A DNA stretch of 64,000 nucleotides from an uncultured Burkholderiales bacterium (GTDB taxonomy: Bacteria > Actinomycetota > Acidimicrobiia > IMCC26256 > JAGPDB01), in assembly GCA_964391505.1 (NCBI GenBank), contig CAYMMG010000005.1, positions 19,676-83,675 on the forward strand. The letters are read 5' to 3'. Below, one piece after another: positions 1 through 64,000 of this stretch (positions within the stretch are counted from its first letter, which is position 1; every line of letters starts with the position of its first letter). The notes below the pieces were generated by a model. That model was given only the letters and a program-made list of their open reading frames with translations, made no database searches and was not told where the DNA came from. Both the position numbers and the translations under genes were made by a program.

Positions 1-876
1 GCACCAGCGCGCGACAAAAAATCAGGTTTAGACACACAAATGAAGTCAGGGTGTTTGCCGCTAAATGGTGACTCGGCATTGTCGTATGTGCGTTCTCGCT
101 ATTACGAACGCTATATCGACGGTAAATGGCAGGTTGACCCAACATCAGACTTTGGTCGTATAGAACGTCAGCAGGCTTTTATGCAGCGTGTTGCGAGTCT
201 GGCTGTGAGTAAGTCGCTTGCCGACCCAATCAAAGGGCGCAAAGTTGCTGACGCAGTGTTAAAGAAGTTGGTTGTGGATCAAGATCTAAAAAAAGATGAT
301 ATTTTCAAACTGATGAATGCTTTCAATGGCGTCGATCCGAATGATCCCGCTCATGTGCAATTTCAAACACTTCCGACCAAACCAATTTCTAATGGGCTAG
401 GTGTGAAAACAGCTGAGGCCGAACCCCTTCTTGCCGAGTTACGAAACTTTTCTACGCCGAGTTCTAGTGAATCCACCACCACGCTTCCTCGACCAGAAAC
501 CGTTAAGGTGCGTGTTCTCAACTCGTCTGGCGTGAAGGGTGCGGCAGCAACATCAATGGCAGCTCTTCAAGAAATTGGTTTTGCTCCTGCTGGCACAGGG
601 AACGGGTCTTCTCGAACATCAACAGAAGTTCACTATTCTGGTAACGATAAAGCCAAAGCGATGCTTGTCGCAAAATACGTCGGCGGAAAGTTGGTTCAAG
701 ACAGCGCTATCGCGGATGCCGATGTCGTTGTGATGTTGGGTACGGATTTCACGTCCGTGAACACAAAGGGTAAGGCGTCGATTGTGCCCGTAACCACAAC
801 GAAAGCAACTCAAACCACAAAACCCACATCAAAAACGGCAGTTAATGCTACAACCGAAACGGAATGTCCTGCTTAG
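1..876 (+). CDS. LytR-CpsA-Psr (LCP) family protein, C-terminal part with LytR_C-like domain; 5' end lies outside the window
   Basis: The frame is open from base 1 (APARDKKSGLDTQ precedes the Met at 40). LNGDSALSYVRSRY matches the LCP core motif. A Ser/Thr-rich linker is followed by VKVRVLNSSGVKGAA...VVMLGTDF (LytR_C pattern). Confidence 0.75.
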   Translation, partial: APARDKKSGLDTQMKSGCLPLNGDSALSYVRSRYYERYIDGKWQVDPTSDFGRIERQQAFMQRVASLAVSKSLADPIKGRKVADAVLKKLVVDQDLKKDDIFKLMNAFNGVDPNDPAHVQFQTLPTKPISNGLGVKTAEAEPLLAELRNFSTPSSSESTTTLPRPETVKVRVLNSSGVKGAAATSMAALQEIGFAPAGTGNGSSRTSTEVHYSGNDKAKAMLVAKYVGGKLVQDSAIADADVVVMLGTDFTSVNTKGKASIVPVTTTKATQTTKPTSKTAVNATTETECPA

Positions 877-959
877 TTTATGTCATCCCTCGTTTCACTC
901 AGGATGACGTACTCTTCTATACTGGTTCATTCCCTATAAATGAATGCTAAGGAGCATAA

Positions 960-1958
960 ATGAATCTTCTTGTGACTGGTGCTGCCGGATTTATCGGGAG
1001 TAATTTCACGCGCTATTGGGTAAATGAACATCCAGATGACTCGGTAGTGGCACTTGACCTGTTGACCTATGCCGGCAACGAGCCTTCGTTGGACGATATT
1101 CGAAGCAAGATCACTTTTGTGCAGGGCGACATCGGTGATGGTCCTAAAATGGAAGCGCTTCTTGAAGAGCACTCCATCGATATTGTGGTGAACTTTGCAG
1201 CTGAATCTCATAACTCACTTGCTATCGTGAATCCAACGTTATTTTTTCAAACAAATGTTATGGGTACGCAAGCTTTGCTCGAAGCTTGTCGACGTGTTGG
1301 TGTTCAACGCTTTCATCATGTCTCTACGTGCGAAGTGTATGGTGATCTCGATTTGAATGATCCGGGTTCGTTTAACGAGTCTTCTCCTTATCGTCCACAA
1401 ACTCCATATAATGCTTCGAAGGCTGGTGGCGATCATGCAGTACGTGCTTACCACGAAACCTATGGACTGCCCATCACGATTACGAACTGTTCAAATAATT
1501 TTGGGGCATACCAATTCCCTGAAAAAGTTATTCCACTTTTTACAACTCGGGCGATCAATGATATTGAGCTTCCGCTTTATAAAACGACAGCGAATAAACG
1601 CGAATGGCTGCATGTCGATGACCACTGTCGCGCCATCGATCTTGTGCTAGCTAATGGTCAAGTCGGTGATACCTATAATGTGGGTAGTGGAGTAGAGAAA
1701 AGCATTCTTGAAATTGCCGATGTCATTCTTGATGAATTAGATAAGCCAGAATCACTCAAAACAATCGTTCCTGATCGTCCTAGTCACGATCGTCGATATC
1801 TCCTTGACTCATCTAAATTGCGCAATAAGCTTGGATGGGAACCCCAGGTCGACTTTGATGCCGGTGTGCGAGATACGATCCAGTGGTATGTCAATAATCG
1901 CCAATGGTGGGAACCTCTCGTCGATCGTGCTCCTATTGTTGAAGAATCCTGGGCTTAA
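960..1958 (+). CDS. rmlB: dTDP-glucose 4,6-dehydratase
   Basis: 332 aa with a TGAAGFIGSNF Rossmann motif and YNASK Tyr-x3-Lys. AAGGAG RBS lies just upstream of the ATG. It is followed by rmlD. Confidence 0.9.
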   Translation: MNLLVTGAAGFIGSNFTRYWVNEHPDDSVVALDLLTYAGNEPSLDDIRSKITFVQGDIGDGPKMEALLEEHSIDIVVNFAAESHNSLAIVNPTLFFQTNVMGTQALLEACRRVGVQRFHHVSTCEVYGDLDLNDPGSFNESSPYRPQTPYNASKAGGDHAVRAYHETYGLPITITNCSNNFGAYQFPEKVIPLFTTRAINDIELPLYKTTANKREWLHVDDHCRAIDLVLANGQVGDTYNVGSGVEKSILEIADVILDELDKPESLKTIVPDRPSHDRRYLLDSSKLRNKLGWEPQVDFDAGVRDTIQWYVNNRQWWEPLVDRAPIVEESWA

Positions 1959-1994
1959 TCGAGTGAACTTTTCCTGGAGCAAGGCCGTATCCTC

Positions 1995-2843
1995 GTGAAG
2001 GTTTTGATTACAGGCGCAAGTGGCCAAGTTGGATCAGCAGCGGTAGAGCAGTTCACTTCCGATAAACGCAACGATGTTGTCGCCCTGTCTCATAGCGAGC
2101 TTAATATCGCTTCGCGAAGCGACGTCATGGGTGCGCTTTCTCAGCTAGCGCCTGATCTTGTAATTAATACAGCAGCAATGACAAATGTCGATGCTTGCGA
2201 AGATCTCACTTCAGATGCATTCGCTATTAATGCATTGGCAGTTCGTAATCTTGTTCAAGGTTGCCGCAATATAGATGCTCACCTCATCCATCTCTCAACA
2301 GATTTTGTCTTCGATGGAAATGCAACACGGCCCTATAGCGAATTTGATGTAACAAACCCCCTATCTGTTTATGGGACAAGCAAGCTTGGGGGAGACAATG
2401 AAGCTTTGAGTTATTCGCGGTCCACCGTTCTTCGCGTTGCGTGGGTATATGGAAATGTTGAAGGAGATTTTTTCTCTTGGGTTCTCAACGGCGTCAAGGA
2501 TGGATCGATTACTTCACTGATAGATGACCAGATTTCCACGCCTACCTATAGTTTTGATATTGCTCGCGTGATGCAATATTGTGCAACTCATCGGCTAACA
2601 GGCCTCATTCATGTTGCAAATGAGGGGGAAACCACTCGACTTGAAATGGGCCGAGAAATCTGCGATCGACTCTCAGTTCCTCACGATCTTTCGGGTATTC
2701 CTGCAGAATCTCTCAAACGTCCTGCTCGCCGTCCTGCTTATTCGGCTTTATCGACGGACGTGTTGACAAGAACGACGGGAATCATCATGCGTCCATGGAG
2801 AGATTCGCTCGATGAACACATTAAACGTATGCAGAATCACTAG
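1995..2843 (+). CDS. rmlD: dTDP-4-dehydrorhamnose reductase
   Basis: 282 aa, GTG start, with a TGASGQVG Rossmann motif and YGTSK catalytic motif. It lies directly downstream of rmlB. Confidence 0.85.
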   Translation: MKVLITGASGQVGSAAVEQFTSDKRNDVVALSHSELNIASRSDVMGALSQLAPDLVINTAAMTNVDACEDLTSDAFAINALAVRNLVQGCRNIDAHLIHLSTDFVFDGNATRPYSEFDVTNPLSVYGTSKLGGDNEALSYSRSTVLRVAWVYGNVEGDFFSWVLNGVKDGSITSLIDDQISTPTYSFDIARVMQYCATHRLTGLIHVANEGETTRLEMGREICDRLSVPHDLSGIPAESLKRPARRPAYSALSTDVLTRTTGIIMRPWRDSLDEHIKRMQNH

Positions 2844-2868
2844 AACGAAAACATCGTAGAAGATAGTT

Positions 2869-3747
2869 ATGGAAAAATCGCCCTTGCATGAAAGTCTCGC
2901 ACGATATTCAGTTGTCCTTGTAGAATATTTTTCTGGAGAACATCTTGTTCGTTGTATTCATTCACTGCGTATCCAAACGCATGCTCCAGAAAAGATCGTT
3001 GTTGTTCTCAATGGTATAGGGGACAAAGAACGAACAACGCTTTATGCCGATTTTCCTGAAGTCCAGGTTATTGATCCCCATTCGAACCTCGGTTATGCGC
3101 GCGCCGCGAATTTAGGAATCGCGAATACTTCTTCACCAATAGTGCTTACACTTAATCCGGATACCGAGCTGGATGCTTATGCGGCGCAAGTTGCATGCGA
3201 GTACATGAGTGATCATGAAGGTGTGGGAACAGTGGGTCCAAAAATTCAAGAACCAAATGGCGCCATTTATCCATCTGCTCGCGAGGAACCTTCCCTTGTT
3301 GATGCGATTGGTCACGCATTTCTGGGCACCTTTTTCCCTTCCAATCGTTTTACAAAGAAATATAAAAATATCGGTATAAGTACTGACGATGCTCGTGATG
3401 TCGGCTGGTTAAGTGGAGCAGCGCTTTTTATCCGACGTGATGCACTTGATGACGTTGGAGGTTGGGATGAAGACTATTTCATGTATTGCGAAGATATTGA
3501 TCTCGGCCGGAAGATGAGACTTAATAGATGGAGAAATGTATATGTGCCGAACTCACGCGTCGTACATGTGGGAGGGGTATCGACATCTCGAACACCAATC
3601 GTGCTTTTACTTCATCACCATCGGAGCTTGTACACATATGCGTCCAAAAAATTCGACAATAATCCCTTAATGAAGGCCCTGACTCTTATATTTATTGCGA
3701 TAAGGCTACCAATAGCCCTTGTGGCCCATTTTCTTAGAATAAACTAG
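2869..3747 (+). CDS. family 2 glycosyltransferase (WbbL-like rhamnosyltransferase candidate)
   Basis: 292 aa with GT-A signatures (VVVLNG, NLGYARAANLG, YCEDIDL DxD-like). It sits in the rhamnose gene context. Confidence 0.8.
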   Translation: MEKSPLHESLARYSVVLVEYFSGEHLVRCIHSLRIQTHAPEKIVVVLNGIGDKERTTLYADFPEVQVIDPHSNLGYARAANLGIANTSSPIVLTLNPDTELDAYAAQVACEYMSDHEGVGTVGPKIQEPNGAIYPSAREEPSLVDAIGHAFLGTFFPSNRFTKKYKNIGISTDDARDVGWLSGAALFIRRDALDDVGGWDEDYFMYCEDIDLGRKMRLNRWRNVYVPNSRVVHVGGVSTSRTPIVLLLHHHRSLYTYASKKFDNNPLMKALTLIFIAIRLPIALVAHFLRIN

Positions 3748-3755
3748 AACCGAAT

Positions 3756-4838
3756 ATGAAGGCAATCATTCTCGTCGGTGGCGAGGGCACACGGATGCGT
3801 CCACTGACGCTTCACACCCCTAAACCTTTGCTTCCCATCGCTAACATTCCGTTTATCGAACGGCAGATCAAGTGGCTTGCACGTCATGGAATTGATGATG
3901 TTATTCTCTCTTTAGGGTACTTACCCGATGCATTTGAAGAATATTTTCACGAGAACCCGATCGAGGGTGTTCGTATTGACTATGCCGTTGAATCAAAACC
4001 TCTCGGAACTGCAGGCGCTGTTAAGTATGCTGCCAAGGAGTGCACGGAGGATTTTGTCGTGTGTAACGGCGATGTGTTAACTGATCTCAACATATCCGAA
4101 CTCGTAACGTTTCATGATTCGCGTTCTTCAATGGCAACACTTGCGTTAACGTATGTAGATGACCCCTCAGCTTTTGGCGTCGTGCCCACTCGAGAAGATG
4201 GTGAAGTTATCGCCTTTGTCGAAAAACCGCCACGTGAAAGCGCGCCTAGTCATTGGATTAACGCAGGTATATATGTATTATCCGCAGATTTCTTAGAGCT
4301 CATTCCTGACGATATGAATGTGTCAATTGAGCGTGAAACATTTCCTTTGGTGCTTCGACAAGGATCAATGTATGCATTGGAATCGGATGCCTACTGGCTC
4401 GATATTGGTACACCGCAACAATATCTTCTGGCGCATAGCGATTATCTGAAAGATCCCATGCGTTTTGGTCGCGACGATAAGTTCCACGAAGTTATTCCCG
4501 GCCTTTTGTCGGATGGAGAAGTTTCATTAGGGGCCAACGTTCGGATTGAATCTCTCTCGATTGCAGGGGACGGTTCAGTTATTGGCGACGACTGTGTCCT
4601 TTCTGCGGCAACGCTGGGTCAGCGTTGTGTCCTTGAAAATAATGTGATTTTGAGTGATTCCGTCTTGATGGCAGGCGTTAAGGTCGGACGTCAATCTCAG
4701 CTTACGTCGAGCATTGTTGGTGAAGCGAGCGATATCGGAAGCGACGTCGAATTTTATGACCATACATTGATAGGCGCGCATGAAAAAATAGCTCCTTCAA
4801 CGCAGCTGCGAGGCGAACGTATAGGTTCTGTTGTATAG
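3756..4838 (+). CDS. sugar-1-phosphate nucleotidylyltransferase (GDP-mannose pyrophosphorylase-like)
   Basis: 360 aa with the N-terminal GGEGTRMRPLT nucleotidyltransferase motif and C-terminal hexapeptide-repeat-like region. Size and position match the actinobacterial mannose-1-P guanylyltransferase. Confidence 0.8.
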   Translation: MKAIILVGGEGTRMRPLTLHTPKPLLPIANIPFIERQIKWLARHGIDDVILSLGYLPDAFEEYFHENPIEGVRIDYAVESKPLGTAGAVKYAAKECTEDFVVCNGDVLTDLNISELVTFHDSRSSMATLALTYVDDPSAFGVVPTREDGEVIAFVEKPPRESAPSHWINAGIYVLSADFLELIPDDMNVSIERETFPLVLRQGSMYALESDAYWLDIGTPQQYLLAHSDYLKDPMRFGRDDKFHEVIPGLLSDGEVSLGANVRIESLSIAGDGSVIGDDCVLSAATLGQRCVLENNVILSDSVLMAGVKVGRQSQLTSSIVGEASDIGSDVEFYDHTLIGAHEKIAPSTQLRGERIGSVV

Positions 4839-4850
4839 AATATCGGCCTT

Positions 4851-5792
4851 ATGCGCATATTAGTAACAGGCGGAGCTGGATTTATTGGCTCGCACCTCGT
4901 AGATCGTCTTCTTGCTGAAGGTCATGATGTCGATGTGATCGATGATCTTTCTACAGGATCCTTGGTGAACCTAACTGACGCGCGAAGAAATAACCAGCGT
5001 AAGTTTTCGTTTCATCGACTCGATATCCGCTCATCTGCTGTTTCAGATACGATTGCTAAATCTCGTCCCGATGTTGTGATGCATCTCGGTGCACAAACTG
5101 ATGTTGCCGCAAGCATTGCAAAACCTGCAATTGATGCAGATATCAATATTGGTGGATCAATCAACGTCCTCGAAGGGTGTGCTCGAGCAAAGGTGGGGAA
5201 AGTCATTTTTGCGTGCACTGCAGGAATTTACGGCGAACCCCAGTCGTTACCTCTTCGCGAAGGCCATCCACTAGTGCCGCTTTCTCCTTACACGGTTTCA
5301 AAAAAAGCAGTCCTTGATTATCTCTACGCGTATCGAGCCACACATGGAGTGGAATATGTTGCTCTTGTTTTAGGCAATGTATACGGTCCGCGTCAAAATG
5401 CCCAGCAAGAAGGTGGAGCAGTCGCTCGTTTTGCGACGCAGATGATAAGTCGAGAACGTCCAACTATTTTTGGTGATGGGACACAGACGAGAGATTTTAT
5501 TTTTGTGGATGATGTTGTTGATGCATTTGTGAGAAGTATCGATCGAGGATCAGGTCTTGCTATGAACATTGGCACAGGCATTTCCACATCTGTACAAAAA
5601 CTCTTTGACCTTATTGCAACGAAAACTTCCTATAAAGATCCCGCTCGCTATGCACCTCGACGCGAAGGAGAAATAACTGATTCTGTGCTCGATTACAAAC
5701 GCGCAGAACTCCATTTGGCTTTTTCTCCGTTTACATCCATCGAAGATGGTATTGGTCGGACTATCGAATGGTACCGAGCACAAGCGCGCTAG
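4851..5792 (+). CDS. NAD-dependent epimerase/dehydratase (UDP-glucose 4-epimerase-like)
   Basis: 313 aa with a TGGAGFIGSH motif and YTVSK Tyr-x3-Lys. Confidence 0.8.
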   Translation: MRILVTGGAGFIGSHLVDRLLAEGHDVDVIDDLSTGSLVNLTDARRNNQRKFSFHRLDIRSSAVSDTIAKSRPDVVMHLGAQTDVAASIAKPAIDADINIGGSINVLEGCARAKVGKVIFACTAGIYGEPQSLPLREGHPLVPLSPYTVSKKAVLDYLYAYRATHGVEYVALVLGNVYGPRQNAQQEGGAVARFATQMISRERPTIFGDGTQTRDFIFVDDVVDAFVRSIDRGSGLAMNIGTGISTSVQKLFDLIATKTSYKDPARYAPRREGEITDSVLDYKRAELHLAFSPFTSIEDGIGRTIEWYRAQAR

Positions 5793-5896
5793 TTGCAGGG
5801 CCCGGCCTTGCAAACAACACTTGGGAAAAATCGATTAATACTTTCTTGTTTCGTTTTGCTACCCATTGGTTGCAAGGCCGGGCCCTGCAACTAGCG
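5787..5896. repeat. 27-bp perfect inverted repeat with 56-bp spacer between convergent genes
   Basis: CGCTAGTTGCAGGGCCCGGCCTTGCAA (5787-5813) pairs with TTGCAAGGCCGGGCCCTGCAACTAGCG (5870-5896). Each arm contains the CGC-TAG end of one of the convergent genes. Confidence 0.9.
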
Positions 5897-6586
5897 AAAA
5901 AGATCGTCTTGAGGATTGCGCACAAGATCAGATCCTTGACCATCGCCACGATATGAAGCAGGCAATCCGCGTATCAGCGCTGCACATGTGCCGGAATCTT
6001 TATGCATGACTAGTTCAGCAGCACCCGCAATTTCATCTGCGACGGCAATCATTGTGGCTGTCAGCTCGTGCCCATAGAAATCTTTCTTGCCTCGAAGATC
6101 GGCGAAAGAGTTTAATCCTGAGTACCCTAACGCGACGTTGGTTTCTCCCATACGGAAAGGTCGACCAAATGTATCGCTCACGATGACAGCAATATCAAAG
6201 CCGGATTTGGCTTGTATCGAGTAGCGCAAACCCTGTGCTGCGCTGTCGACGTCTTTTGGAAGAATCACAACAGTGTTTTCTTCAGTATTGGATTCGTCAA
6301 CTCCTGCATTCGCGCAGATAAATCCGTGATGAGTTTCTGAAATGACAAGAGGTCCTCGTCGTCGAATAATTTTCCTCGATTCTCGTTCAACAATATCTTG
6401 TTTTGTATTTTCGGGTGTGAGAGTTTCAATCCGTCCTCGCGCCTTAGCCACTACTTTGGATGCAACCACCAGGCAATCTGAAGGAAGAAGAGGAAAGTGG
6501 TCGACGAGCTGTCCTGTAATCATTTCCGAGAGATCGTCACCTGGGTGAACATTCCCAACACCAGTAAGCGGAATGATGGAAATCAC
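5891..6586 (-). CDS. cofE: coenzyme F420-0:L-glutamate ligase (CofE domain only)
   Basis: 231 aa with CofE-type motifs: VVASKVVAKARGRI, ANAGVDESN, SDTFGRPFRMGETNVALG. The start overlaps the cofD stop (ATGA-type coupling). Confidence 0.75.
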   Translation of the reverse strand: MISIIPLTGVGNVHPGDDLSEMITGQLVDHFPLLPSDCLVVASKVVAKARGRIETLTPENTKQDIVERESRKIIRRRGPLVISETHHGFICANAGVDESNTEENTVVILPKDVDSAAQGLRYSIQAKSGFDIAVIVSDTFGRPFRMGETNVALGYSGLNSFADLRGKKDFYGHELTATMIAVADEIAGAAELVMHKDSGTCAALIRGLPASYRGDGQGSDLVRNPQDDLFR

Positions 6587-7527
6587 GCACTACGACCTGA
6601 CTGTATTGCACATTGTGCAAGGTTCGTTTGTGCTTGTATCGAGTTCATGATTGTATTTGCTGTGGTGGTAATGATCTCAAGTTTAGAGATAGCTGCGCAA
6701 TGCTGCTCGTCTTGTACGTCGATAATTAATTGAGAAATATACTCTGAATATAACTCGGCGATACCAAGAGATGAAACTTCTCTGTTTTGGTCATCCATAA
6801 TTTTTGCTAGCGGACCTTTGACGGCGTATCCACCAATAATGGGTGAAATTGCTACCACGTTTTGTTTGTTTTTCCTTACAAATGAATCGACTTCATCGAT
6901 CGCAAAGAGAGGAAAAATGGAGAGGTACGGATTAGACGGAGCAATAATAATTCTGTCAGCATTTTCTAGTGCTACTCGAGCATCGGCATGACAGTGTGTA
7001 GGAGCACCTTCGTATGAAATGTCCTTGATGGAAGGCTGACATTTTTCGCGTACAAAATACTCCTGCATTCGTAGAGTCTCGTTTTCCTTTGTGGTAATTG
7101 TAGTGGTCACTTTTTCATCACACATGGGAACGATATCTATATTGGTAATTCCCAAACGAATAGCCAAATCGCGTGTCACGTCGCGCAGAGAAGAGCCATT
7201 TTGTAAGGCGGTGGTGCGCAAGGAATTGAGTGCGAGGTCTTGATCTCCAAGGTTGAACCAGGCGTTTACTCCAAGGGTCCGTAGTGTTTCAACGAAAGTG
7301 AAGGTTTCGTTAGCACGTCCCCAGCCACGCGTTTCATCATTGATGCCGGCTAGATGGTAAAGAATCGAATCGATATCAGGACAGACAAACTGCCCATAGA
7401 AATCGTCATCATCGCCCGTATTGACTATTGCAGTGACATTGAGACCGTCTCCGCGTTCAATAAGTGCATTGATTCCTAAGAGAAATCGAGCTGCACCGAC
7501 ACCACCGCAGAGAACGACGACGTTCAT
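6583..7527 (-). CDS. cofD: 2-phospho-L-lactate (or EPPG) transferase
   Basis: 314 aa with an N-terminal VVVLCGGVGAARFL motif typical of CofD/FbiA. It lies immediately upstream of cofE. Confidence 0.8.
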   Translation of the reverse strand: MNVVVLCGGVGAARFLLGINALIERGDGLNVTAIVNTGDDDDFYGQFVCPDIDSILYHLAGINDETRGWGRANETFTFVETLRTLGVNAWFNLGDQDLALNSLRTTALQNGSSLRDVTRDLAIRLGITNIDIVPMCDEKVTTTITTKENETLRMQEYFVREKCQPSIKDISYEGAPTHCHADARVALENADRIIIAPSNPYLSIFPLFAIDEVDSFVRKNKQNVVAISPIIGGYAVKGPLAKIMDDQNREVSSLGIAELYSEYISQLIIDVQDEQHCAAISKLEIITTTANTIMNSIQAQTNLAQCAIQSGRSA

Positions 7528-7543
7528 ATTGGATAATGATTAT

Positions 7544-7966
7544 TTATGAAACGCGACGTTTTGCTTCGTCAGCGATTTTTTTAGTAGAGGTAATCGCTTG
7601 TTCTGAACAAACCTTCACTTGACGCGCCACACTTGATGCAACTGGTCCGAGATTTGTTGAGACTCGCTCGGCAACATTGTTTGCAGCAGGGATAAAGTGT
7701 GAAGAAACAGTACCGTAAACATTTTCTGCAACAGGTGAGATTCGCCCGGACAGATTGGCGAGAGGAGCGAGCGATTGACCTACTCGATCGCCTGCGTCTT
7801 TAATGCGCGGACTTACGTCGCGGATGACAGGTTCAAAGCGAGCGGATACCTGATCAATGTGAGCGCGTACGGAATCTCGTTTCTTTGAAAGATGTTGAAC
7901 TCCCAGTGCCGCTGCGCCCAAAGCAACATAGGCACCGTCACGAAGATTTGTTTTGATATCAGTCAT
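7544..7966 (-). CDS. hypothetical protein with short P-x-A-x-N type repeats
   Basis: 140-aa ORF that fills the gap upstream of cofD on the same strand. No recognisable domain. Confidence 0.5.
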   Translation of the reverse strand: MTDIKTNLRDGAYVALGAAALGVQHLSKKRDSVRAHIDQVSARFEPVIRDVSPRIKDAGDRVGQSLAPLANLSGRISPVAENVYGTVSSHFIPAANNVAERVSTNLGPVASSVARQVKVCSEQAITSTKKIADEAKRRVS

Positions 7967-8031
7967 ATCTCCAGTCTACACAACGCTGCTTGCAGATGCA
8001 AGCAGATCGTTTGGAGTAGAATGTTCACCTT

Positions 8032-11000
8032 ATGACGATCGAAAAAACCGCCACAGCCGATGGGGATGATGATTCGGAGATGAAACCCCAGAAGTACGGA
8101 CACGATGAAGAGAGTCCCTCATTTGCTTGGCCGACAGTTGTCGCAGTGGTTGTTACCCATAATCCTGGAGATTGGCTTGAACAGTGTTTGAGCTCAATCG
8201 CAAACCAGGAATATCCCGATTTGACCACTTTGGTTGTGGATGTCTGTTCCGATACAGACGTGACGCAACGTGTTGCGCAGGCAATGCCCACAGCATTTGT
8301 TCGCCGTAGCGAAGAAGATATCAATTTTGCCCAAGCTATTAACACGGCTGTTGATTCTATTGAAGGTGCAACATATGTATTGATTTGCCATGACGATGTA
8401 ATCCTCGAATCTGGAGCAATTGCAGAAATGGTCGAAGAGGCATTCCGCTCCAATGCTTCTATTGTTGGCCCCAAGATGATTGATGCCGCTGTTCCCGATC
8501 AGCTTCTTGAAGTTGGAGGTATGATCGACCGCTTTGGAGTTCCTTTCAGCGGCATCGAGTTTGGTGAAGTCGATCAAGGTCAACACGATGGCGTGCGCGA
8601 TGTTTTCTTTGTTTCGAGTGCGGCCATGCTTGTACGTGCAGATCTTTTTCGGGCGCTAGGTGGATTCGACGTTCATTGTTTTCCTGGCGCAGAAGACATC
8701 GACCTCGCATGGCGTGCCCATCTTGTGAGTGCTCGTGTCCTCGTACAGCCTGAGGCCGTAGTGCGTCACCACAAAACAAGCGACCGTCAAAGAAAAGCAC
8801 GTACATCGGCGACAGCAATTGTTGCGCGCCATCGAATGCGCGCAGTGTTGAAAAATGCCTCTGCAGTTTCGTTAGCGTGGATTTTGCCACTTGCTTTTAT
8901 CCTTCACTCTGTCGAAGGAATTGTTTGGTTGTTGCGGGCGGATCCTCGACGTGCATGGCTTTTATTTTCTGGGTGGATATGGAACATTCGTCATCTCGGA
9001 GATACACGCAGTGAGCGCGCAAAAATTCAAAAGACCCGCGAAGTTTCGGACAGAGTAATTTCAACTCACCAAATTGGTGGTTCTGCTCGGATTCGTCGAT
9101 TCTTTACCTCGCTGATAGAAAATCGACAACTGAAAAAATTTACGAATGCTTCCCGAGTATTTGCGACTGAACGGTATTCTCGTCGAACACGTGAGACACC
9201 TATTTATCTAGCTGCTATGGCAGTGTATTTCATTGCCGTGCGTTCATTAATAATTAATGGGATCAGTGGCGTGGGTGAGTTCTCTCGTTGGCCATCGTTT
9301 TCCAGACAAGTCGAGGCTTTGCTTCATGGTGGTCTTCCGGTATCGCATGAACCAATGTTGTCTTCAACATTTGGTCGCCTCATCGCCTTGTGTCTTACTT
9401 TTTTGTGTGGAAATAATCAAGGTTTAGCGCAAACCGTCTTTGTGCTTTCTCTCATTCCTCTCGGAGGTTACGGAGTCCGGCTATTGCTGAAAGAGCGAGC
9501 TATGGGACCGCGATCTATTGCTTTTGCGGCGATTACGTACGGAACTTTTGCGCTAGGCATGCATGCATTTTCACAAGGTGACCTAGGTTCCCTTGTTTTG
9601 CTTGCAGGGCTACCTTATTTTCTGCGTGCACTCAGCAATCGCAATGTGCGCCAGGTTGGGGTCGTAGCAGCAGTAATGATTGCGTTTTATCCTGCAGCGA
9701 TCGTTGTGTGTTTGGTCATTGGTGCAGCATTTGTTTTCATGGGAGATAAATCTGAAACAGATGCTCTTACGGAATCAAAGACACATGATTTTCTACAGAG
9801 AAGTCGAATCGTATTCTTTGCAGGCGTAATTGGCCTTGTTGTCAATTGCGGATTAATCGTCGATTCGATCCGTGCAATCGATCGCAATACAGTCGGCTTG
9901 TCGGAAACGCCACGGGTATTTCGTGACTACTTGTTCTCGCAGAATAGTGTCATGATTGCATTCTATGTTGCGATTGCAATTTGTACGTGTGCGCTTATTG
10001 TTGGTCGTAATGAGCGTACAGGTGAGCTTCGAATCCTTGCAGTGGCAGCTGTCGTTCTTGGAGTTATGGCTTATTCGGCGATTTATTTTGCACAACCAAT
10101 TTTTCAGGCGAGTGCATTGTATAGTGTCATCCAATTAATGGCGGCAGTTTCCGTTGGTGTATGCGCCCACTCCTATACAGATGAAATGAAGTTACGTTCA
10201 TTTGGTATCTTTCATTTTGCTACAACGTTCTCAATTGTCGCTGTGGTGGTGAGTCTCGTGATGAGTATTCCTGTATTAAGAGTAGGAACTTTCTCTTTAC
10301 CGGAACGAAGTTGGTCCAATCAGATAGAAATTAGCCAGAATGCTCGAGTGCTTTACCTAGGAGATGCCGCGGTTCTCCCAGGTCGCAGCGTTCTCGTTCC
10401 CGGGAATAGAAGTTTTTCGTTAACAAGTGAATCTGGGGCTACTCTTTTGTCTTCCTTCACGGGACCTGCATCTTCGCTCGACGGAGATATTCGAGATGTT
10501 TATTCAGCGATATTGTCTGAGCAAACAACCCATGGAGGATTTCTCCTCGCTCGACTGAGTGTCGGGAGTGTAGCGGTGCCTAGTTCGCGTTCTCCTGAGA
10601 GTACGCAACTTGTTACAGATACAAGATTACTTAATGCGCTCGATCGACAGAGCGATCTCATTCGATTGAGAGATCGTAATGGGCTCGTTGTTTATAGGAA
10701 TGCTTCCTTTGCTGAAGGATACCCTCTTGCAGCTTCTGTCGGCAGTCTCTCTCCAACCCGAGTCTTCGAACTGCGTAACCAACAATCCGCGCTTATCTCA
10801 GAACGCCGCGACCAACCCATAAATCCGCTTACATTGGCATCCATTGCTCTATCACTTTTGGTTCTTGTTCTGAGTGTTCTTTGGCCCAGACGTCACAAAC
10901 TGATCTCTAATCGTTCACTTTTACTCACGAGGGCAGTGTCGCGAAGTCATACGGATAGCGAGCAGAACCAGGATGAAACCTTGGCCCCTCTACCGGTTGT

Positions 11001-11100
11001 TGACTTAGAACAGGAACATTTAGATCATCGTGAAACGCATCCGACGAGCGAGCTTTCTCCACAGGCACATACAGATCCATTATCGAAGGCTGTCAAATGA
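8032..11100 (+). CDS. family 2 glycosyltransferase fused to a large polytopic membrane domain
   Basis: 1022 aa. The N-terminal ~250 aa form a GT-A fold (VVVTHNPG..., CHDDV, GAEDIDLAWR). More than 10 hydrophobic segments follow. Confidence 0.7.
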   Translation: MTIEKTATADGDDDSEMKPQKYGHDEESPSFAWPTVVAVVVTHNPGDWLEQCLSSIANQEYPDLTTLVVDVCSDTDVTQRVAQAMPTAFVRRSEEDINFAQAINTAVDSIEGATYVLICHDDVILESGAIAEMVEEAFRSNASIVGPKMIDAAVPDQLLEVGGMIDRFGVPFSGIEFGEVDQGQHDGVRDVFFVSSAAMLVRADLFRALGGFDVHCFPGAEDIDLAWRAHLVSARVLVQPEAVVRHHKTSDRQRKARTSATAIVARHRMRAVLKNASAVSLAWILPLAFILHSVEGIVWLLRADPRRAWLLFSGWIWNIRHLGDTRSERAKIQKTREVSDRVISTHQIGGSARIRRFFTSLIENRQLKKFTNASRVFATERYSRRTRETPIYLAAMAVYFIAVRSLIINGISGVGEFSRWPSFSRQVEALLHGGLPVSHEPMLSSTFGRLIALCLTFLCGNNQGLAQTVFVLSLIPLGGYGVRLLLKERAMGPRSIAFAAITYGTFALGMHAFSQGDLGSLVLLAGLPYFLRALSNRNVRQVGVVAAVMIAFYPAAIVVCLVIGAAFVFMGDKSETDALTESKTHDFLQRSRIVFFAGVIGLVVNCGLIVDSIRAIDRNTVGLSETPRVFRDYLFSQNSVMIAFYVAIAICTCALIVGRNERTGELRILAVAAVVLGVMAYSAIYFAQPIFQASALYSVIQLMAAVSVGVCAHSYTDEMKLRSFGIFHFATTFSIVAVVVSLVMSIPVLRVGTFSLPERSWSNQIEISQNARVLYLGDAAVLPGRSVLVPGNRSFSLTSESGATLLSSFTGPASSLDGDIRDVYSAILSEQTTHGGFLLARLSVGSVAVPSSRSPESTQLVTDTRLLNALDRQSDLIRLRDRNGLVVYRNASFAEGYPLAASVGSLSPTRVFELRNQQSALISERRDQPINPLTLASIALSLLVLVLSVLWPRRHKLISNRSLLLTRAVSRSHTDSEQNQDETLAPLPVVDLEQEHLDHRETHPTSELSPQAHTDPLSKAVK

Positions 11101-12542
11101 GCAAGATCGACGAACAACATCACAAGCGACGCCAATCTCGGAGTGAACGAAAAAAAATACTTGACGATGTTGCACAACAGTCTTCTAAGTTGGGTTATGT
11201 CATCGTTCTCGTTTGCGTATTTATTGTTATCGCTGGCGCTTTCGCTACACAACAATTCACCAAGCGGGTGGCCGCTGTACCAACAACGAAACCAATTAAC
11301 GCAATTACTGCAAGCGCCCTTTCGACATTCTGGACCTGTCCTCTTTCAGCGGGTCAAAATTCTGACACTCTTTTGCTTGCAAATCCCGATCGTACCCGCA
11401 ATGCTCAGGTTGAAATTACTTCGTATGACGCTGCAGGCACGCTTGTGGGTAAAACGACTCGCAATGTACCCCAGTCATCAAGTGTCGAAATGCCTCTGAG
11501 CGCAGTGAAGGGAACATCGGCTACGTCAATCACTGTAGAAAGTATTGCTAGTTCGATCGTTGTATTTCGAAACATGACACTCGCAGATGGAACGGAGCAT
11601 GTTCCTTGTATCTCCCGTTTTTATTCGCGAGCAGTTTTTCCTAATTTGCAAACAACTCGTAACTCGAATTCCGTTTTAGTTCTCGCTAATCCCTTTGACG
11701 AATCAATTGTGGTCGACATTACAGGGAATCTTCACGATACGACTATAGATCCGCCGCGAGTTGTTCTCGATGAGATAAGGGGTGTCATCATTCCTGCACA
11801 TGGACATGTCAATGTAGATTTGCAAGCAGAGTTCGGTCGGTACAATGTTGTGAGTACGCAGATATCATCACGCAGTGGAGCTTTTGTCGCCGAGGCGCTG
11901 GTAACTTTTTCTGGCGCTGATTCCATTCAAGGACAAACTGTGATGGCAGCGACCGATGAAACAACGAGCACTTCTGGGGTGTATTGGACGGGAGTTTCTC
12001 CTACACGTATCGTTGCGTATAACACTTCCAATCACACGCATTCTCTTCAGCTCGATTCCTTGGGTTTTGACAAGCGCTCTCTTTCGGGGGAATTACAAAG
12101 TATCGCTCCAGGTGCGGGTGCGGTTCTCGACGATGCAGGTACAGAATTATCTACACGTATGCAGACCGTAACACTTCAGAAGGGTAGACATCCGGCAGCG
12201 AATATATACATTTCCTGGCTTCATGGAACGAAGTCAGCAGTTTCTTCAGGACCAAGTAGTACGCGTATGACAGAACGTTCTTTTATTCCGGTCACTTCTG
12301 CAGATGAACTCTCGTTATACAATCCACAGCGAGTTTCGGTAACTGTTACGCTTTCGCTTTACGGCACATCTGAAAAACAGAAGGTAACCTTGGCTTCCGG
12401 TACCTATATTGCCGTTAATCTTGAACGTTTCGATATTGACAAGAATTCTGTAATTGATGTTGTTTCGTCTCACCCAATTGGGCTGGGAGCAGCCGACGGA
12501 ACGTTTACCCGGTATGCATCGGGGATCGAAATTCAGCCATGA
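11097..12542 (+). CDS. membrane-anchored protein of unknown function (DUF5719-like, tentative)
   Basis: 481 aa. ATGA overlap with the upstream GT gene, one N-terminal TM segment, and a beta-rich Ser/Thr-rich body. The family name is from memory of this actinobacterial context. Confidence 0.55.
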   Translation: MSKIDEQHHKRRQSRSERKKILDDVAQQSSKLGYVIVLVCVFIVIAGAFATQQFTKRVAAVPTTKPINAITASALSTFWTCPLSAGQNSDTLLLANPDRTRNAQVEITSYDAAGTLVGKTTRNVPQSSSVEMPLSAVKGTSATSITVESIASSIVVFRNMTLADGTEHVPCISRFYSRAVFPNLQTTRNSNSVLVLANPFDESIVVDITGNLHDTTIDPPRVVLDEIRGVIIPAHGHVNVDLQAEFGRYNVVSTQISSRSGAFVAEALVTFSGADSIQGQTVMAATDETTSTSGVYWTGVSPTRIVAYNTSNHTHSLQLDSLGFDKRSLSGELQSIAPGAGAVLDDAGTELSTRMQTVTLQKGRHPAANIYISWLHGTKSAVSSGPSSTRMTERSFIPVTSADELSLYNPQRVSVTVTLSLYGTSEKQKVTLASGTYIAVNLERFDIDKNSVIDVVSSHPIGLGAADGTFTRYASGIEIQP

Positions 12543-12985
12543 TCTGGATTGCCTACGGTGCAATTATTGTTGCAACCTTTGCCGCGCTTTACTTCGCCCG
12601 ACTGCGTCGCGTGAGCGAGACTTCACCCACTCTATATGATCCACCTTCCAAAGTGGAACGAAATGATTTTGCGGATTGCCAAGCTGATACTCTTGTCGTT
12701 CTTTTTACCTCTCGCGTATGTGATTCTTGCCTTAATGTATCAAAAAAAGCCAGCGTTCTGAGATCGTCATCAGTAGATGTCGTTAATGTTGAATATGAAG
12801 ATCCACAAGGAAAAAAATTGCATTCGAAATATCAAATTGAAGCAGTCCCTACTCTTATCGTTTGTGATGCCAACGGGGTCACCCAAAAGGCCTTTGTGGG
12901 CCCAGTAACCGCTACCGACCTCTGGGCAGCAGTCGCCTCTGCTCGCGGCACCGAAGTGGAAAGTTGCGCAAATCACACTAGCTAA
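12539..12985 (+). CDS. membrane-anchored thioredoxin-fold protein
   Basis: 148 aa. ATGA overlap with the upstream gene, an N-terminal TM segment, a CDSC (CxxC) motif and a downstream AVPT cis-Pro-like motif. Confidence 0.6.
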   Translation: MIWIAYGAIIVATFAALYFARLRRVSETSPTLYDPPSKVERNDFADCQADTLVVLFTSRVCDSCLNVSKKASVLRSSSVDVVNVEYEDPQGKKLHSKYQIEAVPTLIVCDANGVTQKAFVGPVTATDLWAAVASARGTEVESCANHTS

Positions 12986-13040
12986 CAGATCTCTGGGCAG
13001 AATCCGTTTCTGCTCGCGGTGTTGAAGTGTTGCTTGCAGT
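12920..13040 (+). repeat. decayed ~71-bp tandem duplication of the 3' end of the thioredoxin-fold gene
   Basis: CTCTGGGCAGCAGTCGCCTCTGCTCGCGGCACCGAAGTGGA (12920-) versus CTCTGGGCAGAATCCGTTTCTGCTCGCGGTGTTGAAGTGTT (12991-). Confidence 0.7.
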
Positions 13041-13078
13041 AATCATGCGAAATAAAAATGTAATCTTGTAACCCGTCG

Positions 13079-13168
13079 TTTTTTTGGGGTCCATTTGCAA
13101 AAGCGGCGCATTGGTTTATCTTTTGAAAAAAGATAAACCACGTACGCTTGCAAAGGACCGCCAAAAAA
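13079..13168. terminator. bidirectional intrinsic terminator candidate between convergent genes
   Basis: T7-GGGGTCC...GGTTTATCTTTT-GAAA-AAAGATAAACC...GGACCGCC-A6. This is a long compound hairpin with a 12-bp inner stem, flanked by a T-run on the left and an A-run on the right. Confidence 0.65.
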
Positions 13169-13213
13169 CAGATCGATACTTTTTGCGTGATTAATTAATC
13201 GGGATGATATTAG

Positions 13214-15154
13214 CTATTTCACATCCGCGGCAGAAACAGTATTCGCACAGGGTCTGCCCATGGCGGCGTCGACAAGCTCAGAAACTTGTTCACCCGAGAT
13301 CTCTTCATGTTCGACCAATGCATCGCCTACAGCCTCGAGTCCCTTACGATACTCGGTGAGAATATTAGTGACGCGCTCTTCTGTTTTCATGAGTATGGCC
13401 TGAGCTTCTACGTCAATTGTTCGTGCCGTATCGTCAGAGTATGACTTTGATTGCATCATGTCTTCACCAAGAAATACCATGTTGGAATCTCCCCAGGCCA
13501 TAGGCCCTACTTTGTCGGACATTCCCCATTCGCGCACCATGGAATGTGCAATTTCCGTTGCGCGTACAAGGTCGTTGTGTGCTCCCGTGGAAACATTTCC
13601 AAACACGGTACGTTCGGCTCCACGTCCACCCAGCAATACCATCAGCTGGTCATCAAGGTAACTGCGATTGTAGGAGTGACGCTCTTCCAAAGGAAGTTGT
13701 TGGGTCATTCCTAATGCCATACCTGTAGGCAGAATGGTGACCTTGTGAACAGGGTCTGCATTCTTACAGAGATAGGCAAGGATAGCGTGGCCTCCTTCGT
13801 GGTATGCAGTGAGTTTCTTTTCGTGTTCATTCATCATGATGCTTGGACGACGAAGACCCATGAGCACGCGATCGATTGCTGAATTGAAATCAGCAGCATG
13901 AATATTGGTTTCTCCACGACGCACAGCGTGAAGAGCAGCTTCGTTGACAAGGTTGGAAAGTTCTGCACCACTCATTCCAGGTGTAGCGCGGGACAGAGTG
14001 TCAACTAGGACATCTTCTCCTATTTTCTTCCCTTTAAAATGGACCTCCAAGATACGAGCTCGTTCTTCCTGAGTTGGAAGAGGAACAACGATTTGTCGGT
14101 CGAAACGACCGGGGCGAAGCAAAGCGGTATCGAGAATGTCAGGTCGGTTTGTAGCTGCCATCATGACGATGCCTTCAGTTGGTTCGAAACCGTCCATTTC
14201 AGAAAGCATTTGATTCAGTGTTTGTTCACGCTCGTCATGTCCGCCGCCCATCCCTGCGCCACGTTTACGCCCAATGGAATCGATTTCATCTACGAAGATG
14301 ATTGCGGGTGCACTCTTTTTTGCTGTTGCAAAGAGGTCGCGTACACGCGATGCACCCACACCGACAAACATTTCCATGAAATCAGAACCTGTGACCGAAA
14401 TGAAAGGAACACCGGCTTCTCCTGCCACTGCACGTGCAATCAAGGTCTTGCCGGTTCCTGGGGGACCAACGAGAAGAACGCCACGAGGAATGCGAGCTCC
14501 GATGTCACGAAACTTCGCAGGATTTTTTAAGAAGTCAACAACTTCAGATATTTCCTGCTTGACGGCAGAATAACCCGCAACATCTTCAAATGTCGTTTTA
14601 GGGTTTTCAGTTGAATAAATTTTCGCTTTGCTGCGACCAATATTCATAACCGAACCCATTTGGCCTTGTGCCCGTCGTGAAAGAAACAAGAAAAGACCAA
14701 CGAGTATGAGAACCGGAAGAACGTAAGGAATGAGATTGATCAGAAAATTTGATTCTGCTTTCTTGTAGCTAAAGTTGACATTCTTATCTTCAAGAAGTTT
14801 CAGAACTCGATCGGGAAGGTCGTCAAGCGGACCGTCTGTTTTGTAGTCAATATTTCCCTTAAATTCTTTCTTAAAGGTACCGCGAATGTTTCCTGTCAGA
14901 GGCTCATACGATGCAGTTTTAACGTTACCCTTTTCTACGAGCGTGAGAAAACTAGTTTCTGTTCCTGAATATTTTATTGCGGTCTCTTTTTTACTGTCGA
15001 GAAACTGATTCGAGCTCATGAGCAACACCAATACAATGGCTCCCATGGCGATCCATGCCCAGGTGGTGGGTCGGCGCGACGTTGGTGGCTTGGGTACTTT
15101 CTGACCTGAAGATTTTGGACTTGGTGTTTTGGGTGTTGGCTGAGGTTCAGTCAT
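13214..15154 (-). CDS. ftsH: ATP-dependent zinc metalloprotease FtsH
   Basis: 646 aa with Walker A GPPGTGKT, Walker [12 protein letters not shown] region, HEGGHA zinc motif and two N-terminal TM segments. Confidence 0.95.
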
Positions 15155-15373
15155 GTTTTACCTTAATAAGTAGTCTCTGGATTGTTCCGAGATAGTCTCT
15201 GGAACTGGGCGCTTTACTGCCTTTATACGTTTAACCATGTTAGGCGCAATGGGTGTCTGGCTCGGAGTTAGGGGCAAATGTGTAGTGGAAAGGATGTACA
15301 TAAGTCGCTGATCTGCAAACAAACGTATGCGCACAAATCTGAATAACGCCAGCGACTCGACAAAACTTCCCAT

Positions 15374-16141
15374 GTGGAAAATATTGTTGCGCCGCCCGAG
15401 CGCGTTCCGAAGTTTTCTGTCCTGGCGGGGATAGGTGGAATTGTTGTTTATCTCACAAGTTCTATACCTTTCATTATTATTGCCGGCTTCATTAAGATCG
15501 CATCTCTTCAAGCAGAGAAAGGAACATTGAGCAACGAGGAAAGCACTCAGGCATTAAAGGATATAGTTAAAAACCCCTTCGTTCTCGTCGGTGCACTTGT
15601 AGTACAAAGCACTTGTCTCTTTCTTTACGTCGCAGCAGTAAGCTGGATCCGAGGGACAAGAAATCCTTTTCGTGATATTGGTTTCCGATTTACTCGCAGT
15701 AGTTTATTTTTTATTGCTGGCGGGGCAGCACTCCAATTTGTTGGTTTGATTATCGGAATTCCTCTAGCTCTTTTGAAAGATAACCCCGCCGAGCAAGAAA
15801 TTGTTACAGGCGTTAAATCAGCACAGGGATGGGGATTCTTTCTCCTCATGGTGATGGTGGCTTTTGTTGTTCCCGTTGCAGAAGAAGTATGTTTCCGCGG
15901 TTTGTTTATGCGCGGGTTAGCTAAGAAAGTTGCGCCCACCATAGCGATTTTGATTACGGGTGCACTTTTTGCTGTCATTCATTTGGGCGATCCCAACGCC
16001 TTTCTTGGTTTGACAACGCTATTTATTTTCGGGCTCGCAGCTTCAGCGCTTGCAATGTATCGGGGGCGGATCGATGCTTCGATATGTTTACATATCGGTT
16101 TTAATTTGACCACGGTGCTTTTTATATTGGTTACGCGCTAA
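15374..16141 (+). CDS. CPBP family intramembrane glutamic endopeptidase (CAAX/Abi type)
   Basis: 255 aa, polytopic, with EEVCFRGL and FAVIHL motifs. Confidence 0.75.
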   Translation: MENIVAPPERVPKFSVLAGIGGIVVYLTSSIPFIIIAGFIKIASLQAEKGTLSNEESTQALKDIVKNPFVLVGALVVQSTCLFLYVAAVSWIRGTRNPFRDIGFRFTRSSLFFIAGGAALQFVGLIIGIPLALLKDNPAEQEIVTGVKSAQGWGFFLLMVMVAFVVPVAEEVCFRGLFMRGLAKKVAPTIAILITGALFAVIHLGDPNAFLGLTTLFIFGLAASALAMYRGRIDASICLHIGFNLTTVLFILVTR

Positions 16142-16218
16142 GTCTTTAAGGTCCTTGTTGAACGCGATGAGCAGGGAATATACCTGCGAACGTTGCTCAT
16201 TCAAGTATTTGGTCAATA

Positions 16219-16440
16219 ATGCCGATTATTCGTGTATCAAGTTTTGATGATCCTAAGGAGACTCTCATGCGCTGCCCTAACTGTAAAAGCGATACATACG
16301 TAGAAATTACCATGGCATTAGGTGACAATGATGTTGCATTCCGTCGCTGTGGACGTTGCGAAACTCAAAAATGGGAAAGCGAAGAGCAAGATATAGATCT
16401 CACAAGTGTTCTCGCCTACGCAAAGAATCTGCAAGTCTAA
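16219..16440 (+). CDS. small zinc-ribbon protein (DUF3499-like)
   Basis: 73 aa with CPNC...CGRC Cys4. Its position beside phosphomannomutase resembles actinobacterial synteny. Confidence 0.6.
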   Translation: MPIIRVSSFDDPKETLMRCPNCKSDTYVEITMALGDNDVAFRRCGRCETQKWESEEQDIDLTSVLAYAKNLQV

Positions 16441-17153
16441 ATACGCGCGAGATTGGCGGCCGCAATTCCCGCGGCGCGTCCAGCTCCCTCGAGAGAGCCT
16501 GCAATACGAGCGATGTCAGGTCGGCTATCATCCATAAGAATGCTTAGTGCGGCGTCACAAATCATGCGACCGCTCCGAGCGAAGTGTTCGCGAACAACTG
16601 GTCTCTCATCTTGGGCGATAAGAATTTGAACTCCTTCTGGCAATTTGCGTTCACTGTCGATAAGTGCAAATGCTTCGCTCTTCGTCGAATCTCGCATAAA
16701 CCTCAGTACCGTGTCTTCGTCGAGCTTTACGACATCGCCGTACTTTATAACGCTACAAAGAATATCGTTTTCGCTTTCTTGGACTGCCGCATGTAAACAA
16801 TTGCGTATATTTTTCCATCCTTCGCTTGCGCGCTGAGAGTTTTCTCGGAATCGATTGATGGCACTGAGCACCGCTTCTCGTTTAACCGAATCGCTGCATG
16901 TAGCGAGGCCAGCTAATAAATCGCTATTCAAGCGTGGCCCACTTGTGTTCCTAATTGCCTTGCGAATAACCGTGCTGATCACTGTCCGAATCGTATCGGC
17001 GGTCGTAATACTTACCATTGCCTCTACCGCACGTTTATCTAAGGGATGCGTTCGTGAGAGCATAATTTTGAATGCTTCATCGATTTCGCTCCCTTTAAGG
17101 TTTAATAATCTTTTGACTTCTGCTGGCAGCGATGTATTAGGTGATTTCGTCAT
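16437..17153 (-). CDS. hypothetical alpha-helical protein
   Basis: 238-aa ORF convergent with the zinc-ribbon gene. No recognisable motif. Confidence 0.5.
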   Translation of the reverse strand: MTKSPNTSLPAEVKRLLNLKGSEIDEAFKIMLSRTHPLDKRAVEAMVSITTADTIRTVISTVIRKAIRNTSGPRLNSDLLAGLATCSDSVKREAVLSAINRFRENSQRASEGWKNIRNCLHAAVQESENDILCSVIKYGDVVKLDEDTVLRFMRDSTKSEAFALIDSERKLPEGVQILIAQDERPVVREHFARSGRMICDAALSILMDDSRPDIARIAGSLEGAGRAAGIAAANLARI

Positions 17154-17237
17154 GCGTCTTAGTGTATCAAGAACCAGAAAAATGCGTCAAAACCGTAAAG
17201 GCTGCTCAAGTCGATCATGTTCTGCAACAATGTATGA

Positions 17238-19991
17238 GTGGCAATTCGTGGTGTAAAAGACAAGCTGGTTCCGTTACCTTCATTTGTCAAGAAACTTACT
17301 GAAACGATAACCAACACAGCGCACCGAGCATCAGAAAAAATACGTCATGATCCTTTTGGCGCTACAAGGAATTTAGCCACATTTGTGGGAGTCGCTGGAT
17401 GCATCCTTCTGGTGTGGCTCGCATTGCAACCCAGCCTTATCTTTACGAACACAACCCCTACGGGCGGTGATATGGGTGCTCATGTTTGGTGGTCTGCTTT
17501 CATGCGTGACTTCTTGTTGCCGAACGGCCGCCTTTTTGGTTGGTCGATGGATAACTATTCTGGGTTTCCTGCCGGACAATACTATTTTCCTGTTCCCGCG
17601 GTTATGGTCGTTATCCTAGATATTTTTCTTCCCTATAACATTGCATTTAAGCTTGTTACAGTCATAGGTTCCGTTGCCCTACCTCTTGCGGCATACATTC
17701 TGGGTCGAAGCATTAAAGTCCCCAAACCCATTCCTATGTTGATGGCATTTGCGGCCACACTCTTCTTATTTTTTACAGGTGATCCACGAGGGACATCAAC
17801 CGCATCAACAGTTGCTGATTACAACAATGCAAACTTTAATCATCACATTATGGGCGGCCCTCTGCTTTCTTCAATGGCGGGAGAGTTTTCTTTTTCGATT
17901 GCATTAGTTTTTGCACTTCTCTTCCTTTCTGCATTCTTCGTGATGTTGCGAGATGGTAAATATCGCTGCTGGGTGGCAATTCTCTTTGCGTTAACTGTCA
18001 TGAGTCACCTAGTTGTCGCAATTTTTTTGGGCATTGCTACACTCGTTTTTTGGGGTGCAAGCTACATCGCGCGCAAAGGCATTGTCCGTTGGTTGGGGTA
18101 CGCACTCCTTCTCTGGGTGTGCGTATTTGCATTGTGTATTGGTTCGATCGGCAGATACTTCTTTGATCACACTACCGAAACTTCACTGATTTTTGTAGCG
18201 ATTGCCACACTGCTTATTGTGGCGCTCGTCGTCTACGGTTTTATTAAAGACCGAATACATACGATAGGAGTGGCCAGAGATACCATCCCTCTTCTCATTG
18301 GATTTCTTCTATCAAGCATATGGCTTCTTCCTCTTCTCGCACGTTTTGGTTACACCTCGAACATGCGATACGAAAAACTCGTTGATCTTCCTTCCACGCA
18401 AGGTGTTAATGAAGTGTACGAACTTTACATTGCGCCCAATTATTTTCTCTGGCCTGTTTTTATTCCAGCAGCAATCGGTTTCGTTCTATCTGCCACCTTT
18501 TTTCGAAAAAGTATTATTCCTCTCATTGTCACAGCAGTGGCAATGGCAGTGGTCTTTGTGAATTGGCCAGAAGGTCACGCATGGAACCTTCGTTTTTTGC
18601 CGTTCTGGTATCTCTTCATTTTTCTTGTTGCAGCGGTTGGCTATGGGGAAATGATACGACTTCCAGGGATGTTAATTTCACGTAGTGCTTACGTTTTTAA
18701 AAATCGCAACGTCCTACTTGCGACAAAAATATTGCGTACGGGTATCTCCATTGCAACAGTAGTTATTTTCTTTGTACTTCTCGTTGGTGTAGGCAGCACT
18801 CCGAAAGATGCACTCAGTTGTCTGAGTGTGGACACGCGCGATTATCCTGATCGACGAGGCTACGCACATTCCTGGGCAAGGTATAACTTTGAAGGATACG
18901 AGCGAAAACCTCAAGCCGCAGATTGCGGTATACGGCCAAAAAAAGCTCCGGTATATAATTCCTCGATCGAGTTCAAAAGCCTGATGGATGAAATGAAAAA
19001 ATTGCCTGCTGGCCGCGCATTATGGGAAACAAGTAAGGGAGCGTATGGAACTACTTTGGCGCTCACCCTCTTGCCTTATTACACAGATCATCGCATAGCG
19101 TCTCAAGAAGGGTTGTACTACGAGGCAGCTGGGTCAACTGCTTACCACTTCTTAACTGTTGCTGAAGTTTCGCAATCGCCATCAAACCCCATGCGCTGGC
19201 CAAGGTGTGAAACGAAGCGCGACGGAACAAAAAAAGTGCCAACATGTTTTGATTCGTACTACGGAACGATCTCGGATTTCTCTCGAGGTGTTGAGCATAT
19301 GAAAATGATGGGTGTCACTTATTATTTGGCTAACACCGAAGAAGCAAAAACCGCGGCAAATGCGCAAAGTGATCTGACGTTAATCGCGCAGGTGGAGGAT
19401 CGTGACGATCTGGATCCTTTTGGTTGGAATATCTATCGCATTGAGGGTTCTTCTGTTGTGGAGCCTTTAGCTCATGATCCGGTTGTCATTACAGATAAGT
19501 CTGAACCAAAAGATTGGGCTCAAAGCGGAAACAAGTGGCTGTACGACTGGTTCGTTGCAGTCGGAGAATACCCTGTATTCACCAACGATGGACCCAAATC
19601 ATGGAAACACGAAACATCTTCTCGTGCTCTCGCCCGTCCACTTTCGACGGCTCAGCAGCAAGAAAAAGCGAATGTAAAAGTGTCGAAAGTAAAAATTAAA
19701 CAAGACTCAGTGAGTTTTCATGTGGACAAAGTAGGGGAACCTGTCCTCGTCAAAGTTTCGTACTATCCAACATTTTCCGCCACGGGAGCTGAGACAATCT
19801 ATCGAGCCAGTCCGAACTCTATGGTGGTTATTCCCACAAAGAATGATGTGACTATTTCTATCAAGCGCGATGGCGTGGAATGGATTGCCAACCTTGCATT
19901 TCTTGTTGGAATTATTGGATGTATCCTCATGAAAATGTCACAAAAGCAGCGATTTAAGCAGCTATCGGCTTTACTAGGTCCAAAACATTAG
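17238..19991 (+). CDS. large polytopic membrane protein, possible GT-C type glycosyl/mannosyltransferase
   Basis: 917 aa, GTG start. About 14 hydrophobic segments are followed by a ~350-aa soluble domain and a C-terminal TM. It sits in the mannose-activation context. The function is inferred only. Confidence 0.5.
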   Translation: MAIRGVKDKLVPLPSFVKKLTETITNTAHRASEKIRHDPFGATRNLATFVGVAGCILLVWLALQPSLIFTNTTPTGGDMGAHVWWSAFMRDFLLPNGRLFGWSMDNYSGFPAGQYYFPVPAVMVVILDIFLPYNIAFKLVTVIGSVALPLAAYILGRSIKVPKPIPMLMAFAATLFLFFTGDPRGTSTASTVADYNNANFNHHIMGGPLLSSMAGEFSFSIALVFALLFLSAFFVMLRDGKYRCWVAILFALTVMSHLVVAIFLGIATLVFWGASYIARKGIVRWLGYALLLWVCVFALCIGSIGRYFFDHTTETSLIFVAIATLLIVALVVYGFIKDRIHTIGVARDTIPLLIGFLLSSIWLLPLLARFGYTSNMRYEKLVDLPSTQGVNEVYELYIAPNYFLWPVFIPAAIGFVLSATFFRKSIIPLIVTAVAMAVVFVNWPEGHAWNLRFLPFWYLFIFLVAAVGYGEMIRLPGMLISRSAYVFKNRNVLLATKILRTGISIATVVIFFVLLVGVGSTPKDALSCLSVDTRDYPDRRGYAHSWARYNFEGYERKPQAADCGIRPKKAPVYNSSIEFKSLMDEMKKLPAGRALWETSKGAYGTTLALTLLPYYTDHRIASQEGLYYEAAGSTAYHFLTVAEVSQSPSNPMRWPRCETKRDGTKKVPTCFDSYYGTISDFSRGVEHMKMMGVTYYLANTEEAKTAANAQSDLTLIAQVEDRDDLDPFGWNIYRIEGSSVVEPLAHDPVVITDKSEPKDWAQSGNKWLYDWFVAVGEYPVFTNDGPKSWKHETSSRALARPLSTAQQQEKANVKVSKVKIKQDSVSFHVDKVGEPVLVKVSYYPTFSATGAETIYRASPNSMVVIPTKNDVTISIKRDGVEWIANLAFLVGIIGCILMKMSQKQRFKQLSALLGPKH

Positions 19992-20002
19992 ACTTAATCT
20001 CT

Positions 20003-21364
20003 GTGACAGAAACAACTTCAGCAAACCTCGATACCGTCTTCAAAGCTTATGATGTTCGTGGCCTCTACCCCGGAGATTGGGATGCCTCCCTTGCACGATT
20101 GATCGGCAATGCCTTTGTCCGCTACCTCAATGCCGATTCCATTGTTGTTGGCCATGATATGCGAACATCCTCACCTGCGTTGGCTCATGCCTTTATTGAA
20201 GGTGCGACTCTCGCGGGAGCGGACGTTGTCTCTATTGGCTTGGCGTCGACGGACATGCTTTATTTCGCGAGTGGTCAAATGCAAATGGCTGGGGCCATGA
20301 TCACCGCATCACATAATCCCGCTGAATACAACGGATTGAAGATGTGCCGGGCATCTGCTGCACCTATTGGTGAAGATACGGGACTTAATCAAATTAAAGC
20401 GGCTGTTGCTACTGGGTTGATTGAGCGAGCAGAAGAAATGGGAGAAGTAACGGAGAAAAATTTATTAGATGATTTCCGAAACCATTGCCTTTCGTTTATT
20501 GATCCGGATTCCATTTCGCGTTTGAGCGTGGTTGCTGATACTGCAAATGGGATGGGGGGGCTCGTTGTCCCTTACATTTTTGATTCACTCGATTGTTCTC
20601 TCGATGTACTCTTCGGTGAACTCGACGGAACTTTTCCCAATCATCCAGCTGATCCAATTCAGCCGGAAAACCTTAAGGATCTTCAACGCAGAGTTGTTGA
20701 AACGGGGGCCGATGTTGGGCTGGCCTTCGATGGAGACGCTGATCGCGTATTTCTGGTAGATGACCTCGGACAAACGCTTGGCGGTTTTATCACGGTTGCT
20801 CTCGTAGCTCAAGCCCTCTTGGTTAAATATCCGGGTGAATCAATTGTCTACAATCTCATCTGTTCTCATTCAGTCCCTGAAACCATCAATGCGTGCGGTG
20901 GTAAAGCAATCCGAACGCGCGTTGGGCATAGTTTTATCAAACAAGTAATGGCTGATTCAGGAGCAATCTTTGGAGGGGAACATTCCGGTCACTACTACTT
21001 CCGAGATAATTTCAAAGCCGACTCAGGATTGATTGCTGCGTTAATGGTTCTTGAAGTGATCGCGAATTCAGGTATGAAACTTTCTGTATTGCGAAAACAA
21101 TTTGAAACATACTCTCAGAGCGGTGAAGTGAATTCACGAGTCGGTGATGTTGCGCAAGCAGTTGATCGTGTAAAAAAGACATATAGCGATTACAAGATGG
21201 ATGAACTTGATGGCTTGACCATCGAAGACGCTACCTGGTGGTGCAATGTGCGTCCTAGTAACACGGAACCTCTTGTACGACTCAACGTAGAAGCCGACAC
21301 GCAGGAGTTGTGCGACGAAAAAACGCGTGAACTTCTCAGCGTTATTCGTGGAGAGAGTGCATGA
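20003..21364 (+). CDS. manB: phosphomannomutase/phosphoglucomutase
   Basis: 453 aa with the TASHNPAEYNG active-site Ser loop, FDGDADR Mg site and GGEHSGH sugar-binding loop. Confidence 0.9.
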   Translation: MTETTSANLDTVFKAYDVRGLYPGDWDASLARLIGNAFVRYLNADSIVVGHDMRTSSPALAHAFIEGATLAGADVVSIGLASTDMLYFASGQMQMAGAMITASHNPAEYNGLKMCRASAAPIGEDTGLNQIKAAVATGLIERAEEMGEVTEKNLLDDFRNHCLSFIDPDSISRLSVVADTANGMGGLVVPYIFDSLDCSLDVLFGELDGTFPNHPADPIQPENLKDLQRRVVETGADVGLAFDGDADRVFLVDDLGQTLGGFITVALVAQALLVKYPGESIVYNLICSHSVPETINACGGKAIRTRVGHSFIKQVMADSGAIFGGEHSGHYYFRDNFKADSGLIAALMVLEVIANSGMKLSVLRKQFETYSQSGEVNSRVGDVAQAVDRVKKTYSDYKMDELDGLTIEDATWWCNVRPSNTEPLVRLNVEADTQELCDEKTRELLSVIRGESA

Positions 21365-21636
21365 GTCACGGTAACATCGATGGTGAAAGCTCGACTCAAG
21401 AGCTAAGCGTGACGCTGCTAGATCTGCTTGTATGTCCTCTCGACCATCAAACACTTGCGTATATTTCCTCGGAAAATGTTCTGTACAATCCTCGGTTAAA
21501 AAAAAGTTTTGAAATTCGTCAAGGTATCCCAGTGATGCTCGTTGAAGAGTCGACCGACGTTGATGATGCAACACATGAAAAATATATGAATTCTGTCGTG
21601 CGCTACACCGGACCGCGCGATGTACACGCCATGTAA
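21361..21636 (+). CDS. Trm112 family protein
   Basis: 91 aa with LLVCPLDHQ...IRQGIPVMLVEES, as in Trm112/DUF343. ATGA overlap with manB. Confidence 0.7.
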   Translation: MSHGNIDGESSTQELSVTLLDLLVCPLDHQTLAYISSENVLYNPRLKKSFEIRQGIPVMLVEESTDVDDATHEKYMNSVVRYTGPRDVHAM

Positions 21637-21648
21637 TCATTGTAGTAG

Positions 21649-21774
21649 TTAGGGTTGTTCCTGGTGCTAGGAGTAGCGACTAAGCAGCAGGTGCGGCCCT
21701 CCTACCTAATTTAGGGTTGTACCTTGGAAACGAGATGATTACGGCGAGGTACAATACAAGGTGCGACCCTCCCC
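21649..21774 (-). repeat. family A intergenic element: two adjacent hairpin-only units in inverted orientation (21649-21702, 21710-21774)
   Basis: TTAGGGTTGTTCCTGG..CAGGTGCGGCCCTCC and TTTAGGGTTGTACCTTGG..CAAGGTGCGACCCTCCCC. These are reverse complements of the GGGAGGGCCGCACC...GGAACGACCCTAAA core seen elsewhere. Confidence 0.85.
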
Positions 21775-21811
21775 AAAGCACGAAAAGATCTAAATAGTAA
21801 AGAGAGATAAG

Positions 21812-22840
21812 ATGGATTCAATTAATTTCCTAGGAATGACGCATTCATTTCCCGAGCAATTTCGAGAAGCCCTAGACAAGGCGCAAAATGTTGACGTTTC
21901 CGCTATAGACGGATCGGTTATCACGAACATCATCGTCTTAGGTATGGGTGGATCTGGTGTTAGTGGCGACATTGTATCGGCGACTTTGAGCCCGACGTGT
22001 TCGATCCCCGTATTCGTGTCCAAGAATTATGAACTCCCTGCTTTTGTCAACGAAGAAACGCTTGTCATTGCAGCAAGTTATTCAGGCACGACAGAAGAAA
22101 CTTTGAGTGCAGTTGCTACTGCTCAAGAAAAGCGAGCGCCCATGATTGCGATATGTTCAGGGGGTACCCTGGCAGAAATCGTAGAAAAATCCTCTTCACC
22201 CTGCGTGCGATACGAAGCTCCTCAGGGCCTGCAACCTCGGGCTACTATGGCGGCACTTATTGCTCCTATTTTTGTTGCACTCGATAAGCTCGGCATTTTT
22301 CCTGAAGGTATTAAGCAGTGCGAATCTGCAATTCGACAAGCAACGAAGCGTCGAGATGAATGTATCGACCCGCAGGGTGATCACATTGCATCAGAACTTG
22401 TTACGCGAATATCGACCACGATTCCTGTTATCTATGGCGGTGGTGCAATAGGTGCTGCTGCTGCTTATCGTTTTAAATGTGATGTAAACGAAAATGCGAA
22501 GTCGCCTGCATACTGGCATGTGTATCCTGAACTGAATCACAACGAGATTGTGGGTTATGGACAGCATGGAGATGTCACTCGGCAATTGTTTACTTTGGTT
22601 GAACTTCGTCACGACTATGAGCACAAGCAGGTTCAGCGTCGCTTTGACATCACGCGCGAACTCATTCGCGAAACGCTTCATGATGTTATTGAAGTGCGAG
22701 CCCAAGGCGACACCGCTCTTGCCCAGTTGTGTGACCTTACTTATATCGGATCACTTGCGAGTGTATATATGGCACTCAATGCTGATGTCGATCCTGGTCC
22801 TGTCGATGTGATTTGGGAACTGAAGAACGCACTTGCTTGA
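21812..22840 (+). CDS. SIS-domain bifunctional phosphoglucose/phosphomannose isomerase
   Basis: 342 aa with a GMGGSG SIS motif and SYSGTTEET motif. It follows manB as in other actinobacteria. Confidence 0.75.
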   Translation: MDSINFLGMTHSFPEQFREALDKAQNVDVSAIDGSVITNIIVLGMGGSGVSGDIVSATLSPTCSIPVFVSKNYELPAFVNEETLVIAASYSGTTEETLSAVATAQEKRAPMIAICSGGTLAEIVEKSSSPCVRYEAPQGLQPRATMAALIAPIFVALDKLGIFPEGIKQCESAIRQATKRRDECIDPQGDHIASELVTRISTTIPVIYGGGAIGAAAAYRFKCDVNENAKSPAYWHVYPELNHNEIVGYGQHGDVTRQLFTLVELRHDYEHKQVQRRFDITRELIRETLHDVIEVRAQGDTALAQLCDLTYIGSLASVYMALNADVDPGPVDVIWELKNALA

Positions 22841-22870
22841 TTTTCCAGAATCATTAAGCGAGGTTTAGTA

Positions 22871-23449
22871 ATGATTGATCAGCCTGATACTCGATATGAC
22901 CCCGTGCTCATGCGCGATGGGGATTCACGTAATGTTGTGGACAAATACAAAACATGGACCGAACAAGCCATAGTTGAGGATTTGGATCGTACCCGCGCAC
23001 CTCTTCATGTGGCCGTAGAGAATTGGGAGAAAGATCTCAATCTTGGAACCATAACGCGAAGCGCAAATGCATTTAACGTTTCAGGGTTTCATATTGTGGG
23101 CGAGAAAAAATGGAACCGTAGGGGTGCAATGGCAACGTATAGGTATGTTCATGTGTACCATCACGAAAGTGTCTCCGAACTTCATGCTTATTGTCAGGTT
23201 CATGACCTCAGTCTTATGGGGATCGATAACTGCGAAACATCTGTACCAATCGAGGGCACTGTTTTTCCTGCAAACACAATGCTGCTGTTTGGAAATGAAG
23301 GAATTGGGCTTACCGCGCAAGCAAAGCAACTTTGTGAAAATATATATGAGATCAGTATGTCAGGTTCGACGCGTTCTCTTAATTCTTCGGTTGCTGCAGG
23401 AATCGCTATGTACCACTGGCAAGCTCACCACGCTGAGATCGATAAATAG
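22871..23449 (+). CDS. TrmH/SpoU family RNA 2'-O-methyltransferase
   Basis: 192 aa with LLFGNEGIGLT and SLNSSVAAGIAMY motifs. Confidence 0.75.
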   Translation: MIDQPDTRYDPVLMRDGDSRNVVDKYKTWTEQAIVEDLDRTRAPLHVAVENWEKDLNLGTITRSANAFNVSGFHIVGEKKWNRRGAMATYRYVHVYHHESVSELHAYCQVHDLSLMGIDNCETSVPIEGTVFPANTMLLFGNEGIGLTAQAKQLCENIYEISMSGSTRSLNSSVAAGIAMYHWQAHHAEIDK

Positions 23450-23461
23450 TTAGGAATTACA

Positions 23462-24907
23462 GTGACATCAGTACTTACTGAAAAAGATTTCAAAGTAGCC
23501 GATCTTTCTCTTGCTGAGTTTGGACGCAAGGAGATCGAGTTAGCTCAAGTCGAGATGCCGGGCCTCATGGCGTTACGCGAAAAATTTCGGGAACAGCAGC
23601 CACTCAAGGGTGCTCGTATTACAGGTTCGCTTCATATGACAATTCAAACTGCTGTGCTCATCGAAACATTAGTTGAACTTGGTGCAAATGTACGGTGGGC
23701 AAGCTGCAATATTTTTTCTACGCAAGATCATGCGGCAGCTGCAATCGCGGTAGGACCTGCTGGTTCTGTCGAGGATCCTCAAGGCGTTCCCATTTTCGCT
23801 TGGAAAGACGAATCTCTTGAAGAATATTGGTGGTGTACACAACAGGCGTTGACGTGGGAAGGCACCGACGGTCCGACCATGATTCTGGACGACGGGGGAG
23901 ATGCCACGCTTCTCGTTCATAAAGGAGCACAAGCAGAAGCTCAAGGTCAGATAGACGAATACGATAATAGTGATCCTGTAGAGATGAAATATATCCTCGC
24001 CACTATTGAAGGTTCGCTATCACTCGATGAATCCTTTTACTCCCGTTGTCTTAAATCGATCGTAGGGGTGAGTGAAGAAACAACTACGGGGGTGCACCGG
24101 CTTTATCGGATGGCTGAAGATGGTATATTGGCATTTCCTGCAATCAATGTGAACGATTCGGTGACTAAATCTAAGTTCGACAATCTCTATGGATGTAGAC
24201 ATTCGTTGGTGGACGGGATCTGTCGTGCAACCGATGTGATGCTTGCAGGTAAAACAGTTGTCGTATGTGGGTATGGTGATGTTGGTAAGGGATGCGCGCA
24301 ATCTCTCCGTGGACAGGGTGCACGCGTACTCATTACAGAAATTGATCCAATCTGCGCACTACAGGCTGCAATGGAAAGCTATGAAGTTGTTCGTCTCGAC
24401 GACGTTGTGCAAAAAGGCGACCTTTTTGTGACGGCGACGGGAAATAAGGACATTATTACTTTTGAGCACATGAAGAAGATGAAAAATAACGCCATTGTGG
24501 GCAATATTGGTCACTTTGATAATGAAATTGATGTGGCAGGTCTTTACTCTGATAAATCAGTTGTTCGAACCAACATCAAACCTCAAGTTGATCAATTTAC
24601 GTTTGCGGATGGCAAAAACATTATTCTGCTTGCCGAAGGTCGACTCTTAAATCTTGGGTGCGCCACGGGGCACCCAAGCTTTGTGATGTCGACAAGCTTC
24701 TCAAACCAAGTTTTAGCCCAAATAGAACTTTTTACTGAGTCGTATGAAATTGGTGTTCATACGCTTTCGAAAAAGTTAGATGAAGACGTCGCTCGTTTGC
24801 ATCTTGAAAAGCTGGGCGTGCACTTGACTGAATTAACAGACGAGCAGTCAAGTTATCTCGGTATTGACGTGGATGGACCCTACAAGCCAGACCACTATCG
24901 TTATTAA
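23462..24907 (+). CDS. ahcY: adenosylhomocysteinase
   Basis: 481 aa with [14 protein letters not shown], the [11 protein letters not shown] site and a C-terminal YRY. Confidence 0.95.
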
Positions 24908-24957
24908 CGGAGGTCTGACCTCCCGGAAGTGTCGTAGGTGGGTTCTATTCTTGAGAT

Positions 24958-25515
24958 GTGACGTGTACGTTATGTGACCCCCTTCGATCGATACAGCAGT
25001 TCCATGTGCGTTCCTTTTCGGATTCTGCGCTCCAGGCACATATATGGATGTACGATTATGAAGATTCACGCGATTTTTTACGCCGTGCGAAATACGGTGG
25101 TGAATCTATCCACTATGCGCATCACAAAGATTTACTGGCTCAAGCAATTTCTGCTTGGTGTGACATTGATTCGACATTTCTTGCGACTTATGTGCCCACG
25201 ATTTCCTCGCATGTTCGTGCACGCGGTCGTGACCATGCCCAAGTTCTCAGCAAACAGGTGGCTCGAATTCTAGGTATTCCACACGAGGGCGCCTTGCTGG
25301 CTACGCACAGTCATGCACAAGCGCGAGCAGGAATACAGCACAGGCGGCGCAATCCTCATTATGTGTGTAGCGGCAGCATGCTTGATAAAACAATAATTTT
25401 GCTGGATGATATTGCCACCACGCGAACGTCACTTACGAATGCTGCACATGCACTCAAAAAGGTTGGCGCACGAAAAATAATCGGTGTTACATATGCTTAT
25501 CGGTATAAAAAATAA
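24958..25515 (+). CDS. comF: ComF family phosphoribosyltransferase-domain protein
   Basis: 185 aa, GTG start, with the IILLDDIATTRTS PRTase motif. It lies in the conserved comF-hpf-secA order. Confidence 0.65.
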   Translation: MTCTLCDPLRSIQQFHVRSFSDSALQAHIWMYDYEDSRDFLRRAKYGGESIHYAHHKDLLAQAISAWCDIDSTFLATYVPTISSHVRARGRDHAQVLSKQVARILGIPHEGALLATHSHAQARAGIQHRRRNPHYVCSGSMLDKTIILLDDIATTRTSLTNAAHALKKVGARKIIGVTYAYRYKK

Positions 25516-25643
25516 AACTTTTTTCTTCCATTTGGCGCACTATCCGCAAAGAAGCCGATGGAGCGCGACTACGAAAAAAAAGAGGTAAAGAGTGAGCTCC
25601 GATGTTCCGTATCTAGAAATGAATCTAACAAAAAGAGCTTGGT

Positions 25644-25871
25644 ATGGAATTCAAAACCTCACATACAGAACAATGTCAGTGGCCTCAGGTCGAGATTGCT
25701 ATGAGCGCTGCTGAGGCTTTTGTCGCGGAGCTCTTCGACCAAGCGGATAACGATGTCATGTATCATCATCCCATCTCCTCTGTTCGTTATGCACTGGCCC
25801 GCGATCACCGTTCGATGTATAAACCAGAGGAAATCGCCGAAAGCATTTTGGCCTGGTCAGGTGCGCTCTAG
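25644..25871 (+). CDS. hypothetical small protein
   Basis: 75-aa ORF and the only candidate in a 400-bp gap. No motif found. Confidence 0.3.
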   Translation: MEFKTSHTEQCQWPQVEIAMSAAEAFVAELFDQADNDVMYHHPISSVRYALARDHRSMYKPEEIAESILAWSGAL

Positions 25872-25912
25872 CGGGACTATGATGGCATCACTATCGAAGT
25901 TAAGGGGGACGA

Positions 25913-26485
25913 GTGGACATCACCGTTCATGAAAAACATACTCACGTACCGCAAAATATTAAAGACCTTGCTGTTGAAAAGTTGGACAAAATTACTCGCT
26001 TTGTTCACGACGCTCATCATGTCGAAGTGGACTTTATTGAACAGGCTTCCAAGAATCCCGAGCAGCGTTTCGTCTGTGAAGTTACGGTGCAGTGTAAGAG
26101 AAACTTTCTCAAAGCTCATGCAGAGGGAGTCGATGCTGCCATTGCTTTAGATGGCGCGATTGACAAAGTGGAGCACCAAGCTCAAAAACTCAAGTCTCGT
26201 CGAGTTTCTCGATTTCATCCCCGCAAGCGCGATTCTCGAACCCATGCAATGATTCCTGATGAAGATTTGGCGGCACTCTTATCGGAACAAGAACCTGATC
26301 AAGAGGCAATGATCGTTCGGGTGAAAGAGCTTGACGTTAAACCCATGGCTGTTGAAGAAGCAGCTCTCCAGATGGATCTACTGGGACATGATTTTTTCGT
26401 TTTTCAGAATGCCGATGATGCTCGATTTTCCGTTATGTATCGACGGAAAGATGGACATCTCGGGATGATTTCGCCTTCATCGTAA
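25913..26485 (+). CDS. hpf: ribosome hibernation promoting factor (long HPF)
   Basis: 190 aa. N-terminal sigma54-modulation/RaiA-like domain plus a C-terminal dimerisation domain (MDLLGHDFFVFQN...YRRKDG). Confidence 0.85.
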   Translation: MDITVHEKHTHVPQNIKDLAVEKLDKITRFVHDAHHVEVDFIEQASKNPEQRFVCEVTVQCKRNFLKAHAEGVDAAIALDGAIDKVEHQAQKLKSRRVSRFHPRKRDSRTHAMIPDEDLAALLSEQEPDQEAMIVRVKELDVKPMAVEEAALQMDLLGHDFFVFQNADDARFSVMYRRKDGHLGMISPSS

Positions 26486-26500
26486 ACTGTTGCTTACGGA

Positions 26501-26578
26501 ACAACTGAATGAACTGCTGTTGGTTGGTTGTTTGGGGAGGGCCGCACCTGCTGCTTCGCACCAGGAACGACCCTAAAT
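26501..26578 (+). repeat. family A intergenic element, full unit
   Basis: ACAACTGAATGAACTGCTG...TTTGGGGAGGGCCGCACCTGCTGCTTCGCACCAGGAACGACCCTAAAT. It starts 15 nt after the hpf stop. Confidence 0.9.
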
Positions 26579-26598
26579 ATCTAGTAACGTTATAGGCC

Positions 26599-29301
26599 GT
26601 GGCAATTCTTAAAAAGGTCCTCAGTGTTGGGGAAGGCAAAAAACTTAAGCGACTTCAAGCCCTTGTTCCTCTCGTCGCGTCCTTCGAAGACTCGATGAAG
26701 CAGAAATCGGATGAGCAACTTCGAGGTAAAACCGTACAATTTCGCCAAAGGCTTGAAGCCGGTGAGACTCTGGATGATCTTCTCCCAGAAGCATTTGCGA
26801 CAGTGCGTGAAGCCGCCACACGAGTCTTAGGTCAACGTCATTATGACGTCCAGATTATGGGTGGGGCAGCGCTTCACTATGGCTGGGTCGCAGAAATGAA
26901 GACAGGTGAAGGTAAAACGCTTGTTTCGACACTTGCCGCATATCTCAATGCGCTTGCAGGTAAAGGCGTACACATCGTTACTGTTAACGATTACTTGGCT
27001 CGACGTGACGCACTTTGGATGGGTCGCGTTCATGAATTTTTGGGGCTCACAATCGGAATCGTTCTCCCTGACATCGAAGATCCTGAACTCAAAGCGCAGG
27101 CATACGCATGCGACATTACATACGGAACAAATAATGAATTCGGTTTTGATTACCTGCGAGACAATATGGCGGTTCGTAAAAACGAACAAGCTCAAAGAGG
27201 ACATTTTTTTACCATTGTTGACGAAGTTGACTCCATCCTTATTGACGAAGCGCGTACTCCTCTGATCATTTCAGGTCCCGCAACCGAATCAAACGATCTT
27301 TACCAACAATTTGCTCGCATCGTCAAAGGTCTTGTTCCAGAACGCGATTATGAAGTTGATGAAGCGAAATTTACGGTTTCACCCACTGAAGAAGGAATCG
27401 AGCGCGTACAGCAGGCGCTCGGTATCGAAAATCTTTATGAGCATGTTCATCAAAACTTTGTTCACCAGCTGAATACCGCAATTAAAGCAAAAGAGCTGTA
27501 CAAAAAAGGTGTGGACTACATCATTCAAGATGGTGAAATAAAGATTGTTGATGAATTTACTGGTCGTATCCTCGAAGGTCGACGTTGGAGTGATGGAATT
27601 CACCAAGCAGTTGAAGCACGAGAGAACGTAGCGATCCAAGAAGAAAATCAAACACTCGCAACGGTTACGCTTCAAAACTATTTCAAACAGTACGAGAAGA
27701 TTTCAGGAATGACGGGTACAGGTTTAACCGAAGCCGGTGAGTTCATGCACACTTACGGACTCGAAGTAGTTTCGATTCCCACCCATCGCCCTGCAGCGCG
27801 AATAGATAATGCAGACTTTATATATAAGACCGAAGCAGGTAAATTCAACGCTGTAGTTAATGATCTTATTGAACGTCACCGAAAAGGTCAACCTGTACTT
27901 GTGGGTACTGTCTCGGTCGAGAAATCGGAACGTCTATCTCGTATGTTGACCAAAGTTGGAGTGAAACATCATGTCCTGAACGCAAAGGAGCACACGAAGG
28001 AAGGTCCTGTAATTGCTCAGGCTGGCCGCGTTGGCTCTGTAACTGTTGCGACTAACATGGCAGGTCGTGGTGTGGACATCCTGTTGGGTGGAAACCCCGA
28101 GGGTCTTGCTGCACAAGAATTAGCTGCAGAGGGTAAAACCCCGGAGTCGGCACCTGAAGAGTTCGCTGCACTTCAAGCGAAAATTGCTGATGCTTGCGCA
28201 CGAGAAGGCCAAGAGGTCGTGTCACTGGGCGGGCTTTACGTGTTGGGCACAGAACGCCACGAATCTCGACGAATCGATAATCAGTTGCGCGGACGTGCTG
28301 GTCGTCAAGGGGATCCAGGCGAAAGCCGCTTCTACTTATCTCTAGAAGATGATCTGATGCGATTATTTGCAAATAATGCAATGAACTGGGTGATGGGTCG
28401 AGCTTTCCCCGAAGATGTTCCTCTCGAAGCCAAAATGGTCAGCAAAGCTATTGAGCGTGCTCAGCAAACTGTTGAGGGTCGTAACTTCGAAATCCGAAAA
28501 GATGTTCTCAAATACGACGAGGTTATGAGTGAACAACGCAAAATTATCTATCGTCGTCGTCAGCAAATTCTTGATGGAGAAAATCTCGACGAAGAAGCAC
28601 TGCGCATTATTCAGGACGTTGTACTTCGCTTGACTTCGCTCTACTGCGATGGCGACTATCCAGAAACATGGAATATTGAATCGCTAATGAAAGATGCTTC
28701 AAATTATTATCCAATTTCGTTATCGACCGAAAAAATTTCTTCTTGTGACTCAGTTGGAGCGCTTCAAGAGATGATGTCAGCTGATGCACTTGATAGCTAC
28801 GCGAAGAAAGAACTCGATCTTGGGTCTGAGCGTCTTCGTGATATCGAACGCCGTGTCATGCTTGATGTGATTGATCAACATTGGCGAGAACATCTTTACG
28901 AAATGGACTATTTGCGTGAAGGTATTAATTTGCGAGCCATGGGTCAAAGGGATCCTGTGACGGAATGGCAACGTGAAGGTTTTGATATGTTCCAGGCCAT
29001 GATGGAGTCGATTGAAAATGACTTCGTTCAGTTTGTGATGAAACTTGAAGTAGTTCGTGAAGATCCTTCACAACGACGACCAGAGAAGCTCAGTTATTTT
29101 GCACCAGATAATCCAGTTCAGGGTTCTGCAAGTTTTCAAGGAATGAGCGATCCCGCTATTGCTGCTGCGGGTCAAGGACTTGTGCACAACTCGGGCGAGC
29201 CGGCTACTCAAACCCCGGTTCAGGTCGAACAAATGCCAGGACGAAACGAACTATGTTTTTGTGGCAGTGGGAAAAAATATAAACATTGTCACGGTCAATA
29301 A
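26599..29301 (+). CDS. secA: preprotein translocase ATPase SecA
   Basis: 900 aa, GTG start, with MKTGEGKT Walker A, DEVDSILIDEARTPLIISG and the C-terminal zinc motif CFCGSGKKYKHCHG. Confidence 0.97.
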   Translation: MAILKKVLSVGEGKKLKRLQALVPLVASFEDSMKQKSDEQLRGKTVQFRQRLEAGETLDDLLPEAFATVREAATRVLGQRHYDVQIMGGAALHYGWVAEMKTGEGKTLVSTLAAYLNALAGKGVHIVTVNDYLARRDALWMGRVHEFLGLTIGIVLPDIEDPELKAQAYACDITYGTNNEFGFDYLRDNMAVRKNEQAQRGHFFTIVDEVDSILIDEARTPLIISGPATESNDLYQQFARIVKGLVPERDYEVDEAKFTVSPTEEGIERVQQALGIENLYEHVHQNFVHQLNTAIKAKELYKKGVDYIIQDGEIKIVDEFTGRILEGRRWSDGIHQAVEARENVAIQEENQTLATVTLQNYFKQYEKISGMTGTGLTEAGEFMHTYGLEVVSIPTHRPAARIDNADFIYKTEAGKFNAVVNDLIERHRKGQPVLVGTVSVEKSERLSRMLTKVGVKHHVLNAKEHTKEGPVIAQAGRVGSVTVATNMAGRGVDILLGGNPEGLAAQELAAEGKTPESAPEEFAALQAKIADACAREGQEVVSLGGLYVLGTERHESRRIDNQLRGRAGRQGDPGESRFYLSLEDDLMRLFANNAMNWVMGRAFPEDVPLEAKMVSKAIERAQQTVEGRNFEIRKDVLKYDEVMSEQRKIIYRRRQQILDGENLDEEALRIIQDVVLRLTSLYCDGDYPETWNIESLMKDASNYYPISLSTEKISSCDSVGALQEMMSADALDSYAKKELDLGSERLRDIERRVMLDVIDQHWREHLYEMDYLREGINLRAMGQRDPVTEWQREGFDMFQAMMESIENDFVQFVMKLEVVREDPSQRRPEKLSYFAPDNPVQGSASFQGMSDPAIAAAGQGLVHNSGEPATQTPVQVEQMPGRNELCFCGSGKKYKHCHGQ

Positions 29302-29343
29302 GTTCATGGGCGTGTTTTCTCACGCGCGCAAAGGATAGTTATC

Positions 29344-30471
29344 ATGCGTGACTTCTCGGTACAGATGAAAGATCTCGCGCGTCGGGTTCAAGAAGCAAGC
29401 ATTTATTTACAAGTTGATGATGCGCGATTAGAAGTAGCCGAGCTTGAAACTCAGGCGGCGGATCCGACCTTGTGGGACGATCAGGATCGTGCTCGAAGTG
29501 TAACAAGTCGGCTTTCTTCTCTCAAGAGTGATATTGACGTGGTAGAGCAGCTGCAAGTAAGTCTTAGTGATATGCAGACCTTATATGAATTGATGCGTGA
29601 AGCAGGTGACGAATCAATTGAGAGTGAGATCGATCAGCTTTCGGGAGCGCTTACGAAACAGCTCGATCAGCTTGAACTCCGTTCTCTTTTTACCGGCGAA
29701 TATGATGAACGTGACGCGATCTGTTCCATTAACTCAGGGGCGGGCGGCACCGAGGCATGTGATTGGGCCGAGATGCTTTTTCGAATGTATTCGCGTTGGT
29801 GTGAACGCAACGAATTCACGCTTGTCGTCACGGATCTATCTCCGGGCGAAGAAGTAGGAATATCATCGGTATCGTTTACTGTTAAGGGTCGTCATGCATA
29901 TGGATTGTTGACAGGCGAGAAAGGAGTGCATCGGCTTGTGCGGATTTCACCCTTCGATTCACAATCGCGTCGTCATACGTCGTTTGCTTCTTTTGAAGTT
30001 GTTCCTGCACTTGAGGTCGAAGAACTTCCTGAAATAGATGAATCCGAACTTCGTGTCGATACCTATCGTGCTTCAGGTGCAGGGGGTCAGCATGTCAACA
30101 AAACAGACTCAGCGATACGATTGACACACCTTCCCACAGGAATTGTTGTTCAGTGTCAGAATGAGCGAAGTCAACTCCAGAACCGAGCACAAGCAATGGC
30201 GATCCTCAGCGCACGTTTGGCGGAGAAACAAAGGCTTGATCGGGCAGCTGAACTTGCCAAGATCTCAGGCAACAAAATGGAAGTGGGATGGGGGAGCCAA
30301 ATAAGAAGCTATGTCCTCGCTCCCTATCAGCTTGTTCGTGATGAACGAACAAAAATGATTGACGGACACGAAAAACCGATTTATGAAACAGGGAATGTCG
30401 TTAATGTTCTCGACGGTGATATCGAAAATTTTCTTTCAGCTTTCTTACAATGGCGCAGATCACAATCGTAG
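29344..30471 (+). CDS. prfB: peptide chain release factor 2 (single uninterrupted frame)
   Basis: 375 aa with the SPF tripeptide (RISPFDS) and GGQ (SGAGGQHVN). There is no in-frame TGA at the usual frameshift position (IYLQVDD). Confidence 0.95.
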   Translation: MRDFSVQMKDLARRVQEASIYLQVDDARLEVAELETQAADPTLWDDQDRARSVTSRLSSLKSDIDVVEQLQVSLSDMQTLYELMREAGDESIESEIDQLSGALTKQLDQLELRSLFTGEYDERDAICSINSGAGGTEACDWAEMLFRMYSRWCERNEFTLVVTDLSPGEEVGISSVSFTVKGRHAYGLLTGEKGVHRLVRISPFDSQSRRHTSFASFEVVPALEVEELPEIDESELRVDTYRASGAGGQHVNKTDSAIRLTHLPTGIVVQCQNERSQLQNRAQAMAILSARLAEKQRLDRAAELAKISGNKMEVGWGSQIRSYVLAPYQLVRDERTKMIDGHEKPIYETGNVVNVLDGDIENFLSAFLQWRRSQS

Positions 30472-30480
30472 GTTCCAGAT

Positions 30481-30521
30481 TAAGTGCGAGGTCCGTCCTC
30501 ACTAAGTGCGAGGTCCGTCCT
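30481..30521 (+). repeat. 22-bp tandem repeat x2 (TAAGTGCGAGGTCCGTCCT)
   Basis: Exact 19-nt copies lie at 30481-30499 and 30503-30521. The core GAGGTCCGTCCT(C) is complementary to the core of the downstream 58-bp repeats. Confidence 0.9.
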
Positions 30522-30547
30522 TAAAAAATGCGATCGTCTAGTTGAAC

Positions 30548-30720
30548 ACTATTTTCAAGAGGACGGACCTCATCGCCAATGCATCGAGACCGCGGCGTAG
30601 CGATCACTACTTTCAAGAGGACGGACCTCATCGCCAAAGCATCGAGACCGCGGGAAAGCGCTCTCTTAGTTCAAAAGGACGTGTCTCACCCTTCTCAGGG
30701 CGGAATCCTAAAGAAACTAG
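30548..30720 (+). repeat. ~58-bp tandem repeat x3 (third copy degenerate)
   Basis: ACTAYTTTCAAGAGGACGGACCTCATCGCCAAWGCATCGAGACCGCGG occurs at 30548 and 30606. A degenerate TTCAAAAGGACGTGTCTCACCC lies at about 30670. Confidence 0.85.
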
Positions 30721-30728
30721 GTGTGAGT

Positions 30729-30820
30729 CAACTGAACGAACTGCTGCTACTTCGTTGTTTTGGGGGAGGGTCGCACCTGCGCTTAGTCGCTACGCTCCTG
30801 GCGCAGGAACAACCCTAAAT
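30729..30820 (+). repeat. family A intergenic element, full unit
   Basis: CAACTGAACGAACTGCTGCTACTTCGTTGTTTTGGGGGAGGGTCGCACCTG...CAGGAACAACCCTAAAT. Confidence 0.9.
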
Positions 30821-30868
30821 GCGAAGAAATCTCTTCTCACCCTCGCACTTTGGTAACCTGTTATTTCC

Positions 30869-31576
30869 ATGATTCGCTTCGAAAACGTTACAAAACACTA
30901 CGGGCAAAATGTCGTTGCTCTTAGAGAAATCAATATCGAGATACAAAAAGGCGAGTTTTGTTTTCTTGTGGGACCTTCAGGTTCGGGTAAATCGTCCTTC
31001 TTGCGGCTCTTGTTGCGTGAAGAAGTTGCGAGCACAGGTCGAGTTCTTGTTGCGGGTCGAGATATTGGCCGACTTTCTCAGTGGAAAGTACCTCAGCTTC
31101 GACGAAATATTGGCTGTATTTTCCAGGACTTTAAACTGCTACCCAACCGTACGGTTTACGAAAATGTAGCTTTTGCTCAAGAAGTAATCGGTCGTCCCCG
31201 GGACGTCATCCGTGCTCAAGTTCCTCAAATTCTCGAACTTGTTGGACTCGCAGAAAAGCAGAACCGTTTTCCTAACGAACTCTCCGGTGGAGAGCAACAA
31301 CGTGTTTCTATTGCTCGTGCTTTTGTGAATCGTCCACTTATTCTTCTTGCTGATGAGCCAACAGGAAACCTCGACCCTGCAACAACAGTGGGTATTATGC
31401 GATTGCTCGATCGAATTAATAAGACAGGAACAACAGTTGTCATGGCTACGCATGACGTCCGTATCGTCAACGAAATGCGTCGACGAGTTATAGAACTCGA
31501 ACATGGAAACTTGGTACGTGACCAACAACGCGGTGTATATGGTTCTGCACAACAGGTAGAAGGGGAACAAGCATAA
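30869..31576 (+). CDS. ftsE: cell division ATP-binding protein FtsE
   Basis: 235 aa with GPSGSGKS Walker A, LSGGEQQR signature and [11 protein letters not shown] Walker B. Confidence 0.95.
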
Positions 31577-32463
31577 TGCTTTCTCGCTTTTTCTACTTTC
31601 TCCGTGAAACTTTTATTTCGCTCCGTCGAAATATCTCAATGACTATTGCTGCTATTTTGACAATTTTCGTTACCCTCTCTTTGGTGGGTGTTGCAATGCT
31701 TGTGTTCTTCTGGAACGCTCAAGGCACAGCAACTGTTGAAAAAGCCGTTCGTTTTGAAGTCTTCATGCTCCCCAATGCACAGCAAGAACAGATTGATGAT
31801 GTTAGAAAAGAATTAGAGCAAGATAAAAAAGACGAAAAAGTTTCCAAGATCACGTTTTATTCAAAAGAAGAAGCATTTGATTTCTTTAAAAAATCATTTA
31901 AAGATGAAAAAGATCTTATTAAGTCGATTACCAAAGATGATCTTCCCGTTAGTTTCTTGGTAGCCCCACAAAAGCCTGATAAAAAGTTTGTACAGGATCT
32001 GATTGATACCTATAGCTCAACCCCTGGCGTGGACAAAGTGACGTTTGCAAACTTTGAAGATGACATTCAACGTGCCCGAGTTATTAATCGGACTCTTGCG
32101 GTGTTTGCGGCTGTGCTTTTGATCGCCAGCTGTGTGCTTGTTTTTAACACGGTGCGGTTAGCGGTTTACGCTCGTCGACGAGAAATAGAAATCATGAAGC
32201 TGGTTGGCGCAAGCAACTGGTTTGTTCAAGTTCCTTTTATGGCAGAAGGCGCAGTGCAGGGACTCGTAGGTGGTGTTTTTGCATCTGTAAGCGTGTTCGT
32301 ATTTCAGAATGCTGTTCTCGATAAACAATTCTCGACTGGATTTAAGGGGTTTGCTGTTTCGGCGACTCAATTATGGGGCACTGCCATCATGGTTGTTCTT
32401 CTTGGGATTGCAATCGGATTCATATCTTCCTATGTGGGTCTCAAGAGATATCTCGATGTTTAA
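31576..32463 (+). CDS. ftsX: cell division permease FtsX
   Basis: 295 aa. It overlaps the ftsE stop and has 4 TM segments with a large periplasmic loop. [11 protein letters not shown] motif. Confidence 0.85.
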
Positions 32464-32488
32464 TAAGGCCTGACCTTATTTCTCATAT

Positions 32489-32551
32489 GTCATCGCGAGA
32501 GAGCCGACCGAAGGGAGTCCTGAGCTTGCGAAGGATCTCGAGGGATCTCCG
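32489..32551 (+). repeat. family B intergenic element (long form)
   Basis: GTCATCGCGAGAGAGCCGACCGAAGGGAGTCCTGAGCTTGCGAAGGATCTCGAGGGATCTCCG. It is the near-exact reverse complement of 42848-42918. Confidence 0.8.
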
Positions 32552-32585
32552 TTGTGGATGTACGAGGCTAATCACAAGCCCCGCA

Positions 32586-32750
32586 ACAACTGAGCGGACT
32601 GCTGCAACTACTTTTCTTTTTGGGGGAGGGTCCGACCTGTTCGCTGTAGATCCCGATACAACTGTACGAACTGCTGCGGATTCGTTGGTCTTGGGGGAGG
32701 GCCGCACCTTGTAAAACCGCTTTGCGGTTGTCCAAGGAACGACCCTAAAT
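32586..32750 (+). repeat. family A intergenic element, dimer (truncated unit 32586-32657 + full unit 32658-32750)
   Basis: Both units carry ACAACTG.ACG.ACTGCTGC and TTGGGGGAGGG. The second ends GGCCGCACCTTGTAAAACCGCTTTGCGGTTGTCCAAGGAACGACCCTAAAT. Confidence 0.9.
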
Positions 32751-32824
32751 TGAGATGGTTTTTCGCATTGTGCGCCTGTGTGCGTAATAGTCCTTTCTTC
32801 CGGCTCTTTACTTTTCGTCGTTTC

Positions 32825-34072
32825 ATGACGAAGAATAGTCTTCGGGGAAAGGGAACGATCGCGTTGGCAAGAACACCTGCAAAGATATTGGGACTCGCAT
32901 TGTGTCTTTCTTTAATGCTGCCCATATCACATGCATTTGCAGTAACGAATTATTTTTCGCGTCCAACGGCTGACCCACGCATCGACAAACTTAAAGGTGA
33001 TTTGGAATACGTTTCTAAACAGGAAGCAGCGGAAGTCCAGAAGTATATAGCGCTCAAGGCTGAGAGCCAGAAAGCGGAAGCAGATCTCGCTTCGATCAAT
33101 AAAAAAATTCGTGATGCTGAAGCGCGACAGAAGTCCGCTCAAGATCAAGCAGCAAGCGCGCGAGCGGAGTTTGCAGCTGCGCAAGAACGATATGATCTAG
33201 CGGTTAAGGACTCCGAGACTGCCCATGATCGACGCTCAAAAGCAATTGTTCGTCTCTATCAAGAATCTTCAGATCCTGATGCAATTCCATCTATGTTGAG
33301 TGCAGGTCCCGAAGAACGTCAAGACATCATTCGTAAAACGTCACTGATGGAAAATTTCAATGACAAACAAACTGCTGTCATCTCTGATGCGGATATAAAA
33401 GCAAGTGAAGCAATACAAGAGCGAATGGCACATGAAGATGCGCGCATACGTGCTGAGGCAGCAGAAAAAATTGCGGCTGACGAAGAAATTTCTCTAGGAC
33501 CTTTGCATGAACAATACGCTGCTGCACAAAAGAAGGCGAAGGCAAATGAAACAGCCGAAAAGGCAATCGTTGATTCGTTGAAATCGAAGAAGGCTGGTTA
33601 TAACAGGCAGATTGCTCAGATAACTGCTGAATCGAATGCGCTTGCGGCACAGATCCGCAAAAAACAAAATAGCAATGTAGTTGTGGCTCCAGGAAAAATG
33701 CGACGGCCAGTGGGTGCGGCAATCAATTCGCCTTATGGTTATCGAGTACACCCGATTTATGGTGATTCACGTCTCCACGCGGGTGTTGACTTTAATGCGA
33801 GTTATGGCACCGCCATCGCAGCTGCGAAAGCCGGCAAAGTTATTTATGCCAGCCAGATGAGCGGATACGGAAACGTCATTATCATTGATCACGGTGGAGG
33901 AATCTCTACTCTTTACGCACACCAAAGTTCATTTGCAGTAAGTCTTGGCGCAGTGGTGAGTCAAGGTAAAACGATAGGTTATGTGGGTGCCACCGGAAAT
34001 GTTACAGGGCCACATCTTCACTTTGAAGTACGCGTTAACGGAGCGCCTGTTAACCCAATGCCGTATTTCTAG
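32825..34072 (+). CDS. coiled-coil M23 family metallopeptidase (EnvC/PcsB-like, FtsEX-associated candidate)
   Basis: The C-terminus carries HAGVDF...GNVIIIDHGGGISTLYAH...GPHLHFEV M23 motifs. A long coiled-coil precedes it, with a signal-like N-terminus. ATG 32825 is preferred over TTG 32750, which lies inside a repeat. Confidence 0.8.
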   Translation: MTKNSLRGKGTIALARTPAKILGLALCLSLMLPISHAFAVTNYFSRPTADPRIDKLKGDLEYVSKQEAAEVQKYIALKAESQKAEADLASINKKIRDAEARQKSAQDQAASARAEFAAAQERYDLAVKDSETAHDRRSKAIVRLYQESSDPDAIPSMLSAGPEERQDIIRKTSLMENFNDKQTAVISDADIKASEAIQERMAHEDARIRAEAAEKIAADEEISLGPLHEQYAAAQKKAKANETAEKAIVDSLKSKKAGYNRQIAQITAESNALAAQIRKKQNSNVVVAPGKMRRPVGAAINSPYGYRVHPIYGDSRLHAGVDFNASYGTAIAAAKAGKVIYASQMSGYGNVIIIDHGGGISTLYAHQSSFAVSLGAVVSQGKTIGYVGATGNVTGPHLHFEVRVNGAPVNPMPYF

Positions 34073-34704
34073 TTCGCTGGGTTCTTCACATATCGAAGGT
34101 AGGGCTTCTTCGCATCCCATCCATCAGGAAAGAGATCGTTAGCGTCTTCGTCACTTACAGCACTCGAAATGATGACATCTTCACCTTGTTTCCAATTGGC
34201 GGGTGTAGCAACTTTATACTTTCCTCCCAGTTGAAGGGCGTCAAGAACACGGAGTATTTCGTCAAAATTACGACCTACGGGAGCTGGGTAGGTAAGTGTC
34301 AATGCGACCTTCTTGTCCGGATTGATAACAAAGACACTCCGCACCGTCATGGAGTCACTTGCGTTGGGGTGAATCATGTCGTACAAGGTCGCCACTGTCC
34401 GGTCTTCATCTGCGACGATAGGGTAATCAACGGTTACGTTGCCCACTTCCTCGATATCGGAGACCCAGCTCTTGTGGGACCCCAGAGAGTCAACAGATAC
34501 GGCTAATACCTTGGTATTTCTCTTCGCAAATTCATCACTGAGACTTGCTACTGCACCCAATTCCGTGGTGCACACTGGTGTGAAGTCCTTTGGGTGAGAG
34601 AACAAAACTCCCCATGAATCTCCGAGATAATCGTGAAATGAAATATCTCCTTGCGTTGTACTGGCCGTAAAATTCGGCGCGGTGTCGGCTATCTGTAATG
34701 ACAT
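34069..34704 (-). CDS. 1-Cys peroxiredoxin (Prx6 type)
   Basis: FSHPKDFTPVCTTELG peroxidatic Cys motif. ATG 34704 has an AAAGGA RBS, whereas the upstream Met at 34821 adds a non-homologous 39 aa. Confidence 0.85.
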   Translation of the reverse strand: MSLQIADTAPNFTASTTQGDISFHDYLGDSWGVLFSHPKDFTPVCTTELGAVASLSDEFAKRNTKVLAVSVDSLGSHKSWVSDIEEVGNVTVDYPIVADEDRTVATLYDMIHPNASDSMTVRSVFVINPDKKVALTLTYPAPVGRNFDEILRVLDALQLGGKYKVATPANWKQGEDVIISSAVSDEDANDLFPDGWDAKKPYLRYVKNPAN

Positions 34705-34859
34705 TGTATATTTTCCTTTAAAGCTTTTTGCTGAGTCGAATAAGATCGAAGCAGAACTAAGCGTAGTTCTCGAAACGGGACTTGTAAAGAGGTACTCACC
34801 GTGGTCGGATATTTCGCGCATTTGACTTTAGGTATCCACATCGATCAGATTGTTCGACC

Positions 34860-35279
34860 GTGGGGGAAACATTTGCTGACGGACTTGAGCGCAAGCTGGG
34901 ATTTCGGGACGGTCAACGTATCGCTTTGATCGGTGCCACACCCGATGTTCTTGATTTTTTTTCTCACCAATTTCCTCATCTTGAGTTTTCAACATCTTTG
35001 CGCGGAGGATTTGACTTGGTCGTGTACTTCGCAACACGTAACTCAGATCTCTCTCGACGCATCAATACATTGACTCGTTCGTTGCGTGACAAAGGTGCAC
35101 TTTGGATTGCATGGCCGAAAAAAACATCTCGCATTGTGACGGATTTAAGTTTTGATGTCGTGCAAGAAACTGGGCTTGCGCAATCTCTTGTTGACACCAA
35201 GATCTGTTCAATTTCTGAGACATGGTCTGCACTTCGTTTTGCTCAGCGTGTTTCGCAGCAGGTTCCAGTCCCGGCTTAA
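34860..35279 (+). CDS. DUF3052-like conserved actinobacterial protein
   Basis: 139 aa. It is divergent from the peroxiredoxin, as in the mycobacterial ahpE neighbourhood (recalled). Confidence 0.55.
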   Translation: MGETFADGLERKLGFRDGQRIALIGATPDVLDFFSHQFPHLEFSTSLRGGFDLVVYFATRNSDLSRRINTLTRSLRDKGALWIAWPKKTSRIVTDLSFDVVQETGLAQSLVDTKICSISETWSALRFAQRVSQQVPVPA

Positions 35280-35292
35280 AGCAAACTCCGTA

Positions 35293-35393
35293 ACAACTGA
35301 ACGAACTTCTGTTACTGCGTTATCTTTGGGGGAGGGCCGCACCTTGGGCTACACGCCGCGAAGGTAGCTCCGTTCCCAAGGAACGACCCTAAA
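35293..35393 (+). repeat. family A intergenic element, full unit
   Basis: ACAACTGAACGAACTTCTG...TTTGGGGGAGGGCCGCACCTTGGG...CCCAAGGAACGACCCTAAA. Its end overlaps the TetR stop codon. Confidence 0.9.
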
Positions 35394-36000
35394 GTTCTAC
35401 TGCCATTGCTTCTTTCAGTACAGCAATGACGTGCTCACGTCGGGTCTCCAAAGCTTCCTTACTTAAAGGGTCGCCGTCGATCACGGCGCTTACTAATGAT
35501 GCATCTGACAAATACGAAAGTGATGCTCCATATCCCGTGATGAGAAGCTGACGTGGTTCATAATATTTGAGGCGACCAAGATCCATTTCGGATTGCAAGT
35601 ATTGTGCGCCTTGATCAACAAGTGGTTTCAGGGCTGTTCCGAGTTCGGTAGAAAAAAGCGATTCCGGGTCGAGCGCTTCTCGTCGAGCAATACGAACAAA
35701 GTACGGATGTTTTTCAAAAAAAGTAAATGCTGCACGTAAAAGTTTTTCAACTTGATCCCAGCCGGTGAGATTATTTCCGATTGCATCGGTCATGAGAAAA
35801 ACCCAGTCAGAAAATTCGTCGAGAATAACTGCTCGATACAGAGCTTCCTTGGACGAAAAGTGATGCAAGATTGAAGGTTTTTTTATTCCTACTTCTTCAG
35901 CAATGTCGTTAAGGCTCACCGCTGCGTATCCGTGATCTGCAAAATGTTTGAGTGCGGCACGAAGAATGAGTGCCTTGGTATCCGAAACCGTTGTTGTCAC
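35389..36000 (-). CDS. TetR family transcriptional regulator
   Basis: 203 aa with the N-terminal HTH ILRAALKHFADHGYAAVSLNDIAEEVGIKKPSILHHF. Confidence 0.8.
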   Translation of the reverse strand: MTTTVSDTKALILRAALKHFADHGYAAVSLNDIAEEVGIKKPSILHHFSSKEALYRAVILDEFSDWVFLMTDAIGNNLTGWDQVEKLLRAAFTFFEKHPYFVRIARREALDPESLFSTELGTALKPLVDQGAQYLQSEMDLGRLKYYEPRQLLITGYGASLSYLSDASLVSAVIDGDPLSKEALETRREHVIAVLKEAMAVEL

Positions 36001-36066
36001 GAACCCATTGTATTGCAGATACAGAGTAGTCTGTCATTATCAACTGTCATTCTGAGTTTTTACTTA

Positions 36067-36103
36067 GTCATTCCGAGTGAAACGAGGAATCTCCGCGAAG
36101 CGG
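36067..36103 (+). repeat. family B intergenic element (short form lacking the central ~40 nt)
   Basis: GTCATTCCGAGTGAAACGAGGAATCTCCGCGAAGCGG shares both ends with the long form. A further GTCATTCTGAG fragment lies at 36046-36056. Confidence 0.65.
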
Positions 36104-36125
36104 ATTGATTAGAAGGAGATAGCAT

Positions 36126-36776
36126 ATGCGAATTGCAGTATTGGGAACGGGTGTTGTGGGCCAGACGATTGGCCGAAAATTAGTAGAACTGGGTCATGAA
36201 GTAGGTATGGGCTCGCGCAGTGCCAGCAATGAGAAGGCTCTCGGCTGGGCGGCTGAGACGGGTGGGCAATCGGGTACATTTGACGATGTCAGTGATGGTG
36301 CCGAAGTCATTTTCAACTGTACGAACGGTGAAAAATCTATCGAGGCGCTTGCGAGCGTTTCTTCAACTCATCTCGCAGGGAAAGTTCTTATAGATCTCGC
36401 GAATGAACTTGAGGTCGTCGACGGCAGGCCGCGAAGCTTGGCAAGCGCGGACAATTCGTTGGGCACTAAAATTCAGAATGCATTTCCCAATGTTCGAGTG
36501 GTCAAAACTCTTAATACCGTCAATACGAATGTCATGGTCAATCCTTTGCTCGTTCCTGGGTATCACAATGTTTTCATCAATGGCGATGATCAGGCCGCCA
36601 AGAGGGTTGTAAGAGAACTTTTAGAGAGCTTTGGATGGAAAAGCGATGCAATTATCGATCTGGGTGGAATCGAAAACGCAGTGGGCCCCGAAATGCTCAT
36701 GGCCTTCTGGCTTACCGTCTTCTTGTCAGGAAATGGTGCTCCGAATGCGAATTTTAATATAGCGATTGTTCGTTGA
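36126..36776 (+). CDS. NADP oxidoreductase, coenzyme F420-dependent family (NpdG/Fno-like)
   Basis: 216 aa with an IAVLGTGVVGQTIG dinucleotide fold. GGAGAT RBS. It is divergent from TetR. Confidence 0.6.
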   Translation: MRIAVLGTGVVGQTIGRKLVELGHEVGMGSRSASNEKALGWAAETGGQSGTFDDVSDGAEVIFNCTNGEKSIEALASVSSTHLAGKVLIDLANELEVVDGRPRSLASADNSLGTKIQNAFPNVRVVKTLNTVNTNVMVNPLLVPGYHNVFINGDDQAAKRVVRELLESFGWKSDAIIDLGGIENAVGPEMLMAFWLTVFLSGNGAPNANFNIAIVR

Positions 36777-36795
36777 ATAGAGTGTAGGACTCGAT

Positions 36796-36957
36796 ACAAG
36801 TGAACGGACTGCTGCAACTTCGCTGTTTCTGGGGAGGGCCGCAAGCTGCAAGGCTGCAGATCCCGATACAACTGAACGACTTGCTGCAGATTCGTTTATC
36901 TGGGGGAGGGCCGCACCTTGTATAACCGCTTTGCGGTTGTCCAAGGAACAACCCTAG
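36796..36957 (+). repeat. family A intergenic element, dimer (truncated unit 36796-36867 + full unit 36868-36957)
   Basis: It has the same dimer architecture as 32586-32750. The right-hand 56 nt differ at only 2 positions by eye. Confidence 0.9.
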
Positions 36958-37052
36958 TCTTGTCACCGCTTTTGTGAATTATTTTTTTAAGCGCTAAAAT
37001 TCACGGGCTGTATTCGTAAGTTTAAGAAATCGTATTCCAAGGATGTGAAGCG

Positions 37053-38267
37053 TTGTCAAGGAACGGAAAAGTTAGCGATAGAGACGTCGCTGAAGAAATA
37101 CTGAGACGCCAAGCCTTAGGCCATAATGCAAGAGATATCGTTCGCGATACTGCACAACTTGCCAGACGTACACTTGCACAAATCGAAGTCAGCAAGGCAA
37201 CCCAGCCGCTATTGGAATTCTGGTTACGCAATACGCCGTGGATCGATGTTTCGGGTCGTTGGGATTTACAGTTTGTCGATGGCAAACTTCCTAAAGGTCA
37301 AGTCCTGGATTTGGGGGCCGGTACTACTTTCATGACGCATCTTTATGCAGCAACAAATCCGCGTGCAGTAATAACTGCTTGCGATTCGGATAGAAGAAAT
37401 GGAGGTAAGGAACGTGTCGAGCTTTTTCAAAAAGATCCTGAGCTTCGTGAACGAATGGTCTCTGAAGCTCAGAGGCGTATTTGTGCCATAGACATTGCCT
37501 TCGATATTGGAACCAAAGTATCTGGCGGGAAAAGATCTCCCAATGTCTCAGCGAATTTTGTTCGACCAGCTCGTCCCTTAGAAAACTATCTCGATGCGCA
37601 ATGTCCTAATATTCCCGTTCTCGATGCTTCCTTTGAGGGTTTAATAGCTATGAGAGTATTTGACTATCTCGATGACCCAATCGGTTTCTTCCAAGAAGCC
37701 CAAAGAATTTTGGATACTCGTCGGGGAAAGATTCTCATGAATGTATATAACCCTTTTAACTTGGGCCCATGGGGGATGATGACGGCAATGATGTCATCAT
37801 CTATGAAGTCAATGGAAGTAGGTGCGGCAACTTTACAATCGGGAAAAGTACAAAAAAATCTTTTTGCCGAATGTCTCCAGAGATTCCTTGTTATAGCTGC
37901 TTCTCACGGATTTGAAATGACCAGATTGGCACATGACGGCTATGCCCCTTCTGAGTTCGATGTACATAGCGAGCCTTCAAAAATGCGAGCTTGGGAAAAG
38001 TGTGAAGCACTATTTCCTGGACGGATCAATGAGGGCGGAATCAAACAACAGCTTCCCGAAATAGCTCCAGAGACACTTTATTTTGAATTCACACGTAAGG
38101 AACCAGATAAAATTTTTGTTCCCACTCCCGAAGCTTGGCAACCTTTCGTCGATGGAACGAATGCCCCAGAGCGGATTGTGCAACGGGGGCTTGGCGACGC
38201 GCTCCGTATCCAATATTTACCTTCGCTTTCACGTAAACCTATTGCTCTAGATGGGGCAATGCGGTAG
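37053..38267 (+). CDS. class I SAM-dependent methyltransferase-fold protein with unknown N- and C-terminal extensions (paralog A)
   Basis: 404 aa. A TTG start is forced by the stop at 37047-37049. Motif I is VLDLGAGTT. The post-motif region FDYLDDPIGFFQEAQRILDTRRGKILMNVYNP is typical of small-molecule/RNA methyltransferases. Confidence 0.6.
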   Translation: MSRNGKVSDRDVAEEILRRQALGHNARDIVRDTAQLARRTLAQIEVSKATQPLLEFWLRNTPWIDVSGRWDLQFVDGKLPKGQVLDLGAGTTFMTHLYAATNPRAVITACDSDRRNGGKERVELFQKDPELRERMVSEAQRRICAIDIAFDIGTKVSGGKRSPNVSANFVRPARPLENYLDAQCPNIPVLDASFEGLIAMRVFDYLDDPIGFFQEAQRILDTRRGKILMNVYNPFNLGPWGMMTAMMSSSMKSMEVGAATLQSGKVQKNLFAECLQRFLVIAASHGFEMTRLAHDGYAPSEFDVHSEPSKMRAWEKCEALFPGRINEGGIKQQLPEIAPETLYFEFTRKEPDKIFVPTPEAWQPFVDGTNAPERIVQRGLGDALRIQYLPSLSRKPIALDGAMR

Positions 38268-39388
38268 TGGCTCAAAACGGTCGACTCGACTCCATTTTTC
38301 ATTCGGGTGATGAAAACTTCATTAATGAAGTAACTGATGGACTCGCTGAAATAATTGAAAGAGAACGATTCGTCAAGCAGTGGCTAGAAACAGGTGCTTG
38401 GGTGGAAGTCACGTCACCATTGAACTTACTTTTTACCAGGGGACGCATTCCTTCGGGTCGCATTCTCGATGTGGGAGCAGGAACGGGCATGATGACACAC
38501 ATTTTGGCCGATGCTAATCCGCGATCGGTTTTTTATGGGTGCGATAAGAGCGCTATCAGTAATGCCATCGAAGAAATGTTTAGAAAGTATCCAGAATGCT
38601 TGACGCGCATTATGTCTACTGTCCGACATCAAATCGGCACTATTCATGAACTGAATGTTCCTGTAAATGGAACATCCTCTCGCACGGCGACGCAGAAGCC
38701 TTATCAGATCTCTTCTCGGCTACTCGGTGGATGGATCGATGCATATTCTCCCAACATTCCTTCTGAGAATGGTTTTTTTCGTGCAGTCACATCTTTTCAG
38801 GCATTCCACGACATGGACGCGCCGGATGCATTCTTCTCAGAGGTGAGTCGACTTACAACACCAAACGGAATGCTCTTCATGAGTATTATGAATCCTTATG
38901 CAACAGAAATGTTGGATTCGCTTTCACATCTTTTAGGGCATGCATTTCAACCGGACGATATTGGTGTATCAACATTGGATTCGCAGCGGTGTCAGGACGA
39001 TATCCTTGCTCAATACCTTCAAAGGATTCTTGTTCTCGCAGCAGTAAATGGCTTTGAAGTAAAGCGTATTGCACGGTTTCCCTTTGGTAGACAGACCTTT
39101 CCTTTTACGCCAGAAGAAAATGCTTCTTCCCGAAATAAATTTAATGAGCGTTTTGCTGATCGTCTTGGTCAGAATGGATATCAACATCCAGATATTGATG
39201 AATGTCCACTGGCGTTCTTTTTGGAATTTAAGAAAAAAGACCCATCAAAAATATTTGTTCCCGAAATTGATACATGGATTGGTTACATGGATGCATCTGT
39301 TCCTGAACGACCAGTGGAAAAAGGTCAAAGCCGAATTCGCATTGAAGTTCTTCCCCAGCCGTCACGGAGCGCAGGGCGATCGAGATAA
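38267..39388 (+). CDS. class I SAM-dependent methyltransferase-fold protein (paralog B of the preceding gene)
   Basis: 373 aa. The GTG start overlaps the upstream TAG by 1 nt (TAGTG). Motif I is ILDVGAGTG. It is collinear with paralog A at roughly 30% identity by eye and shares the C-terminal KIFVP...W...D...PER motif. Confidence 0.6.
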   Translation: MAQNGRLDSIFHSGDENFINEVTDGLAEIIERERFVKQWLETGAWVEVTSPLNLLFTRGRIPSGRILDVGAGTGMMTHILADANPRSVFYGCDKSAISNAIEEMFRKYPECLTRIMSTVRHQIGTIHELNVPVNGTSSRTATQKPYQISSRLLGGWIDAYSPNIPSENGFFRAVTSFQAFHDMDAPDAFFSEVSRLTTPNGMLFMSIMNPYATEMLDSLSHLLGHAFQPDDIGVSTLDSQRCQDDILAQYLQRILVLAAVNGFEVKRIARFPFGRQTFPFTPEENASSRNKFNERFADRLGQNGYQHPDIDECPLAFFLEFKKKDPSKIFVPEIDTWIGYMDASVPERPVEKGQSRIRIEVLPQPSRSAGRSR

Positions 39389-39471
39389 TTTCTTCGCGTT
39401 GGTAGGTTTTGTTAAGGCCGATCTCTGAGTTAGACAGTTTTTCTGTCGTAGCTCCCTGGTACCTTAATGAC

Positions 39472-39969
39472 ATGGAACGAGTTTGTACTGCGTGCAAAAA
39501 ACGGTTCAGACCTTCATCAGGGCAATTACACTGCCCATCTTGTCGAGAAGAGCTTGCCAAAATGCCTTGCGAAAAGTGCGGCCTGTTGCGCCAGAAGGAT
39601 AGTAAACAATGTGCTGTATGTTGGGGGAAAGAACAATCTGGGAAAAAGAACGGTAACTGGAAAGGCGGTAGAAGAAACCATGGTGGCGGATATATCCAGA
39701 TCAAAGCGCTTTGGCATCCCCGGAGTGTAAAGAATGATGGATATGTATTCGAGCACATTATTGTCATGGAAAAAATGATTGGTAGATATTTATTACCTAA
39801 CGAAAATGTGCACCATAAAAATAGCATCAGAGATGACAATCGTCCCGAAAACCTAGAACTCTGGGCAAGAGGCCAGCCAAATGGAGCGAGAGTCGCAGAC
39901 CTTTATGAATGGGCGATACATATAGTTGATAGATATGGGGATCTGTTCACACCTCCAACTGCTGACTGA
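39472..39969 (+). CDS. HNH endonuclease with N-terminal Cys-rich zinc-ribbon region
   Basis: CTACKK..CPSC and CEKCG..CAVC precede YVFEHIIVMEKMIGRYLLPNENVHHKNSIRDDNRPENLELW (HNH core). ATG 39472 is preferred over TTG 39409. Confidence 0.75.
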   Translation: MERVCTACKKRFRPSSGQLHCPSCREELAKMPCEKCGLLRQKDSKQCAVCWGKEQSGKKNGNWKGGRRNHGGGYIQIKALWHPRSVKNDGYVFEHIIVMEKMIGRYLLPNENVHHKNSIRDDNRPENLELWARGQPNGARVADLYEWAIHIVDRYGDLFTPPTAD

Positions 39970-39985
39970 CGAATCAATCAACACT

Positions 39986-40347
39986 TGGAGGTGGGGGGTT
40001 TCGAAACCCCCGTCCTTTAGACCCATTCGTAGGCCTTCTCCGAGCGCAGTTACCGGTAAGGTTTCGAAACATTTGCCGCCAGTAACTCTGACAAAGTTTC
40101 TAGTCAACTAAATATGTCCTCGTAAGTAGCTAACGCCTTACGGAGCAAGTACCGTGATTGAACCTGATGCGGCGACGGTACCTACCGCTTCAGGCACTAC
40201 TTAAAATTAATTAAGCAGCTAGTGCGTAGACTGAGCTTTCGCTCTCATCGTTTGCATTTATTGTTTTGCACAGACTCTTTAACGACAGTCTGCAACGTCG
40301 GCTCGCTTCTCCTACGGCCAAGTACAAAGTCGAAACCATGCACCCCC
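39986..40347 (-). ncRNA. ssrA: transfer-messenger RNA (tmRNA)
   Basis: The 5' end is GGGGGUGCAUGGUUUCGAC. The 3' end is GGACGGGGGUUUCGAAACCCCCCACCUCC-A. A 7-bp acceptor stem carries G3:U (Ala identity). An internal tag ORF is present. CCA is not encoded. A TACAAT -10-like box lies at 40357-40362 (minus strand). Confidence 0.9.
40210..40254 (-). other. tmRNA tag-peptide reading frame ANDESESSVYALAA + TAA
   Basis: Resume codon GCA at 40254-40252. 14 codons end in the canonical ALAA, followed by UAA. Confidence 0.8.
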
Positions 40348-40423
40348 GAGACTTATATTGTACAACGGCCGTCAAGGGGTTTTCATCCCTAATCTGACAT
40401 AAAGCAATAGCTACTATTGATTC

Positions 40424-41188
40424 ATGCCTACAGAGAGCGAAGAGACCGAGAAACAAAAACGCGATCTGTTGCATTACACCAAGCAAATGCAACATGAACT
40501 TGAAAAGAACTCCAAATGGGTTATTAAAAACCTTGATATGGTCAATCGGCAAGGTCGAATCGCCGCCGGGTCACTTCTCTTTCTCGCAGCCTTTGTTCAA
40601 CTTATACTTCCTAGTCATTTAGTTACAGGATCACGATTCTTTTTACCGCCTATTGAGATCGCCCTCGGTTTGATCTTTATTATCTGGCAAAAGCTTTTCG
40701 ATCAGCATCATCTATGGTTGCGTCATATAACCATCAGCTTTACTCTTGTGATCTCGTTCGGTAATGCAGTGTCCACTGGATTTCTTATCGACAAAATTAT
40801 TCAAGATTCGGAACTGACAGCTATCCATTTACTCATGGCCGGAGGAGTGGTGTGGTTTACAAACGTGGTGACCTTTGCGCTGCTCTACTGGGAATTCGAC
40901 CGCGGAGGTCCACTTGCTCGGATTGTAAATGGTTGGCAGCACGCAGATTTCTATTTTCCTCAAATGGATATTGATTATTCGGGTGAAGCAACCAAAGCAA
41001 TTGTGCGCCCCGGTTGGGAACCTCACTACTTCGACTATTTATATTTGGCGACCACCAACGCGACAGCATTTTCTCCCACCGACGTGATGCCGCTTACGTG
41101 GAAGGCGAAAGCTTTGATGGGTACTCAATCGGTTGTCTCGCTGGTGACGGTTACACTTGTCGCAGCACGTGCCGTGAACATTCTTTAA
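40424..41188 (+). CDS. DUF1345-like integral membrane protein
   Basis: 254 aa with about 5 TM segments and the LLYWEFDRGGP and ATTNATAFSPTDV motifs recalled for DUF1345. The exact start is uncertain. Confidence 0.55.
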   Translation: MPTESEETEKQKRDLLHYTKQMQHELEKNSKWVIKNLDMVNRQGRIAAGSLLFLAAFVQLILPSHLVTGSRFFLPPIEIALGLIFIIWQKLFDQHHLWLRHITISFTLVISFGNAVSTGFLIDKIIQDSELTAIHLLMAGGVVWFTNVVTFALLYWEFDRGGPLARIVNGWQHADFYFPQMDIDYSGEATKAIVRPGWEPHYFDYLYLATTNATAFSPTDVMPLTWKAKALMGTQSVVSLVTVTLVAARAVNIL

Positions 41189-41348
41189 TGGCAGGGCGGG
41201 TCGCTGTAAAGACTTTGCAGCGTAAGATCTCGTTCACGAAAAATGAGGTTAACTGCGCAATACTGTAGAATCTTCTAAAATCGACATTAGTGTTGCATGG
41301 GCGAAAGGTGCCAGGTCGCGGTGTCAATGGCAAGACGAGGATGATGAG

Positions 41349-41882
41349 TTGACGCAGAATACACCCAAGGTGCGGTCAACCCTCGTTCAACTTCCCGACT
41401 CCGTCCTTATCTGTCTCGACAAAATACACTTAGCTCAAGGCGGCCTTCGAAGCGATATAGTCCTCAGAGCTATTTTGACAACTGTTATTGAGTTGTCAAC
41501 CGTCGAAGAAGACGCTCGCGAATATTACGAGAGGCGATCACGTTACGGCGAGATTGTTGATCATGAATGGGATAACCCACACTCTGAACAACCGTGCAGA
41601 GCAAGACAGAAGGATATCCTTATTGAGGCAGGATTAGATACGGAATTACAACGGTTAACGCAAATTGAAATCAGTGTTCCCGTATCACTGCTCGATCGTG
41701 TGGATGCGCTTTGTTCTACCTTAGGGCTTTATCGCAATGAATTCTTTAGGTATTCGATAATTGACATGGTGGTAGATGAAGTACTGGAAATAATTAAAGG
41801 CGAAATCGAAATCGTTGTACCCGATGACGTATCAGTGCTACCCCAACCGCCAACTCAACCTCCACCGACACCCGAACTATAA
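41349..41882 (+). CDS. hypothetical protein with two ribbon-helix-helix-like modules and a Pro-rich tail
   Basis: 177 aa. Two similar segments (LVQLPDSVLICLDKIHLAQGGLRSDIVLRAIL and ISVPVSLLDRVDALCSTLGLYRNEFFRYSII) resemble CopG/RHH. The C-terminus is PQPPTQPPPTPEL. Confidence 0.45.
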   Translation: MTQNTPKVRSTLVQLPDSVLICLDKIHLAQGGLRSDIVLRAILTTVIELSTVEEDAREYYERRSRYGEIVDHEWDNPHSEQPCRARQKDILIEAGLDTELQRLTQIEISVPVSLLDRVDALCSTLGLYRNEFFRYSIIDMVVDEVLEIIKGEIEIVVPDDVSVLPQPPTQPPPTPEL

Positions 41883-42365
41883 CTATTTGTGTCGTTCTTT
41901 GAAGGCGCGTTGGATATCGCGATCCGCGTCGCGTTTCTTTAAGTCTTGACGCTTGTCGTAATTGCGTTTCCCTTTGCCGACGCCCAAAGTCAGTTTGGCC
42001 ATACCGCGCACAAAGTCGAGGCGCAAAGGAATCAAGGTAACACCACGTTCTTCCGTAGCCTTCGCCATTTCAGCGATTTCTTTTTTATGCGCTAACAATA
42101 TGCGGGGTCGATCAGGATCGATTTCCCCGCGTGAAAACTTGTACGGATTAATGTGCATGCCATAAATAGTTAATTCGCCGCCATCCGTACGAGCGAAAGC
42201 TTCATCAATGGAGACATGCTTTTCTCTCAGGGATTTCACCTCTGGACCCATCAGGCTGATTCCACATTGATAGGTTTCAAGAATCTCAAAGTCGCGACGA
42301 GCTTTGCGATTGGTCGCAATAGGACCATCGCCTCGGCGTTCAGCGGAATCGGGTTGAGATGACAT
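41883..42365 (-). CDS. smpB: SsrA-binding protein SmpB
   Basis: 160 aa with ATNRKARRDFEILETYQCGISL and LLAHKKEI motifs and a basic C-terminal tail. Confidence 0.95.
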   Translation of the reverse strand: MSSQPDSAERRGDGPIATNRKARRDFEILETYQCGISLMGPEVKSLREKHVSIDEAFARTDGGELTIYGMHINPYKFSRGEIDPDRPRILLAHKKEIAEMAKATEERGVTLIPLRLDFVRGMAKLTLGVGKGKRNYDKRQDLKKRDADRDIQRAFKERHK

Positions 42366-42399
42366 AGTTTCAAGAGTTTATCGTTTGCAGGGTGGTGTA

Positions 42400-42843
42400 A
42401 TGCGCGCTGATATAGTGACTTTTGTGATGTGGACTATACCGAGTGAACTTGAAAACCAAATGAGAGAGCATTGCGTAGACGGATTTCCTCTTGAAGCCTG
42501 TGGGCTCTTCTTAGGTCCACTTGACGGAGAGGGCAAGCCCACAGGCGAGATAACTCATCTTTGGCCGGCTCACAATAGTGAAAAGTCAGCACGCATTTAC
42601 AGTGTTGACTCCAAAGATATGTTTGAAGCGAGTCGTTTTGCGCAAGTTAACGACATTGATATTGTGGGCGTTTACCACTCACATACGCATTCGCCGGCGT
42701 ATCCTTCCCCTACAGATATTGAACAAGTGGTGGATTCGAATTGGTGTTATGCAATTGCATCACTCGCGACAGAAGATATTGAGGTTCACTTTTTTTCTAT
42801 TGAAAATGATGAAGTGACAGAGCTCGAATGTGAGCGGATCTGA
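42400..42843 (+). CDS. mec: JAMM/MPN+ metalloprotease (Mec-type CysO-cysteine hydrolase)
   Basis: EACG...HSHTHSPAYPSPTD JAMM motif. It lies next to cysO/cysM. An alternative TTG start exists at 42385. Confidence 0.8.
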   Translation: MRADIVTFVMWTIPSELENQMREHCVDGFPLEACGLFLGPLDGEGKPTGEITHLWPAHNSEKSARIYSVDSKDMFEASRFAQVNDIDIVGVYHSHTHSPAYPSPTDIEQVVDSNWCYAIASLATEDIEVHFFSIENDEVTELECERI

Positions 42844-42847
42844 TTTT

Positions 42848-42918
42848 CCGCTGCGCGGAGATTCCTCGCAATCCTTCGCAGGCTCAGGACTCCCTACGGT
42901 CGGCTCTCTCGGAATGAC
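42848..42918 (-). repeat. family B intergenic element (long form, inverted)
   Basis: The reverse complement reads GTCATTCCGAGAGAGCCGACCGTAGGGAGTCCTGAGCCTGCGAAGGATTGCGAGGAATCTCCGCGCAGCGG. Confidence 0.8.
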
Positions 42919-42950
42919 AATGGGTAGAATTCTCGAAACGACTGAACTGA

Positions 42951-43673
42951 TTATTGCGCAGGGTCGTCACGTGAAACCGAGATGGCCTCACCAATCACTA
43001 CTTCGCCAGGACCAAGATCTGTAATGGGATTGCTCGCAGCGACGATTTCATTCTCGGGTGTTGCTTCAACGGGCGGATACTGAATATCAGTAGATGAAGG
43101 AGGGCCCGAATCGGCGACCTCTTCGGTGACAATGGCGCGTTCCACTTGCGCGGCTTCGCCAATGTCAACCGAGACTTGTGCTGCAACAGGTGGGGCTGGG
43201 CTATCAGCCTCATCTACTGTTGCATGCGATTGAGTAGGAGTTGATGTTAAATCAGGTTGTGGAGGCTTTGTGAAAACAAGGGATCCTGCTAAAACAGCCC
43301 CTGCGGCAACCATCGAAATTGGAACGAGAACTCTGCCCTTTTTCAACATCTGAATCAAGCGGTGTGTTTGCAAATCATCGCAATGCATCAAACGAGCAAG
43401 TCGTGTCGCCACATCGGTTTCATCCATCTCGAATGCATCAGCAAGGACAAGAAGGTCCTCTTCGCGGAGAGGAATGACCCCTGTTGACATATTCCGCAGT
43501 TCGTAAACCATTGAAAGATAGCTTGATAACGCGATGGTAATGTCACCCTGTACGTCAATAGGGCGTACAGCATCACCTGATGTCATAATCCCAACCGAAG
43601 AGTCAATGCTGATGGGTACTCGTGGTCCCCAAACTGATTCCCCATCCTGGGTAGCTTTCGTCTCATTTTCCAT
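42951..43673 (-). CDS. hypothetical single-pass membrane protein
   Basis: 240 aa with one central TM (VLVPISMVAAGAVLAGSLVF) and an acidic Pro/Thr-rich C-terminal half. It lies on the opposite strand inside the mec-cysO-cysM cluster. Confidence 0.45.
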   Translation of the reverse strand: MENETKATQDGESVWGPRVPISIDSSVGIMTSGDAVRPIDVQGDITIALSSYLSMVYELRNMSTGVIPLREEDLLVLADAFEMDETDVATRLARLMHCDDLQTHRLIQMLKKGRVLVPISMVAAGAVLAGSLVFTKPPQPDLTSTPTQSHATVDEADSPAPPVAAQVSVDIGEAAQVERAIVTEEVADSGPPSSTDIQYPPVEATPENEIVAASNPITDLGPGEVVIGEAISVSRDDPAQ

Positions 43674-43788
43674 TAGAGATATTTTCGACCTATCTGTCCT
43701 AAAACTAAAGATGTATTTCGCGAATTTTACGAATAAGGCTTCTCTGTGCGGAGCGAAAATGCCGAACTATCTGATCTAAGCTGGGATT

Positions 43789-44070
43789 ATGTCTATTGAA
43801 GTTCGAATTCCTTCTGTTATGCGATCCAATACCGCTGGTCAGGCGACTGCTCAATGCGCAGGTGATACCGTAGGAACAGTGTTGGAAGACCTTATTGCTC
43901 AGTTTCCTGGGATTGGAGACGTGCTTTTTGGGGATACGAAAACTCTTCATAAATATGTCAATATCTACTTAGATGCTGATGATATTCGTTATGTTGGCGG
44001 ACTTGACGCAAAAATCGGTGAAGCAAAAGAGCTGACAATTCTCCCCGCAGTTGCTGGTGGCTCCGCGTAA
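43789..44070 (+). CDS. cysO: ThiS/MoaD-family sulfur carrier protein CysO (with 2-residue extension after Gly-Gly)
   Basis: 93 aa ending ILPAVAGGSA. It is collinear with the mycobacterial CysO sequence pattern (VNIY..D.D.R...GL......D..TILPAVAGG). Confidence 0.8.
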   Translation: MSIEVRIPSVMRSNTAGQATAQCAGDTVGTVLEDLIAQFPGIGDVLFGDTKTLHKYVNIYLDADDIRYVGGLDAKIGEAKELTILPAVAGGSA

Positions 44071-45005
44071 TGCGCGTTGAATCTGTTCTTGATCTCATTG
44101 GATCAACTCCCATGGTGGGAATCCATGAACTGAGCCCTAACCCGAATGTAAAAATTTATCTCAAACTTGAAGGACAAAACCCTGCGGGTTCGATGAAGGA
44201 TCGAATTGCGCTCGCATTAATTGTCGATGCAGAGAAGCGCGGTGTTCTCAAACCGGGCGGCACGGTTCTTGAATCCTCGAGCGGAAACACTGGAATCGGT
44301 TTGGCAATGGTATGTCGGTTGCGCGGATACCGTTTAGTTGTGGTTGTTGCGGATAACGTAACGAAAGAACGCATTGATTTGTTGAAATCATTTGGAGCGG
44401 AAATCATTTTTTCACCCGGCACACTGGGGAGCAACGGAGCAATAGTTCGCGCAAAAGAATTAAGCGCAAACAATCCCGATTGGGTATTGCTCTATCAATA
44501 TGGAAATGAAGCAAATTCACTCGCACATGAAGAAACAACGGGTCCGGAAATATTAGAGGATTGCCCGGAGATTGATTTTTTCGTTGCGGGTCTTGGAACA
44601 TCGGGGACGCTTATGGGTGTGTCTCGCTATTTTCGTAAAGCAAAGCCTGACGTAAAAATTATTGCAGTCGAACCTCCAACAGGAGAATCTGTGACGGGGT
44701 TGCGTTCGCTCGAAGACGGATTTATTCCAGAAATATTTGACGCAGATTTGATTGATCGCAAAATCATGATTCGCTCACAAGAATCTCTTGAAATGACCCG
44801 AGAGCTTTTAAATACGTGCGGGATCTTTGTCGGCGTGTCAACAGGAGCTGTTGTCGCAGGTGCGGTCAAACAAGCCCAGCAAATTGAATCGGGAACGATT
44901 GTTGTTGTTTCACCTGATTCGGGATGGAAGTATTTATCTGCGGGTGTGTGGACCGATAACCTCGATGATGTAGTAAGCACATCCGAAACTATTAACTTTT
45001 GGTAA
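44070..45005 (+). CDS. cysM: PLP-dependent cysteine synthase (CysM-type, CysO-thiocarboxylate dependent)
   Basis: 311 aa with NPAGSMKDR (PLP Lys) and SSGNTGIGLA motifs. Its start overlaps the cysO stop. Confidence 0.85.
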   Translation: MRVESVLDLIGSTPMVGIHELSPNPNVKIYLKLEGQNPAGSMKDRIALALIVDAEKRGVLKPGGTVLESSSGNTGIGLAMVCRLRGYRLVVVVADNVTKERIDLLKSFGAEIIFSPGTLGSNGAIVRAKELSANNPDWVLLYQYGNEANSLAHEETTGPEILEDCPEIDFFVAGLGTSGTLMGVSRYFRKAKPDVKIIAVEPPTGESVTGLRSLEDGFIPEIFDADLIDRKIMIRSQESLEMTRELLNTCGIFVGVSTGAVVAGAVKQAQQIESGTIVVVSPDSGWKYLSAGVWTDNLDDVVSTSETINFW

Positions 45006-45008
45006 AGC

Positions 45009-45986
45009 ATGATTACTCAAGATATCCAACTCTGCGTTGATGCGTTAACCCGTGGAGAAGTTGTCGCGTTTCCTACGGAAACCGTGTTCGGCTTGGGAGC
45101 ACGTTCGGATTCACCTGAAGCAATACGAAAGATATATGACATCAAAGGTCGCCCCGCTGACCATCCGCTTATCGCTCATTGTTCGGATGTCGATGTGGCT
45201 CTAGCTCTTTCTCCTGATGTTCCGGATTATGCACGTGCTCTCGCAGCAGAATTTTGGCCAGGACCGATGACGTTAATTTTTCGTCGTGCAGGGAGTGACG
45301 CAATCTGCGATGAAGCGGTAGGAGGACATGATACCGTCGCTATTCGTGTCCCTTCTCATGAAATTGCACGTGAGCTGCTGGCCCCTTGTGGTTTCTTTGT
45401 GTCTGCGCCTTCCGCAAATAAATTCGGTCGCGTATCTCCTACGACAACAGAGCACGTGCGATCTGAATTTGGAGATGACATTCTTATTCTCGATGGCGAG
45501 CCCTCACAATGCGGTGTCGAATCGACGATCATCTCGTGTACTGGTTCACACCCACACGTTATCCGCGCTGGTGCAATCACTACACAAGACATATTACGTG
45601 TAACAGGCCACGACGTCTCATCTGATCTAGCTAACTCAAGCGATGACAATGTAGCTGCACCCGGGACATTAGAAAACCATTATGCTCCTCGCATTCCTGT
45701 TTACGTTGTAGCTGACGAGCAAGCGATTGAGTTCACGGAAGGACTGAGCCCAGAAAATTCTGCATTTTTGTCTTTTGGTCAGCCCTCTCAAACTTTCTTG
45801 TTGTCCTTGGTTGTGCATTCCTACGATGATTATGCTCGCCAGCTCTACGACTTCTTTCGTCAAGCTGAAGTGAATGGGTGCGAAGCTATTTTCGCTGTGG
45901 CCCCTGAGAACGAAGGAATCGGTGTGGCGATCAATGATCGCTTAAGCAAAGCGTCGCATTCTTTAACGGAATCAAGCAATGGCTGA
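45009..45986 (+). CDS. tsaC: L-threonylcarbamoyladenylate synthase (YrdC + Sua5 domains)
   Basis: 325 aa with VVAFPTETVFGLG, KGRPADHPL and SAPSANKFGRVSPT motifs plus a C-terminal Sua5 domain. Confidence 0.85.
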   Translation: MITQDIQLCVDALTRGEVVAFPTETVFGLGARSDSPEAIRKIYDIKGRPADHPLIAHCSDVDVALALSPDVPDYARALAAEFWPGPMTLIFRRAGSDAICDEAVGGHDTVAIRVPSHEIARELLAPCGFFVSAPSANKFGRVSPTTTEHVRSEFGDDILILDGEPSQCGVESTIISCTGSHPHVIRAGAITTQDILRVTGHDVSSDLANSSDDNVAAPGTLENHYAPRIPVYVVADEQAIEFTEGLSPENSAFLSFGQPSQTFLLSLVVHSYDDYARQLYDFFRQAEVNGCEAIFAVAPENEGIGVAINDRLSKASHSLTESSNG

Positions 45987-48669
45987 TGCATCGCAGCGCG
46001 AAGGAATCTTCGTTATCCATCAGCCGACATATGAAAAAAATGAACATTCGCTCACGCTGACGTGTACCTATGAATCCCAACAAACTGACGGCGACACGCA
46101 TGTCTTTACCGAAACATTTAAGTTCACATTTCCTGAGTCAATTCACTTAGATGAGATAGATTCAGATCAAATCAACGCCACCGCGCGTCATGTTGCTATA
46201 GCTGCAGCGCCGAGTTATTACAAAGCGACTGTTTTACCAGTAGTTGCCCTTGATTTTCCTATGAGCACAGAAACAAAAGAGTGGTTGCGAGCGCTTTTCG
46301 ATCAAGGCTTACGCGAATTCTGGTTCCGTAATGGATTTGATCTCACAAAGGAAATTGACTTTTCTGCTCCAAGTATTAATGACACAAGTGGAAAGAAGCC
46401 GAAATCATCGAGGAATGCGAAAGACAAAATAAAGTATCTGGTTCCTATTGGTGGAGGAAAAGATTCTGCAACGACTTTGCACATCTTGTCTCGCAGTGGT
46501 GCGGATGTTGTTGGGTTTTCGATTGGCGATTTTAATTCAATTAATGAAACTGCACGTGTGGCTGGTATTGAGGTGGTCCGTGTTGCTCGAATAATTGACC
46601 CGTTACTTTTTGATCTCAATGCGCAAGGTGCCCCCAACGGCCATGTACCTGTGACGGCGATAACGTCAACCCTTGCGTGTATTGCAGCTCTTGGAATTGG
46701 TGCCGACGCAGTTGTGATGAGCAACGAGCGTTCCGCTGATGAACCGACGCGTGTTGTGGGGGATATTGAAGTCAATCATCAGTGGTCAAAGTCTTGTGAA
46801 GCAGAAAACCTTCTTCGTTTGGCCTTGGATAGTTCAGGTTGCGATATTGAATATTTTTCTTTGTTGCGTTCATCATCTGAATATGAAATTTTCTCAATTT
46901 TTTCTCAGTGCGATGAATTCCATACAGTGTTCACGAGCTGCAATCGTACGTTTCGCATTGATGAGGCCCAGCGCGCATCGACATGGTGTGCCGATTGCGA
47001 TAAGTGTCGTTTCGTGTTCCTCGGTTTGAGTGCATTCCGAGGCGCTCTTTACGCATCCCAAATCTTTAGCGTGAATATGTTTGATGATGAATCCCAAAAA
47101 CAAGGCTTTCTTGATCTCCTCGGTATTGGTGATAACAAACCGTTCGAGTGCGTCGGTACTGTTCGAGAGTCACGAATGCTGGCACGCAACGCATTGAAGT
47201 GGGACGCGGCTGCAGGTTCGATTGTAGGCAAGACGCTTGCAGAGGCGTTGGGTGGCATGAATGTTCTAGATGAAAAAACTCCAGTTTCTTCTCATGAAGA
47301 TTTCATTCCAGAAGATCTGCGAAAAAATATCGAATCAATTCAAGTGGAGCAGTATAAGAAGCATTTGAAAGGTCATCTATCCGGTCAGAAAATTGGTGTA
47401 ATGGGACTCGGTCGTGATACTTCCGCCATCATTCGATTTCTTGACTCTTGTGGTTGCACTCAACCGATTCAGGTATTTCAACCTTCGAGCGAAGGATTAA
47501 CAGAAGAGGATTTTCGAGCGCAACGAGAAAAAGTGGGACTTGAAAATATTTCGATCGAGCTGATCCTAACTCGCGACATTGCAAACCTGAATGCAGATAT
47601 CGTTTTCGTGAGTCCGGGAATCTCTCGATATTCTTCGGAAGTACAGACATTAGGAGGGCGAGCAACGACTCCGCTTGCATGGTGGCTCTCGTATAACAAA
47701 GAGCATTTTCCTTCCAAGTGTTATATCGGAGTGACGGGAACCAAGGGCAAGAGTACAACTGCATCAATGTTGGGTCACGTGCTCGATCGCTCTGTTGTCG
47801 CGGGCAATCTTGGTCACGCCGTCGGAGAGGTCCGCGTTGAAGAATTATTAACAGCCGATTACATCGTGCTCGAAGTGTCAAGTTATCAAGCAAGCTATGT
47901 TACGACTTCACCGGATGTAGTTGCCGTTACATCTTTGTTTGACTGTCATATCGATTGGCATCGCACTCCAGAAAATTACCGTAAAGATAAGTTGAATCTT
48001 GCGCTGCAAGGACCTAACGAAATTGTTGTATCAGACACTATTGACGATTTTGCCCCCATGCTGATCGATATAAGAAAAGAACAAGCGCTTGTTGATCACG
48101 TCGATGTCATTACTTTTATTCCGAGTAGTGAAAGGTCTCTACTCGAACGTAACCATGATATGGTTCGCGCTATTGCTGAACTTGTTGCACCGCATATGTC
48201 CGAGTGGGAAATCACTGAGAAACTGGCAACATTTGCACCCCTGAAGCATCGACAAGAAGTTATCGCAACCAAGAATGGTGTGGTTTATATTTCTGATGTT
48301 CTCAGTACTGCTCCCTTAGCGGTGTTGATGGCAGTTGATGATTTTTCTCTGCGCTATCCCAATGCCACGGTCTATCTTTTGTGCGGGGGAGCAGATCGTG
48401 ATGTGCATCTGGATCCACTCATTGAAGGGTTAAATGTACGAAAAGATCGAGTCGTAACGATAACGCTTCCTGAAACGGGACACATGATGGAAGGCAAAAT
48501 TGAGAATGCCCACCACTGTGATGAACTGAGCAATGCTGTTCCCTATGTAGCCAGCGTGGCTAAGCCTGGCGATGTTGTCCTTCTCGCTCCTGGAGCACCG
48601 AGTTTCCATCGCTACGAGAATTACGCCAAACTCGCAGAGCACTTTGAACAGCTTGTTGGTGATCTCTAG
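45979..48669 (+). CDS. two-domain fusion: N-terminal PP-loop-like ATP-utilising domain (MurL-type epimerase candidate) + C-terminal MurD-family ligase
   Basis: 896 aa. The N-terminal half carries LVPIGGGKDSATT (SGGKDS-like PP-loop) and a CADCDKC Cys cluster. The C-terminal half has the MurD Rossmann KIGVMGLGRDTS, the GVTGTKGKSTTASM P-loop, and the remaining Mur-ligase middle and C-terminal domain pattern. Confidence 0.7.
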   Translation: MADASQREGIFVIHQPTYEKNEHSLTLTCTYESQQTDGDTHVFTETFKFTFPESIHLDEIDSDQINATARHVAIAAAPSYYKATVLPVVALDFPMSTETKEWLRALFDQGLREFWFRNGFDLTKEIDFSAPSINDTSGKKPKSSRNAKDKIKYLVPIGGGKDSATTLHILSRSGADVVGFSIGDFNSINETARVAGIEVVRVARIIDPLLFDLNAQGAPNGHVPVTAITSTLACIAALGIGADAVVMSNERSADEPTRVVGDIEVNHQWSKSCEAENLLRLALDSSGCDIEYFSLLRSSSEYEIFSIFSQCDEFHTVFTSCNRTFRIDEAQRASTWCADCDKCRFVFLGLSAFRGALYASQIFSVNMFDDESQKQGFLDLLGIGDNKPFECVGTVRESRMLARNALKWDAAAGSIVGKTLAEALGGMNVLDEKTPVSSHEDFIPEDLRKNIESIQVEQYKKHLKGHLSGQKIGVMGLGRDTSAIIRFLDSCGCTQPIQVFQPSSEGLTEEDFRAQREKVGLENISIELILTRDIANLNADIVFVSPGISRYSSEVQTLGGRATTPLAWWLSYNKEHFPSKCYIGVTGTKGKSTTASMLGHVLDRSVVAGNLGHAVGEVRVEELLTADYIVLEVSSYQASYVTTSPDVVAVTSLFDCHIDWHRTPENYRKDKLNLALQGPNEIVVSDTIDDFAPMLIDIRKEQALVDHVDVITFIPSSERSLLERNHDMVRAIAELVAPHMSEWEITEKLATFAPLKHRQEVIATKNGVVYISDVLSTAPLAVLMAVDDFSLRYPNATVYLLCGGADRDVHLDPLIEGLNVRKDRVVTITLPETGHMMEGKIENAHHCDELSNAVPYVASVAKPGDVVLLAPGAPSFHRYENYAKLAEHFEQLVGDL

Positions 48670-48675
48670 CTTCGA

Positions 48676-48754
48676 TACAACTGAACGAACTGTTGTAGTT
48701 TGGTTTGGTATGGGGAGGGCCGCACCTGCTGCTTCGCACCAGGAACAACCCTAA
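48676..48754 (+). repeat. family A intergenic element, full unit
   Basis: ACAACTGAACGAACTGTTG...TATGGGGAGGGCCGCACCTGCTGCTTCGCACCAGGAACAACCCTAA. It starts 6 nt after the stop of the PP-loop::MurD gene. Confidence 0.9.
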
Positions 48755-48804
48755 CTGCAAGTCTCTTTTCCAAGGTCAGACCTCCTTGCACCTAATATTG
48801 CATC

Positions 48805-49566
48805 ATGACTTTTACGCGCCACGATAACCGAACACCCGAACAACTTCGTACGATAAGTTTCGAACGTGACTATACAAAGTATGCACTGGGTTCAGTGCTG
48901 GTGAGCTTTGGTAATACCCGTGTCTTATGTACGGCATCGATGGAGCAAGACGTACCTCGTTGGATGAAAAATTCTGGCAGAGGCTGGGTGACCGCAGAAT
49001 ATTCGATGCTCCCTGGTTCTTCACCTCAACGAGTGACTCGTGAAGCCGCAAAAGGAAAGCAGTCGGGGCGCACCCAGGAAATTCAACGATTGATCGGACG
49101 CGCATTGCGAGGGGTGACAGACCTTACGTTGATGCCCGACATTTCAATCGTGCTGGACTGCGATGTTCTTCAAGCCGATGGCGGAACACGCACCGCATCC
49201 ATTTGCGGAAGTTATGTCGCACTTCACGATGCATTTACTCGTCTCGTTCAAGCGCAAGTGATTGGAACGAATCCGCTAACCGCTCAGTGTGCTGCGCTTT
49301 CGGTGGGAATTGTCGAGGCTGTTCCTGTAACTGATCTTGACTATCCAGAAGATTCCAATGCTGAAGTTGATATGAATGTTGTGATGGCGGGGGACCGGCT
49401 TATTGAAGTCCAAGGCACTGCAGAAGGTATGGCATTTACAAAAAATGAACTAGATCAACTTATTGAACTTGCGAGTAACGGTATTGCAGAGATTATGGCA
49501 TTACAAACAGAAGTTCTTTCCGTCCCTCCCTCACCACGAGAAATAAATCTTCGCTCCCAGGACTAA
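48805..49566 (+). CDS. rph: ribonuclease PH
   Basis: 253 aa with [33 protein letters not shown] and [16 protein letters not shown] motifs. Confidence 0.95.
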
Positions 49567-49570
49567 TTAC

Positions 49571-50173
49571 ATGTCTCGCTTTCTTCTTGCAACACATAAC
49601 CCGGACAAAGTTAAAGAAATCGAATCGATCTTTCGAGATGCATTGGGTGACGACATTGAATTTGTTGTCGGTATTGATCCTGGTGACGTAGAAGAAGATG
49701 GCGATACCATCGAAGAAAATTCCATGATTAAAGCGACTGCGTGGTTAGAAGTGAATCCTGATTGCGTGGTTCTCAGCGATGATACGGGTTTTTTTGTTGA
49801 AGCGCTCGATGGTGCACCTGGTATATATGCGGCACGTTATGCAGGGGAAAACGCCACGTATGCTGATAACTGCAACAAGGTGCTGCGAGAACTAGGCGAA
49901 TCGACCAATCGTCGTGCGCGTTTTTCTACGTGTGCAACCGCAGTGAGGTCAGATTCTCCTTCTATCGTTTCTACAGGAAGTGTTGAAGGGTTGATTGTTA
50001 AGGAAGATCGTGGCCTTGATGGTTTTGGGTATGATCCTATTTTTATTCCTTCGGATGATGAAGACGGGGAAACCTTTGCCGAAATGGGCATTAACGTCAA
50101 GAACATGATTTCTCATCGTGCTCGAGCATTCCGTGCTTTGGCCATGGGAATCAAGAATGCAGGATGGCAATAG
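49571..50173 (+). CDS. rdgB: dITP/XTP pyrophosphatase (RdgB/HAM1)
   Basis: 200 aa with ATHNPDKVKE, DDTGFFVEALDGAPGIYAARYAG and GYDPIF...SHRA motifs. Confidence 0.9.
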   Translation: MSRFLLATHNPDKVKEIESIFRDALGDDIEFVVGIDPGDVEEDGDTIEENSMIKATAWLEVNPDCVVLSDDTGFFVEALDGAPGIYAARYAGENATYADNCNKVLRELGESTNRRARFSTCATAVRSDSPSIVSTGSVEGLIVKEDRGLDGFGYDPIFIPSDDEDGETFAEMGINVKNMISHRARAFRALAMGIKNAGWQ

Positions 50174-50258
50174 AGAAAATTAACGATGAGCTTGAAGCAT
50201 TGAGCAAGAAGGCATCGGCGATACTGGCTCACCCGCAAAATAATCCTAAAGTAGTCCT

Positions 50259-50612
50259 ATGGCAATGCGTTATGACTGCAAGAACTTTGAGTCTCGCACA
50301 TATGCAACGGGTGAAGTGGTGCGCAGATGTCGAATGGATTTAGCTCCGAATGCCCCATGGGAATGCCCACAAGATTGTTTGGCATTTGAGAAACGATTGG
50401 TCGACGTTGGATGGGACTACGGGAGTCTTGCGCAACCCATAGTGACACCTGTGGAAAAAGTAGCAGGGGCGAATCCCGACCATGCGGCCAATATTCTCGA
50501 TGAAGCAGAAGATATTGTTAATGCCATTACTCCTGAACTGTTGGCTGAGTTCCGTGCTTTAGATGAATCGAATAAAAAAGGCCGCCGTAAGAAAAAAAGG
50601 AAAAAGAAATGA
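50259..50612 (+). CDS. hypothetical Cys-rich protein with polybasic tail
   Basis: 117 aa with C-x(18)-C-x(11)-C-x3-C spacing and a C-terminus of KKGRRKKKRKKK. Its stop overlaps the rpiA start. Confidence 0.5.
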   Translation: MAMRYDCKNFESRTYATGEVVRRCRMDLAPNAPWECPQDCLAFEKRLVDVGWDYGSLAQPIVTPVEKVAGANPDHAANILDEAEDIVNAITPELLAEFRALDESNKKGRRKKKRKKK

Positions 50613-51304
50613 CCTCTCAAAATTTTTCTATAGATACCGATGCTCTTTGGGCCAACGTCTCTAATCGTGAAGCCAAAGAATCCATTGCACAAGAAATTGT
50701 TGGACGTGCAAGCGATGGTCAGACAATAGGGTTTGGGAGTGGCACAACTTCAATGGTGTGCGCGATTGAGTTTGGTAAGGCTGCCGCTTCAGGTTTACAG
50801 ATTTCTGCTGTTGTGACTTCACTTGAACTTGAGTGGCTCTGTGTGAAACTCGGCATTGATGTTTTAGAAATTGGTGAAACATCAATTGATTGGTGTTTTG
50901 ATGGAGCTGACGAAGTTGATACACAGGGAAATCTCCTCAAAGGGCGAGGGGGTGCAATGCACCGCGAACGACTCGTTTTTGCCGCTGCTGCCCAGCGTGT
51001 TGTTGTCGCTGATCCTTCTAAAGATGTAGCGGTTCTTGGAGAAAAGTTTCCCGCCCCTGTGGAGATCGAACCTATATATGCTATCGATGCAATGGCTGCC
51101 GTGGGCTCAATGGGTTTTGATTCCGTTTCTTTGCGTACAGGCGAGGGCAAAGATGGCCCGGTAATTACAGAATCAGGAAACATCATTGCTGATGTTATCT
51201 TTCGTGACGGTTTTACAAACGAAGTCGCGGAAAGCATTTCAGAAATAGAAGGTGTAGTCGATACGGGGTTGTTTATGGGCTTTGATTTTGAAAGATTGAG
51301 CTAA
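50609..51304 (+). CDS. rpiA: ribose-5-phosphate isomerase A
   Basis: 231 aa with GFGSGTTS, DGADEVD and LKGRGGAMHRE motifs. Confidence 0.85.
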   Translation: MTSQNFSIDTDALWANVSNREAKESIAQEIVGRASDGQTIGFGSGTTSMVCAIEFGKAAASGLQISAVVTSLELEWLCVKLGIDVLEIGETSIDWCFDGADEVDTQGNLLKGRGGAMHRERLVFAAAAQRVVVADPSKDVAVLGEKFPAPVEIEPIYAIDAMAAVGSMGFDSVSLRTGEGKDGPVITESGNIIADVIFRDGFTNEVAESISEIEGVVDTGLFMGFDFERLS

Positions 51305-51334
51305 CTGCGAAGCCCTTTGCGTAGATGTGGTCAG

Positions 51335-52330
51335 CTATCTAAGAAGGGATGTAATTTCTTTCCACAATACCTCGGGTACCTCAATTGAGCCCGCACTCAT
51401 TGCAGCTTCTGATCGATTTTTTGCGCCTTCACCAGGAATTCGAATTACTTCTCCAGGGAGGGGATGAGTTGATTTAATTTCTTCTATTCCCTTGGAAGTT
51501 TCTTTCACGAATGCTTCATAACCGCCAAATAATTCTGGATCGTACACAGTAATTGTTCCTGAGTTGGGAGGCCAGGGTTTCGAAAAATCTGTTGCATCTG
51601 CTTCATTTAGCATCGCGTTTCCCAACATGGGTCCGTTGAGCATTGCAATCAGCATCGAAATAGCAAATCCTTTGTGGCCGCCAAATGCTTCTACCGAATG
51701 TGCTTCGCTCGGTTTTGTGGCTGAAGCACCAGTGTCAGTTAAAAACGTGTCAACGGGCAAGTCGGTTCCATATTTATTTGCAATGCGGATGTTTCCCCAT
51801 GCTCGTTTAGAAGTTGCCATTTCTATTTCAAGTGGTGTGTCTAGTGTCGGGAAGGCAAAGGCTATAGGGTTGGTGCCTAGTGTCGGGTCATATCCGCCTG
51901 GAGGAGCAAGTGCTAATCCGCTGCCAATATTTGTAACAACGCCGATGCATTTCTTTTTAGCTACGTAATGGGCAATGGCGCCAGGGCGTGACCAGTCCTT
52001 CATGTTTTTTATGATCGCAGTGCCAATGCCTTCGGTCTGTGCGATTTCTATGGCCTCATCTGCAGCTCTTCGCGCAATAGCGATGCCTGAATTTCCTTTA
52101 GCGTCGATATAGAAAACAGAATGAGAGTGAAGGATAACCTCAGGTTCAGCGCAGCGAGAAAAGTCGTGTTTTGCATATTCTGGAAACGGAGCTAAACCGT
52201 GTGTTGGCTGGCCACGAAGTTCTCCACCGAGATACACATCAATGATCAATTCAGAATCGACTAAGGAATATCCTTGTTGCGAGAGTATCTTGCGCATAGT
52301 TTCTTGAATTTCAGATATTTGAATAAGCAT
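51335..52330 (-). CDS. Ldh2 family (malate/L-lactate/sulfolactate dehydrogenase-like) oxidoreductase
   Basis: 331 aa with GQPTHGL and GGHKGFAISMLI patterns typical of the Ldh_2 family. Confidence 0.7.
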   Translation of the reverse strand: MLIQISEIQETMRKILSQQGYSLVDSELIIDVYLGGELRGQPTHGLAPFPEYAKHDFSRCAEPEVILHSHSVFYIDAKGNSGIAIARRAADEAIEIAQTEGIGTAIIKNMKDWSRPGAIAHYVAKKKCIGVVTNIGSGLALAPPGGYDPTLGTNPIAFAFPTLDTPLEIEMATSKRAWGNIRIANKYGTDLPVDTFLTDTGASATKPSEAHSVEAFGGHKGFAISMLIAMLNGPMLGNAMLNEADATDFSKPWPPNSGTITVYDPELFGGYEAFVKETSKGIEEIKSTHPLPGEVIRIPGEGAKNRSEAAMSAGSIEVPEVLWKEITSLLR

Positions 52331-52385
52331 AAGGAAACACTAGTTTGGCCATAGAAACTGTGCATAATTTCCATTACAAAGAAGT

Positions 52386-52471
52386 TGGTACGAGCGGAGG
52401 GACTTGAACCCTCACGTCCAATGGACACTAGGACCTAAACCTAGCGCGTCTGCCAATTCCGCCACGCTCGC
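52386..52471 (-). tRNA. tRNA-Leu (anticodon UAG), CCA encoded
   Basis: The reverse complement folds as a cloverleaf. The acceptor is GCGAGCG/CGCUCGU, the anticodon loop UUUAGGU has UAG at positions 34-36, the variable arm is long, the T arm is GAGGGUUCAAGUCCCUC, and the 3' end is ACCA. Confidence 0.9.
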
Positions 52472-52576
52472 ATGAGTACCACAGTTTAGAGGTGTACCGA
52501 CAATACTGAAGAATTGCACCCATCATTCCGATAACACGAAGAAGTGCCTACAATCGTAGGGATGAGTGGAGGAGAT

Positions 52577-53929
52577 ATGTCTGGTGATCTGAAAGCGAAA
52601 GCGCTCGAAATAACAGAGTCTGAGTCGGCGCTTTATGCGCAGCGCACACAAAAGTCGAGCGAACACACTGCTCGTGCTGCCAAGGTGCTCCCCATGGGCG
52701 TTCCGAGCTCTTTTCAGTTTTACGATCCACATCCCGTAGTAGCGACGCAAGCGCAAGGTTCATGGCTCGAAGATGTCGATGGAAATCACTATGTCGATTT
52801 CAATATGGGTTATGGTGCTCTGCTTGCAGGACACTGTCATCCTCTTTTGAAAAAGGCAATCATCGAGCAGCTTGAACTGGGAACACTGTTCGTAACCCCC
52901 TGCGACACAAACGCTGAAGTAGCTGAAATGTTGTGCGAGCGCTTCGGTATGGACATGTTTCGTTTCACGAACTCCGGTACCGAATCGACGCATGATGCGA
53001 TTCGTGTAGCGCGCGGGTTCACGGGACGCCATAAGATCGTCAAAGTCGAAGGTGGGTATCACGGCCATCATGATGATGTTCTGGTTTCAATGAAACCTTC
53101 TCTTGATGTTGCTGGTCCGGCTGATCATCCCATTTCTGTTCCAGCAAGTATGGGGTTGGATCCACATATCGCTGATATCACTACGGTTGTTCCCTACAAC
53201 GATGCAGATGCACTCGACGAAGTTCTTTCTACGGGAGAATATGCAGCTTTTATTGTCGAACCTGCGATGGAAAATATTGGCATTTGTTTACCTCAAGATG
53301 GATATCTTGAACGTGTGCGAGAAATTACTCGAAAAACAGGTACGGTGCTGATCTTCGATGAAGTCAAGACGGGCATCACTTCGGGATGGGGAGGAGCGAC
53401 AGGTCATTTTGGTGTTCAACCTGATTTGATTTGTCTTGCGAAGTCCATTGGCGGAGGATTGCCTCTGGGTGCATTCGGGGGTACGCGTGAACTGATGGAA
53501 ACGATTACCAATGGTGATGTCCTTCACCTAGGAACGTATAACGGTAACCCTCTCGTTATGGCAGCGTCACGCGCGGTGTTGCGTGATATCTGTACGAAAG
53601 ACGCTCTCGATGTCGCGATTGCACGAAACCGATCGATGCTCGACAAAATGGATGACATTATTGCCAATTACAAACTTCCTGCCCATACAGTTCAACTAGG
53701 AGCTAAGGGATGCATCACATGGTCGAAGACTCCCGTGCGAAATTATCGAGACTATAAATCCACTGATTTAGACATTGCCTATGCACAATGGCTGTGGGGA
53801 ATTAACCGCGGGATCTTATTGCCTCCTGGGCTCGACGAACAGTGGCTTGTGAGCGTCCAACACACAGATGAAGATTGTGACGTCAACGTTGATGTTTTTG
53901 AATCTTTTGCAGTTGAACTCACTTCGTAA
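52577..53929 (+). CDS. class III aminotransferase (glutamate-1-semialdehyde aminomutase family)
   Basis: FDEVKTGITSG and LAKSIGGGLPLGAFGG (PLP Lys) motifs. ATG 52577 has a GGAGGA RBS and is preferred over GTG 52544. Confidence 0.8.
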   Translation: MSGDLKAKALEITESESALYAQRTQKSSEHTARAAKVLPMGVPSSFQFYDPHPVVATQAQGSWLEDVDGNHYVDFNMGYGALLAGHCHPLLKKAIIEQLELGTLFVTPCDTNAEVAEMLCERFGMDMFRFTNSGTESTHDAIRVARGFTGRHKIVKVEGGYHGHHDDVLVSMKPSLDVAGPADHPISVPASMGLDPHIADITTVVPYNDADALDEVLSTGEYAAFIVEPAMENIGICLPQDGYLERVREITRKTGTVLIFDEVKTGITSGWGGATGHFGVQPDLICLAKSIGGGLPLGAFGGTRELMETITNGDVLHLGTYNGNPLVMAASRAVLRDICTKDALDVAIARNRSMLDKMDDIIANYKLPAHTVQLGAKGCITWSKTPVRNYRDYKSTDLDIAYAQWLWGINRGILLPPGLDEQWLVSVQHTDEDCDVNVDVFESFAVELTS

Positions 53930-53986
53930 ATGCACTATCGGTAGACCAAACTTGCTCAATGTCCTATTATTCATTAGGATGTATAA

Positions 53987-54514
53987 ATGCCTCTCCAAGT
54001 AGATAAGACTGAAGTGCTGTCTTTCATGCCCCTTACCCAGCACTGGGTTCCTCTGCTCTGGCCGCTTATTGAAGGACATATCGCAGAGATTCCTCGATCG
54101 TGGCCCACAACACATGCTGAACTTGAAGAATGGGCCCTTGGAACCCGCAAGCAGCAGACTATCGCCGACAGGTCAGTTATCCTTATGCAAAGCAACGAGG
54201 GCAGGGAACACCTTCCTGTAGGCCTTATAACTGGAGATCTTGTACGAGGAGCAAATTCATCAAACTTTCCTGGGGCGGAACTCGGTGATGTGAATATCGC
54301 TTACATGGTGTTCTCTCTTTATCGGGGAGCAGGGATTGCATCGCGTGCACTAGATCAAGTGCGTCAAGCTTGGATTGAGGATAGTAAAAACCCGGTTTTG
54401 CGTATCGATATAAGCAATAAAGCATCACAGTCAGTGGCAGAGAAGGCAGGCTTTAGCTATGTGGAAACTGTGGAAGTAGAAGGTAGAAAATTACAGCTGT
54501 ACCGCTCTGCATAA
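53987..54514 (+). CDS. GNAT family N-acetyltransferase
   Basis: 175 aa with YRGAGIASRALDQV (R/Q-x-x-G-x-G/A-like) and NKASQSVAEKAGF motifs. Confidence 0.7.
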   Translation: MPLQVDKTEVLSFMPLTQHWVPLLWPLIEGHIAEIPRSWPTTHAELEEWALGTRKQQTIADRSVILMQSNEGREHLPVGLITGDLVRGANSSNFPGAELGDVNIAYMVFSLYRGAGIASRALDQVRQAWIEDSKNPVLRIDISNKASQSVAEKAGFSYVETVEVEGRKLQLYRSA

Positions 54515-54634
54515 TGTTTAATCTGTAGCGGTTTATCAGGCTTGTAGTCGCATCAGTCGCACAAAGAGAGCAGAATGCGTCTATACTATGTGCCGAGAAT
54601 AAAAAGTATTCTCACTAAGTGAATTGAGTATGTT

Positions 54635-54841
54635 TTGGCTACAGGTACAGTTAAATTTTTTAACGCAGAGAAGGGCTTCGGCTTTATAACTCTTGATGAT
54701 GGTGGGAAAGATGTATTCGTACACTTCTCGAACATTGCAGGAGAAGGACACAAGTCTTTGGACGATGGTGCGAAGGTCGAATTCGACGTAGCTCCCGGCC
54801 AAAAAGGTGACGAAGCACAAAACGTGCGCCTTGTCGGCTAA
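54635..54841 (+). CDS. cspA: cold-shock protein (CspA family)
   Basis: 68 aa with (M)[20 protein letters not shown]1 and VFVHF RNP2. The conserved N-terminus requires a TTG start. Confidence 0.9.
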
Positions 54842-54892
54842 ATAATTTTATTTGGGTAGCTTTCTATCCATTTATTTATATTAAATAAGTAT

Positions 54893-54922
54893 GCCGAGTG
54901 GTTACGCTCGGCTTTACTTTTT
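54893..54922 (+). terminator. intrinsic terminator candidate downstream of cspA
   Basis: GCCGAG-tggttacg-CTCGGC followed by TTTACTTTTT. Confidence 0.55.
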
Positions 54923-55044
54923 GGTAGTGAATTCTCTATTACGCGCGAGCATTCGGTTTGTTGCAAATCCAAATCTTCATTCGTTTGGAGTAGGGCGGAT
55001 GCAGATTCACTGAGGTCGATATTTCTTCTGGCTAAGCTTCCTCT

Positions 55045-55347
55045 ATGCAACTAAGTTTTTACGTCAACGGTGAGGTAGTTGAGTTCTATGAAAATGGGTG
55101 GCATACTCATGTTGAACTTCGTAACCAAAGTGGAACTGTAGTATTGCAAAAGGGTTTCAATTTGGGTCATATGCTTACCGGCTCGTTTGGGTTGTTGGTA
55201 TATGAAGGCGAATGGCGTGATCATAAGATTCTTGTGAAAGTGACAATCAATAAATTTACGATTCCCTATCGACGTAGATACAGAATTTGGGTCGATGACC
55301 AACTTGTGACAGATCAAGTTCTAAAGTCATTTTGGCACTCAAGCTAA
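55045..55347 (+). CDS. hypothetical protein
   Basis: 100-aa ORF, beta-rich, with no recognisable motif. Confidence 0.4.
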   Translation: MQLSFYVNGEVVEFYENGWHTHVELRNQSGTVVLQKGFNLGHMLTGSFGLLVYEGEWRDHKILVKVTINKFTIPYRRRYRIWVDDQLVTDQVLKSFWHSS

Positions 55348-55492
55348 GAGCTGGGAGTTAATCCTAAATGCTCGTCTTTCGCAGACTTTTTTTACCGTAA
55401 CGCTAAACAGGCAACCAAAAGGTTGCATTAATTGAAAAACTACTGTATATTAAAACGTGTAGGTACACGTAATAATTGAAAAGGAAAGAGTT

Positions 55493-55927
55493 ATGCAAGA
55501 TGCGATTATAAGAGAAATCATCGTTACGGCAGATAAAGAAAGAGTGTATAAAGCCATTTCTGATCCTGAACAGATTGTCACGTGGTTTCCTGATGTCGTT
55601 GAGGGAAGCCTGGAAGTTGGCGAACGCCCTATTTTCATGTTTACGGAACAGGAACATAAGACTTCTGCATATATTGAAGCAGCCAATCCTTTTGAATACT
55701 TCGCATATCGATGGGTTCCAGGAGGCGCTGGTATCGTTGGCGATGTTTTGACTGTACCTAATACGCTCGTTGAATTCTTTATTGAAGAAACTGAACAAGG
55801 AACAAAGGTCACATTGAAAGAGTCTGGATTTTCGTCCTTGCCTGCTGAAGTAGCACAAGAGAGTTTGGAGCAAAATTCTGGAGGTTGGGAATATATGATG
55901 GGCCGTCTCGAGAAGGTAATGAATTAA
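55493..55927 (+). CDS. SRPBCC/AHSA1-domain protein
   Basis: 144 aa with an Activator-of-Hsp90-ATPase-like pattern (ERVYKAISDPEQIVTWFP...). AAGGAAAGAG RBS. It is paired with ArsR. Confidence 0.7.
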   Translation: MQDAIIREIIVTADKERVYKAISDPEQIVTWFPDVVEGSLEVGERPIFMFTEQEHKTSAYIEAANPFEYFAYRWVPGGAGIVGDVLTVPNTLVEFFIEETEQGTKVTLKESGFSSLPAEVAQESLEQNSGGWEYMMGRLEKVMN

Positions 55928-55932
55928 CACTG

Positions 55933-56244
55933 ATGGCCGTTGCTGAGTTATTTCGAGCTCTCGGAGATCCAACTCGACTCGAAATGGTACGGAGGCTTTC
56001 GAAAGGCACTCCGCACACGATTTCGTCTATTTCAAGTGGGTTGGAAATTAGTCGTCAAGGCGCGCGAAAACATCTTCAGATATTGGTTGATGCAAAGATA
56101 ATCAAGCTCGTTCCCAAAGGACGAGATACCGATGTTCTACTCCTGCGCAATACTCTCGACCAAGGCAGAGCTTTTATCGAGAAACTCGAACTTCAGTGGG
56201 ACCAGCGACTCGATGCCCTGCGACGCTTTGTTGATGAGGAATAA
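55933..56244 (+). CDS. ArsR/SmtB family transcriptional regulator
   Basis: ELFRALGDPTRLEMVRRL HTH signature. ATG 55933 lies just after the SRPBCC stop. Confidence 0.75.
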   Translation: MAVAELFRALGDPTRLEMVRRLSKGTPHTISSISSGLEISRQGARKHLQILVDAKIIKLVPKGRDTDVLLLRNTLDQGRAFIEKLELQWDQRLDALRRFVDEE

Positions 56245-56292
56245 GTAGAGAACTGAGTCATTTACAAATCGTGCTTAATGTAGAGTGTTTGG

Positions 56293-57417
56293 ATGCCTGA
56301 TGCCTACCTCACTGCTTTTGGTGAATTTCTGCCCGGCGAACCAGTCTCCAATGAGAACATTGAAGATTACATCGGCATTATCGGTGAGAAAATTTCGAAG
56401 TACAAGAAGATGGTCCTCCGGCAGAACAAAATTCACACTCGCTATTATGCTTCTAACCAAGACGGTAGTTTCGAATATACCGTGGCCGAAATAGCTGCCA
56501 AAGCTATCCTGAATACGATAAAAAACTCAGAAGCCCAAATCGACGATATAGATTTTCTAGCAACAAGTTGTTCAATCCACGATGCAATGCTTCCGGGCTT
56601 GGCCTCCCTGGTTCACTCGAAGTTAGATATCGATGCGATTGATATCGCAAGCTATCAGAGCGTATGTGGAAGTTCAATCATGGCGCTGAGAGGTGCGGTG
56701 AATTCCGTTCGTGTTGGTGAAGTGCAGTTGGCAGCCGTTTCTGGTTCGGAAATTGCAAGCCGCCATTTTCGCCCGACCTTCTATGAAGGAACCGAATATT
56801 TCAAAGAAAATAAAGCGCTTCCGCTCGAACAAGAATTTCTCCGCTATACACTTTCAGATGGTGCTGGAGCAGTGCTTTGCGAATCGCGTCCAAATTCACA
56901 ATCGGTCTCGCTTAAAGTTGAATGGATTAGGGCGCAATCGTTTGCAAACCGTTTTCCTGCCTGCATGATTGGTGGTGCAGTAAAAGAAAACGGTCGCGTC
57001 ATCTCCTGGGGAAACCAAGATTCGCTAGAGTCGGCAATAGAAAAGGGGTGTTTCGTTCTCTCCCAAGACCTGAAGCTTGTCTACGAGATGATACCGGTAT
57101 GGGTCGGACATTACTTGTCGCTTGTTGAAGAAGGCGCGATCGTTCCAGATGAAATTGATCATGTAGTCAGTCATTATTCTTCCGAGAGCCTTAAAACAGA
57201 AGTCGTTAAGCTCCTGGAAAAATCTGGCTCTATGATCGATGAAGATAAATGGTTTAGCAATCTTTCGTATAAAGGAAATACAGGTTCGGCGTCCATTTTT
57301 ATATTGTTGCATGAGCTTTTTTACTCCGGAAAGCTGGTGGAAGGTCAAAAAGTTTTATGCCATGTTCCTGAAAGTGGACAAGCTTTTAATTCGTTCATGC
57401 TTCTGGAGGTCGTATGA
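56293..57417 (+). CDS. beta-ketoacyl-ACP synthase III-like condensing enzyme (FabH/KAS III family)
   Basis: 374 aa. Candidate Cys-His-Asn triad in the expected order (QSVCGSS, VVSHYSS, KGNTGSASI), with a thiolase-fold length. Confidence 0.7.
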   Translation: MPDAYLTAFGEFLPGEPVSNENIEDYIGIIGEKISKYKKMVLRQNKIHTRYYASNQDGSFEYTVAEIAAKAILNTIKNSEAQIDDIDFLATSCSIHDAMLPGLASLVHSKLDIDAIDIASYQSVCGSSIMALRGAVNSVRVGEVQLAAVSGSEIASRHFRPTFYEGTEYFKENKALPLEQEFLRYTLSDGAGAVLCESRPNSQSVSLKVEWIRAQSFANRFPACMIGGAVKENGRVISWGNQDSLESAIEKGCFVLSQDLKLVYEMIPVWVGHYLSLVEEGAIVPDEIDHVVSHYSSESLKTEVVKLLEKSGSMIDEDKWFSNLSYKGNTGSASIFILLHELFYSGKLVEGQKVLCHVPESGQAFNSFMLLEVV

Positions 57418-58085
57418 GTCAACCCAGCGAAATGGTTATGCGCAATCTCCTCATCGTTTGGACGGATTTTGAAAGCCGTTTGAACACAGTTCCTCTATTG
57501 AAAAAACTGTCGAATGGCCGCTTTACTCTAGAGGACTACAAACTTCTCTTGATCAACCACCGTCAACAAGTTGTTGAAGGATCCCGGTGGATATCTCGTG
57601 CAGCATCGAGCATCACCTCAGATTACTTAGAGCTGCGCTCGACTTTTCTCTCACACAGCATTACTGAACATCGTGACTATGAAATGCTGGAGTGGCAATA
57701 TGTTGAGATCGGTGGTTCGCTCGACGAAATACGGCAAGCTCCCAAAAATATTGGCACGGAAATCTTTCATTCGTACATGTTTCAGCAATCCAGTATGGAA
57801 AATCCGTTTCAACTACTTGGTTCGATGTTCATTATTGAAGGCTTGGGTCAGAGAAAAGCTAAATCGTGGGGCATTGAAATAAAGGAACAGCTCAAACTGA
57901 GTGATGCCGCTGTAGAGTTCTATGTGTACCACGGAGAGAATGACCCACAGCATATGGAAGAGTTCGATACGGCTTTGAATTCCGGGATTTTGGAAATTGA
58001 AGGTATGGGAGAGAAAATAGTTAAAACTGCAAAAATTACTGCATTGCTATACGAGTTGCAGTTGCGTGAAATAGGAAATTACTGA
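57414..58085 (+). CDS. heme-oxygenase-like fold, iron-containing redox enzyme family candidate
   Basis: 223 aa, all-helical, with Glu/His-containing segments VVEG, ITEHRDYE, IIEG and HGENDPQH. ATGA overlap with the KAS III-like gene. The assignment is by pattern only. Confidence 0.5.
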   Translation: MSQPSEMVMRNLLIVWTDFESRLNTVPLLKKLSNGRFTLEDYKLLLINHRQQVVEGSRWISRAASSITSDYLELRSTFLSHSITEHRDYEMLEWQYVEIGGSLDEIRQAPKNIGTEIFHSYMFQQSSMENPFQLLGSMFIIEGLGQRKAKSWGIEIKEQLKLSDAAVEFYVYHGENDPQHMEEFDTALNSGILEIEGMGEKIVKTAKITALLYELQLREIGNY

Positions 58086-58669
58086 TGGATAACGATACCG
58101 AAGTTCTCATTCTCAATTTTATTCTGTTCGTTATCCTTCCCTTGTGGGGGCTATCAGGTTTATTTGACTGGTGGTGCCACAAAAAATCCGACATTGAAAA
58201 GACTTCAGGATTGAAGGAATCATTAATTCATGCTTTGATGGGTGCCCAAATCGGGATCGCTTTTATTTTGGGAATCTTTTTCGAACTTACTGTTTTAACT
58301 TATTTAATTATGTTTATATGTTTAGTTATGCATGAAGTTGTAGCGCATTGGGACGTGAGATATTCTCAACCGAAACGCAATATTACAATTTGGGAAATGC
58401 ATGCGCACAACTACTTAGGCACGATCCCTTTGTATCTTTTCGCGCTCATCAGCGTTTTGGGATGGGAGGTTGTTACAAAAACTTTGTCCTTAGCGTGGAG
58501 TGATTCTTTTGCTTTCCGATTCCGTGACACGCCCATTGGTGGTGCTCGTTACTATGTCATTTATGGAATATTCATCTCTTTAGTGTGTGTTTTTCCATAT
58601 GTTTCCGAGGTGCTACGTTGTTGGCGTTACGAGAAGGAGGTTAAGGCAAATGGGAATATCGTTTCGTAA
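58085..58669 (+). CDS. His-rich integral membrane protein of unknown function
   Basis: 194 aa with about 5 TM segments and conserved-looking His clusters WWCHKK, LIHALMG, MHEVVAHWD and EMHAHNY. TGATG overlap with the upstream gene. Confidence 0.5.
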   Translation: MDNDTEVLILNFILFVILPLWGLSGLFDWWCHKKSDIEKTSGLKESLIHALMGAQIGIAFILGIFFELTVLTYLIMFICLVMHEVVAHWDVRYSQPKRNITIWEMHAHNYLGTIPLYLFALISVLGWEVVTKTLSLAWSDSFAFRFRDTPIGGARYYVIYGIFISLVCVFPYVSEVLRCWRYEKEVKANGNIVS

Positions 58670-59489
58670 ATTTGATACCCCGTTCATTACCGCAATTCGA
58701 AGAGACCGATCACTTCCTATTGCTGACGTCGCGGTTGATATGTGGATCAATGATCTAAAAGGCGGATTGCGTTGGGCTGTCATGCCGGTACTGCGTCTTA
58801 TTTTTGGGGCTACTCTTTATCTCACATGGTTTGTTAAGCGGTTGTCACCGATCCAATTTAATTCTCACAAAAACTTGCAGCGTCTCATATGTTGGTTCTG
58901 CACCTATTTCGTAACTCCTGAAGCGAACTATTTGATACTGAGACATTTCTGGACCGAATCAAATATCTTGAACTTTCTTATTGATAACGATGAGAAAGAT
59001 GCCAACATTAAACCTGTCCAACTTTATCCGGCAAAAATTCGTGAAATGATGGCCGCTACCTTTGTAGATCACGATCAAGAGTTGTTTCGATACTTTAATG
59101 ATTCGCCACCGCAACCTCAGGCGCTCATTAAAGAAGGTGACATTAACTGGGAGCATTGGAAAGAGATTCAACTTGATGGTGAAGTATTGAAACGAAAGTT
59201 CACTCAACGCATCGACTTTGAAACTGCTCATGTTCTATTTATGTGTATCTTTTGTTTTTTCTTAACTGCAGATGAATATCGCGGAGCAATCAATGGCTTC
59301 AATCTTGATCAGTCGATAGCCATACGTATCGGTGCGCTCATCGGAGATGACTCACTCGTTGAATACGCGTATAACAAGAATCCTCTATATTTGGTAGGAC
59401 CAACTGACCTTACTCGCAGGTTCATCCTTCACGGATTCTTTACTGAATATATGCATGAACGCTTATTGCAATATAAGAATGGTTCGTAG
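58650..59489 (+). CDS. hypothetical membrane-associated protein
   Basis: 279 aa starting from ATG 58650, preceded by a GAAGGAGG RBS. It overlaps the end of the upstream gene by 20 nt and has two hydrophobic segments. Confidence 0.5.
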   Translation: MGISFRKFDTPFITAIRRDRSLPIADVAVDMWINDLKGGLRWAVMPVLRLIFGATLYLTWFVKRLSPIQFNSHKNLQRLICWFCTYFVTPEANYLILRHFWTESNILNFLIDNDEKDANIKPVQLYPAKIREMMAATFVDHDQELFRYFNDSPPQPQALIKEGDINWEHWKEIQLDGEVLKRKFTQRIDFETAHVLFMCIFCFFLTADEYRGAINGFNLDQSIAIRIGALIGDDSLVEYAYNKNPLYLVGPTDLTRRFILHGFFTEYMHERLLQYKNGS

Positions 59490-59533
59490 TTCCTGGTCTA
59501 TCCAGTAGATCGTCAACTCTCGCAGTCGTACGA

Positions 59534-59911
59534 TCATTTAGCTGCTTTCTTGGCCTCGTTGGTTTTTACTATTTCTCTGAGAATCTTTTTTATTTCAGCG
59601 GTCGGTACTTTTTGGTCGTACTTAATTTGTATGGTCCGTTTTAAAACGGTGTAGCCTTTTTTCTCAAGAGTTTTACGAATTTCGGGATCGATCTCATCGC
59701 ACCAAGGGCCAAAACTTGCATGATTCTTGAATGCATCAAATCCGCCGACCTGACCTTCGTACTTATAGAAAGGCACGTTCCAACTTATTCCTTCTTGTAC
59801 GTTAGGAATAGTGGACTTCATTATTTCCCGCAGTTCTTCCAGGTGGGAGCGTGCTTCTTCAGGTGCATTGGAGATGTAATCATCAACATCTTTTGGCTTT
59901 GACTTCGGCAT
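59534..59911 (-). CDS. DUF1801 (YdhG-like) domain protein
   Basis: 125 aa with DVDDYISNAPEEARSHLEELREIM...ISWNVPFY, the usual DUF1801 pattern. Confidence 0.65.
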   Translation of the reverse strand: MPKSKPKDVDDYISNAPEEARSHLEELREIMKSTIPNVQEGISWNVPFYKYEGQVGGFDAFKNHASFGPWCDEIDPEIRKTLEKKGYTVLKRTIQIKYDQKVPTAEIKKILREIVKTNEAKKAAK

Positions 59912-60066
59912 TTTCTTTCCCTTCAGGATGTGTTAATCCACGTAGGCGCTAGGTGTCAGGAGATACAGTATCACTGTCTTGATGTTGGTTAAAATGAGAA
60001 GACATTTTGCAAACAAAGAAGAATTTCGCTGCTCTTCCCGAAGATTGACAACTTTATGGACATCAC

Positions 60067-60456
60067 ATGAACGAAGAAATCAGAAATTACAACAGAAATC
60101 TATCTAAACAGGATCGTGAAATTTGTGTATTGCTCGCAACCGAAATCGATCGCAAACTTCCTGATGCCGAAAACAAAATATGGCATGCTCACCCGGTCTG
60201 GTTTTTAGACGGCAACCCTATTGTGGGCTACAGCAAACTTAAAGATTCTGTTCGTTTGTTATTTTGGAGTGGCCAATCTTTCGACGAAAATTCTCTAGAA
60301 GTCGAAGGAAGCTTTAAGGCAGCAGAGAAGCGTTATACCACTGTCGATGAAGTCAAAAAACGTGAGCTGGGGCGATGGCTTACAAAATCACGAGATATTC
60401 AGTGGGATTACAAAAACATTGTCAAACGAAAAGGCGTGTTGAAGCGGATTAAGTAG
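60067..60456 (+). CDS. DUF1801-like domain protein
   Basis: 129 aa with a KIWHAHPVWFLDGNPIVGYSKLKDSVRLLFW pattern. Confidence 0.55.
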   Translation: MNEEIRNYNRNLSKQDREICVLLATEIDRKLPDAENKIWHAHPVWFLDGNPIVGYSKLKDSVRLLFWSGQSFDENSLEVEGSFKAAEKRYTTVDEVKKRELGRWLTKSRDIQWDYKNIVKRKGVLKRIK

Positions 60457-60500
60457 ACGTTGCGAAACCACTGTCAGGTTTCTTCCACTATCTTCCGTAA

Positions 60501-60815
60501 CTAAGGAATGGGGATGTCGTCTTCCAGTCCGGTTGTATGCGAACTACCATTTCCTTTTCGTTGAGTTAACCAAATCATGGCTACAAACCATGCTGTTAAC
60601 GGGGTGAGAAGAAAATACGAAACCCCTGCGAGCCATTGTTGGGCGAAGATTGCCCAAAGCGCCCAAGCAGTAATTTCAAGAAGCCCTAAAACCCATGAGT
60701 GAAGCGAGAGTCCATCGAATCCTTCGCGTATTGATTTATAGGCTTGCGGAAGATATCTCACAAGATTTAATACAGTAGCTGTTATAGCTAATAATGCAAC
60801 AATGTTCGTTCTCAC
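60501..60815 (-). CDS. PQ-loop / SemiSWEET-like small transporter
   Basis: 104 aa with 3 TM segments and an LPQ motif in TM1 (LVRYLPQAYK). Confidence 0.5.
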   Translation of the reverse strand: MRTNIVALLAITATVLNLVRYLPQAYKSIREGFDGLSLHSWVLGLLEITAWALWAIFAQQWLAGVSYFLLTPLTAWFVAMIWLTQRKGNGSSHTTGLEDDIPIP

Positions 60816-60899
60816 GGGGAAATGTTACTACTACATAAGATTAATTTAACGGATCGCGAAGGAGCCGGATAACTCTCTCCGAACGTGGTTCATGAATTC

Positions 60900-61088
60900 T
60901 TAATAATGAATATATTGGAGAACATCGTAAACAACGAATGCTGGCCATATGAATGCTTTGAACACAGCGCCAAGAAACTGAACGAAGGTATCAGCCTGCT
61001 TGATGTAGTAAATGAACGCACCGATGAATCCAAAAAAATATACGGCGTTGCCGCCTTGTTTGGTTTTGTGTATTTCAATATTTGCCAT
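60900..61088 (-). CDS. small two-TM membrane protein
   Basis: 62 aa (YFFGFIGAFIYYI...FIWPAFVVY). It is preferred over the overlapping + strand ORF 60885-61100, which looks like an antisense shadow. Confidence 0.45.
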   Translation of the reverse strand: MANIEIHKTKQGGNAVYFFGFIGAFIYYIKQADTFVQFLGAVFKAFIWPAFVVYDVLQYIHY

Positions 61089-61110
61089 GGAAGCTCCTAG
61101 TTACTTTTAT

Positions 61111-61722
61111 CTATGAAAGAGAAAACGGGGGGTATTCATCCGTTACAAGTAGTGCCATGTAGGCAGATACGCGAATATGCCAACGGATTACTCCTACGTT
61201 GTATCGGAACAAGCTTTCTGGATACGTGCCGGTGAACAAGATTGCAAACCAGGAGATGATGACGGAAAAAATAGCACCGATAGATAGGATAAAGAGAGCT
61301 AAATAATGGGGAATTGCAAGGAACCATTTCACGAGAGGTAACCAACGACTCAGTTGCGAAGCATCGGGTTGCTCAATCTCTAGATGTACATTTTGATCAT
61401 TATCCGTCGATGGGTATTGATCAGTCATCAGCATGATGTACGTTCCAACGCGTGTTGAGAATCGTGTTAATTCAAGATTCCAGTCAAACCACCATTGCGG
61501 ATATTTTCTCCGGAAGAGAATCATTAGTAAAGGTCCCAGAATTAAAGTTCCTCCTGCCATAGTGATTGCTGTTTGTGCTTCATCGCTGCCGACCATATAG
61601 CTAGACCCTGAAACTGTTATTAAGAGGAAACAAATGGGGATAGCGGTAAAGATTCTAAAGAATGTCGACAAGCGATTCAACGGCTGAGTTGGATAATCGA
61701 CAGAAAGCTGAACAGTACTCAT
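61111..61722 (-). CDS. DUF4389-like membrane protein
   Basis: Repeated ...YP.W.FDWN.../...TGTYPESLF... modules with TM pairs. ATG 61722 has an AAGGAG RBS. Confidence 0.6.
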   Translation of the reverse strand: MSTVQLSVDYPTQPLNRLSTFFRIFTAIPICFLLITVSGSSYMVGSDEAQTAITMAGGTLILGPLLMILFRRKYPQWWFDWNLELTRFSTRVGTYIMLMTDQYPSTDNDQNVHLEIEQPDASQLSRWLPLVKWFLAIPHYLALFILSIGAIFSVIISWFAILFTGTYPESLFRYNVGVIRWHIRVSAYMALLVTDEYPPFSLS

Positions 61723-61865
61723 AAAGTCTCCTTGTTTACACGGTACGCATAATCTTGAGTATATCAATCGCCGTGTGTAGACGGAACGCACACTCAGCGA
61801 TCTGTCGCGCGCATCACGTTGACGAGTGGAGAATTGGACTTCAAAGTCTTATAGAATCGATAACA

Positions 61866-62483
61866 ATGACAAAATATCCATCTAATCCCAAGGTTGACGA
61901 GTTCATAGACGGCACTGATAGGTGGCAGAAAGAGTTCAAGAAACTGAGACAGGTCGTTCTTAGTTGTGAACTGAGCGAAGACTTTAAGTGGAAACATCCG
62001 TGTTATGTGCTCGATAAAAATAATGTAGTCCTGATACATGGGTTTAAGGATTATTGTGCGCTTTTGTTTTTTAATGGTGCTCTGATGAAAGACCCTAGGA
62101 ATATCTTGATCCAACAAACGGAAAATGTTCAAGTAAGGCGACAGATTAGGTTTACCAGCGTGAAGGAAATAGACGAGATGGAAGCCATCATAAAGTCTTA
62201 CATTAAAGAAGCCATTAAAGTTGAAAAAGCTGGCTTAAAAGCCGAGATGAAAACAACTTCAGATTTCGTGATTCCTGATGAGCTTCAGTATAAGTTTGAT
62301 GAGATGCCTCGATTGAGATCTGCTTTCGAATCGCTTACTCCAGGAAGGCAAAGGGGATACCTCCTGTATTTCTCTGCTCCCAAACAATCAAAAACTCGAG
62401 AGTCACGAATAGAAAACTATGTTGATCGTATTCTCGATGGAATCGGACTCAATGACGAATTCACATCTAAAAAGAAAAAATAG
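61866..62483 (+). CDS. YdeI/OmpD-associated family protein (DUF1801 + YdeI domains)
   Basis: The N-terminal part is DUF1801-like. The C-terminal part has LTPGRQRGYLLYFSAPKQSKTRESRI, typical of YdeI. ATG 61866 is preferred over the upstream ATG at 61755. Confidence 0.65.
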   Translation: MTKYPSNPKVDEFIDGTDRWQKEFKKLRQVVLSCELSEDFKWKHPCYVLDKNNVVLIHGFKDYCALLFFNGALMKDPRNILIQQTENVQVRRQIRFTSVKEIDEMEAIIKSYIKEAIKVEKAGLKAEMKTTSDFVIPDELQYKFDEMPRLRSAFESLTPGRQRGYLLYFSAPKQSKTRESRIENYVDRILDGIGLNDEFTSKKKK

Positions 62484-62577
62484 CACTGCTGGGAACTTAG
62501 CGATATAAGCGATCCATTGGAATTTCGAAATTAATAGAGACCCCAAATCCCATTAAAACATCAACTAACCTTTCAAC

Positions 62578-63624
62578 ATGCTTTTCCCGAAACTGTACGA
62601 ATCTTCCCACGAATTTAGGCCTTCTATTCAGAGGAAGGTAGGGCTTCTCATTTTTGGAGGAGCATTCATGGGTATGCTTCTTATCAATTTTGCGCCCGAC
62701 CAGTTCGGAAATTTTCTCGAAGCAAAGTCAGGCATGGGAAGTTGGTCATGGGCGAAGTTTATCGATAAAGGAATAATGTCGATTTTCTTTTTTGCAGCTG
62801 GTATGGAAATTCGTCACGAGTTCTTCCATGGCCATTTAACCGACAAAGATACAAGAAAATTACCTCTCTATTGCGCGATTGGTGGCGTTGTCGCGCCGCT
62901 GATCTTGATGGCGATATTTGGCGGCATTTCATCAATCCTCTCGATTGATAACAGTGGTGATGTATTCTCTGGATTACCAATACCCGTTGCTACGGACATC
63001 GTTTTTGCGCTTGCATTTTTAAGTTTTTTCGCAACACGAATCCCAAAATCGTTGAGAGCCTTTGTTCTTGCTTTTGCGGTCATTGATGATTTAATTGGCC
63101 TTTGCATGCTCTTCGTTTTGCAAGGATCGATTTCTCCAACTGCTGTCGCTGTTGTTGTCGGATTTTGCATACCTACAAGAATTAATACCTATCAGCTAAG
63201 AAGTCATTTATTAGCGAAACTGCTAATAATCAATAGCTTTTTTGTATTACCGATATTTGCATTGGCTAATGGCGGAGTTTCCTTCAAAGGGGTTTCCATT
63301 AGTGAAATTGCTTCACAACCACTTTTTTGGGCAATAATTGTTTCTCAATTCGTCGGTAAAATCATTGGAATATACATGGTTTCTCTTTTTGCAGTTCGCT
63401 CACCGAAACTTTCAATTCCGCGAGGTTGCACTAAACAACACATGATGGTTGCAGCCTCCGTTGCAGCAATTGGTTTTACGCTTTCGCTCTATCTAGCAAA
63501 GGCGGCTTTCGAAGGCGACTACTCTGCTCTCCTCGTGGCGAAGTTAGGCGTGGTTGCCGCAACACTTATTGCAATAGGATATGCGGTTGCCATTACGCGA
63601 AGGCTTCCTGTGATAAAACCATAA
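62578..63624 (+). CDS. nhaA: Na+/H+ antiporter NhaA
   Basis: 348 aa, polytopic, with FFFAAGMEIRHEF and AVIDDLIG motifs. Confidence 0.85.
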   Translation: MLFPKLYESSHEFRPSIQRKVGLLIFGGAFMGMLLINFAPDQFGNFLEAKSGMGSWSWAKFIDKGIMSIFFFAAGMEIRHEFFHGHLTDKDTRKLPLYCAIGGVVAPLILMAIFGGISSILSIDNSGDVFSGLPIPVATDIVFALAFLSFFATRIPKSLRAFVLAFAVIDDLIGLCMLFVLQGSISPTAVAVVVGFCIPTRINTYQLRSHLLAKLLIINSFFVLPIFALANGGVSFKGVSISEIASQPLFWAIIVSQFVGKIIGIYMVSLFAVRSPKLSIPRGCTKQHMMVAASVAAIGFTLSLYLAKAAFEGDYSALLVAKLGVVAATLIAIGYAVAITRRLPVIKP

Positions 63625-63699
63625 ACGAAGCTGGCGTACCTATGAATTTTCTACGGATATCGTTTTGAGTAATGAATATACCTGGTAGGGAGAACGGGT

Positions 63700-63999
63700 C
63701 TACTTCAGCGCGGTTCTCAATGCGGTGACCTTTGCATTTACTATCGAGTACCAGATCCAAGTCCCACGCCGTTCTTTTTTTACAAGGCCTGCATCATAGA
63801 GAACTTTGAGATGATGGCTGATCGTTGGTTGGGATTTTCCAAGAGGTTCTACTAGTTCGCATGCACAAACTTCTCCTCTCTCACTTGCAGCAATTAGGTT
63901 GAAGAGTCGAAGTCGAACAGGATCGGAAAGGGCAGCAAAGCCTTCAGCTAGGTCGGACGCAACGGACTCGGAGATAGTTTCAGAGATAACTGAGCAGCA
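63700..63999 (-). CDS. ArsR/SmtB family metalloregulator, C-terminal 99 codons + stop (5' end outside window)
   Basis: My own translation of the minus strand gives ...FAALSDPVRLRLFNLIAASERGEVCACELVEPLGKSQPTISHHLKVLYDAGLVKKERRGTWIWYS...*. This ORF is not in the supplied track because it runs off the end of the window. Confidence 0.75.
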   Translation of the reverse strand, partial: CCSVISETISESVASDLAEGFAALSDPVRLRLFNLIAASERGEVCACELVEPLGKSQPTISHHLKVLYDAGLVKKERRGTWIWYSIVNAKVTALRTALK

Positions 64000-64000
64000 C

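Follow-up and report, generated by a model that had tools for sequence, protein, structure and literature searches.

A recurrent intergenic element in the 64-kb window (the whole stretch of DNA analysed here) is one genuine, previously undescribed family of structured repeats, termed family A, whose hairpin stem is kept paired on only one of the two strands. Hereafter, R denotes the strand reading TAGGGTYGTWCC...GGTGCGRCCCTCCCC and F the opposite one. The window contains 10 units at seven loci: eight complete hairpins and two truncated units (32586–32652 and 36796–36862) in which module 1 and the 5' core half remain and the closing arm is missing. We tentatively favour the reading that family A is a young, lineage-restricted and non-autonomous hairpin element of the REP or IS200/IS605-like kind, not a host regulatory RNA. 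The coordinates of all units in the original prediction proved correct on re-check, as did its apex classes and the distances of 7–19 nt from stop codons. The units are listed below with the matches of a covariance model trained on 25 units; the MAG is a ~90%-identical Acidimicrobiia MAG, also called the sister MAG.

21649–21706, + strand (R strand = +): unit 1, with TTAG, a hairpin (stem A21651...T21700) with a long GCUAGGAGUAGCGACUAAGC-type apex, and a degenerate tail CCTACC; without module 1; covariance match 21644–21704, + strand, 52.1 bits.
21710–21777, + strand (R strand = +): unit 2, with TTTAG, a hairpin (stem A21713...T21770; A:U at position 9 and U:A at position 5) and the tail CCCCAAA; F-5' part reduced to a TTCGTGCTTT remnant, without module 1; covariance match 21706–21782, + strand, 67 bits.
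26501–26577, − strand: complete unit in the HPF–SecA spacer, with module 1 (26501–26519), G-run and core (26534–26548) and a short-apex hairpin (26538–26574); CTAA at 26573–26576 is TTAG on the R strand; common to window and MAG (L003), the orthologous spacers of relatives being without it; covariance match 26526–26581, − strand, 64.1 bits.
30728–30819, − strand: complete unit in the prfB–ftsE spacer, with module 1 (30728–30746), core (30763–30777) and closing arm (30806–30818); at this site the MAG carries two units, whose short apex is of a different kind; covariance match 30755–30823, − strand, 66.3 bits.
32586–32652, − strand: truncated unit, with module 1 (32586–32604) and a subfamily-b core half (GGGGAGGGTCCGACC, 32623–32637), then a linker ...GTAGATCCCGAT; no closing arm; missed by the covariance model.
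32658–32749, − strand: complete unit in the ftsX–M23 spacer, 72 nt downstream of the preceding truncated unit, with an AACCGC-TTT-GCGGTT hairpin in its apex; only one unit, of subfamily b, is present in the MAG at this site (32586–32749); covariance match 32686–32753, − strand, 65.9 bits.
35281–35393, − strand: complete unit between the convergent DUF3052 (+) and TetR (−) genes, with module 1 (35293–35311) and hairpin (35333–35390); the TAG of its R-strand TAGGGT (35389–35391) is the TetR stop codon; wholly missing in the MAG, where the empty site is GGCCTAAATGTCC; covariance match 35321–35397, − strand, 71.6 bits.
36796–36862, − strand: truncated unit, with module 1, core half GGGGAGGGCCGCAAG and linker ...GCAGATCCCGAT; no closing arm.
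36868–36957, − strand: complete unit (family D4, 96% identical), with the apex class of the 32658 unit and terminating in CCCTAG; it forms a dimer of 72-nt period with 36796–36862, as at 32586–32749, and the entire array is missing in the MAG; covariance match 36895–36962, − strand, 62.1 bits.
48677–48755, − strand: complete unit whose short apex matches the 26501 unit exactly, beginning 7 nt past the TAG stop of a Mur-ligase-type gene and upstream of RNase PH; covariance match 48704–48759, − strand, 64.7 bits.

The covariance model recovered exactly the eight complete hairpins (matches beginning at 21644, 21706, 26526, 30755, 32686, 35321, 36895, and 48704), at 52–72 bits on the R strand and at most 23 bits on the other. 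The predicted single structured family, in which an outer stem is kept around a variable apex, was upheld. A search of the whole 64-kb window found no unit outside 21.6–48.8 kb, and the model had no matches in 1–21 kb or 49–64 kb, in line with the earlier statement that these flanks are free of copies. Three family motifs clearly exceeded their expectation from shuffles: GGGGAGGGYCGCA (11 observed in the window vs 1.3), ACAACTGAACGAACTGCTG (8 vs 0.01), and GGAACRACCCTAA (11 vs 1.7). In a cmscan comparison with Rfam 15, only tmRNA and tRNA reached the gathering threshold, with no match to family A, and a scan at E ≤ 5 over 21.5–37.1 kb gave no match on any unit. Nor was a match to the family found in the literature.

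On the R strand, the minimal unit reads [TTAG]^GGTYGTWCC-(variable apex)-GGTGCGRCCCU-CCCC, with an apex of 3–50 nt and a unit length of 33–80 nt. Longer units additionally have a spacer rich in A and C, the motif GCAGCAGTTCGTTCAGTTGT(ATCG), which is conserved, and an end that resembles YTAR. Three to four invariant C residues follow the stem in the conserved CCCUCCCC tail. The unit ends (ACAACTG.../...GACCC) are not complementary; variation or truncation affects the F-5' end, and the opposite end is fixed. The units share no conserved reading frame, as the frame from module 1 to the terminal TAA varies and several units have in-frame stops. The first module had been described as a weak hairpin. 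Its folds are weak (−2 to −11 kcal/mol), neither strand is consistently preferred, and its 3' half varies; module 1 is thus a conserved sequence motif rather than a supported hairpin. All multi-unit loci (21649/21711, 32586/32658, 36796/36868, L002, L004, L007, and L010) are arranged head-to-tail, in direct orientation with a period of 70–72 nt.

Pairing was counted for 25 units, drawn from three genomes, at 16 stem pairs each. On the R strand, 91.7% of these stem cells are paired, compared with 77.1% on the F strand. The wobble cells, 58 in total at five stem positions, all form G:U on R and C:A mismatches on F, with no case of the reverse. The RNAalifold consensus energy is −20.0 kcal/mol for R vs −9.4 kcal/mol for F, and single hairpins fold at −28 to −37 kcal/mol. 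Moreover, seven of the 16 pairs show double changes (G:C to U:G, U:G to G:C, and U.U to A:U or C:G), and the stem haplotypes, at least nine in three subfamilies, are R-consistent in every case. The strand asymmetry of the stem is therefore genuine, and the claim that the basal stem is kept paired on one strand only, with real compensatory changes, was upheld by both the pairing counts and RNAalifold. Only about five independent wobble-generating changes are countable (nominal p ~0.03), which counts against the REP-like reading.

An asymmetry made of G:U pairs alone is a classic RNA signature, and the original prediction had proposed an R-strand RNA selected by the host, consisting of the hairpin and a single-stranded CCCUCCCC tail. 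Such an RNA might mimic the anti-Shine-Dalgarno or the 16S 3' end and thereby sequester SD sequences or factors of ribosome biogenesis, or it might serve as a putative 3' stabiliser. The invariant C residues after the stem suit this proposal. Furthermore, AAGGTGCGGC and CCTCC occur both in the R 3' arm plus tail and in the anti-SD and the 3' strand of 16S helix 45 (nominal shuffle p 4e-4 to 4e-3), although this resemblance is post hoc and has no counterpart in subfamily b. Several units also directly follow a stop codon in R-sense (TetR, L002, L004, and L011). However, at six of the seven window loci R runs antisense to both flanking genes, and no promoter belonging to the unit was found. In the sister MAG, R follows the direction of the upstream gene at ~8 loci and opposes it at ~9, without clear bias to either GC-skew strand, and units also lie in convergent and divergent spacers, divergent promoter regions included. 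The copies are thus randomly oriented there, at odds with the original prediction. Because orientation is mixed in the sister MAG with respect to both genes and GC skew, the + strand bias of the window is local, and a cis-acting RNA role fails to explain the strand-specific conservation at all copies. The copies are also young and polymorphic, which weakens any case for conservation in place, and we consider a host-selected RNA unlikely.

The range of the family comprises the window genome, the ~90%-identical MAG, and a third MAG with one unit. When 185,579 species genomes were scanned with a gapped pattern, only one Acidimicrobiia MAG (11 loci) and one contig of a second MAG were returned, and no viral or phage, plasmid, or true metagenome match was obtained. 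The hosts belong to one group of uncultured marine Acidimicrobiia, in whose intergenic spaces the family spread recently. Syntenic loci of four relatives (82%–86% SecA identity) contain no units and much shorter spacers; the Trm112–PGI spacer, for example, measures 12–20 nt in relatives vs 175 nt in the window. The sister MAG, 88%–92% identical to the window in DNA, lacks the units at 35293 and 36796–36957, the window lacks the MAG unit at L010:5540, and copy number and apex differ at two shared sites. The units are insertions, polymorphic between genomes that are ~90% identical. Small unrelated hairpins were observed in relatives at the orthologous spacers. Since the copies are recent insertions, polymorphic and missing in relatives, much of the preservation reflects recent common descent; selection most plausibly acts on propagation of the element. 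The ssDNA alternative in the original prediction fits the data better than RNA.

The R-strand junction always reads TAG^GGT, with T-A-G invariant in the 25 units; the base before it is mostly T, with G in one unit, C in two, and A in one. The AG of this TTAG head lies within the stem. Empty sites in the MAG (...ATTTAG^GCC) and the window (...GATTAG^AAGG) coincide exactly with the position of the filled TTAG^GGT. TTAG occurs at the junction in two of three empty sites; the third has CTAC rather than CTAG, which counts against the favoured reading. Insertion would thus target one strand, 3' of a tetranucleotide resembling TTAG. The junction TAG is often a stop codon, as in TetR (window) and a gene in L004, and a target that often forms part of a TAG or TAA stop would explain the position of units beside stops.

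The junctions are ambiguous by one to a few nucleotides and also fit a 3–5 bp TA(A/G) target duplication (TAAAG/TAAAG, TAG/TAG). Accordingly, we considered a MITE of a DDE transposase (IS5/IS630 type) inserting at YTAR/TA with target duplication, its asymmetry inherited by chance from a master copy. TA(A/G) motifs do occur on both flanks (TAAAG/TAAAG, TAAAC/TAAAT, TAGCT/TAACT, and TAGAG/TAGTC), but the left-hand TAR motifs are mostly the stop codon of the neighbour, and the hairpin-only unit L010:5540 has no duplication. No inverted repeats are present at the unit ends, and one end is variably truncated while the other is fixed, in contrast to a DDE-type MITE. Moreover, three diverged subfamilies all retain R-strand pairing. 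We regard this origin as improbable.

The strength of the hairpins (−28 to −37 kcal/mol), their position right after stop codons, and the small hairpins in the same spacers of relatives might instead indicate a factor-independent terminator, or a protector of mRNA 3' ends, that was exapted and dispersed by recombination, not by transposition. Unlike an intrinsic terminator, the hairpin lacks a U-tract, the sequence after it being CCCCAAA on R and AAAT on F, and a terminator scan called none of the units. Units also lie in divergent promoter spacers, within an ORF, and within apparent operons (HPF–SecA and ftsE–ftsX–M23) where the spacers of relatives are tight. This origin is accordingly very doubtful.

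The sister MAG further contains at least three copies of a ~1.37-kb DUF222+HNH element, which raises the possibility that a selfish gene of this REP13E12-type is the partner of the hairpins, either its nuclease mobilising them or the gene itself homing beside them. A gene-oriented subfamily-b hairpin lies ~33 nt upstream of the conserved element start in L006 and L015 (MAG) and L018 (Logan contig), in two independent arrangements. In L006, L009, and L018, a family-A hairpin lies in-frame in the 3' end of the gene with R as the mRNA sense, and paralogs that are ~84% identical elsewhere hardly differ over their last ~130 nt, the hairpin included. The internal hairpin is, however, a secondary replacement, as copies P0004–P0026 end ...FAEKHSAKLRPKPPPLKTG without it, and no hairpin lies close to the ortholog in a second MAG. 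Across its 64 kb, the window carries 10 units without any HNH gene, and the co-location may reflect "repeat nests" shared with the GTCATYCNGAG family. We give such a partnership little credence. The in-frame position recalls Rickettsia palindromic elements, hairpin repeats within coding genes; in family A only this one gene lineage is affected, and the large majority of copies are intergenic.

Among known systems, REP sequences take their orientation from a GT(A/G)G head lying 5' of a palindrome, e.g. GTAGGGTGGG... (PMC2817692). Family A resembles the REP/REPIN–RAYT system in being short imperfect palindromes in intergenic spacers, often just past stop codons, with a conserved 5' head ending in TAG that sets orientation on the hairpin strand (some REPs start GTAGGGT...), stem pairing maintained by compensatory changes, mosaic clusters with other repeats, and lineage specificity. 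It differs in its head (TTAG, not GTAG, and partly inside the stem), its longer stem with a variable apex of 3–50 nt, units of 33–80 nt that exceed a typical REP, an extra conserved linear module, and an actinobacterial host lineage. A rayt (Y1 HUH) gene between two inverted REPs, as expected of that system, was found neither in the window nor in 339 kb of related loci. Its arrays are direct rather than the inverted doublets of REPIN/BIME, which counts against a REP-like nature. With IS200/IS605 ends and their non-autonomous derivatives (PATEs), it shares a strand-specific subterminal hairpin, asymmetric ends, what looks like insertion 3' of a defined tetranucleotide with no inverted repeats, and an end that resembles the target. 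Its target, however, abuts the hairpin, rather than lying ~19 nt away; a second-end hairpin is unsupported by the weak folds of the far-end module, a further point against; and no TnpA or TnpB lies near the units, the mechanism being a presumed one.

BOX (pneumococcus), ERIC/IRU, and Correia/NEMIS are likewise modular structured intergenic repeats, co-transcribed with neighbours and variable in module number; their sequences are unrelated to family A, they lack the one-strand-only wobble pattern, and Correia and ERIC have inverted-repeat termini or TA duplication. MIRUs are actinobacterial too, with tandem units of 50–100 nt in operon spacers beside stop codons, but their small ORFs overlap the stop and start codons of the neighbours, whereas family A has no conserved frame and is defined by its hairpin. 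Integron attC sites were rejected: the units lie among housekeeping genes whose synteny is conserved, not in cassette arrays with an integrase, and no consensus of R''/R' core sites (RYYYAAC...GTTRRRY) is visible.

Returning to the REP or IS200/IS605-like reading, the R-strand hairpin with its tolerated G:T wobbles could be the feature recognised by a strand-specific single-strand DNA enzyme, a candidate being an HUH/Y1 transposase of RAYT or IS200/IS605 type. If such an enzyme reads the R-strand hairpin, only copies pairing on R would propagate, and head-to-tail arrays would arise because the end of the element mimics its target. A Pfam search of all larger ORFs in the window found no Y1/HUH transposase or RAYT, which counts against this proposal; tblastn over 339 kb of related loci found no transposase, a weak test that covered a small part of the genomes. 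Effects on host transcripts, through a 3' hairpin or the SD-like GGGGGAGGG run, would then be a by-product. Family A would thus belong to a broadly familiar kind of element, and its interest lies in a hairpin that is kept on one strand only.

By convention, the F strand of a family-A unit reads ACAACTGAACGAACTGCTG...GGGGAGGGYCGCACC-(apex)-GGAACRACCCTAA, and its reverse complement, the R strand, reads TTAGGGTYGTWCC-(apex)-GGTGCGRCCCTCCCC. Re-reading of the seven loci in the window found the sequences as originally described, with three conserved blocks occurring far above chance: GGGGAGGGYCGCA (11 matches against 1.3 expected), ACAACTGAACGAACTGCTG (8 against 0.01) and GGAACRACCCTAA (11 against 1.7). 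A repeat finder returned the same units, eight on the + strand and two inverted. The covariance model R1, which was built from 25 complete hairpins and comprises 71 positions and 16 pairs, gave complete hairpins at exactly eight places in the window, with no match in 1–21 or 49–64 kb, two segments in which no copy had been seen before. Two further units are truncated.

Truncated family-A units in the window
32586-32652: module 1 and the core's 5' half retained, closing arm missing
36796-36862: module 1 and the core's 5' half retained, closing arm missing

Each lies 72 nt before a complete unit (repeat family D4, 96% identical); thus the two dimers are copies of one composite. On the F strand the 5' side is variably shortened and the hairpin end is fixed; module 1 is missing from units 21649 and 21711, and from units at L012, L005 and L006, three loci in other genomes. 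Module 1 is conserved in its 5' half; the 3' half varies and is rich in T and G. The weak hairpin once proposed in it did not hold up, as it folds at −2 to −11 kcal/mol with neither strand consistently better, and module 1 was treated as a linear motif. A coding reading was also rejected: four window units are open from CAA CTG AAC (GAA CTG) to a terminal CCC TAA, and across 22 units the phase from module 1 to the end varies and in-frame stops are present. Searching Rfam, as the original prediction had proposed, gave no match to any unit at the gathering threshold or at E ≤ 5, and a terminator and promoter scan called no unit as a U-tract terminator or a promoter.

We aligned the 16-pair stem of 25 complete hairpins from the window, the sister MAG Acidimicrobiia bacterium AMR_MDS_0228 (DAOLGI01) and one contig of the MAG CAZFAO01. 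On the R strand 91.7% of the stem cells pair, compared with 81.2 ± 1.0% in shuffles and 40–55% with partners slid, and seven stem pairs show double changes. On the F strand 77.1% of the cells of the same stem pair. This difference comes wholly from five positions, at which 58 cells are G:U on R and C:A on F, with zero cases of the reverse. RNAalifold gives an uninterrupted 8-pair base on R (−20.0 kcal/mol) versus a 4-pair base with a 5x5 internal loop on F (−9.4 kcal/mol). The diverged subfamilies carry their wobbles at other positions, yet again on R.

Stems of diverged subfamilies
AGGGTCTGAYC/GGTCGGACCCT: wobbles on R
AGGGTTGGACC/GGTCCGGCCCT: wobbles on R
AGGGTTGTCCC/GGGGCGACCCT: wobbles on R

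A conservative count yields about five independent wobble-creating changes, all favouring R (nominal p about 0.03). The strand-asymmetric stem at the heart of the original prediction therefore stands.

The R strand also resembles the 3' end of 16S rRNA. Helix 45 of Gram-positive-type 16S rRNA, which we take to read UAG-CCGUACC / GGUGCGGCU, parallels the R 5' arm UAG-GG-YCGUWCC, with a U:G wobble at the same place; the full basal stem compared is UAG-GG-YCGUWCC / GGUGCGRCC-CU, with a tail containing CCUCC after it. AAGGTGCGGC and CCTCC, which lie in the R 3' arm and tail, also occur in the 3' strand of helix 45 and in the anti-Shine-Dalgarno as we assume them, and one short-apex variant matches ACCGG(A)AGGTGCG. 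The resemblance was seen for window 21651-21700 and other units, but subfamily b lacks the helix 45 match. Shuffle tests on an independent half gave nominal p values of 4e-4 to 4e-3, about 1e-3, for this post hoc comparison, made with an assumed 16S sequence. We consider it very improbable that the R-strand unit is a dispersed mimic of the 16S rRNA 3' end. If it were, the copies, once transcribed, would be competitors for Shine-Dalgarno sequences or for helix 45/anti-Shine-Dalgarno factors such as KsgA/RsmA, Era and RbfA, and a mobile repeat would double as a modulator of translation or ribosome assembly.

In the window the F strand runs with + strand genes at six loci. This orientation is a local feature. 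Relative to the upstream gene, R is sense at L002, L004 (two loci), L005, L006:7468 and L011 in other genomes and at window 21649, and F is sense at L001, L008 and the window loci; units are also present in the spacers of convergent (window 35293, L007) and divergent (L005:3798, L010:5570, L012) gene pairs. Against local GC skew, about 13 loci run one way and 8–9 the other, with no clear bias. Copies in random orientation are what the original prediction had named as refuting it, and the mixed orientation accordingly counts against a cis-acting transcript; of the initial interpretation the strand-specific structure is retained, while its orientation rule does not hold in general. A cis-RNA or anti-Shine-Dalgarno function of family A is not supported. 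Given that mixed orientation leaves the structural asymmetry intact, the asymmetry needs a cause independent of host transcription, and stem conservation on one strand irrespective of transcription direction points to a single-strand intermediate.

Junction analysis revealed that, read on the R strand, every unit begins TAG^GGT. The T, A and G are invariant in the 25-unit alignment, and most of the 25 have a T just before them. Three insertions can be compared with their empty sites.

Empty and filled sites (^, junction)
35293: empty in the sister MAG, ACATTTAG^GCC; filled in the window, GAACTTTAG^GGTCG...TTTGCTTTAA^GCC
L010:5540, unit in the sister MAG only: empty in the window, GATTAG^AAGGAG; filled in the MAG, TGTTAG^GGTTG...CCCTCCCTG^AAG
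36796: empty in the sister MAG, GACTAC^TTCAC; filled in the window, GACTAG^GGTTG...CTCTA^TTCAAC

Since TTAG is already present at two of the three empty sites, these comparisons suggest that it is the target and does not belong to the element, which would insert 3' of TTAG. The far (R-3') ends of long units carry YTAR-like motifs (TTTAA, GCTAG, GATTAG, CTCTA), whose likeness to the target would explain the head-to-tail arrays; as they also make the junctions look like short duplications, a TAR duplication of 3–5 bp is compatible as well. Because TAG and TAA are stop codons, units abut stops. The unit TAG at 35389-35391 (− strand) is the TetR stop codon, and the convergent DUF3052 gene takes its TAA from the TTTAA end of the 35293 unit; in the sister MAG these two genes overlap in CTAA. 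The element's TAG at L004:1412-1414 likewise serves as a stop codon. Insertion at TAG/TAA stop codons leaves the two convergent genes with intact stops.

Contig 7 of DAOLGI01 is syntenic with window 22.3–38.8 kb at 88–92% identity, and gene order is kept in four further relatives with 82–86% SecA identity, whose syntenic loci have no family-A hairpin. Their Trm112-PGI spacer measures 12–20 nt versus 175 nt in the window, and their HPF-SecA spacer 53–78 nt versus 113 nt. Unit 35293 and the dimer 36796-36957 are present in the window and absent from the sister MAG, the TetR-F420 spacer holds a unit in the sister MAG and none in the window, and the prfB-ftsE and ftsX-M23 spacers differ between the two in unit number, apex class or subfamily. 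The differences therefore represent recent, ongoing insertion and turnover, not conserved regulatory sites. Family A is a very recent burst, and the ten units make up most of the extra spacer length in an otherwise tightly packed, syntenic region.

The window is part of a bacterial chromosome; its GC content is 46%, and its GC skew is positive along the whole length. It encodes the housekeeping proteins PGM, PGI, SAH hydrolase, HPF, SecA, RF2, FtsE/X, M23 peptidase, peroxiredoxin, TetR and RNase PH, as well as one tmRNA and one tRNA-Leu; its annotation shows neither a transposase nor an HUH or HNH gene. ENA ERZ27258527 k141_1071916 is a near-identical assembly of the window. All family-A units are identical in the near-identical second assembly, L028, with no strain-level polymorphism in the units. 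At 99.7–100% identity, the sole structural difference is at window 24907-24927, a 20-nt hairpin spacer 3' of SAH hydrolase, in place of which L028:8263-8329 holds an unrelated 66-nt sequence with GTCCTTATGTTT twice. Scanning one genome per species across 185,579 species with a gapped pattern returned 11 loci of AMR_MDS_0228 and one CAZFAO01 contig; viral contigs, plasmids and phages gave no family-A match, and a module-1-anchored metagenome scan gave two matches, both by chance and without hairpin. CAZFAO01 (GCA_964516875.1; contigs L008, L019 and L024) is titled 'uncultured Burkholderiales bacterium', yet its contigs share synteny and gene order with the Acidimicrobiia window, their SecA identity is 86% and their GC content about 47%; its taxonomic label, or the binning of its contigs, looks wrong.

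The sister MAG holds at least three copies of an element of about 1.37 kb encoding a DUF222+HNH protein, the type known as REP13E12 in M. tuberculosis. It has a strong promoter-like start (TTGACT-18-TATTAT) and highly conserved ends.

Copies of the DUF222+HNH element in other genomes
L006:6063-7445, − strand
L009:343-1683, − strand
L015:10001-11266, + strand
L018:111-1433, + strand

Candidate flanking duplications are GTTAAAAAC (L006) and ATTA(G)CCC (L009). A functional link, in which this element is the partner of the family-A hairpins, would fit two associations. A hairpin lies in frame within the 3' end of the L006, L009 and L018 copies (...FAETISELGLFLVRSSRCGPPQIDNDLKQEKPPPL...), with R as the mRNA sense strand, and a subfamily-b hairpin in gene orientation precedes the element start by about 33 nt at L006/L018 and independently at L015. 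However, the co-location could reflect a shared 'repeat nest', and these upstream hairpins are preceded by GTCATYCNGAG-type repeats; the CAZFAO01 ortholog has no upstream subfamily-b hairpin. Because twenty-odd homologs end ...FAEKHSAKLRPKPPPLKTG without a hairpin, the internal hairpin is a secondary replacement. The hairpin as ancestral end of the element was rejected, as it is missing from most homologs and stands in place of about 20 nt of the 3' coding tail. We regard the functional link as unlikely.

Other repeats accompany these. A second family, GTCATYCNGAG...GRATCTC(CGCGAAGCGGA), often tandem or nested, adjoins family-A units and HNH elements; it occurs at window 885-908(−), 32488-32551(+), 36046-36104(+) and 42847-42919(−) and at L006, L009, L010 and L015, and, across 64 nt, window 32488-32551 is 89% complementary to 42856-42919. 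A third set occupies the prfB-ftsE spacer (window 30482-30659) and is absent from the sister MAG: AAGTGCGAGGTCCGTCCT appears twice in direct orientation at about 30482-30522, and a 58-nt tandem duplication (30544-30659, 90% identical) has units containing complementary AGGACGGACCTC; L018 has a similar GTGCGAGGACCGTCC on the 3' side of its HNH gene. In relatives, AGGGT...ACCCT hairpins outside family A follow stop codons (L003:2585-2630, L024:13875-13964, L010:350-375). The sister MAG has the hairpin CAGGGTCCAACC-CTGTTGCAA-GGTTGGACCCTG after the SAH hydrolase gene, and CAZFAO01 a 90-nt perfect hairpin, CAGGGTCCGACCCTGCAAAAAT.... The AGGGT...ACCCT hairpins suggest that this clade has a broader superfamily of hairpins of the form GGGTC(S)(R)ACCC. 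Elsewhere in the window, a near-perfect 31-nt inverted repeat (CGCTAGTTGCAGGGCCCGGCCTTGCAAACAA, 5787-5896; 97% complementary, with a separation of 48 nt) sits between two convergent genes, epimerase (+) and F420 ligase (−), and overlaps both gene ends, and a 45-nt direct repeat (12914-13029; 76% identical, with a separation of 71 nt) runs across the stop codon of the thioredoxin-like ORF 12539-12985. The tmRNA gene (39985-40347, − strand; 129 bits, tag ANDESESSVYALAA) lies beside smpB. From the TetR/F420 genes to smpB, content differs in relatives, with methyltransferase genes at 37053-39388 in the window; this region is a variable island beside the repeat-rich stretch.

Small REP-type hairpin repeats are well studied in Proteobacteria; to our knowledge, they are hardly described in Actinomycetota. 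Our literature search found no description of REP-type repeats in uncultured marine Acidimicrobiia, and, on Acidimicrobiia repeats and DUF222/REP13E12, nothing relevant to family A.

Five features combined led us to propose a REP/IS200-IS605-like non-autonomous element. Family A has asymmetric ends that lack inverted repeats, a constant hairpin end directly beside a specific tetranucleotide, a stem that pairs on one strand only with G:T tolerated, an orientation indifferent to transcription, and recent bursts. REPs with their RAYTs, and the ends of IS200/IS605, are elements moved as single-stranded DNA by HUH/Y1 enzymes and have this same look. In REPs, too, orientation is set by a GT(A/G)G head on the 5' side of the palindrome, and some of them start with GTAGGGT... 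(PMC2817692). In contrast, the head of family A is TTAG, not GTAG, and its arrays are direct, not inverted. Folding of module 1 did not support a second-end hairpin; Pfam analysis of all larger window ORFs found no HUH transposase, nor did tblastn over less than 0.4 Mb with weak IS608, IS200 and RAYT queries. We tentatively favor this assignment, with R as the putative active strand, as plausible though somewhat short of probable.

In summary, family A is new and undescribed, and of a familiar kind, that of REP-like mobile hairpin repeats. It offers a natural example of a recent burst, one-strand stem conservation and stop-codon insertion. The units break assemblies of these MAGs and are usable as a strain-level marker, and the covariance model could serve to find the cognate enzyme. 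Current concepts would change only if the 16S mimicry or the link to the HNH element turned out to be real.

Follow-up and report, generated by a model that had tools for sequence, protein, structure and literature searches.

In the BOX elements of Streptococcus pneumoniae, which are built as boxA - boxB(n) - boxC, the terminal modules pair in a stem-loop and the internal tandem module varies in number (PMC3049150). BOX elements often cluster with other repeat families and can create spurious open reading frames (PMC3049150). In the 64-kb stretch of DNA analysed here (the window), the spacer between prfB and ftsE holds a 213-nt composite repeat block whose build appears closest to modular MITE-type repeats of this kind. 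Like BOX and the BOX-type repeats of S. suis, the block is small, non-coding, intergenic and modular, with terminal pairing and an internal tandem array. It has no sequence relationship to BOX, however, and in the block the tandem modules themselves carry complementary cores. BOX occupies more than 100 dispersed loci, whereas only one copy of the block is known.

MITEs, such as the Correia elements of Neisseria, are likewise about 200 nt long and non-coding, with inverted repeats and a highly paired predicted structure; they too show a short direct repeat when filled and empty sites are compared, and lie, as the block would, in a transcribed spacer. Unlike them, the block is not AT-rich, its terminal inverted repeat is not perfect at its outermost end, and it has no known multiple copies or parent insertion sequence. 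Its geometry also seems to resemble that of Correia elements and of the REP/BIME/REPIN clusters of gamma-proteobacteria. The latter are extragenic, carry inverted pairs that give long hairpins, and form mosaic clusters with variable unit numbers downstream of stop codons, as the block does. The arms of the block, in contrast, are not palindromic and have no conserved GTAG-type head, and no RAYT gene is seen in the annotated 20 kb around it; REPs make no target duplications, and their high copy number is not seen for the block. Mycobacterial MIRU/VNTR loci share with the block an Actinomycetota host, tandem units of 40-100 bp and a position in spacers between co-directional genes. MIRUs, though, are one sequence family at about 40 loci and are without the inverted partner arms that the block possesses, and the block shows no copy-number variation among five contigs. 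Attenuators and leader switches, finally, also place several complementary segments upstream of a gene, but the block lacks their exclusive folds, U-tract terminator, sensing element and conservation.

Is the block a switch in the expression of its neighbours, or is it repeat DNA? An earlier note, made from the sequence of the window alone, had left the choice between an attenuator, a processing site and nested MITE insertions. The block has the appearance of a common selfish or junk repeat and not that of a conserved gene switch. We give a probability of about 0.6 to its being lineage-specific, hairpin-forming non-coding repeat DNA that arrived as a MITE/BOX-like modular insertion.

The prfB-ftsE locus

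The spacer is bounded by two genes on the forward strand. prfB, encoding release factor 2, is a 375-aa ORF at 29344-30471 with a TAG stop at 30469-30471, and ftsE lies at 30869-31576; both identities rest on NCBIfam equivalog models (TIGR00020, E=9e-142, and TIGR02673, E=2.6e-86, respectively). Between the end of prfB at 30471 and the start of ftsE at 30869 there are 397 nt. Gene order is secA-prfB-ftsE-ftsX-M23 peptidase ... smpB-tmRNA, and the G+C content is 46%. The nearest named FtsX comes from a MAG labelled 'Acidimicrobiia bacterium'; one source project, PRJEB14051, is cited in wastewater studies.

Many bacterial prfB genes contain a programmed +1 frameshift site. Here prfB is unbroken from 29344 to 30471, with no sign of such a site. 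The tmRNA gene (39985-40347, minus strand, tag peptide ANDESESSVYALAA) lies close to smpB and completes a prfB-ftsEX-smpB-ssrA neighbourhood typical of Actinomycetota.

Two ORFs called in the spacer, 30542-30856 and 30579-30818, had been described as lying entirely in repeat sequence, and this is borne out. Neither matches a protein family or has a homologue, and public assemblies call no gene within the prfB-ftsE spacer; these ORFs are spurious. A protein search with the 104-aa repeat-spanning ORF, which sought further copies of the repeat by way of spurious gene calls, returned nothing.

A composite block of complementary tandem modules

The block ('B', or 22/58 block) spans 30479-30691. Its left part consists of two tandem 22-bp arms on the forward strand, at 30481-30502 and 30503-30524. 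The two exact copies announced in the earlier note are confirmed at 30481 and 30503, with identity over 19 nt: the sequence TAAGTGCGAGGTCCGTCCT recurs without change at 30481-30499 and 30503-30521. TRF assigns the arms a period of 22 and 2.2 copies.

To the right follow two tandem 58-bp units, also on the forward strand (30544-30601 and 30602-30659), each with the core AAGAGGACGGACCTCATCGCC. The units are 90% identical and their 27-nt core is the same in both. A degenerate third unit, delimited by TRF and sequence reading, runs from 30660 to about 30691, ends just past its core and forms the right end of the block. The pair of near-identical repeats plus a degenerate third that the earlier note described is thus present, with starts here set at 30544, 30602 and 30660. 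TRF gives this array a period of 58, 2.3 copies and a score of 186, reaching 30681; the unit is present in 2.3 to 2.5 copies.

The central claim about the block's build, that the 58-bp core is the reverse complement of the arm, also holds. Perfect complementarity extends over 13 nt between 30488-30500 and both 30559-30571 and 30617-30629, and over 12 nt between 30510-30521 and both 30560-30571 and 30618-30629. In 64 kb the 12-mer GAGGTCCGTCCT is met four times, each time in the block, against an expectation of 0.2 (shuffles, 0/100). The arms, GAGGTCCGTCCTC, are not self-complementary, and the arrays of 22 and 58 bp are both strictly head-to-tail. Arms and 58-bp units alike give the impression of tandem duplication within the block.

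The 5' half of both arms, AAGTGCGAGG, is in addition complementary to CCTCGCACTT at 30841-30850 on the forward strand, just upstream of ftsE, where the pairing probability with arm 1 is 0.59. This 10-nt complementarity is marginally past chance expectation. As an outer terminal repeat of the block, 30841-30850 was considered and set aside: chance alone would give about 0.08 matches of this kind in 400 nt, and four of its ten bases are ancestral, falling in a motif common to all relatives.

Occurrence in strains and relatives

Five contigs of one strain (L003, L004, L005, L111 and L112), which stem from four samples or runs, carry the identical block. Three of these, L003, L004 and L005, match the window at 99.8-100% identity and have an identical 397-nt spacer; L111 and L112, which were located via PrfB, have the identical spacer as well. 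The tandem units show no copy-number variation among the five contigs. The short-read contigs L111, L112 and L005 end inside the 58-bp array, at window positions 30648, 30589 and 30619, respectively.

A close relative represented by L001, L002 (GCA_035329685.1) and L006-L009 encodes an identical FtsE protein and shares 85-92% DNA identity over most of the aligned region. In these contigs the block is absent, with no trace of its units, and the prfB-ftsE spacer measures 232 nt. The L001 spacer (L001 9769-10000) contains one and a half units of family A, a dispersed repeat described below; the half unit is a stretch of 70 nt from module 1, duplicated exactly and in tandem. In six more distant relatives, at 72-79% FtsX identity, the spacers are 71-99 nt long, and relatives at this distance (including L093, L095, L096 and L099) have neither the block motifs nor family A. 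The comparison with related genomes that the earlier note had proposed accordingly finds the block missing from the ~90%-identical relative and from six distant ones. It follows from this comparison of spacers that the ancestral prfB-ftsE spacer was short, and that the block arose, or survived, in one shallow lineage only.

Where exactly do the filled and the empty site part? The empty site in L001 reads TAA-TTTTCCAG-GGTGAAACCCTGAAAAGCTAGATGCGAGTCAACTG, the filled site in the window TAG-GTTCCAG-(213 nt)-TTCTCAG-GGCGGAATCCTAAAGAAACTAGGTGTGAGTCAACTG. The left flanking direct repeat, TTCCAG at 30473-30478, is homologous to the L001 post-stop sequence TTTTCCAG; the right one, TTCTCAG, lies at 30692-30698. 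It is followed on the forward strand by an ancestral spacer segment, GGCGGAATCCTAAAGAAA (30699-30716), homologous to the L001 sequence right after the prfB stop, GGTGAAACCCTGAAAAG. In a local alignment, the homologue of the L001 post-stop sequence starts at 30692, and once 30479-30698 is removed the spacers of the window and L001 are colinear at 87% identity. The block is therefore an indel that starts 7 nt past the prfB stop, with the first arm as its left end and the truncated third 58-bp unit as its right end.

The flanking direct repeat matches at 6/7 nt with one indel, and was picked out post hoc. These flanks fit an insertion with target-site duplication, and a microhomology deletion in the relative would equally give the same picture. 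The window and L001 also differ beyond the block, in the family A hairpin and in 28 nt downstream of the hairpin that have been replaced; more than one event therefore separates the two lineages.

Search for further copies and the class of the block

The search for a second copy of the block was negative in the 64-kb window, where low-stringency blastn with each unit gave 13-nt chance matches only, and in about 40 kb of related contigs. An exact scan for the 58-bp core had 0 matches in the GTDB representative genomes and 0 in the JGI metagenomes, two collections without this very locus. In IMG/VR, which is also without the locus, 16-mers of core and arm met chance matches only, with no extended similarity, and blastn of the spacer found no match in plasmid and phage collections that again are without it. 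These negatives are weak, because none of the scanned DNA collections contains even the prfB-ftsE locus. The genome-wide count of the 22-bp and 58-bp units, by which simple MITEs were to be recognised, was carried out on the window and the related contigs; no further copies turned up there.

To which class does the block then belong? At 213 nt it falls within the range of MITEs (<~500 nt) and it is non-coding. Comparison with the empty site yields a candidate target-site duplication with a 6/7-nt match, of which a deletion would leave the like. Its inverted repeats are perfect over 12-13 nt from arm to internal core, but at the right terminus the third 58-bp unit, read in inverse orientation, agrees with the left arm at only ~11/16 bases. 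The Pfam-annotated genes in 20 kb around the site include no transposase. Set against REP/BIME/REPIN, the block has arms that are not palindromic, a single locus in 64 kb, and no Y1-transposase domain in its annotated neighbourhood. Set against BOX-type repeats, it has the modularity and the complementarity; dispersal and copy-number variation are not seen in the five contigs and the scanned DNA. The suggestion of nested MITE insertions consequently survives in part: an indel against an empty site, with a 6-7-nt direct repeat, favours a MITE-like element, while nesting of insertions did not emerge and the search for a second copy of the unit came up empty in the scanned DNA.

We favour the following course of events. 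An element would have inserted 7 nt downstream of the prfB stop, into a spacer already holding a family A repeat. It would have brought a left terminal module and a right module with complementary 12-13-nt cores, in the manner of a small modular MITE/BOX-type element. Local tandem duplication of each module may then have raised the 22-bp module to two copies and the 58-bp module to about 2.5, the last copy having decayed and been truncated. If transcribed as part of the prfB 3' region, the block would form one very stable nested rod, not a switch, and any effect on expression would be incidental, for instance as a barrier to 3' exonucleases or as a substrate for a double-strand RNase. ftsE most likely relies on a conserved promoter-like or start-proximal motif downstream of all repeats. 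Gain by one insertion appears more economical than loss. Several points tell against this account: the searched DNA yielded no second copy of either unit, and a dispersed mobile family is unproven; the right end of the block matches the left arm imperfectly; the flanking direct repeat, chosen post hoc, is inexact and would also fit a deletion; and the two lineages differ in the rest of the spacer as well.

Could the block instead have originated on the spot, with no mobile element involved? Slippage and template switching would have made an inverted copy, with tandem duplications thereafter; or an older block would have been deleted in the relative between the TTCCAG/TTCTCAG microhomologies. 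We regard such a local origin as possible but rather unlikely. It agrees with the head-to-tail order of both arrays and with the want of any other block copy in the scanned DNA, and the exact 70-nt tandem duplication in the L001 spacer indicates that slippage is active there. The start of the arm, TAAGTGCGAG, moreover resembles the 5' boundary of family A in the spacer, which is CTAAGGTGCGAG in L001 and CTAGGTGTGAG in the window. Yet for some 190 nt of the block no source could be detected, either in the ancestral spacer or in the rest of the window. In the deletion version the flanking direct repeat must have pre-existed by chance, whereas one target-duplicating insertion explains block and flanks together.

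Predicted fold of the spacer and the start of ftsE

Folding of 30472-30868, a check that the earlier note had advised, predicts a single dominant nested arrangement. In this double hairpin (30488-30629, forward strand), the outer helix joins arm 1 (30488-30500) to core 2 (30617-30629) and the inner one joins arm 2 (30510-30521) to core 1 (30560-30571). In the partition function the arm2-core1 helix has a probability of 0.998 and the arm1-core2 helix one of 0.95, against ~0 for the alternative pairings. The former helix sits inside the latter, with all four segments paired at once; there are no competing structures, since this one nested fold satisfies all four segments. Of the mutually exclusive or nested hairpins that had been envisaged, the nested ones are thus predicted and the mutually exclusive ones are not. 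The folding energy is -67.8 kcal/mol for 30481-30640 and -147 kcal/mol for the whole spacer. The spacer folds have z-scores of -5.7 and -6.9 on the two strands; a DNA palindrome would be expected to fold as well on one strand as on the other.

Signals of termination are missing from the spacer. No U-tract stands behind any stem, the cores being followed by CAUCGCCAA, and a scan of 30472-30868 for a terminator or a sigma-70 consensus found no site. Searched against Rfam, the window yields only tmRNA and tRNA at the gathering threshold, and 30300-31000 yields nothing meaningful at E <= 10. The ftsE start region is not specifically sequestered, with an unpaired probability of ~0.5.

Immediately ahead of ftsE, downstream of all repeats, lies a motif, CTTTGGTARCCT, that is present in all lineages 9 nt upstream of the ftsE ATG. 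In the window it reads CTTTGGTAACCT (30848-30859, forward strand); across six lineages its distance from the ATG is fixed at 9 nt, and it is like an extended -10 element (TGnTAnnnT). The consensus is CTTTG(G/A)TA(A/G)CCT, and everything upstream of it diverges among the lineages. Several other genes without a Shine-Dalgarno sequence have a TANNNT hexamer 6-9 nt ahead of the start codon. From the conserved -10-like motif and these hexamers we infer that ftsE may have its own promoter, giving rise to a nearly leaderless transcript. With such a promoter all the repeats would belong to the 3' region of prfB, and none to a leader of ftsE. A similar TANNNT-to-start geometry is seen at the TetR gene, the SecA gene and a gene of 254 aa.

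A functional RNA in the prfB-ftsEX transcript is improbable, whether it served for attenuation, for processing by RNase III/E, or for setting the prfB:ftsEX expression ratio as a stabiliser or insulator. Such a role would suit the very stable fold (z = -5.7 over the spacer, and a 30481-30640 rod of -68 kcal/mol), as it would the ability of the 5' half of the arm to pair with 30841-30850 beside the ftsE start. It also has parallels in other bacteria, where stabilisation by REPs and cleavage of Correia elements by RNase III and of ERIC elements by RNase E are described (PMC3049150). Against it, the block is missing from a 90%-identical relative with an identical FtsE and from all distant relatives. 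No competing structure, U-tract or Rfam family accompanies the fold, the ftsE start is half unpaired, and a conserved promoter-like motif stands downstream of the block. The six differences between the 58-bp units all spare the 27-nt core, a point in favour of such a role, but this avoidance of the core is not significant, at ~(31/58)^4 = 0.08, if the cluster of changes at unit positions 53-56 counts as a single event; selection on the stems was dropped as a candidate on this ground.

The attenuator or processing site of the earlier note therefore did not stand up. Given one dominant fold in place of exclusive ones, no terminator with a U-tract, no Rfam family, an ftsE start that is half unpaired, and no conservation at this locus in relatives, we rule out a conserved transcription attenuator and consider a dedicated processing site unlikely.

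Family A and other repeats of the neighbourhood

The spacer contains, to the right of the block, a family A unit, as had been noted; its presence is confirmed, with an extent of 30717-30820 on the forward strand and a match to the covariance model of module 2 at 30759-30823 (E = 6e-18). The unit is made of module 1 and of module 2 with its variable palindrome, and is orthologous to the L001 unit with a different variable hairpin. Family A is a dispersed modular repeat of ~100 nt, with eight full and two partial units in 64 kb (cores at 21690(-), 21760(-), 26534, 30763, 32623, 32694, 35329, 36831, 36903 and 48712), which lie on either strand relative to the neighbouring genes. Module 1 may be tandem, with a period of 72. 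Module 2 has the form GGGGAGGGYCGCACC-T(variable palindrome)A-GGAACRACCCTAA: its outer pairs are invariant, and the inner palindrome varies in sequence with pairing kept; at three pairs both bases have changed in a compensatory way. In the 90%-identical relative, the palindrome of the orthologous unit is a different one. This structure-preserving variable hairpin is the most interesting thing nearby, and a separate finding.

Family A is absent from Rfam, IMG/VR and the relatives at 72-79% FtsX identity. A family A 16-mer had eight matches in IMG/VR, all by chance, and its gapped pattern had 0 matches in the JGI metagenomes, a collection which, on that result, hardly contains this organism. The two close lineages do not have family A at all the same sites, and the short direct repeat TTAAAG/CTAAAG flanks one site that is filled in one and empty in the other.

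A third repeat, family C, is ~64 nt long and has two copies, 89% identical and in opposite orientation (32488-32551, plus strand; 42856-42919, minus strand), one of which adjoins two family A units in the ftsX-M23 peptidase spacer. Summed from gene tables over the syntenic block from SpoU to TetR, intergenic DNA comes to ~1.4 kb here and to ~0.7-0.75 kb in L093 and L095. With the spacers of the lineage so crowded with small repeats, the prfB-ftsE spacer is one of several landing or expansion sites.

Two further hairpins were observed. In the Trm112-PGI spacer of L001, at ~830-900, there is a near-perfect long palindrome, GTTGGAGGGATTTACCGCGG TATA CCCGCGGTAAATCCCTCCAAC, where the window has two inverted family A units. 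At 5787-5896 of the window, a hairpin with 31-nt arms (97% complementary) and a 48-nt loop lies between the convergent ORFs 4851-5792 (+) and 5891-6586 (-), overlapping both ORF ends; its sequence is unrelated to the other repeats.

It seems to us quite doubtful that the small repeats (the 22/58 block, family A and family C) together form an undescribed active system of modular, structure-constrained intergenic elements, with the block as a young member whose nested helix, kept perfect, would serve for RNA processing or insulation between prfB and ftsEX. That the block is a diverged family A member, with its hairpin a 'zipped-up' module 2, is highly improbable. On inspection GAGGTCCGTCCT looks like the family A core GAGGGCCGCACCT (10/13) and AGGACGGACCTC like AGGAACGACCCT (8-10/12), in the same order and both flanking a loop, but homology is rejected by three tests. 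A family A profile in nhmmer has no match in the block up to E = 100; Smith-Waterman local alignment scores are at shuffle level (p >= 0.06); and a module 2 covariance model, with filters off, finds all eight true units at E <= 5e-12 and nothing in 30472-30716 at E <= 10.

Implications

The prfB-ftsE spacer should not be taken for a regulatory leader, and the matter is mainly one of annotation hygiene. The 58-bp tandem array fragments metagenome assemblies at prfB-ftsE. More broadly, one uncultured wastewater lineage of Acidimicrobiia has had its intergenic DNA roughly doubled by several small hairpin repeat families. These repeats turn over between genomes only ~10% apart and could serve as strain markers. 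They could also provide a natural experiment on the effect, if any, of such insertions on the essential genes next to them, here prfB and ftsEX.

Follow-up and report, generated by a model that had tools for sequence, protein, structure and literature searches.

A translationally coupled pair of highly diverged class I methyltransferase paralogs from a nearly orphan family in Acidimicrobiia

Trm61-Trm6, which forms m1A58 in tRNA, and METTL3-METTL14, which forms m6A in mRNA, are paralogous heteromers in which one subunit is non-catalytic, and Trm6/61 is derived from the homotetrameric bacterial enzyme TrmI. Tandem paralogs can also act one after the other: CmoA/CmoB (tRNA cmo5U) and GSMT/SDMT (the glycine-sarcosine and sarcosine-dimethylglycine N-methyltransferases of glycine betaine synthesis) are adjacent genes whose products work in sequence. 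The METTL family has been reviewed (PMC11514484). Here we describe two adjacent genes, A and B, in a 64,000-nt stretch of DNA (the window) and compare them with these systems; a literature search on bacterial heteromeric paralog methyltransferases yielded nothing specific to the A/B family.

The pair resembles Trm61-Trm6 and METTL3-METTL14 in that two diverged methyltransferase-fold paralogs are encoded together, with a conserved, intact B and a faster-evolving A whose SAM site looks degenerate in one lineage, and in that duplication of a homomeric ancestor is a plausible origin of both genes. It differs in having no sequence relationship to those enzymes (no GCD14/TrmI or MT-A70 Pfam domain was found in A or B at E<=1), in being bacterial, in probably not being directed at RNA, and in the canonical SAM site of A in the window. 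The likeness concerns a possible mode of working, not membership of a family. With CmoA/CmoB and GSMT/SDMT the pair shares an operon arrangement of tandem class I paralogs whose substrate pockets have diverged. No NCBIfam or Pfam model for CmoA, CmoB or the betaine-pathway enzymes matches A or B at threshold, and the SDMT structure 2o57 matches B as one among many generic cores. In those sequential systems both members depend on an intact SAM (or Cx-SAM) site, unlike the A copy of the related genome L006 described below. Closest in fold are the Methyltransf_11/23/25-type small-molecule enzymes, which have the same Rossmann-like seven-strand core as B; the LD.G.G motif, the acidic position that follows beta2 and the "DA..PN.P / sF..v.s...f.h" segment of the Methyltransf_11 profile all align with A/B. 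Generic enzymes of this kind are single genes, as opposed to the coupled paralogs found here.

Table 1. Features of the A/B locus and its neighbours (positions in the window)
Feature	Position	Strand	Description
Upstream oxidoreductase gene	36126..36776	+	NADP-binding, F420_oxidored-type, 216 aa; Pfam PF03807, E 4.9e-12
Sigma-70-like promoter of the A-B pair	36972..37000	+	-35 TTGTGA, 17-nt spacer, -10 TAAAAT; consensus scan
Perfect 7-bp inverted repeat	36974..37004	.	GTGAATT-N17-AATTCAC; spans -35 and -10; putative operator
Shine-Dalgarno sequence	37040..37044	+	AAGGA, 8 nt 5' of the TTG of A; identical in L006
Gene A	37053..38267	+	TTG start, 404 aa; class I SAM-methyltransferase paralog, fast-evolving
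Stop/start overlap	38265..38269	+	TAGTG, 1 nt, translational coupling of A and B; ...CGG TAG TG G..., with TAG at 38265-38267 and GTG at 38267-38269 having one base in common
Gene B	38267..39388	+	GTG start, 373 aa; class I SAM-methyltransferase paralog, conserved copy
HNH gene	39409-39969		20 nt 3' of B; HNH_3; phrog_20891, E 7e-38
ssrA	39986-40347	minus	Next to the HNH gene

An earlier note on this DNA had described two reading frames of 404 and 373 aa overlapping by 1 nt, and coordinates and junction read as claimed (Table 1). Its estimate of about 30% identity between full-length collinear paralogs also agrees with our alignment, in which A and B share 31% identity across 339 aa with 9 gap positions (BLASTP, E 2e-58), a similarity far beyond chance. 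The TTG start assigned to A is the only in-frame start after the upstream stop at 37023. L006 keeps the pair together with its promoter, the AAGGA element and the TTG, and the 1-nt overlap is retained in both L006 and L001, where the codons differ (TAATG). Overlaps of 1 nt are common for any operon neighbours, not just for the subunits of a complex. A and B are thus confirmed as real genes for class I methyltransferase paralogs, far diverged from each other and translationally coupled. They would have arisen by tandem duplication, restricted to this lineage, of a very rare SAM-dependent methyltransferase of class I (seven-beta-strand).

Both proteins carry the SAM motif I that the earlier note had quoted. 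In B (ILDVGAGTG) it is a full GxGxG, while A (VLDLGAGTT) retains GxG and has Thr in place of the third Gly, as does P0005, a distant and unpaired member of the family; the second Gly of the motif is conserved in at least 90% of 56 aligned methyltransferases. Motif I, the acidic end of beta2 and motif III read LDLGAGTT, ACD and LDAQCPNIP in A, and LDVGAGTG, GCD and IDAYSPNIP in B. The Asp at the end of beta2, which is the SAM ribose-binding position (D93 in B), does not vary among the five family sequences (ACD, GCD or PMD). B scores above the Pfam gathering cutoffs (score/cutoff) of Methyltransf_23 (35.9/27), _12 (34.7/30), _11 (34.5/21.2), _25 (31.7/27) and _31 (30.7/27), and A above that of Methyltransf_11 alone (24.7 bits vs 21.2). 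The Pfam domains of either protein are all of the generic class I methyltransferase kind, and the sequence matches in the PDB are Methyltransf_11-type enzymes. On this evidence A and B are class I SAM methyltransferases, with methyl transfer as their predicted activity.

An AF2 model of B, built from a 56-sequence alignment (pLDDT 76, pTM 0.81), has a seven-strand core with strands at residues 64-69, 87-92, 155-157, 171-177, 197-208, 263-272 and 314-323 (beta1 to beta7 in that order). Foldseek found 559 PDB matches to the model at E<=1e-3, and the top ones are all class I methyltransferases. The best are AtmM, SpnF, TM1389, YcgJ, JHAMT, SDMT, RebM, MitM and UbiG (E 7e-9 to 5e-7), of which RebM and AtmM are sugar O-methyltransferases; TM-scores are 0.5–0.7 normalized to the target and 0.3–0.4 to the query, at 11–18% sequence identity. 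In both PDB and BFVD the core alone was matched. The additions of the A/B family left unmatched are about 55 aa of N-terminal helices, two helical inserts (one of about 45–60 aa separating beta2 from beta3, the other separating beta6 from beta7), and a C-terminal hairpin tail of about 48 aa. The profile and Foldseek searches that the earlier note had proposed lead to generic class I methyltransferase cores and to no characterised ortholog.

The extensions ascribed to the pair fared variously. The long insert after motif I is borne out: Pfam and PDB sequence matches of B are split between about residues 60–100 and 150–215, which places some 45–60 aa between beta2 and beta3. Of the shared N-terminal extension of about 80 aa, only the stretch from a W-x-x-x-x-W block onward aligns reliably, this block lying about 25 aa ahead of motif I. 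Over their first 38–56 aa the proteins share little beyond M-x-x-N-G, and this part is deleted in the A ortholog. About half of the supposed C-terminal region of about 100 aa belongs to the core (beta6, the helical insert and beta7 with [FL]EF), and the remaining tail of about 48 aa, modelled as a beta-hairpin in B, is family-specific and 88% conserved between B orthologs. Identity between A and B varies widely along the proteins, from 53% in motif I-beta2, 48% in alphaE-beta6 and 40% in the C-tail down to 14% in the lid and 10% in the beta6-beta7 insert. The parts that usually cap the substrate, namely the lid following beta5 and the insert just named, are nearly unrelated. Such fully diverged caps fit two separate substrate specificities as well as they fit a heteromer.

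The family is nearly an orphan, with about five sequences known among 15 billion public proteins. Among 1.84 billion representatives, scores beyond those of generic methyltransferases were reached only by A and B, by the orthologs of both in a single Acidimicrobiia MAG, and by a distant member that has no partner. An exhaustive HMMER search of these representatives gave four matches at E<=1e-10, three of them A, B and a fragment of the A ortholog. When B, A and a 5-sequence profile served as queries in indexed homolog searches, only the queries themselves, one 70% ortholog, P0005 and generic methyltransferases came back, and a scan of genome contigs located a single locus, in an Acidimicrobiia MAG. 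In JGI metagenomes the family profile met nothing beyond generic motif-level matches and the tmRNA tag of the lineage had 0 matches; no family member was found in IMG/VR. Compared with NCBIfam equivalogs (among them BioC, UbiG, UbiE, Tam, RsmA, Erm, PrmC and CmoA/B), A and B stay below every curated cutoff; the best is BioC at 29.8 bits vs 184.95, and the rest are lower and confined to the motif I region. Neither A nor B is an ortholog of a characterised enzyme. The earlier note would have given up its proposal had both genes proved orthologous to characterised methyltransferases, or had B been a pseudogene or missing from close relatives; no characterised ortholog emerged, and B is intact and present in the sole close relative found. 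Whether or not A and B form a heteromer, they define a practically orphan methyltransferase subfamily with three structural additions that lack a solved counterpart.

Comparison with L006 sets the locus apart from its surroundings. Flanking genes are 82–99% identical between the two genomes, B is 69–71% identical and A 43%. For A, dN is 0.50, dS is saturated and third-position identity is 36%; for B, dN is 0.19 and dS 1.2 (omega about 0.16), so that A is about 2.5x faster in dN, but A keeps the C-terminal tail in common with B and, by prediction, the fold. The upstream oxidoreductase shares 82% amino-acid identity with its L006 counterpart at a dS of 3.9, compared with 0.4–0.7 in backbone genes. 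Because synonymous divergence is saturated in both A and the upstream oxidoreductase gene, the segment of about 3.3 kb is much older than its surroundings: oxidoreductase, A and B form an old divergent haplotype within an otherwise about 90% identical backbone, most likely swapped by homologous recombination into a much more closely related backbone. Between the oxidoreductase and A/B there is at most a putative functional link. The reading frame of A is intact in both haplotypes (335–404 codons) and its second half is 50–75% conserved between the orthologs; the L006 copy lacks about 45 N-terminal residues and part of the insert. Both A and B are under purifying selection. Apart from any question of subunits, the locus clearly illustrates a haplotype of deep ancestry within a closely related Acidimicrobiia backbone, and bears on the exchange of flexible genes in uncultured Actinomycetota.

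All SAM contacts of B are intact in both genomes (GAG.G, IDA). A of the window likewise keeps all canonical contacts (GxG and the Asp residues of beta2 and motif III), does not qualify as degenerate for that reason, and could well have catalytic activity. In L006, A reads LDIGANNT and VKATSPNIP; two contacts are lost from an intact reading frame (GAG to GAN, and D to K in motif III), and these G-to-N and D-to-K changes suggest loss of SAM binding. The earlier proposal of a heteromer with one catalytic and one degenerate subunit is an inference that draws some support from the intact, slowly evolving B, from the faster dN of A and from the lost contacts of L006 A. Our tentative reading, to which we assign a probability of roughly 0.4, is an A-B heteromer with B as the catalytic subunit and a small molecule or peptide as substrate. 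The heteromer would have evolved from a homomeric ancestor, with unpaired members such as P0005 persisting; methyl transfer would be carried out by B, and A would be mainly structural or substrate-presenting, its own catalysis being dispensable.

On this reading neither DNA nor RNA would be the substrate. A non-nucleic-acid target is suggested by isoelectric points of 5.7–6.2 (B, the L006 A copy and P0005; A of the window has 8.2), by the lack of DNA-methyltransferase motifs, and by the Foldseek neighbours of B, which are mostly small-molecule enzymes and also include RlmA(I) and KamB/NpmA-type rRNA methyltransferases; pI and generic fold neighbours are weak indicators of substrate class. If the heteromer is real, it would be a rare bacterial methyltransferase with an evolved, paralogous, non-catalytic partner, and the loss of cofactor binding would fall between its two natural alleles, a compact system for the origin of a pseudoenzyme subunit. 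The finding would be routine if the genes simply encoded two small-molecule methyltransferases of an ordinary kind. In a bolder form, which we consider improbable, the pair would be a bacterial counterpart of Trm6/Trm61 or METTL3/METTL14 in transition, passing from a recently duplicated homomer to an obligate A-B heteromer, with the SAM site of the non-catalytic partner canonical in one haplotype and already lost in the other, and with the two very old haplotypes maintained in closely related genomes by balancing or diversifying selection. Such selection would act on the molecule modified, for example a compound or peptide used in interactions with other organisms.

A and B could instead be independently active, methylating related small molecules or peptides in succession or in parallel, as in GSMT/SDMT or CmoA/CmoB, and being co-expressed with no obligate complex. 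We regard this as rather unlikely, although much fits it: the three canonical contacts kept by A of the window, cap regions as different as different substrates would give, a family member (P0005) that works unpaired, and fold neighbours that are monofunctional small-molecule methyltransferases. An indispensable second step is, however, hard to square with an L006 A that has lost two contacts and yet remains an intact gene, and no biosynthetic genes lie nearby to supply a pathway substrate. It is very unlikely that A is a functionless, decaying duplicate and that B alone matters. The faster divergence of A (43% vs 69% identity, dN 0.50 vs 0.19), an L006 copy short of about 45 residues at its N-terminus, of some of the insert and of two SAM contacts, and the single Pfam gathering score would all be expected of decay. 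Against this, both alleles are uninterrupted despite saturated synonymous sites, and a frame of such length would, if unconstrained, almost certainly have gained stops or frameshifts; in addition, the second half of the protein is conserved, as are the start codon, the Shine-Dalgarno sequence, the promoter and the 1-nt overlap.

The neighbourhood raises two further readings. The earlier note was right to place an HNH gene and ssrA downstream of the pair; where it had a family A dimer, the upstream gene encodes a 216-aa NADP-binding F420_oxidored-type protein. When conservation was examined, the pair was kept and the HNH gene was absent in L006 and L001, which makes the HNH gene an incidental insertion in the window; P0005 is flanked by unrelated genes and does not adjoin ssrA. 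Membership of the HNH gene and ssrA in the A/B system is not supported. An RNA methyltransferase (for rRNA, tRNA or tmRNA) tied to the neighbouring ssrA and smpB would account for the adjacency to ssrA in both genomes, for weak sub-threshold matches to RsmA/KsgA, RsmC, RlmA and Erm models, for RlmA(I) and 16S A1408 methyltransferases among the fold matches, and for the basic N-extension and insert of A (pI about 10). The model matches, however, span the generic SAM-binding core only and fall far under curated cutoffs; B and P0005 are acidic overall, RNA-modification enzymes are normally widespread whereas this family has about five members, and P0005 is not beside ssrA. The shared synteny is uninformative, since the two genomes are close relatives, and we find the RNA reading decidedly improbable.

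Least credible is a DNA-modification or anti-phage module acting with the HNH gene, or cargo of an ssrA-integrated island. Integrating elements classically use the ssrA 3' end, the locus is a hotspot of divergence, an HNH endonuclease gene lies 20 nt 3' of B, and B has a weak PADLOC match to mad2 (E 7e-6). That match, however, covers the generic SAM-binding region only and A has none; the HNH protein resembles free-standing, phage homing-type HNH_3 and is missing in L006 and L001 despite the pair; and IMG/VR holds no family members. DNA-methyltransferase catalytic motifs are also lacking, as the earlier note had said: a regex search for [DNS]PP[YFWH], PC[QK] and ENV in A, B, their orthologs and P0005 was empty throughout. 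Neither PADLOC nor PHROGs identified anything specific for A or B, the MTase_II match in PADLOC reaching E 0.021 only. The island idea was rejected, there being no integrase among the neighbours, no att duplicate (elsewhere in the window, repeats of the ssrA 3' end do not exceed 11 nt) and no GC shift; GC is flat across the locus at 0.43–0.50.

A and B have one conserved promoter-like element and 5' leader in common, with no comparably conserved signal between the genes. The block of about 95 nt 5' of the TTG is about 88% identical to that of L006, whereas nucleotide identity in the coding sequence of A is about 60%. Rfam detected neither a riboswitch nor any other RNA family in the leader of A. 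The inverted repeat that spans the promoter occurs once in the window vs 0.09 copies expected and is 6/7 conserved in L006; it is possibly an operator. A TetR operator was considered and dropped, since the palindrome is absent from the divergent TetR/oxidoreductase promoter region. A is separated from the upstream oxidoreductase gene by 275 nt, which contain repeat elements and the promoter of A itself.

The two genes were, as the earlier note had described them, adjacent and collinear methyltransferase paralogs with a long insert, a TTG start for A and a 1-nt overlap. BLASTP aligned A and B at 31% identity across 339 collinear residues (E 2e-58), and at the junction, TAGTG, the last base of the A stop codon is also the first base of the B start codon. 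Downstream of the in-frame stop at 37023, the TTG at 37053 is the first start codon available to A, and a Shine-Dalgarno sequence, AAGGA, is found 8 nt 5′ of the TTG. The extensions said to be shared by the two proteins were narrowed. N-terminal similarity becomes solid only at a W-x4-W block some 25 aa ahead of motif I; of the C-terminal region of about 100 aa, a tail of about 48 aa is family-specific, and about half is core fold (beta6, a helical insert, and beta7, which corresponds to [FL]EF).

Features of the A-B locus (window coordinates) and of the AF2 model of B (residues)
Feature	Position	Strand	Remarks
A	37053-38267	+	TTG start, 404 aa
B	38267-39388	+	GTG start, 373 aa
Promoter-like site TTGTGA-17-TAAAAT	36972-37000		within conserved 95-nt block upstream of A
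Perfect inverted repeat GTGAATT-N17-AATTCAC	36974-37004		overlaps -35 and -10 of A promoter
HNH gene	39409-39969		HNH_3; phrog_20891, E 7e-38
secA-prfB-ftsE-ftsX block, then M23 peptidase gene	26599-34072		actinobacterial block
ssrA and smpB	39986-42365	opposite to secA-prfB-ftsE-ftsX block	
DUF1345-like gene	40424-41188		
177-aa ORF	41349-41882	+	between DUF1345-like gene and smpB; no Pfam family
Dispersed repeat cores	21692, 21762	-	
Dispersed repeat cores	26534, 30763, 32694, 35329, 36831, 36903, 48712	+	
B, N-terminal helices	residues 16-57		predicted
B, insert	residues 96-127		predicted; two long helices
B, lid helices	residues 216-244		predicted
B, beta6-beta7 helical insert	residues 282-300		predicted
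B, C-terminal beta-hairpin	residues 348-361		predicted

Pfam matches of both proteins were to generic class I methyltransferase domains only, B exceeding the gathering scores for Methyltransf_23, _12, _11, _25 and _31, and A that for Methyltransf_11 only. No NCBIfam match came near a curated cut-off, the best being BioC (29.8 bits vs 184.95). Pfam and PDB sequence matches fall into two parts, one at motif I and one spanning beta3-beta5, which confirms an insert of about 45–60 aa. The reported lack of DNA-methyltransferase motifs held across family members, a regex search finding (D/N/S)PP(Y/F/W), PCQ and ENV in none of them. Fold and motifs place A and B in the class I SAM-methyltransferase superfamily; judged from sequence, they lie outside every curated functional family and are not DNA methyltransferases. 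The NCBI label on the B ortholog is ‘class I SAM-dependent methyltransferase [Acidimicrobiia bacterium]’.

A 4-sequence alignment of B gave an AF2 pLDDT of 41, and a usable model (pLDDT 76, pTM 0.81) came after adding 52 generic methyltransferase matches. Its predicted core has the canonical seven strands. Foldseek searches of the PDB returned core-level matches only (best E 7e-9, TM 0.3–0.4 relative to the query), mostly small-molecule or natural-product methyltransferases (AtmM, RebM, MitM, SpnF, UbiG, JHAMT, SDMT, BpumL), with no solved counterpart for any family-specific addition of B; matches in BFVD were likewise generic.

In an indexed search of 5.8 billion clusters, the sole match to B was its 70% ortholog, P0002, and A matched nothing beyond itself. 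When 1.84 billion representatives were searched exhaustively with an HMMER profile, only four proteins reached E<=1e-10: A, B, P0004 (the A ortholog of the related locus L006, called from an internal Met) and P0005, a full-length yet distant member of 386 aa with 21–25% identity. The remaining matches scored no higher than generic methyltransferases. Enlarging the profile with P0005 gained no further members, and no true family member was found in JGI metagenomes or IMG/VR. The neighbours of P0005 are an unrelated gene upstream and a PLP-dependent decarboxylase gene in convergent orientation, so the family also occurs unpaired, away from ssrA. The enzyme kind is very common; A and B represent a new variant of it that is nearly orphan.

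A scan of genome contigs found one related locus, L006, in the Acidimicrobiia MAG DAOLGI010000007. Gene order matches that of the window: secA, prfB, ftsE, ftsX, M23 peptidase, 1-Cys peroxiredoxin (Prx), DUF3052, TetR, F420_oxidored-type reductase, A, B, ssrA (opposite strand), DUF1345-like membrane protein, smpB and JAB protein. The 1-nt overlap also occurs in L006 and in L001, another relative carrying the pair, there as TAATG. Flanking proteins are 82–99% identical between window and L006 (TetR 99%, DUF3052 98.6%, SmpB 97.5%, Prx 94.6%, M23 90%), and the tmRNA gene is 95.9% identical in nucleotides; B is 69% and A 43% identical. In a sliding-window comparison with L006, nucleotide identity drops from about 90% to 58–77% across approximately 36,100–39,400, and is lowest over A. 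Nei-Gojobori estimates gave dN 0.004–0.08 and dS 0.40–0.70 for five of seven flanking genes (range for M23, Prx, DUF3052, TetR, SmpB, JAB), 0.07 and 1.19 for the DUF1345-like gene, 0.12 and 3.9 for the oxidoreductase gene, 0.19 and 1.2 for B, and dN 0.50 with saturated dS for A. Since synonymous sites are also saturated, relaxed or positive selection in place does not by itself account for the divergence. The common ancestor of the segment is much older than that of its surroundings. This clear deep-haplotype signature is most likely due to allelic replacement by recombination or to long-maintained polymorphism.

The 95 nt 5′ of the TTG of A are about 88% identical between window and L006, vs about 60% for the A coding sequence. 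The inverted repeat at the A promoter, which occurs once in the window and is nearly conserved in L006, is a candidate operator for some regulator; a link to the neighbouring TetR gene was rejected, as the palindrome was not found in that gene's promoter region. The A-B leader matched no Rfam family.

The paralogs differ in their predicted cofactor sites. In both genomes B has GxGxG together with the Asp residues of beta2 and motif III. Window A retains GxG and both Asp residues; its L006 ortholog reads LDIGANNT and VKATSPNIP, having lost the motif III Asp and the second Gly of motif I, a position with at least 90% conservation in an alignment of 56 methyltransferases. In that ortholog, about 45 residues at the N-terminus and a portion of the insert are also missing. 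Identity of A vs B, with that of B orthologs in brackets, is 53% (84%) over motif I-beta2, 48% (85%) over alphaE-beta6, 40% (88%) in the C-tail, 14% (69%) in the lid after beta5 and 10% (54%) in the beta6-beta7 insert. Conservation between the B orthologs peaks, at 88%, in the C-tail and in the W block near the N-terminus. The lid and beta6-beta7 insert usually form the substrate pocket, and these regions are essentially unrelated in A and B. Alignment marks B as the conserved copy, with a predicted complete cofactor site, and A as the faster-evolving copy, whose predicted site appears dispensable in at least one lineage.

A and B are a lineage-restricted, predicted co-transcribed and translationally coupled paralog pair, both maintained by purifying selection, with omega of about 0.16 for B. 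Our tentative reading (probability roughly 0.4) is that they would form a heteromer derived from a homomeric ancestor, with B as catalytic subunit, A as structural or substrate-presenting partner, and a small molecule or peptide as substrate. The interpretation in the earlier note is supported in part: paralogy, coupling and the lack of DNA-methyltransferase motifs stand, and the heteromer itself is tentative. The substrate class is suggested by acidic pI (5.7–6.2 for B, the L006 copy of A and P0005), fold neighbours and extreme phylogenetic restriction. The closest analogues in possible mechanism are Trm6/Trm61 and METTL3/METTL14, in which two paralogs form a heteromer and one of the subunits is non-catalytic; Pfam gives no homology to A/B, and the likeness of the putative A-B complex is one of analogy, not membership. 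The METTL family has been reviewed (PMC11514484). If real, a heteromer/pseudoenzyme arrangement of this kind would be of interest.

The main rival, two enzymes each active independently on a substrate of its own, is favoured by the unrelated cap regions and by an intact SAM site in window A; the L006 copy of A, degenerate and nonetheless conserved, counts against it, and we regard this reading as somewhat less likely than the heteromer. We think an RNA methyltransferase linked to ssrA improbable; a few rRNA base methyltransferases (RlmA(I), KamB/NpmA-type) were among the Foldseek PDB matches, and housekeeping RNA-modification enzymes are not so phylogenetically restricted. Decay of A is very improbable: its ORF is uninterrupted in both haplotypes despite third-position identity of just 36%. 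Hardly credible is DNA modification or defence together with the HNH gene, which does lie beside the pair as first noticed; it is missing from L006 and L001, with about 125 nt of unrelated sequence instead, and is therefore an incidental insertion and no partner of A-B.

Comparison of window 39405-39985 with L006 11128-11300 showed that L006 keeps the final ~45 nt of the HNH reading frame (ATGGGGATCTGTTC.CACCTCCAACTGCTGACTGA) as well as the spacer leading to the ssrA 3′ end, reflecting either a deletion that left a remnant or an insertion that recruited pre-existing sequence as C-terminus. A classical ssrA island was rejected: the ssrA 3′ end is not duplicated, no integrase was found among neighbour genes, and there is no compositional shift. 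The 177-aa ORF, without counterpart in L006, is a second strain-specific insertion flanking ssrA/smpB. Divergence from L006 is raised in the 5′ half of the DUF1345-like gene (74–77% nucleotide identity, window 40400-40850), and ssrA may be recombination-prone on both sides. Seven inserted genes (M23 peptidase, Prx, DUF3052, TetR, oxidoreductase, A and B), plus HNH, part ftsX from ssrA/smpB.

The window also holds an intergenic dispersed repeat with elements of about 80–110 nt, two of them in tandem directly 5′ of the A promoter. In each, a 5′ hairpin module (CGATACAACTGAACGAACTGCTG...TTCGTT) is followed by GGGGAGGGCCGCACC, by an inner, variable hairpin and by (C)AGGAACAACCCTAA. The 16-nt core gave 5 matches at <=2 mismatches vs 0.01 expected. 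This layout recurs in five of six folded copies, in which AGGG/CCCU forms an outer stem and CCUG/CAGG or CCUUG/CAAGG another, at modest z-scores; Rfam gave no match. Copies fall at indels between window and L006, so copy number differs among close relatives. A REP/MITE-like element is one possible identity for the repeat, a structured RNA another.
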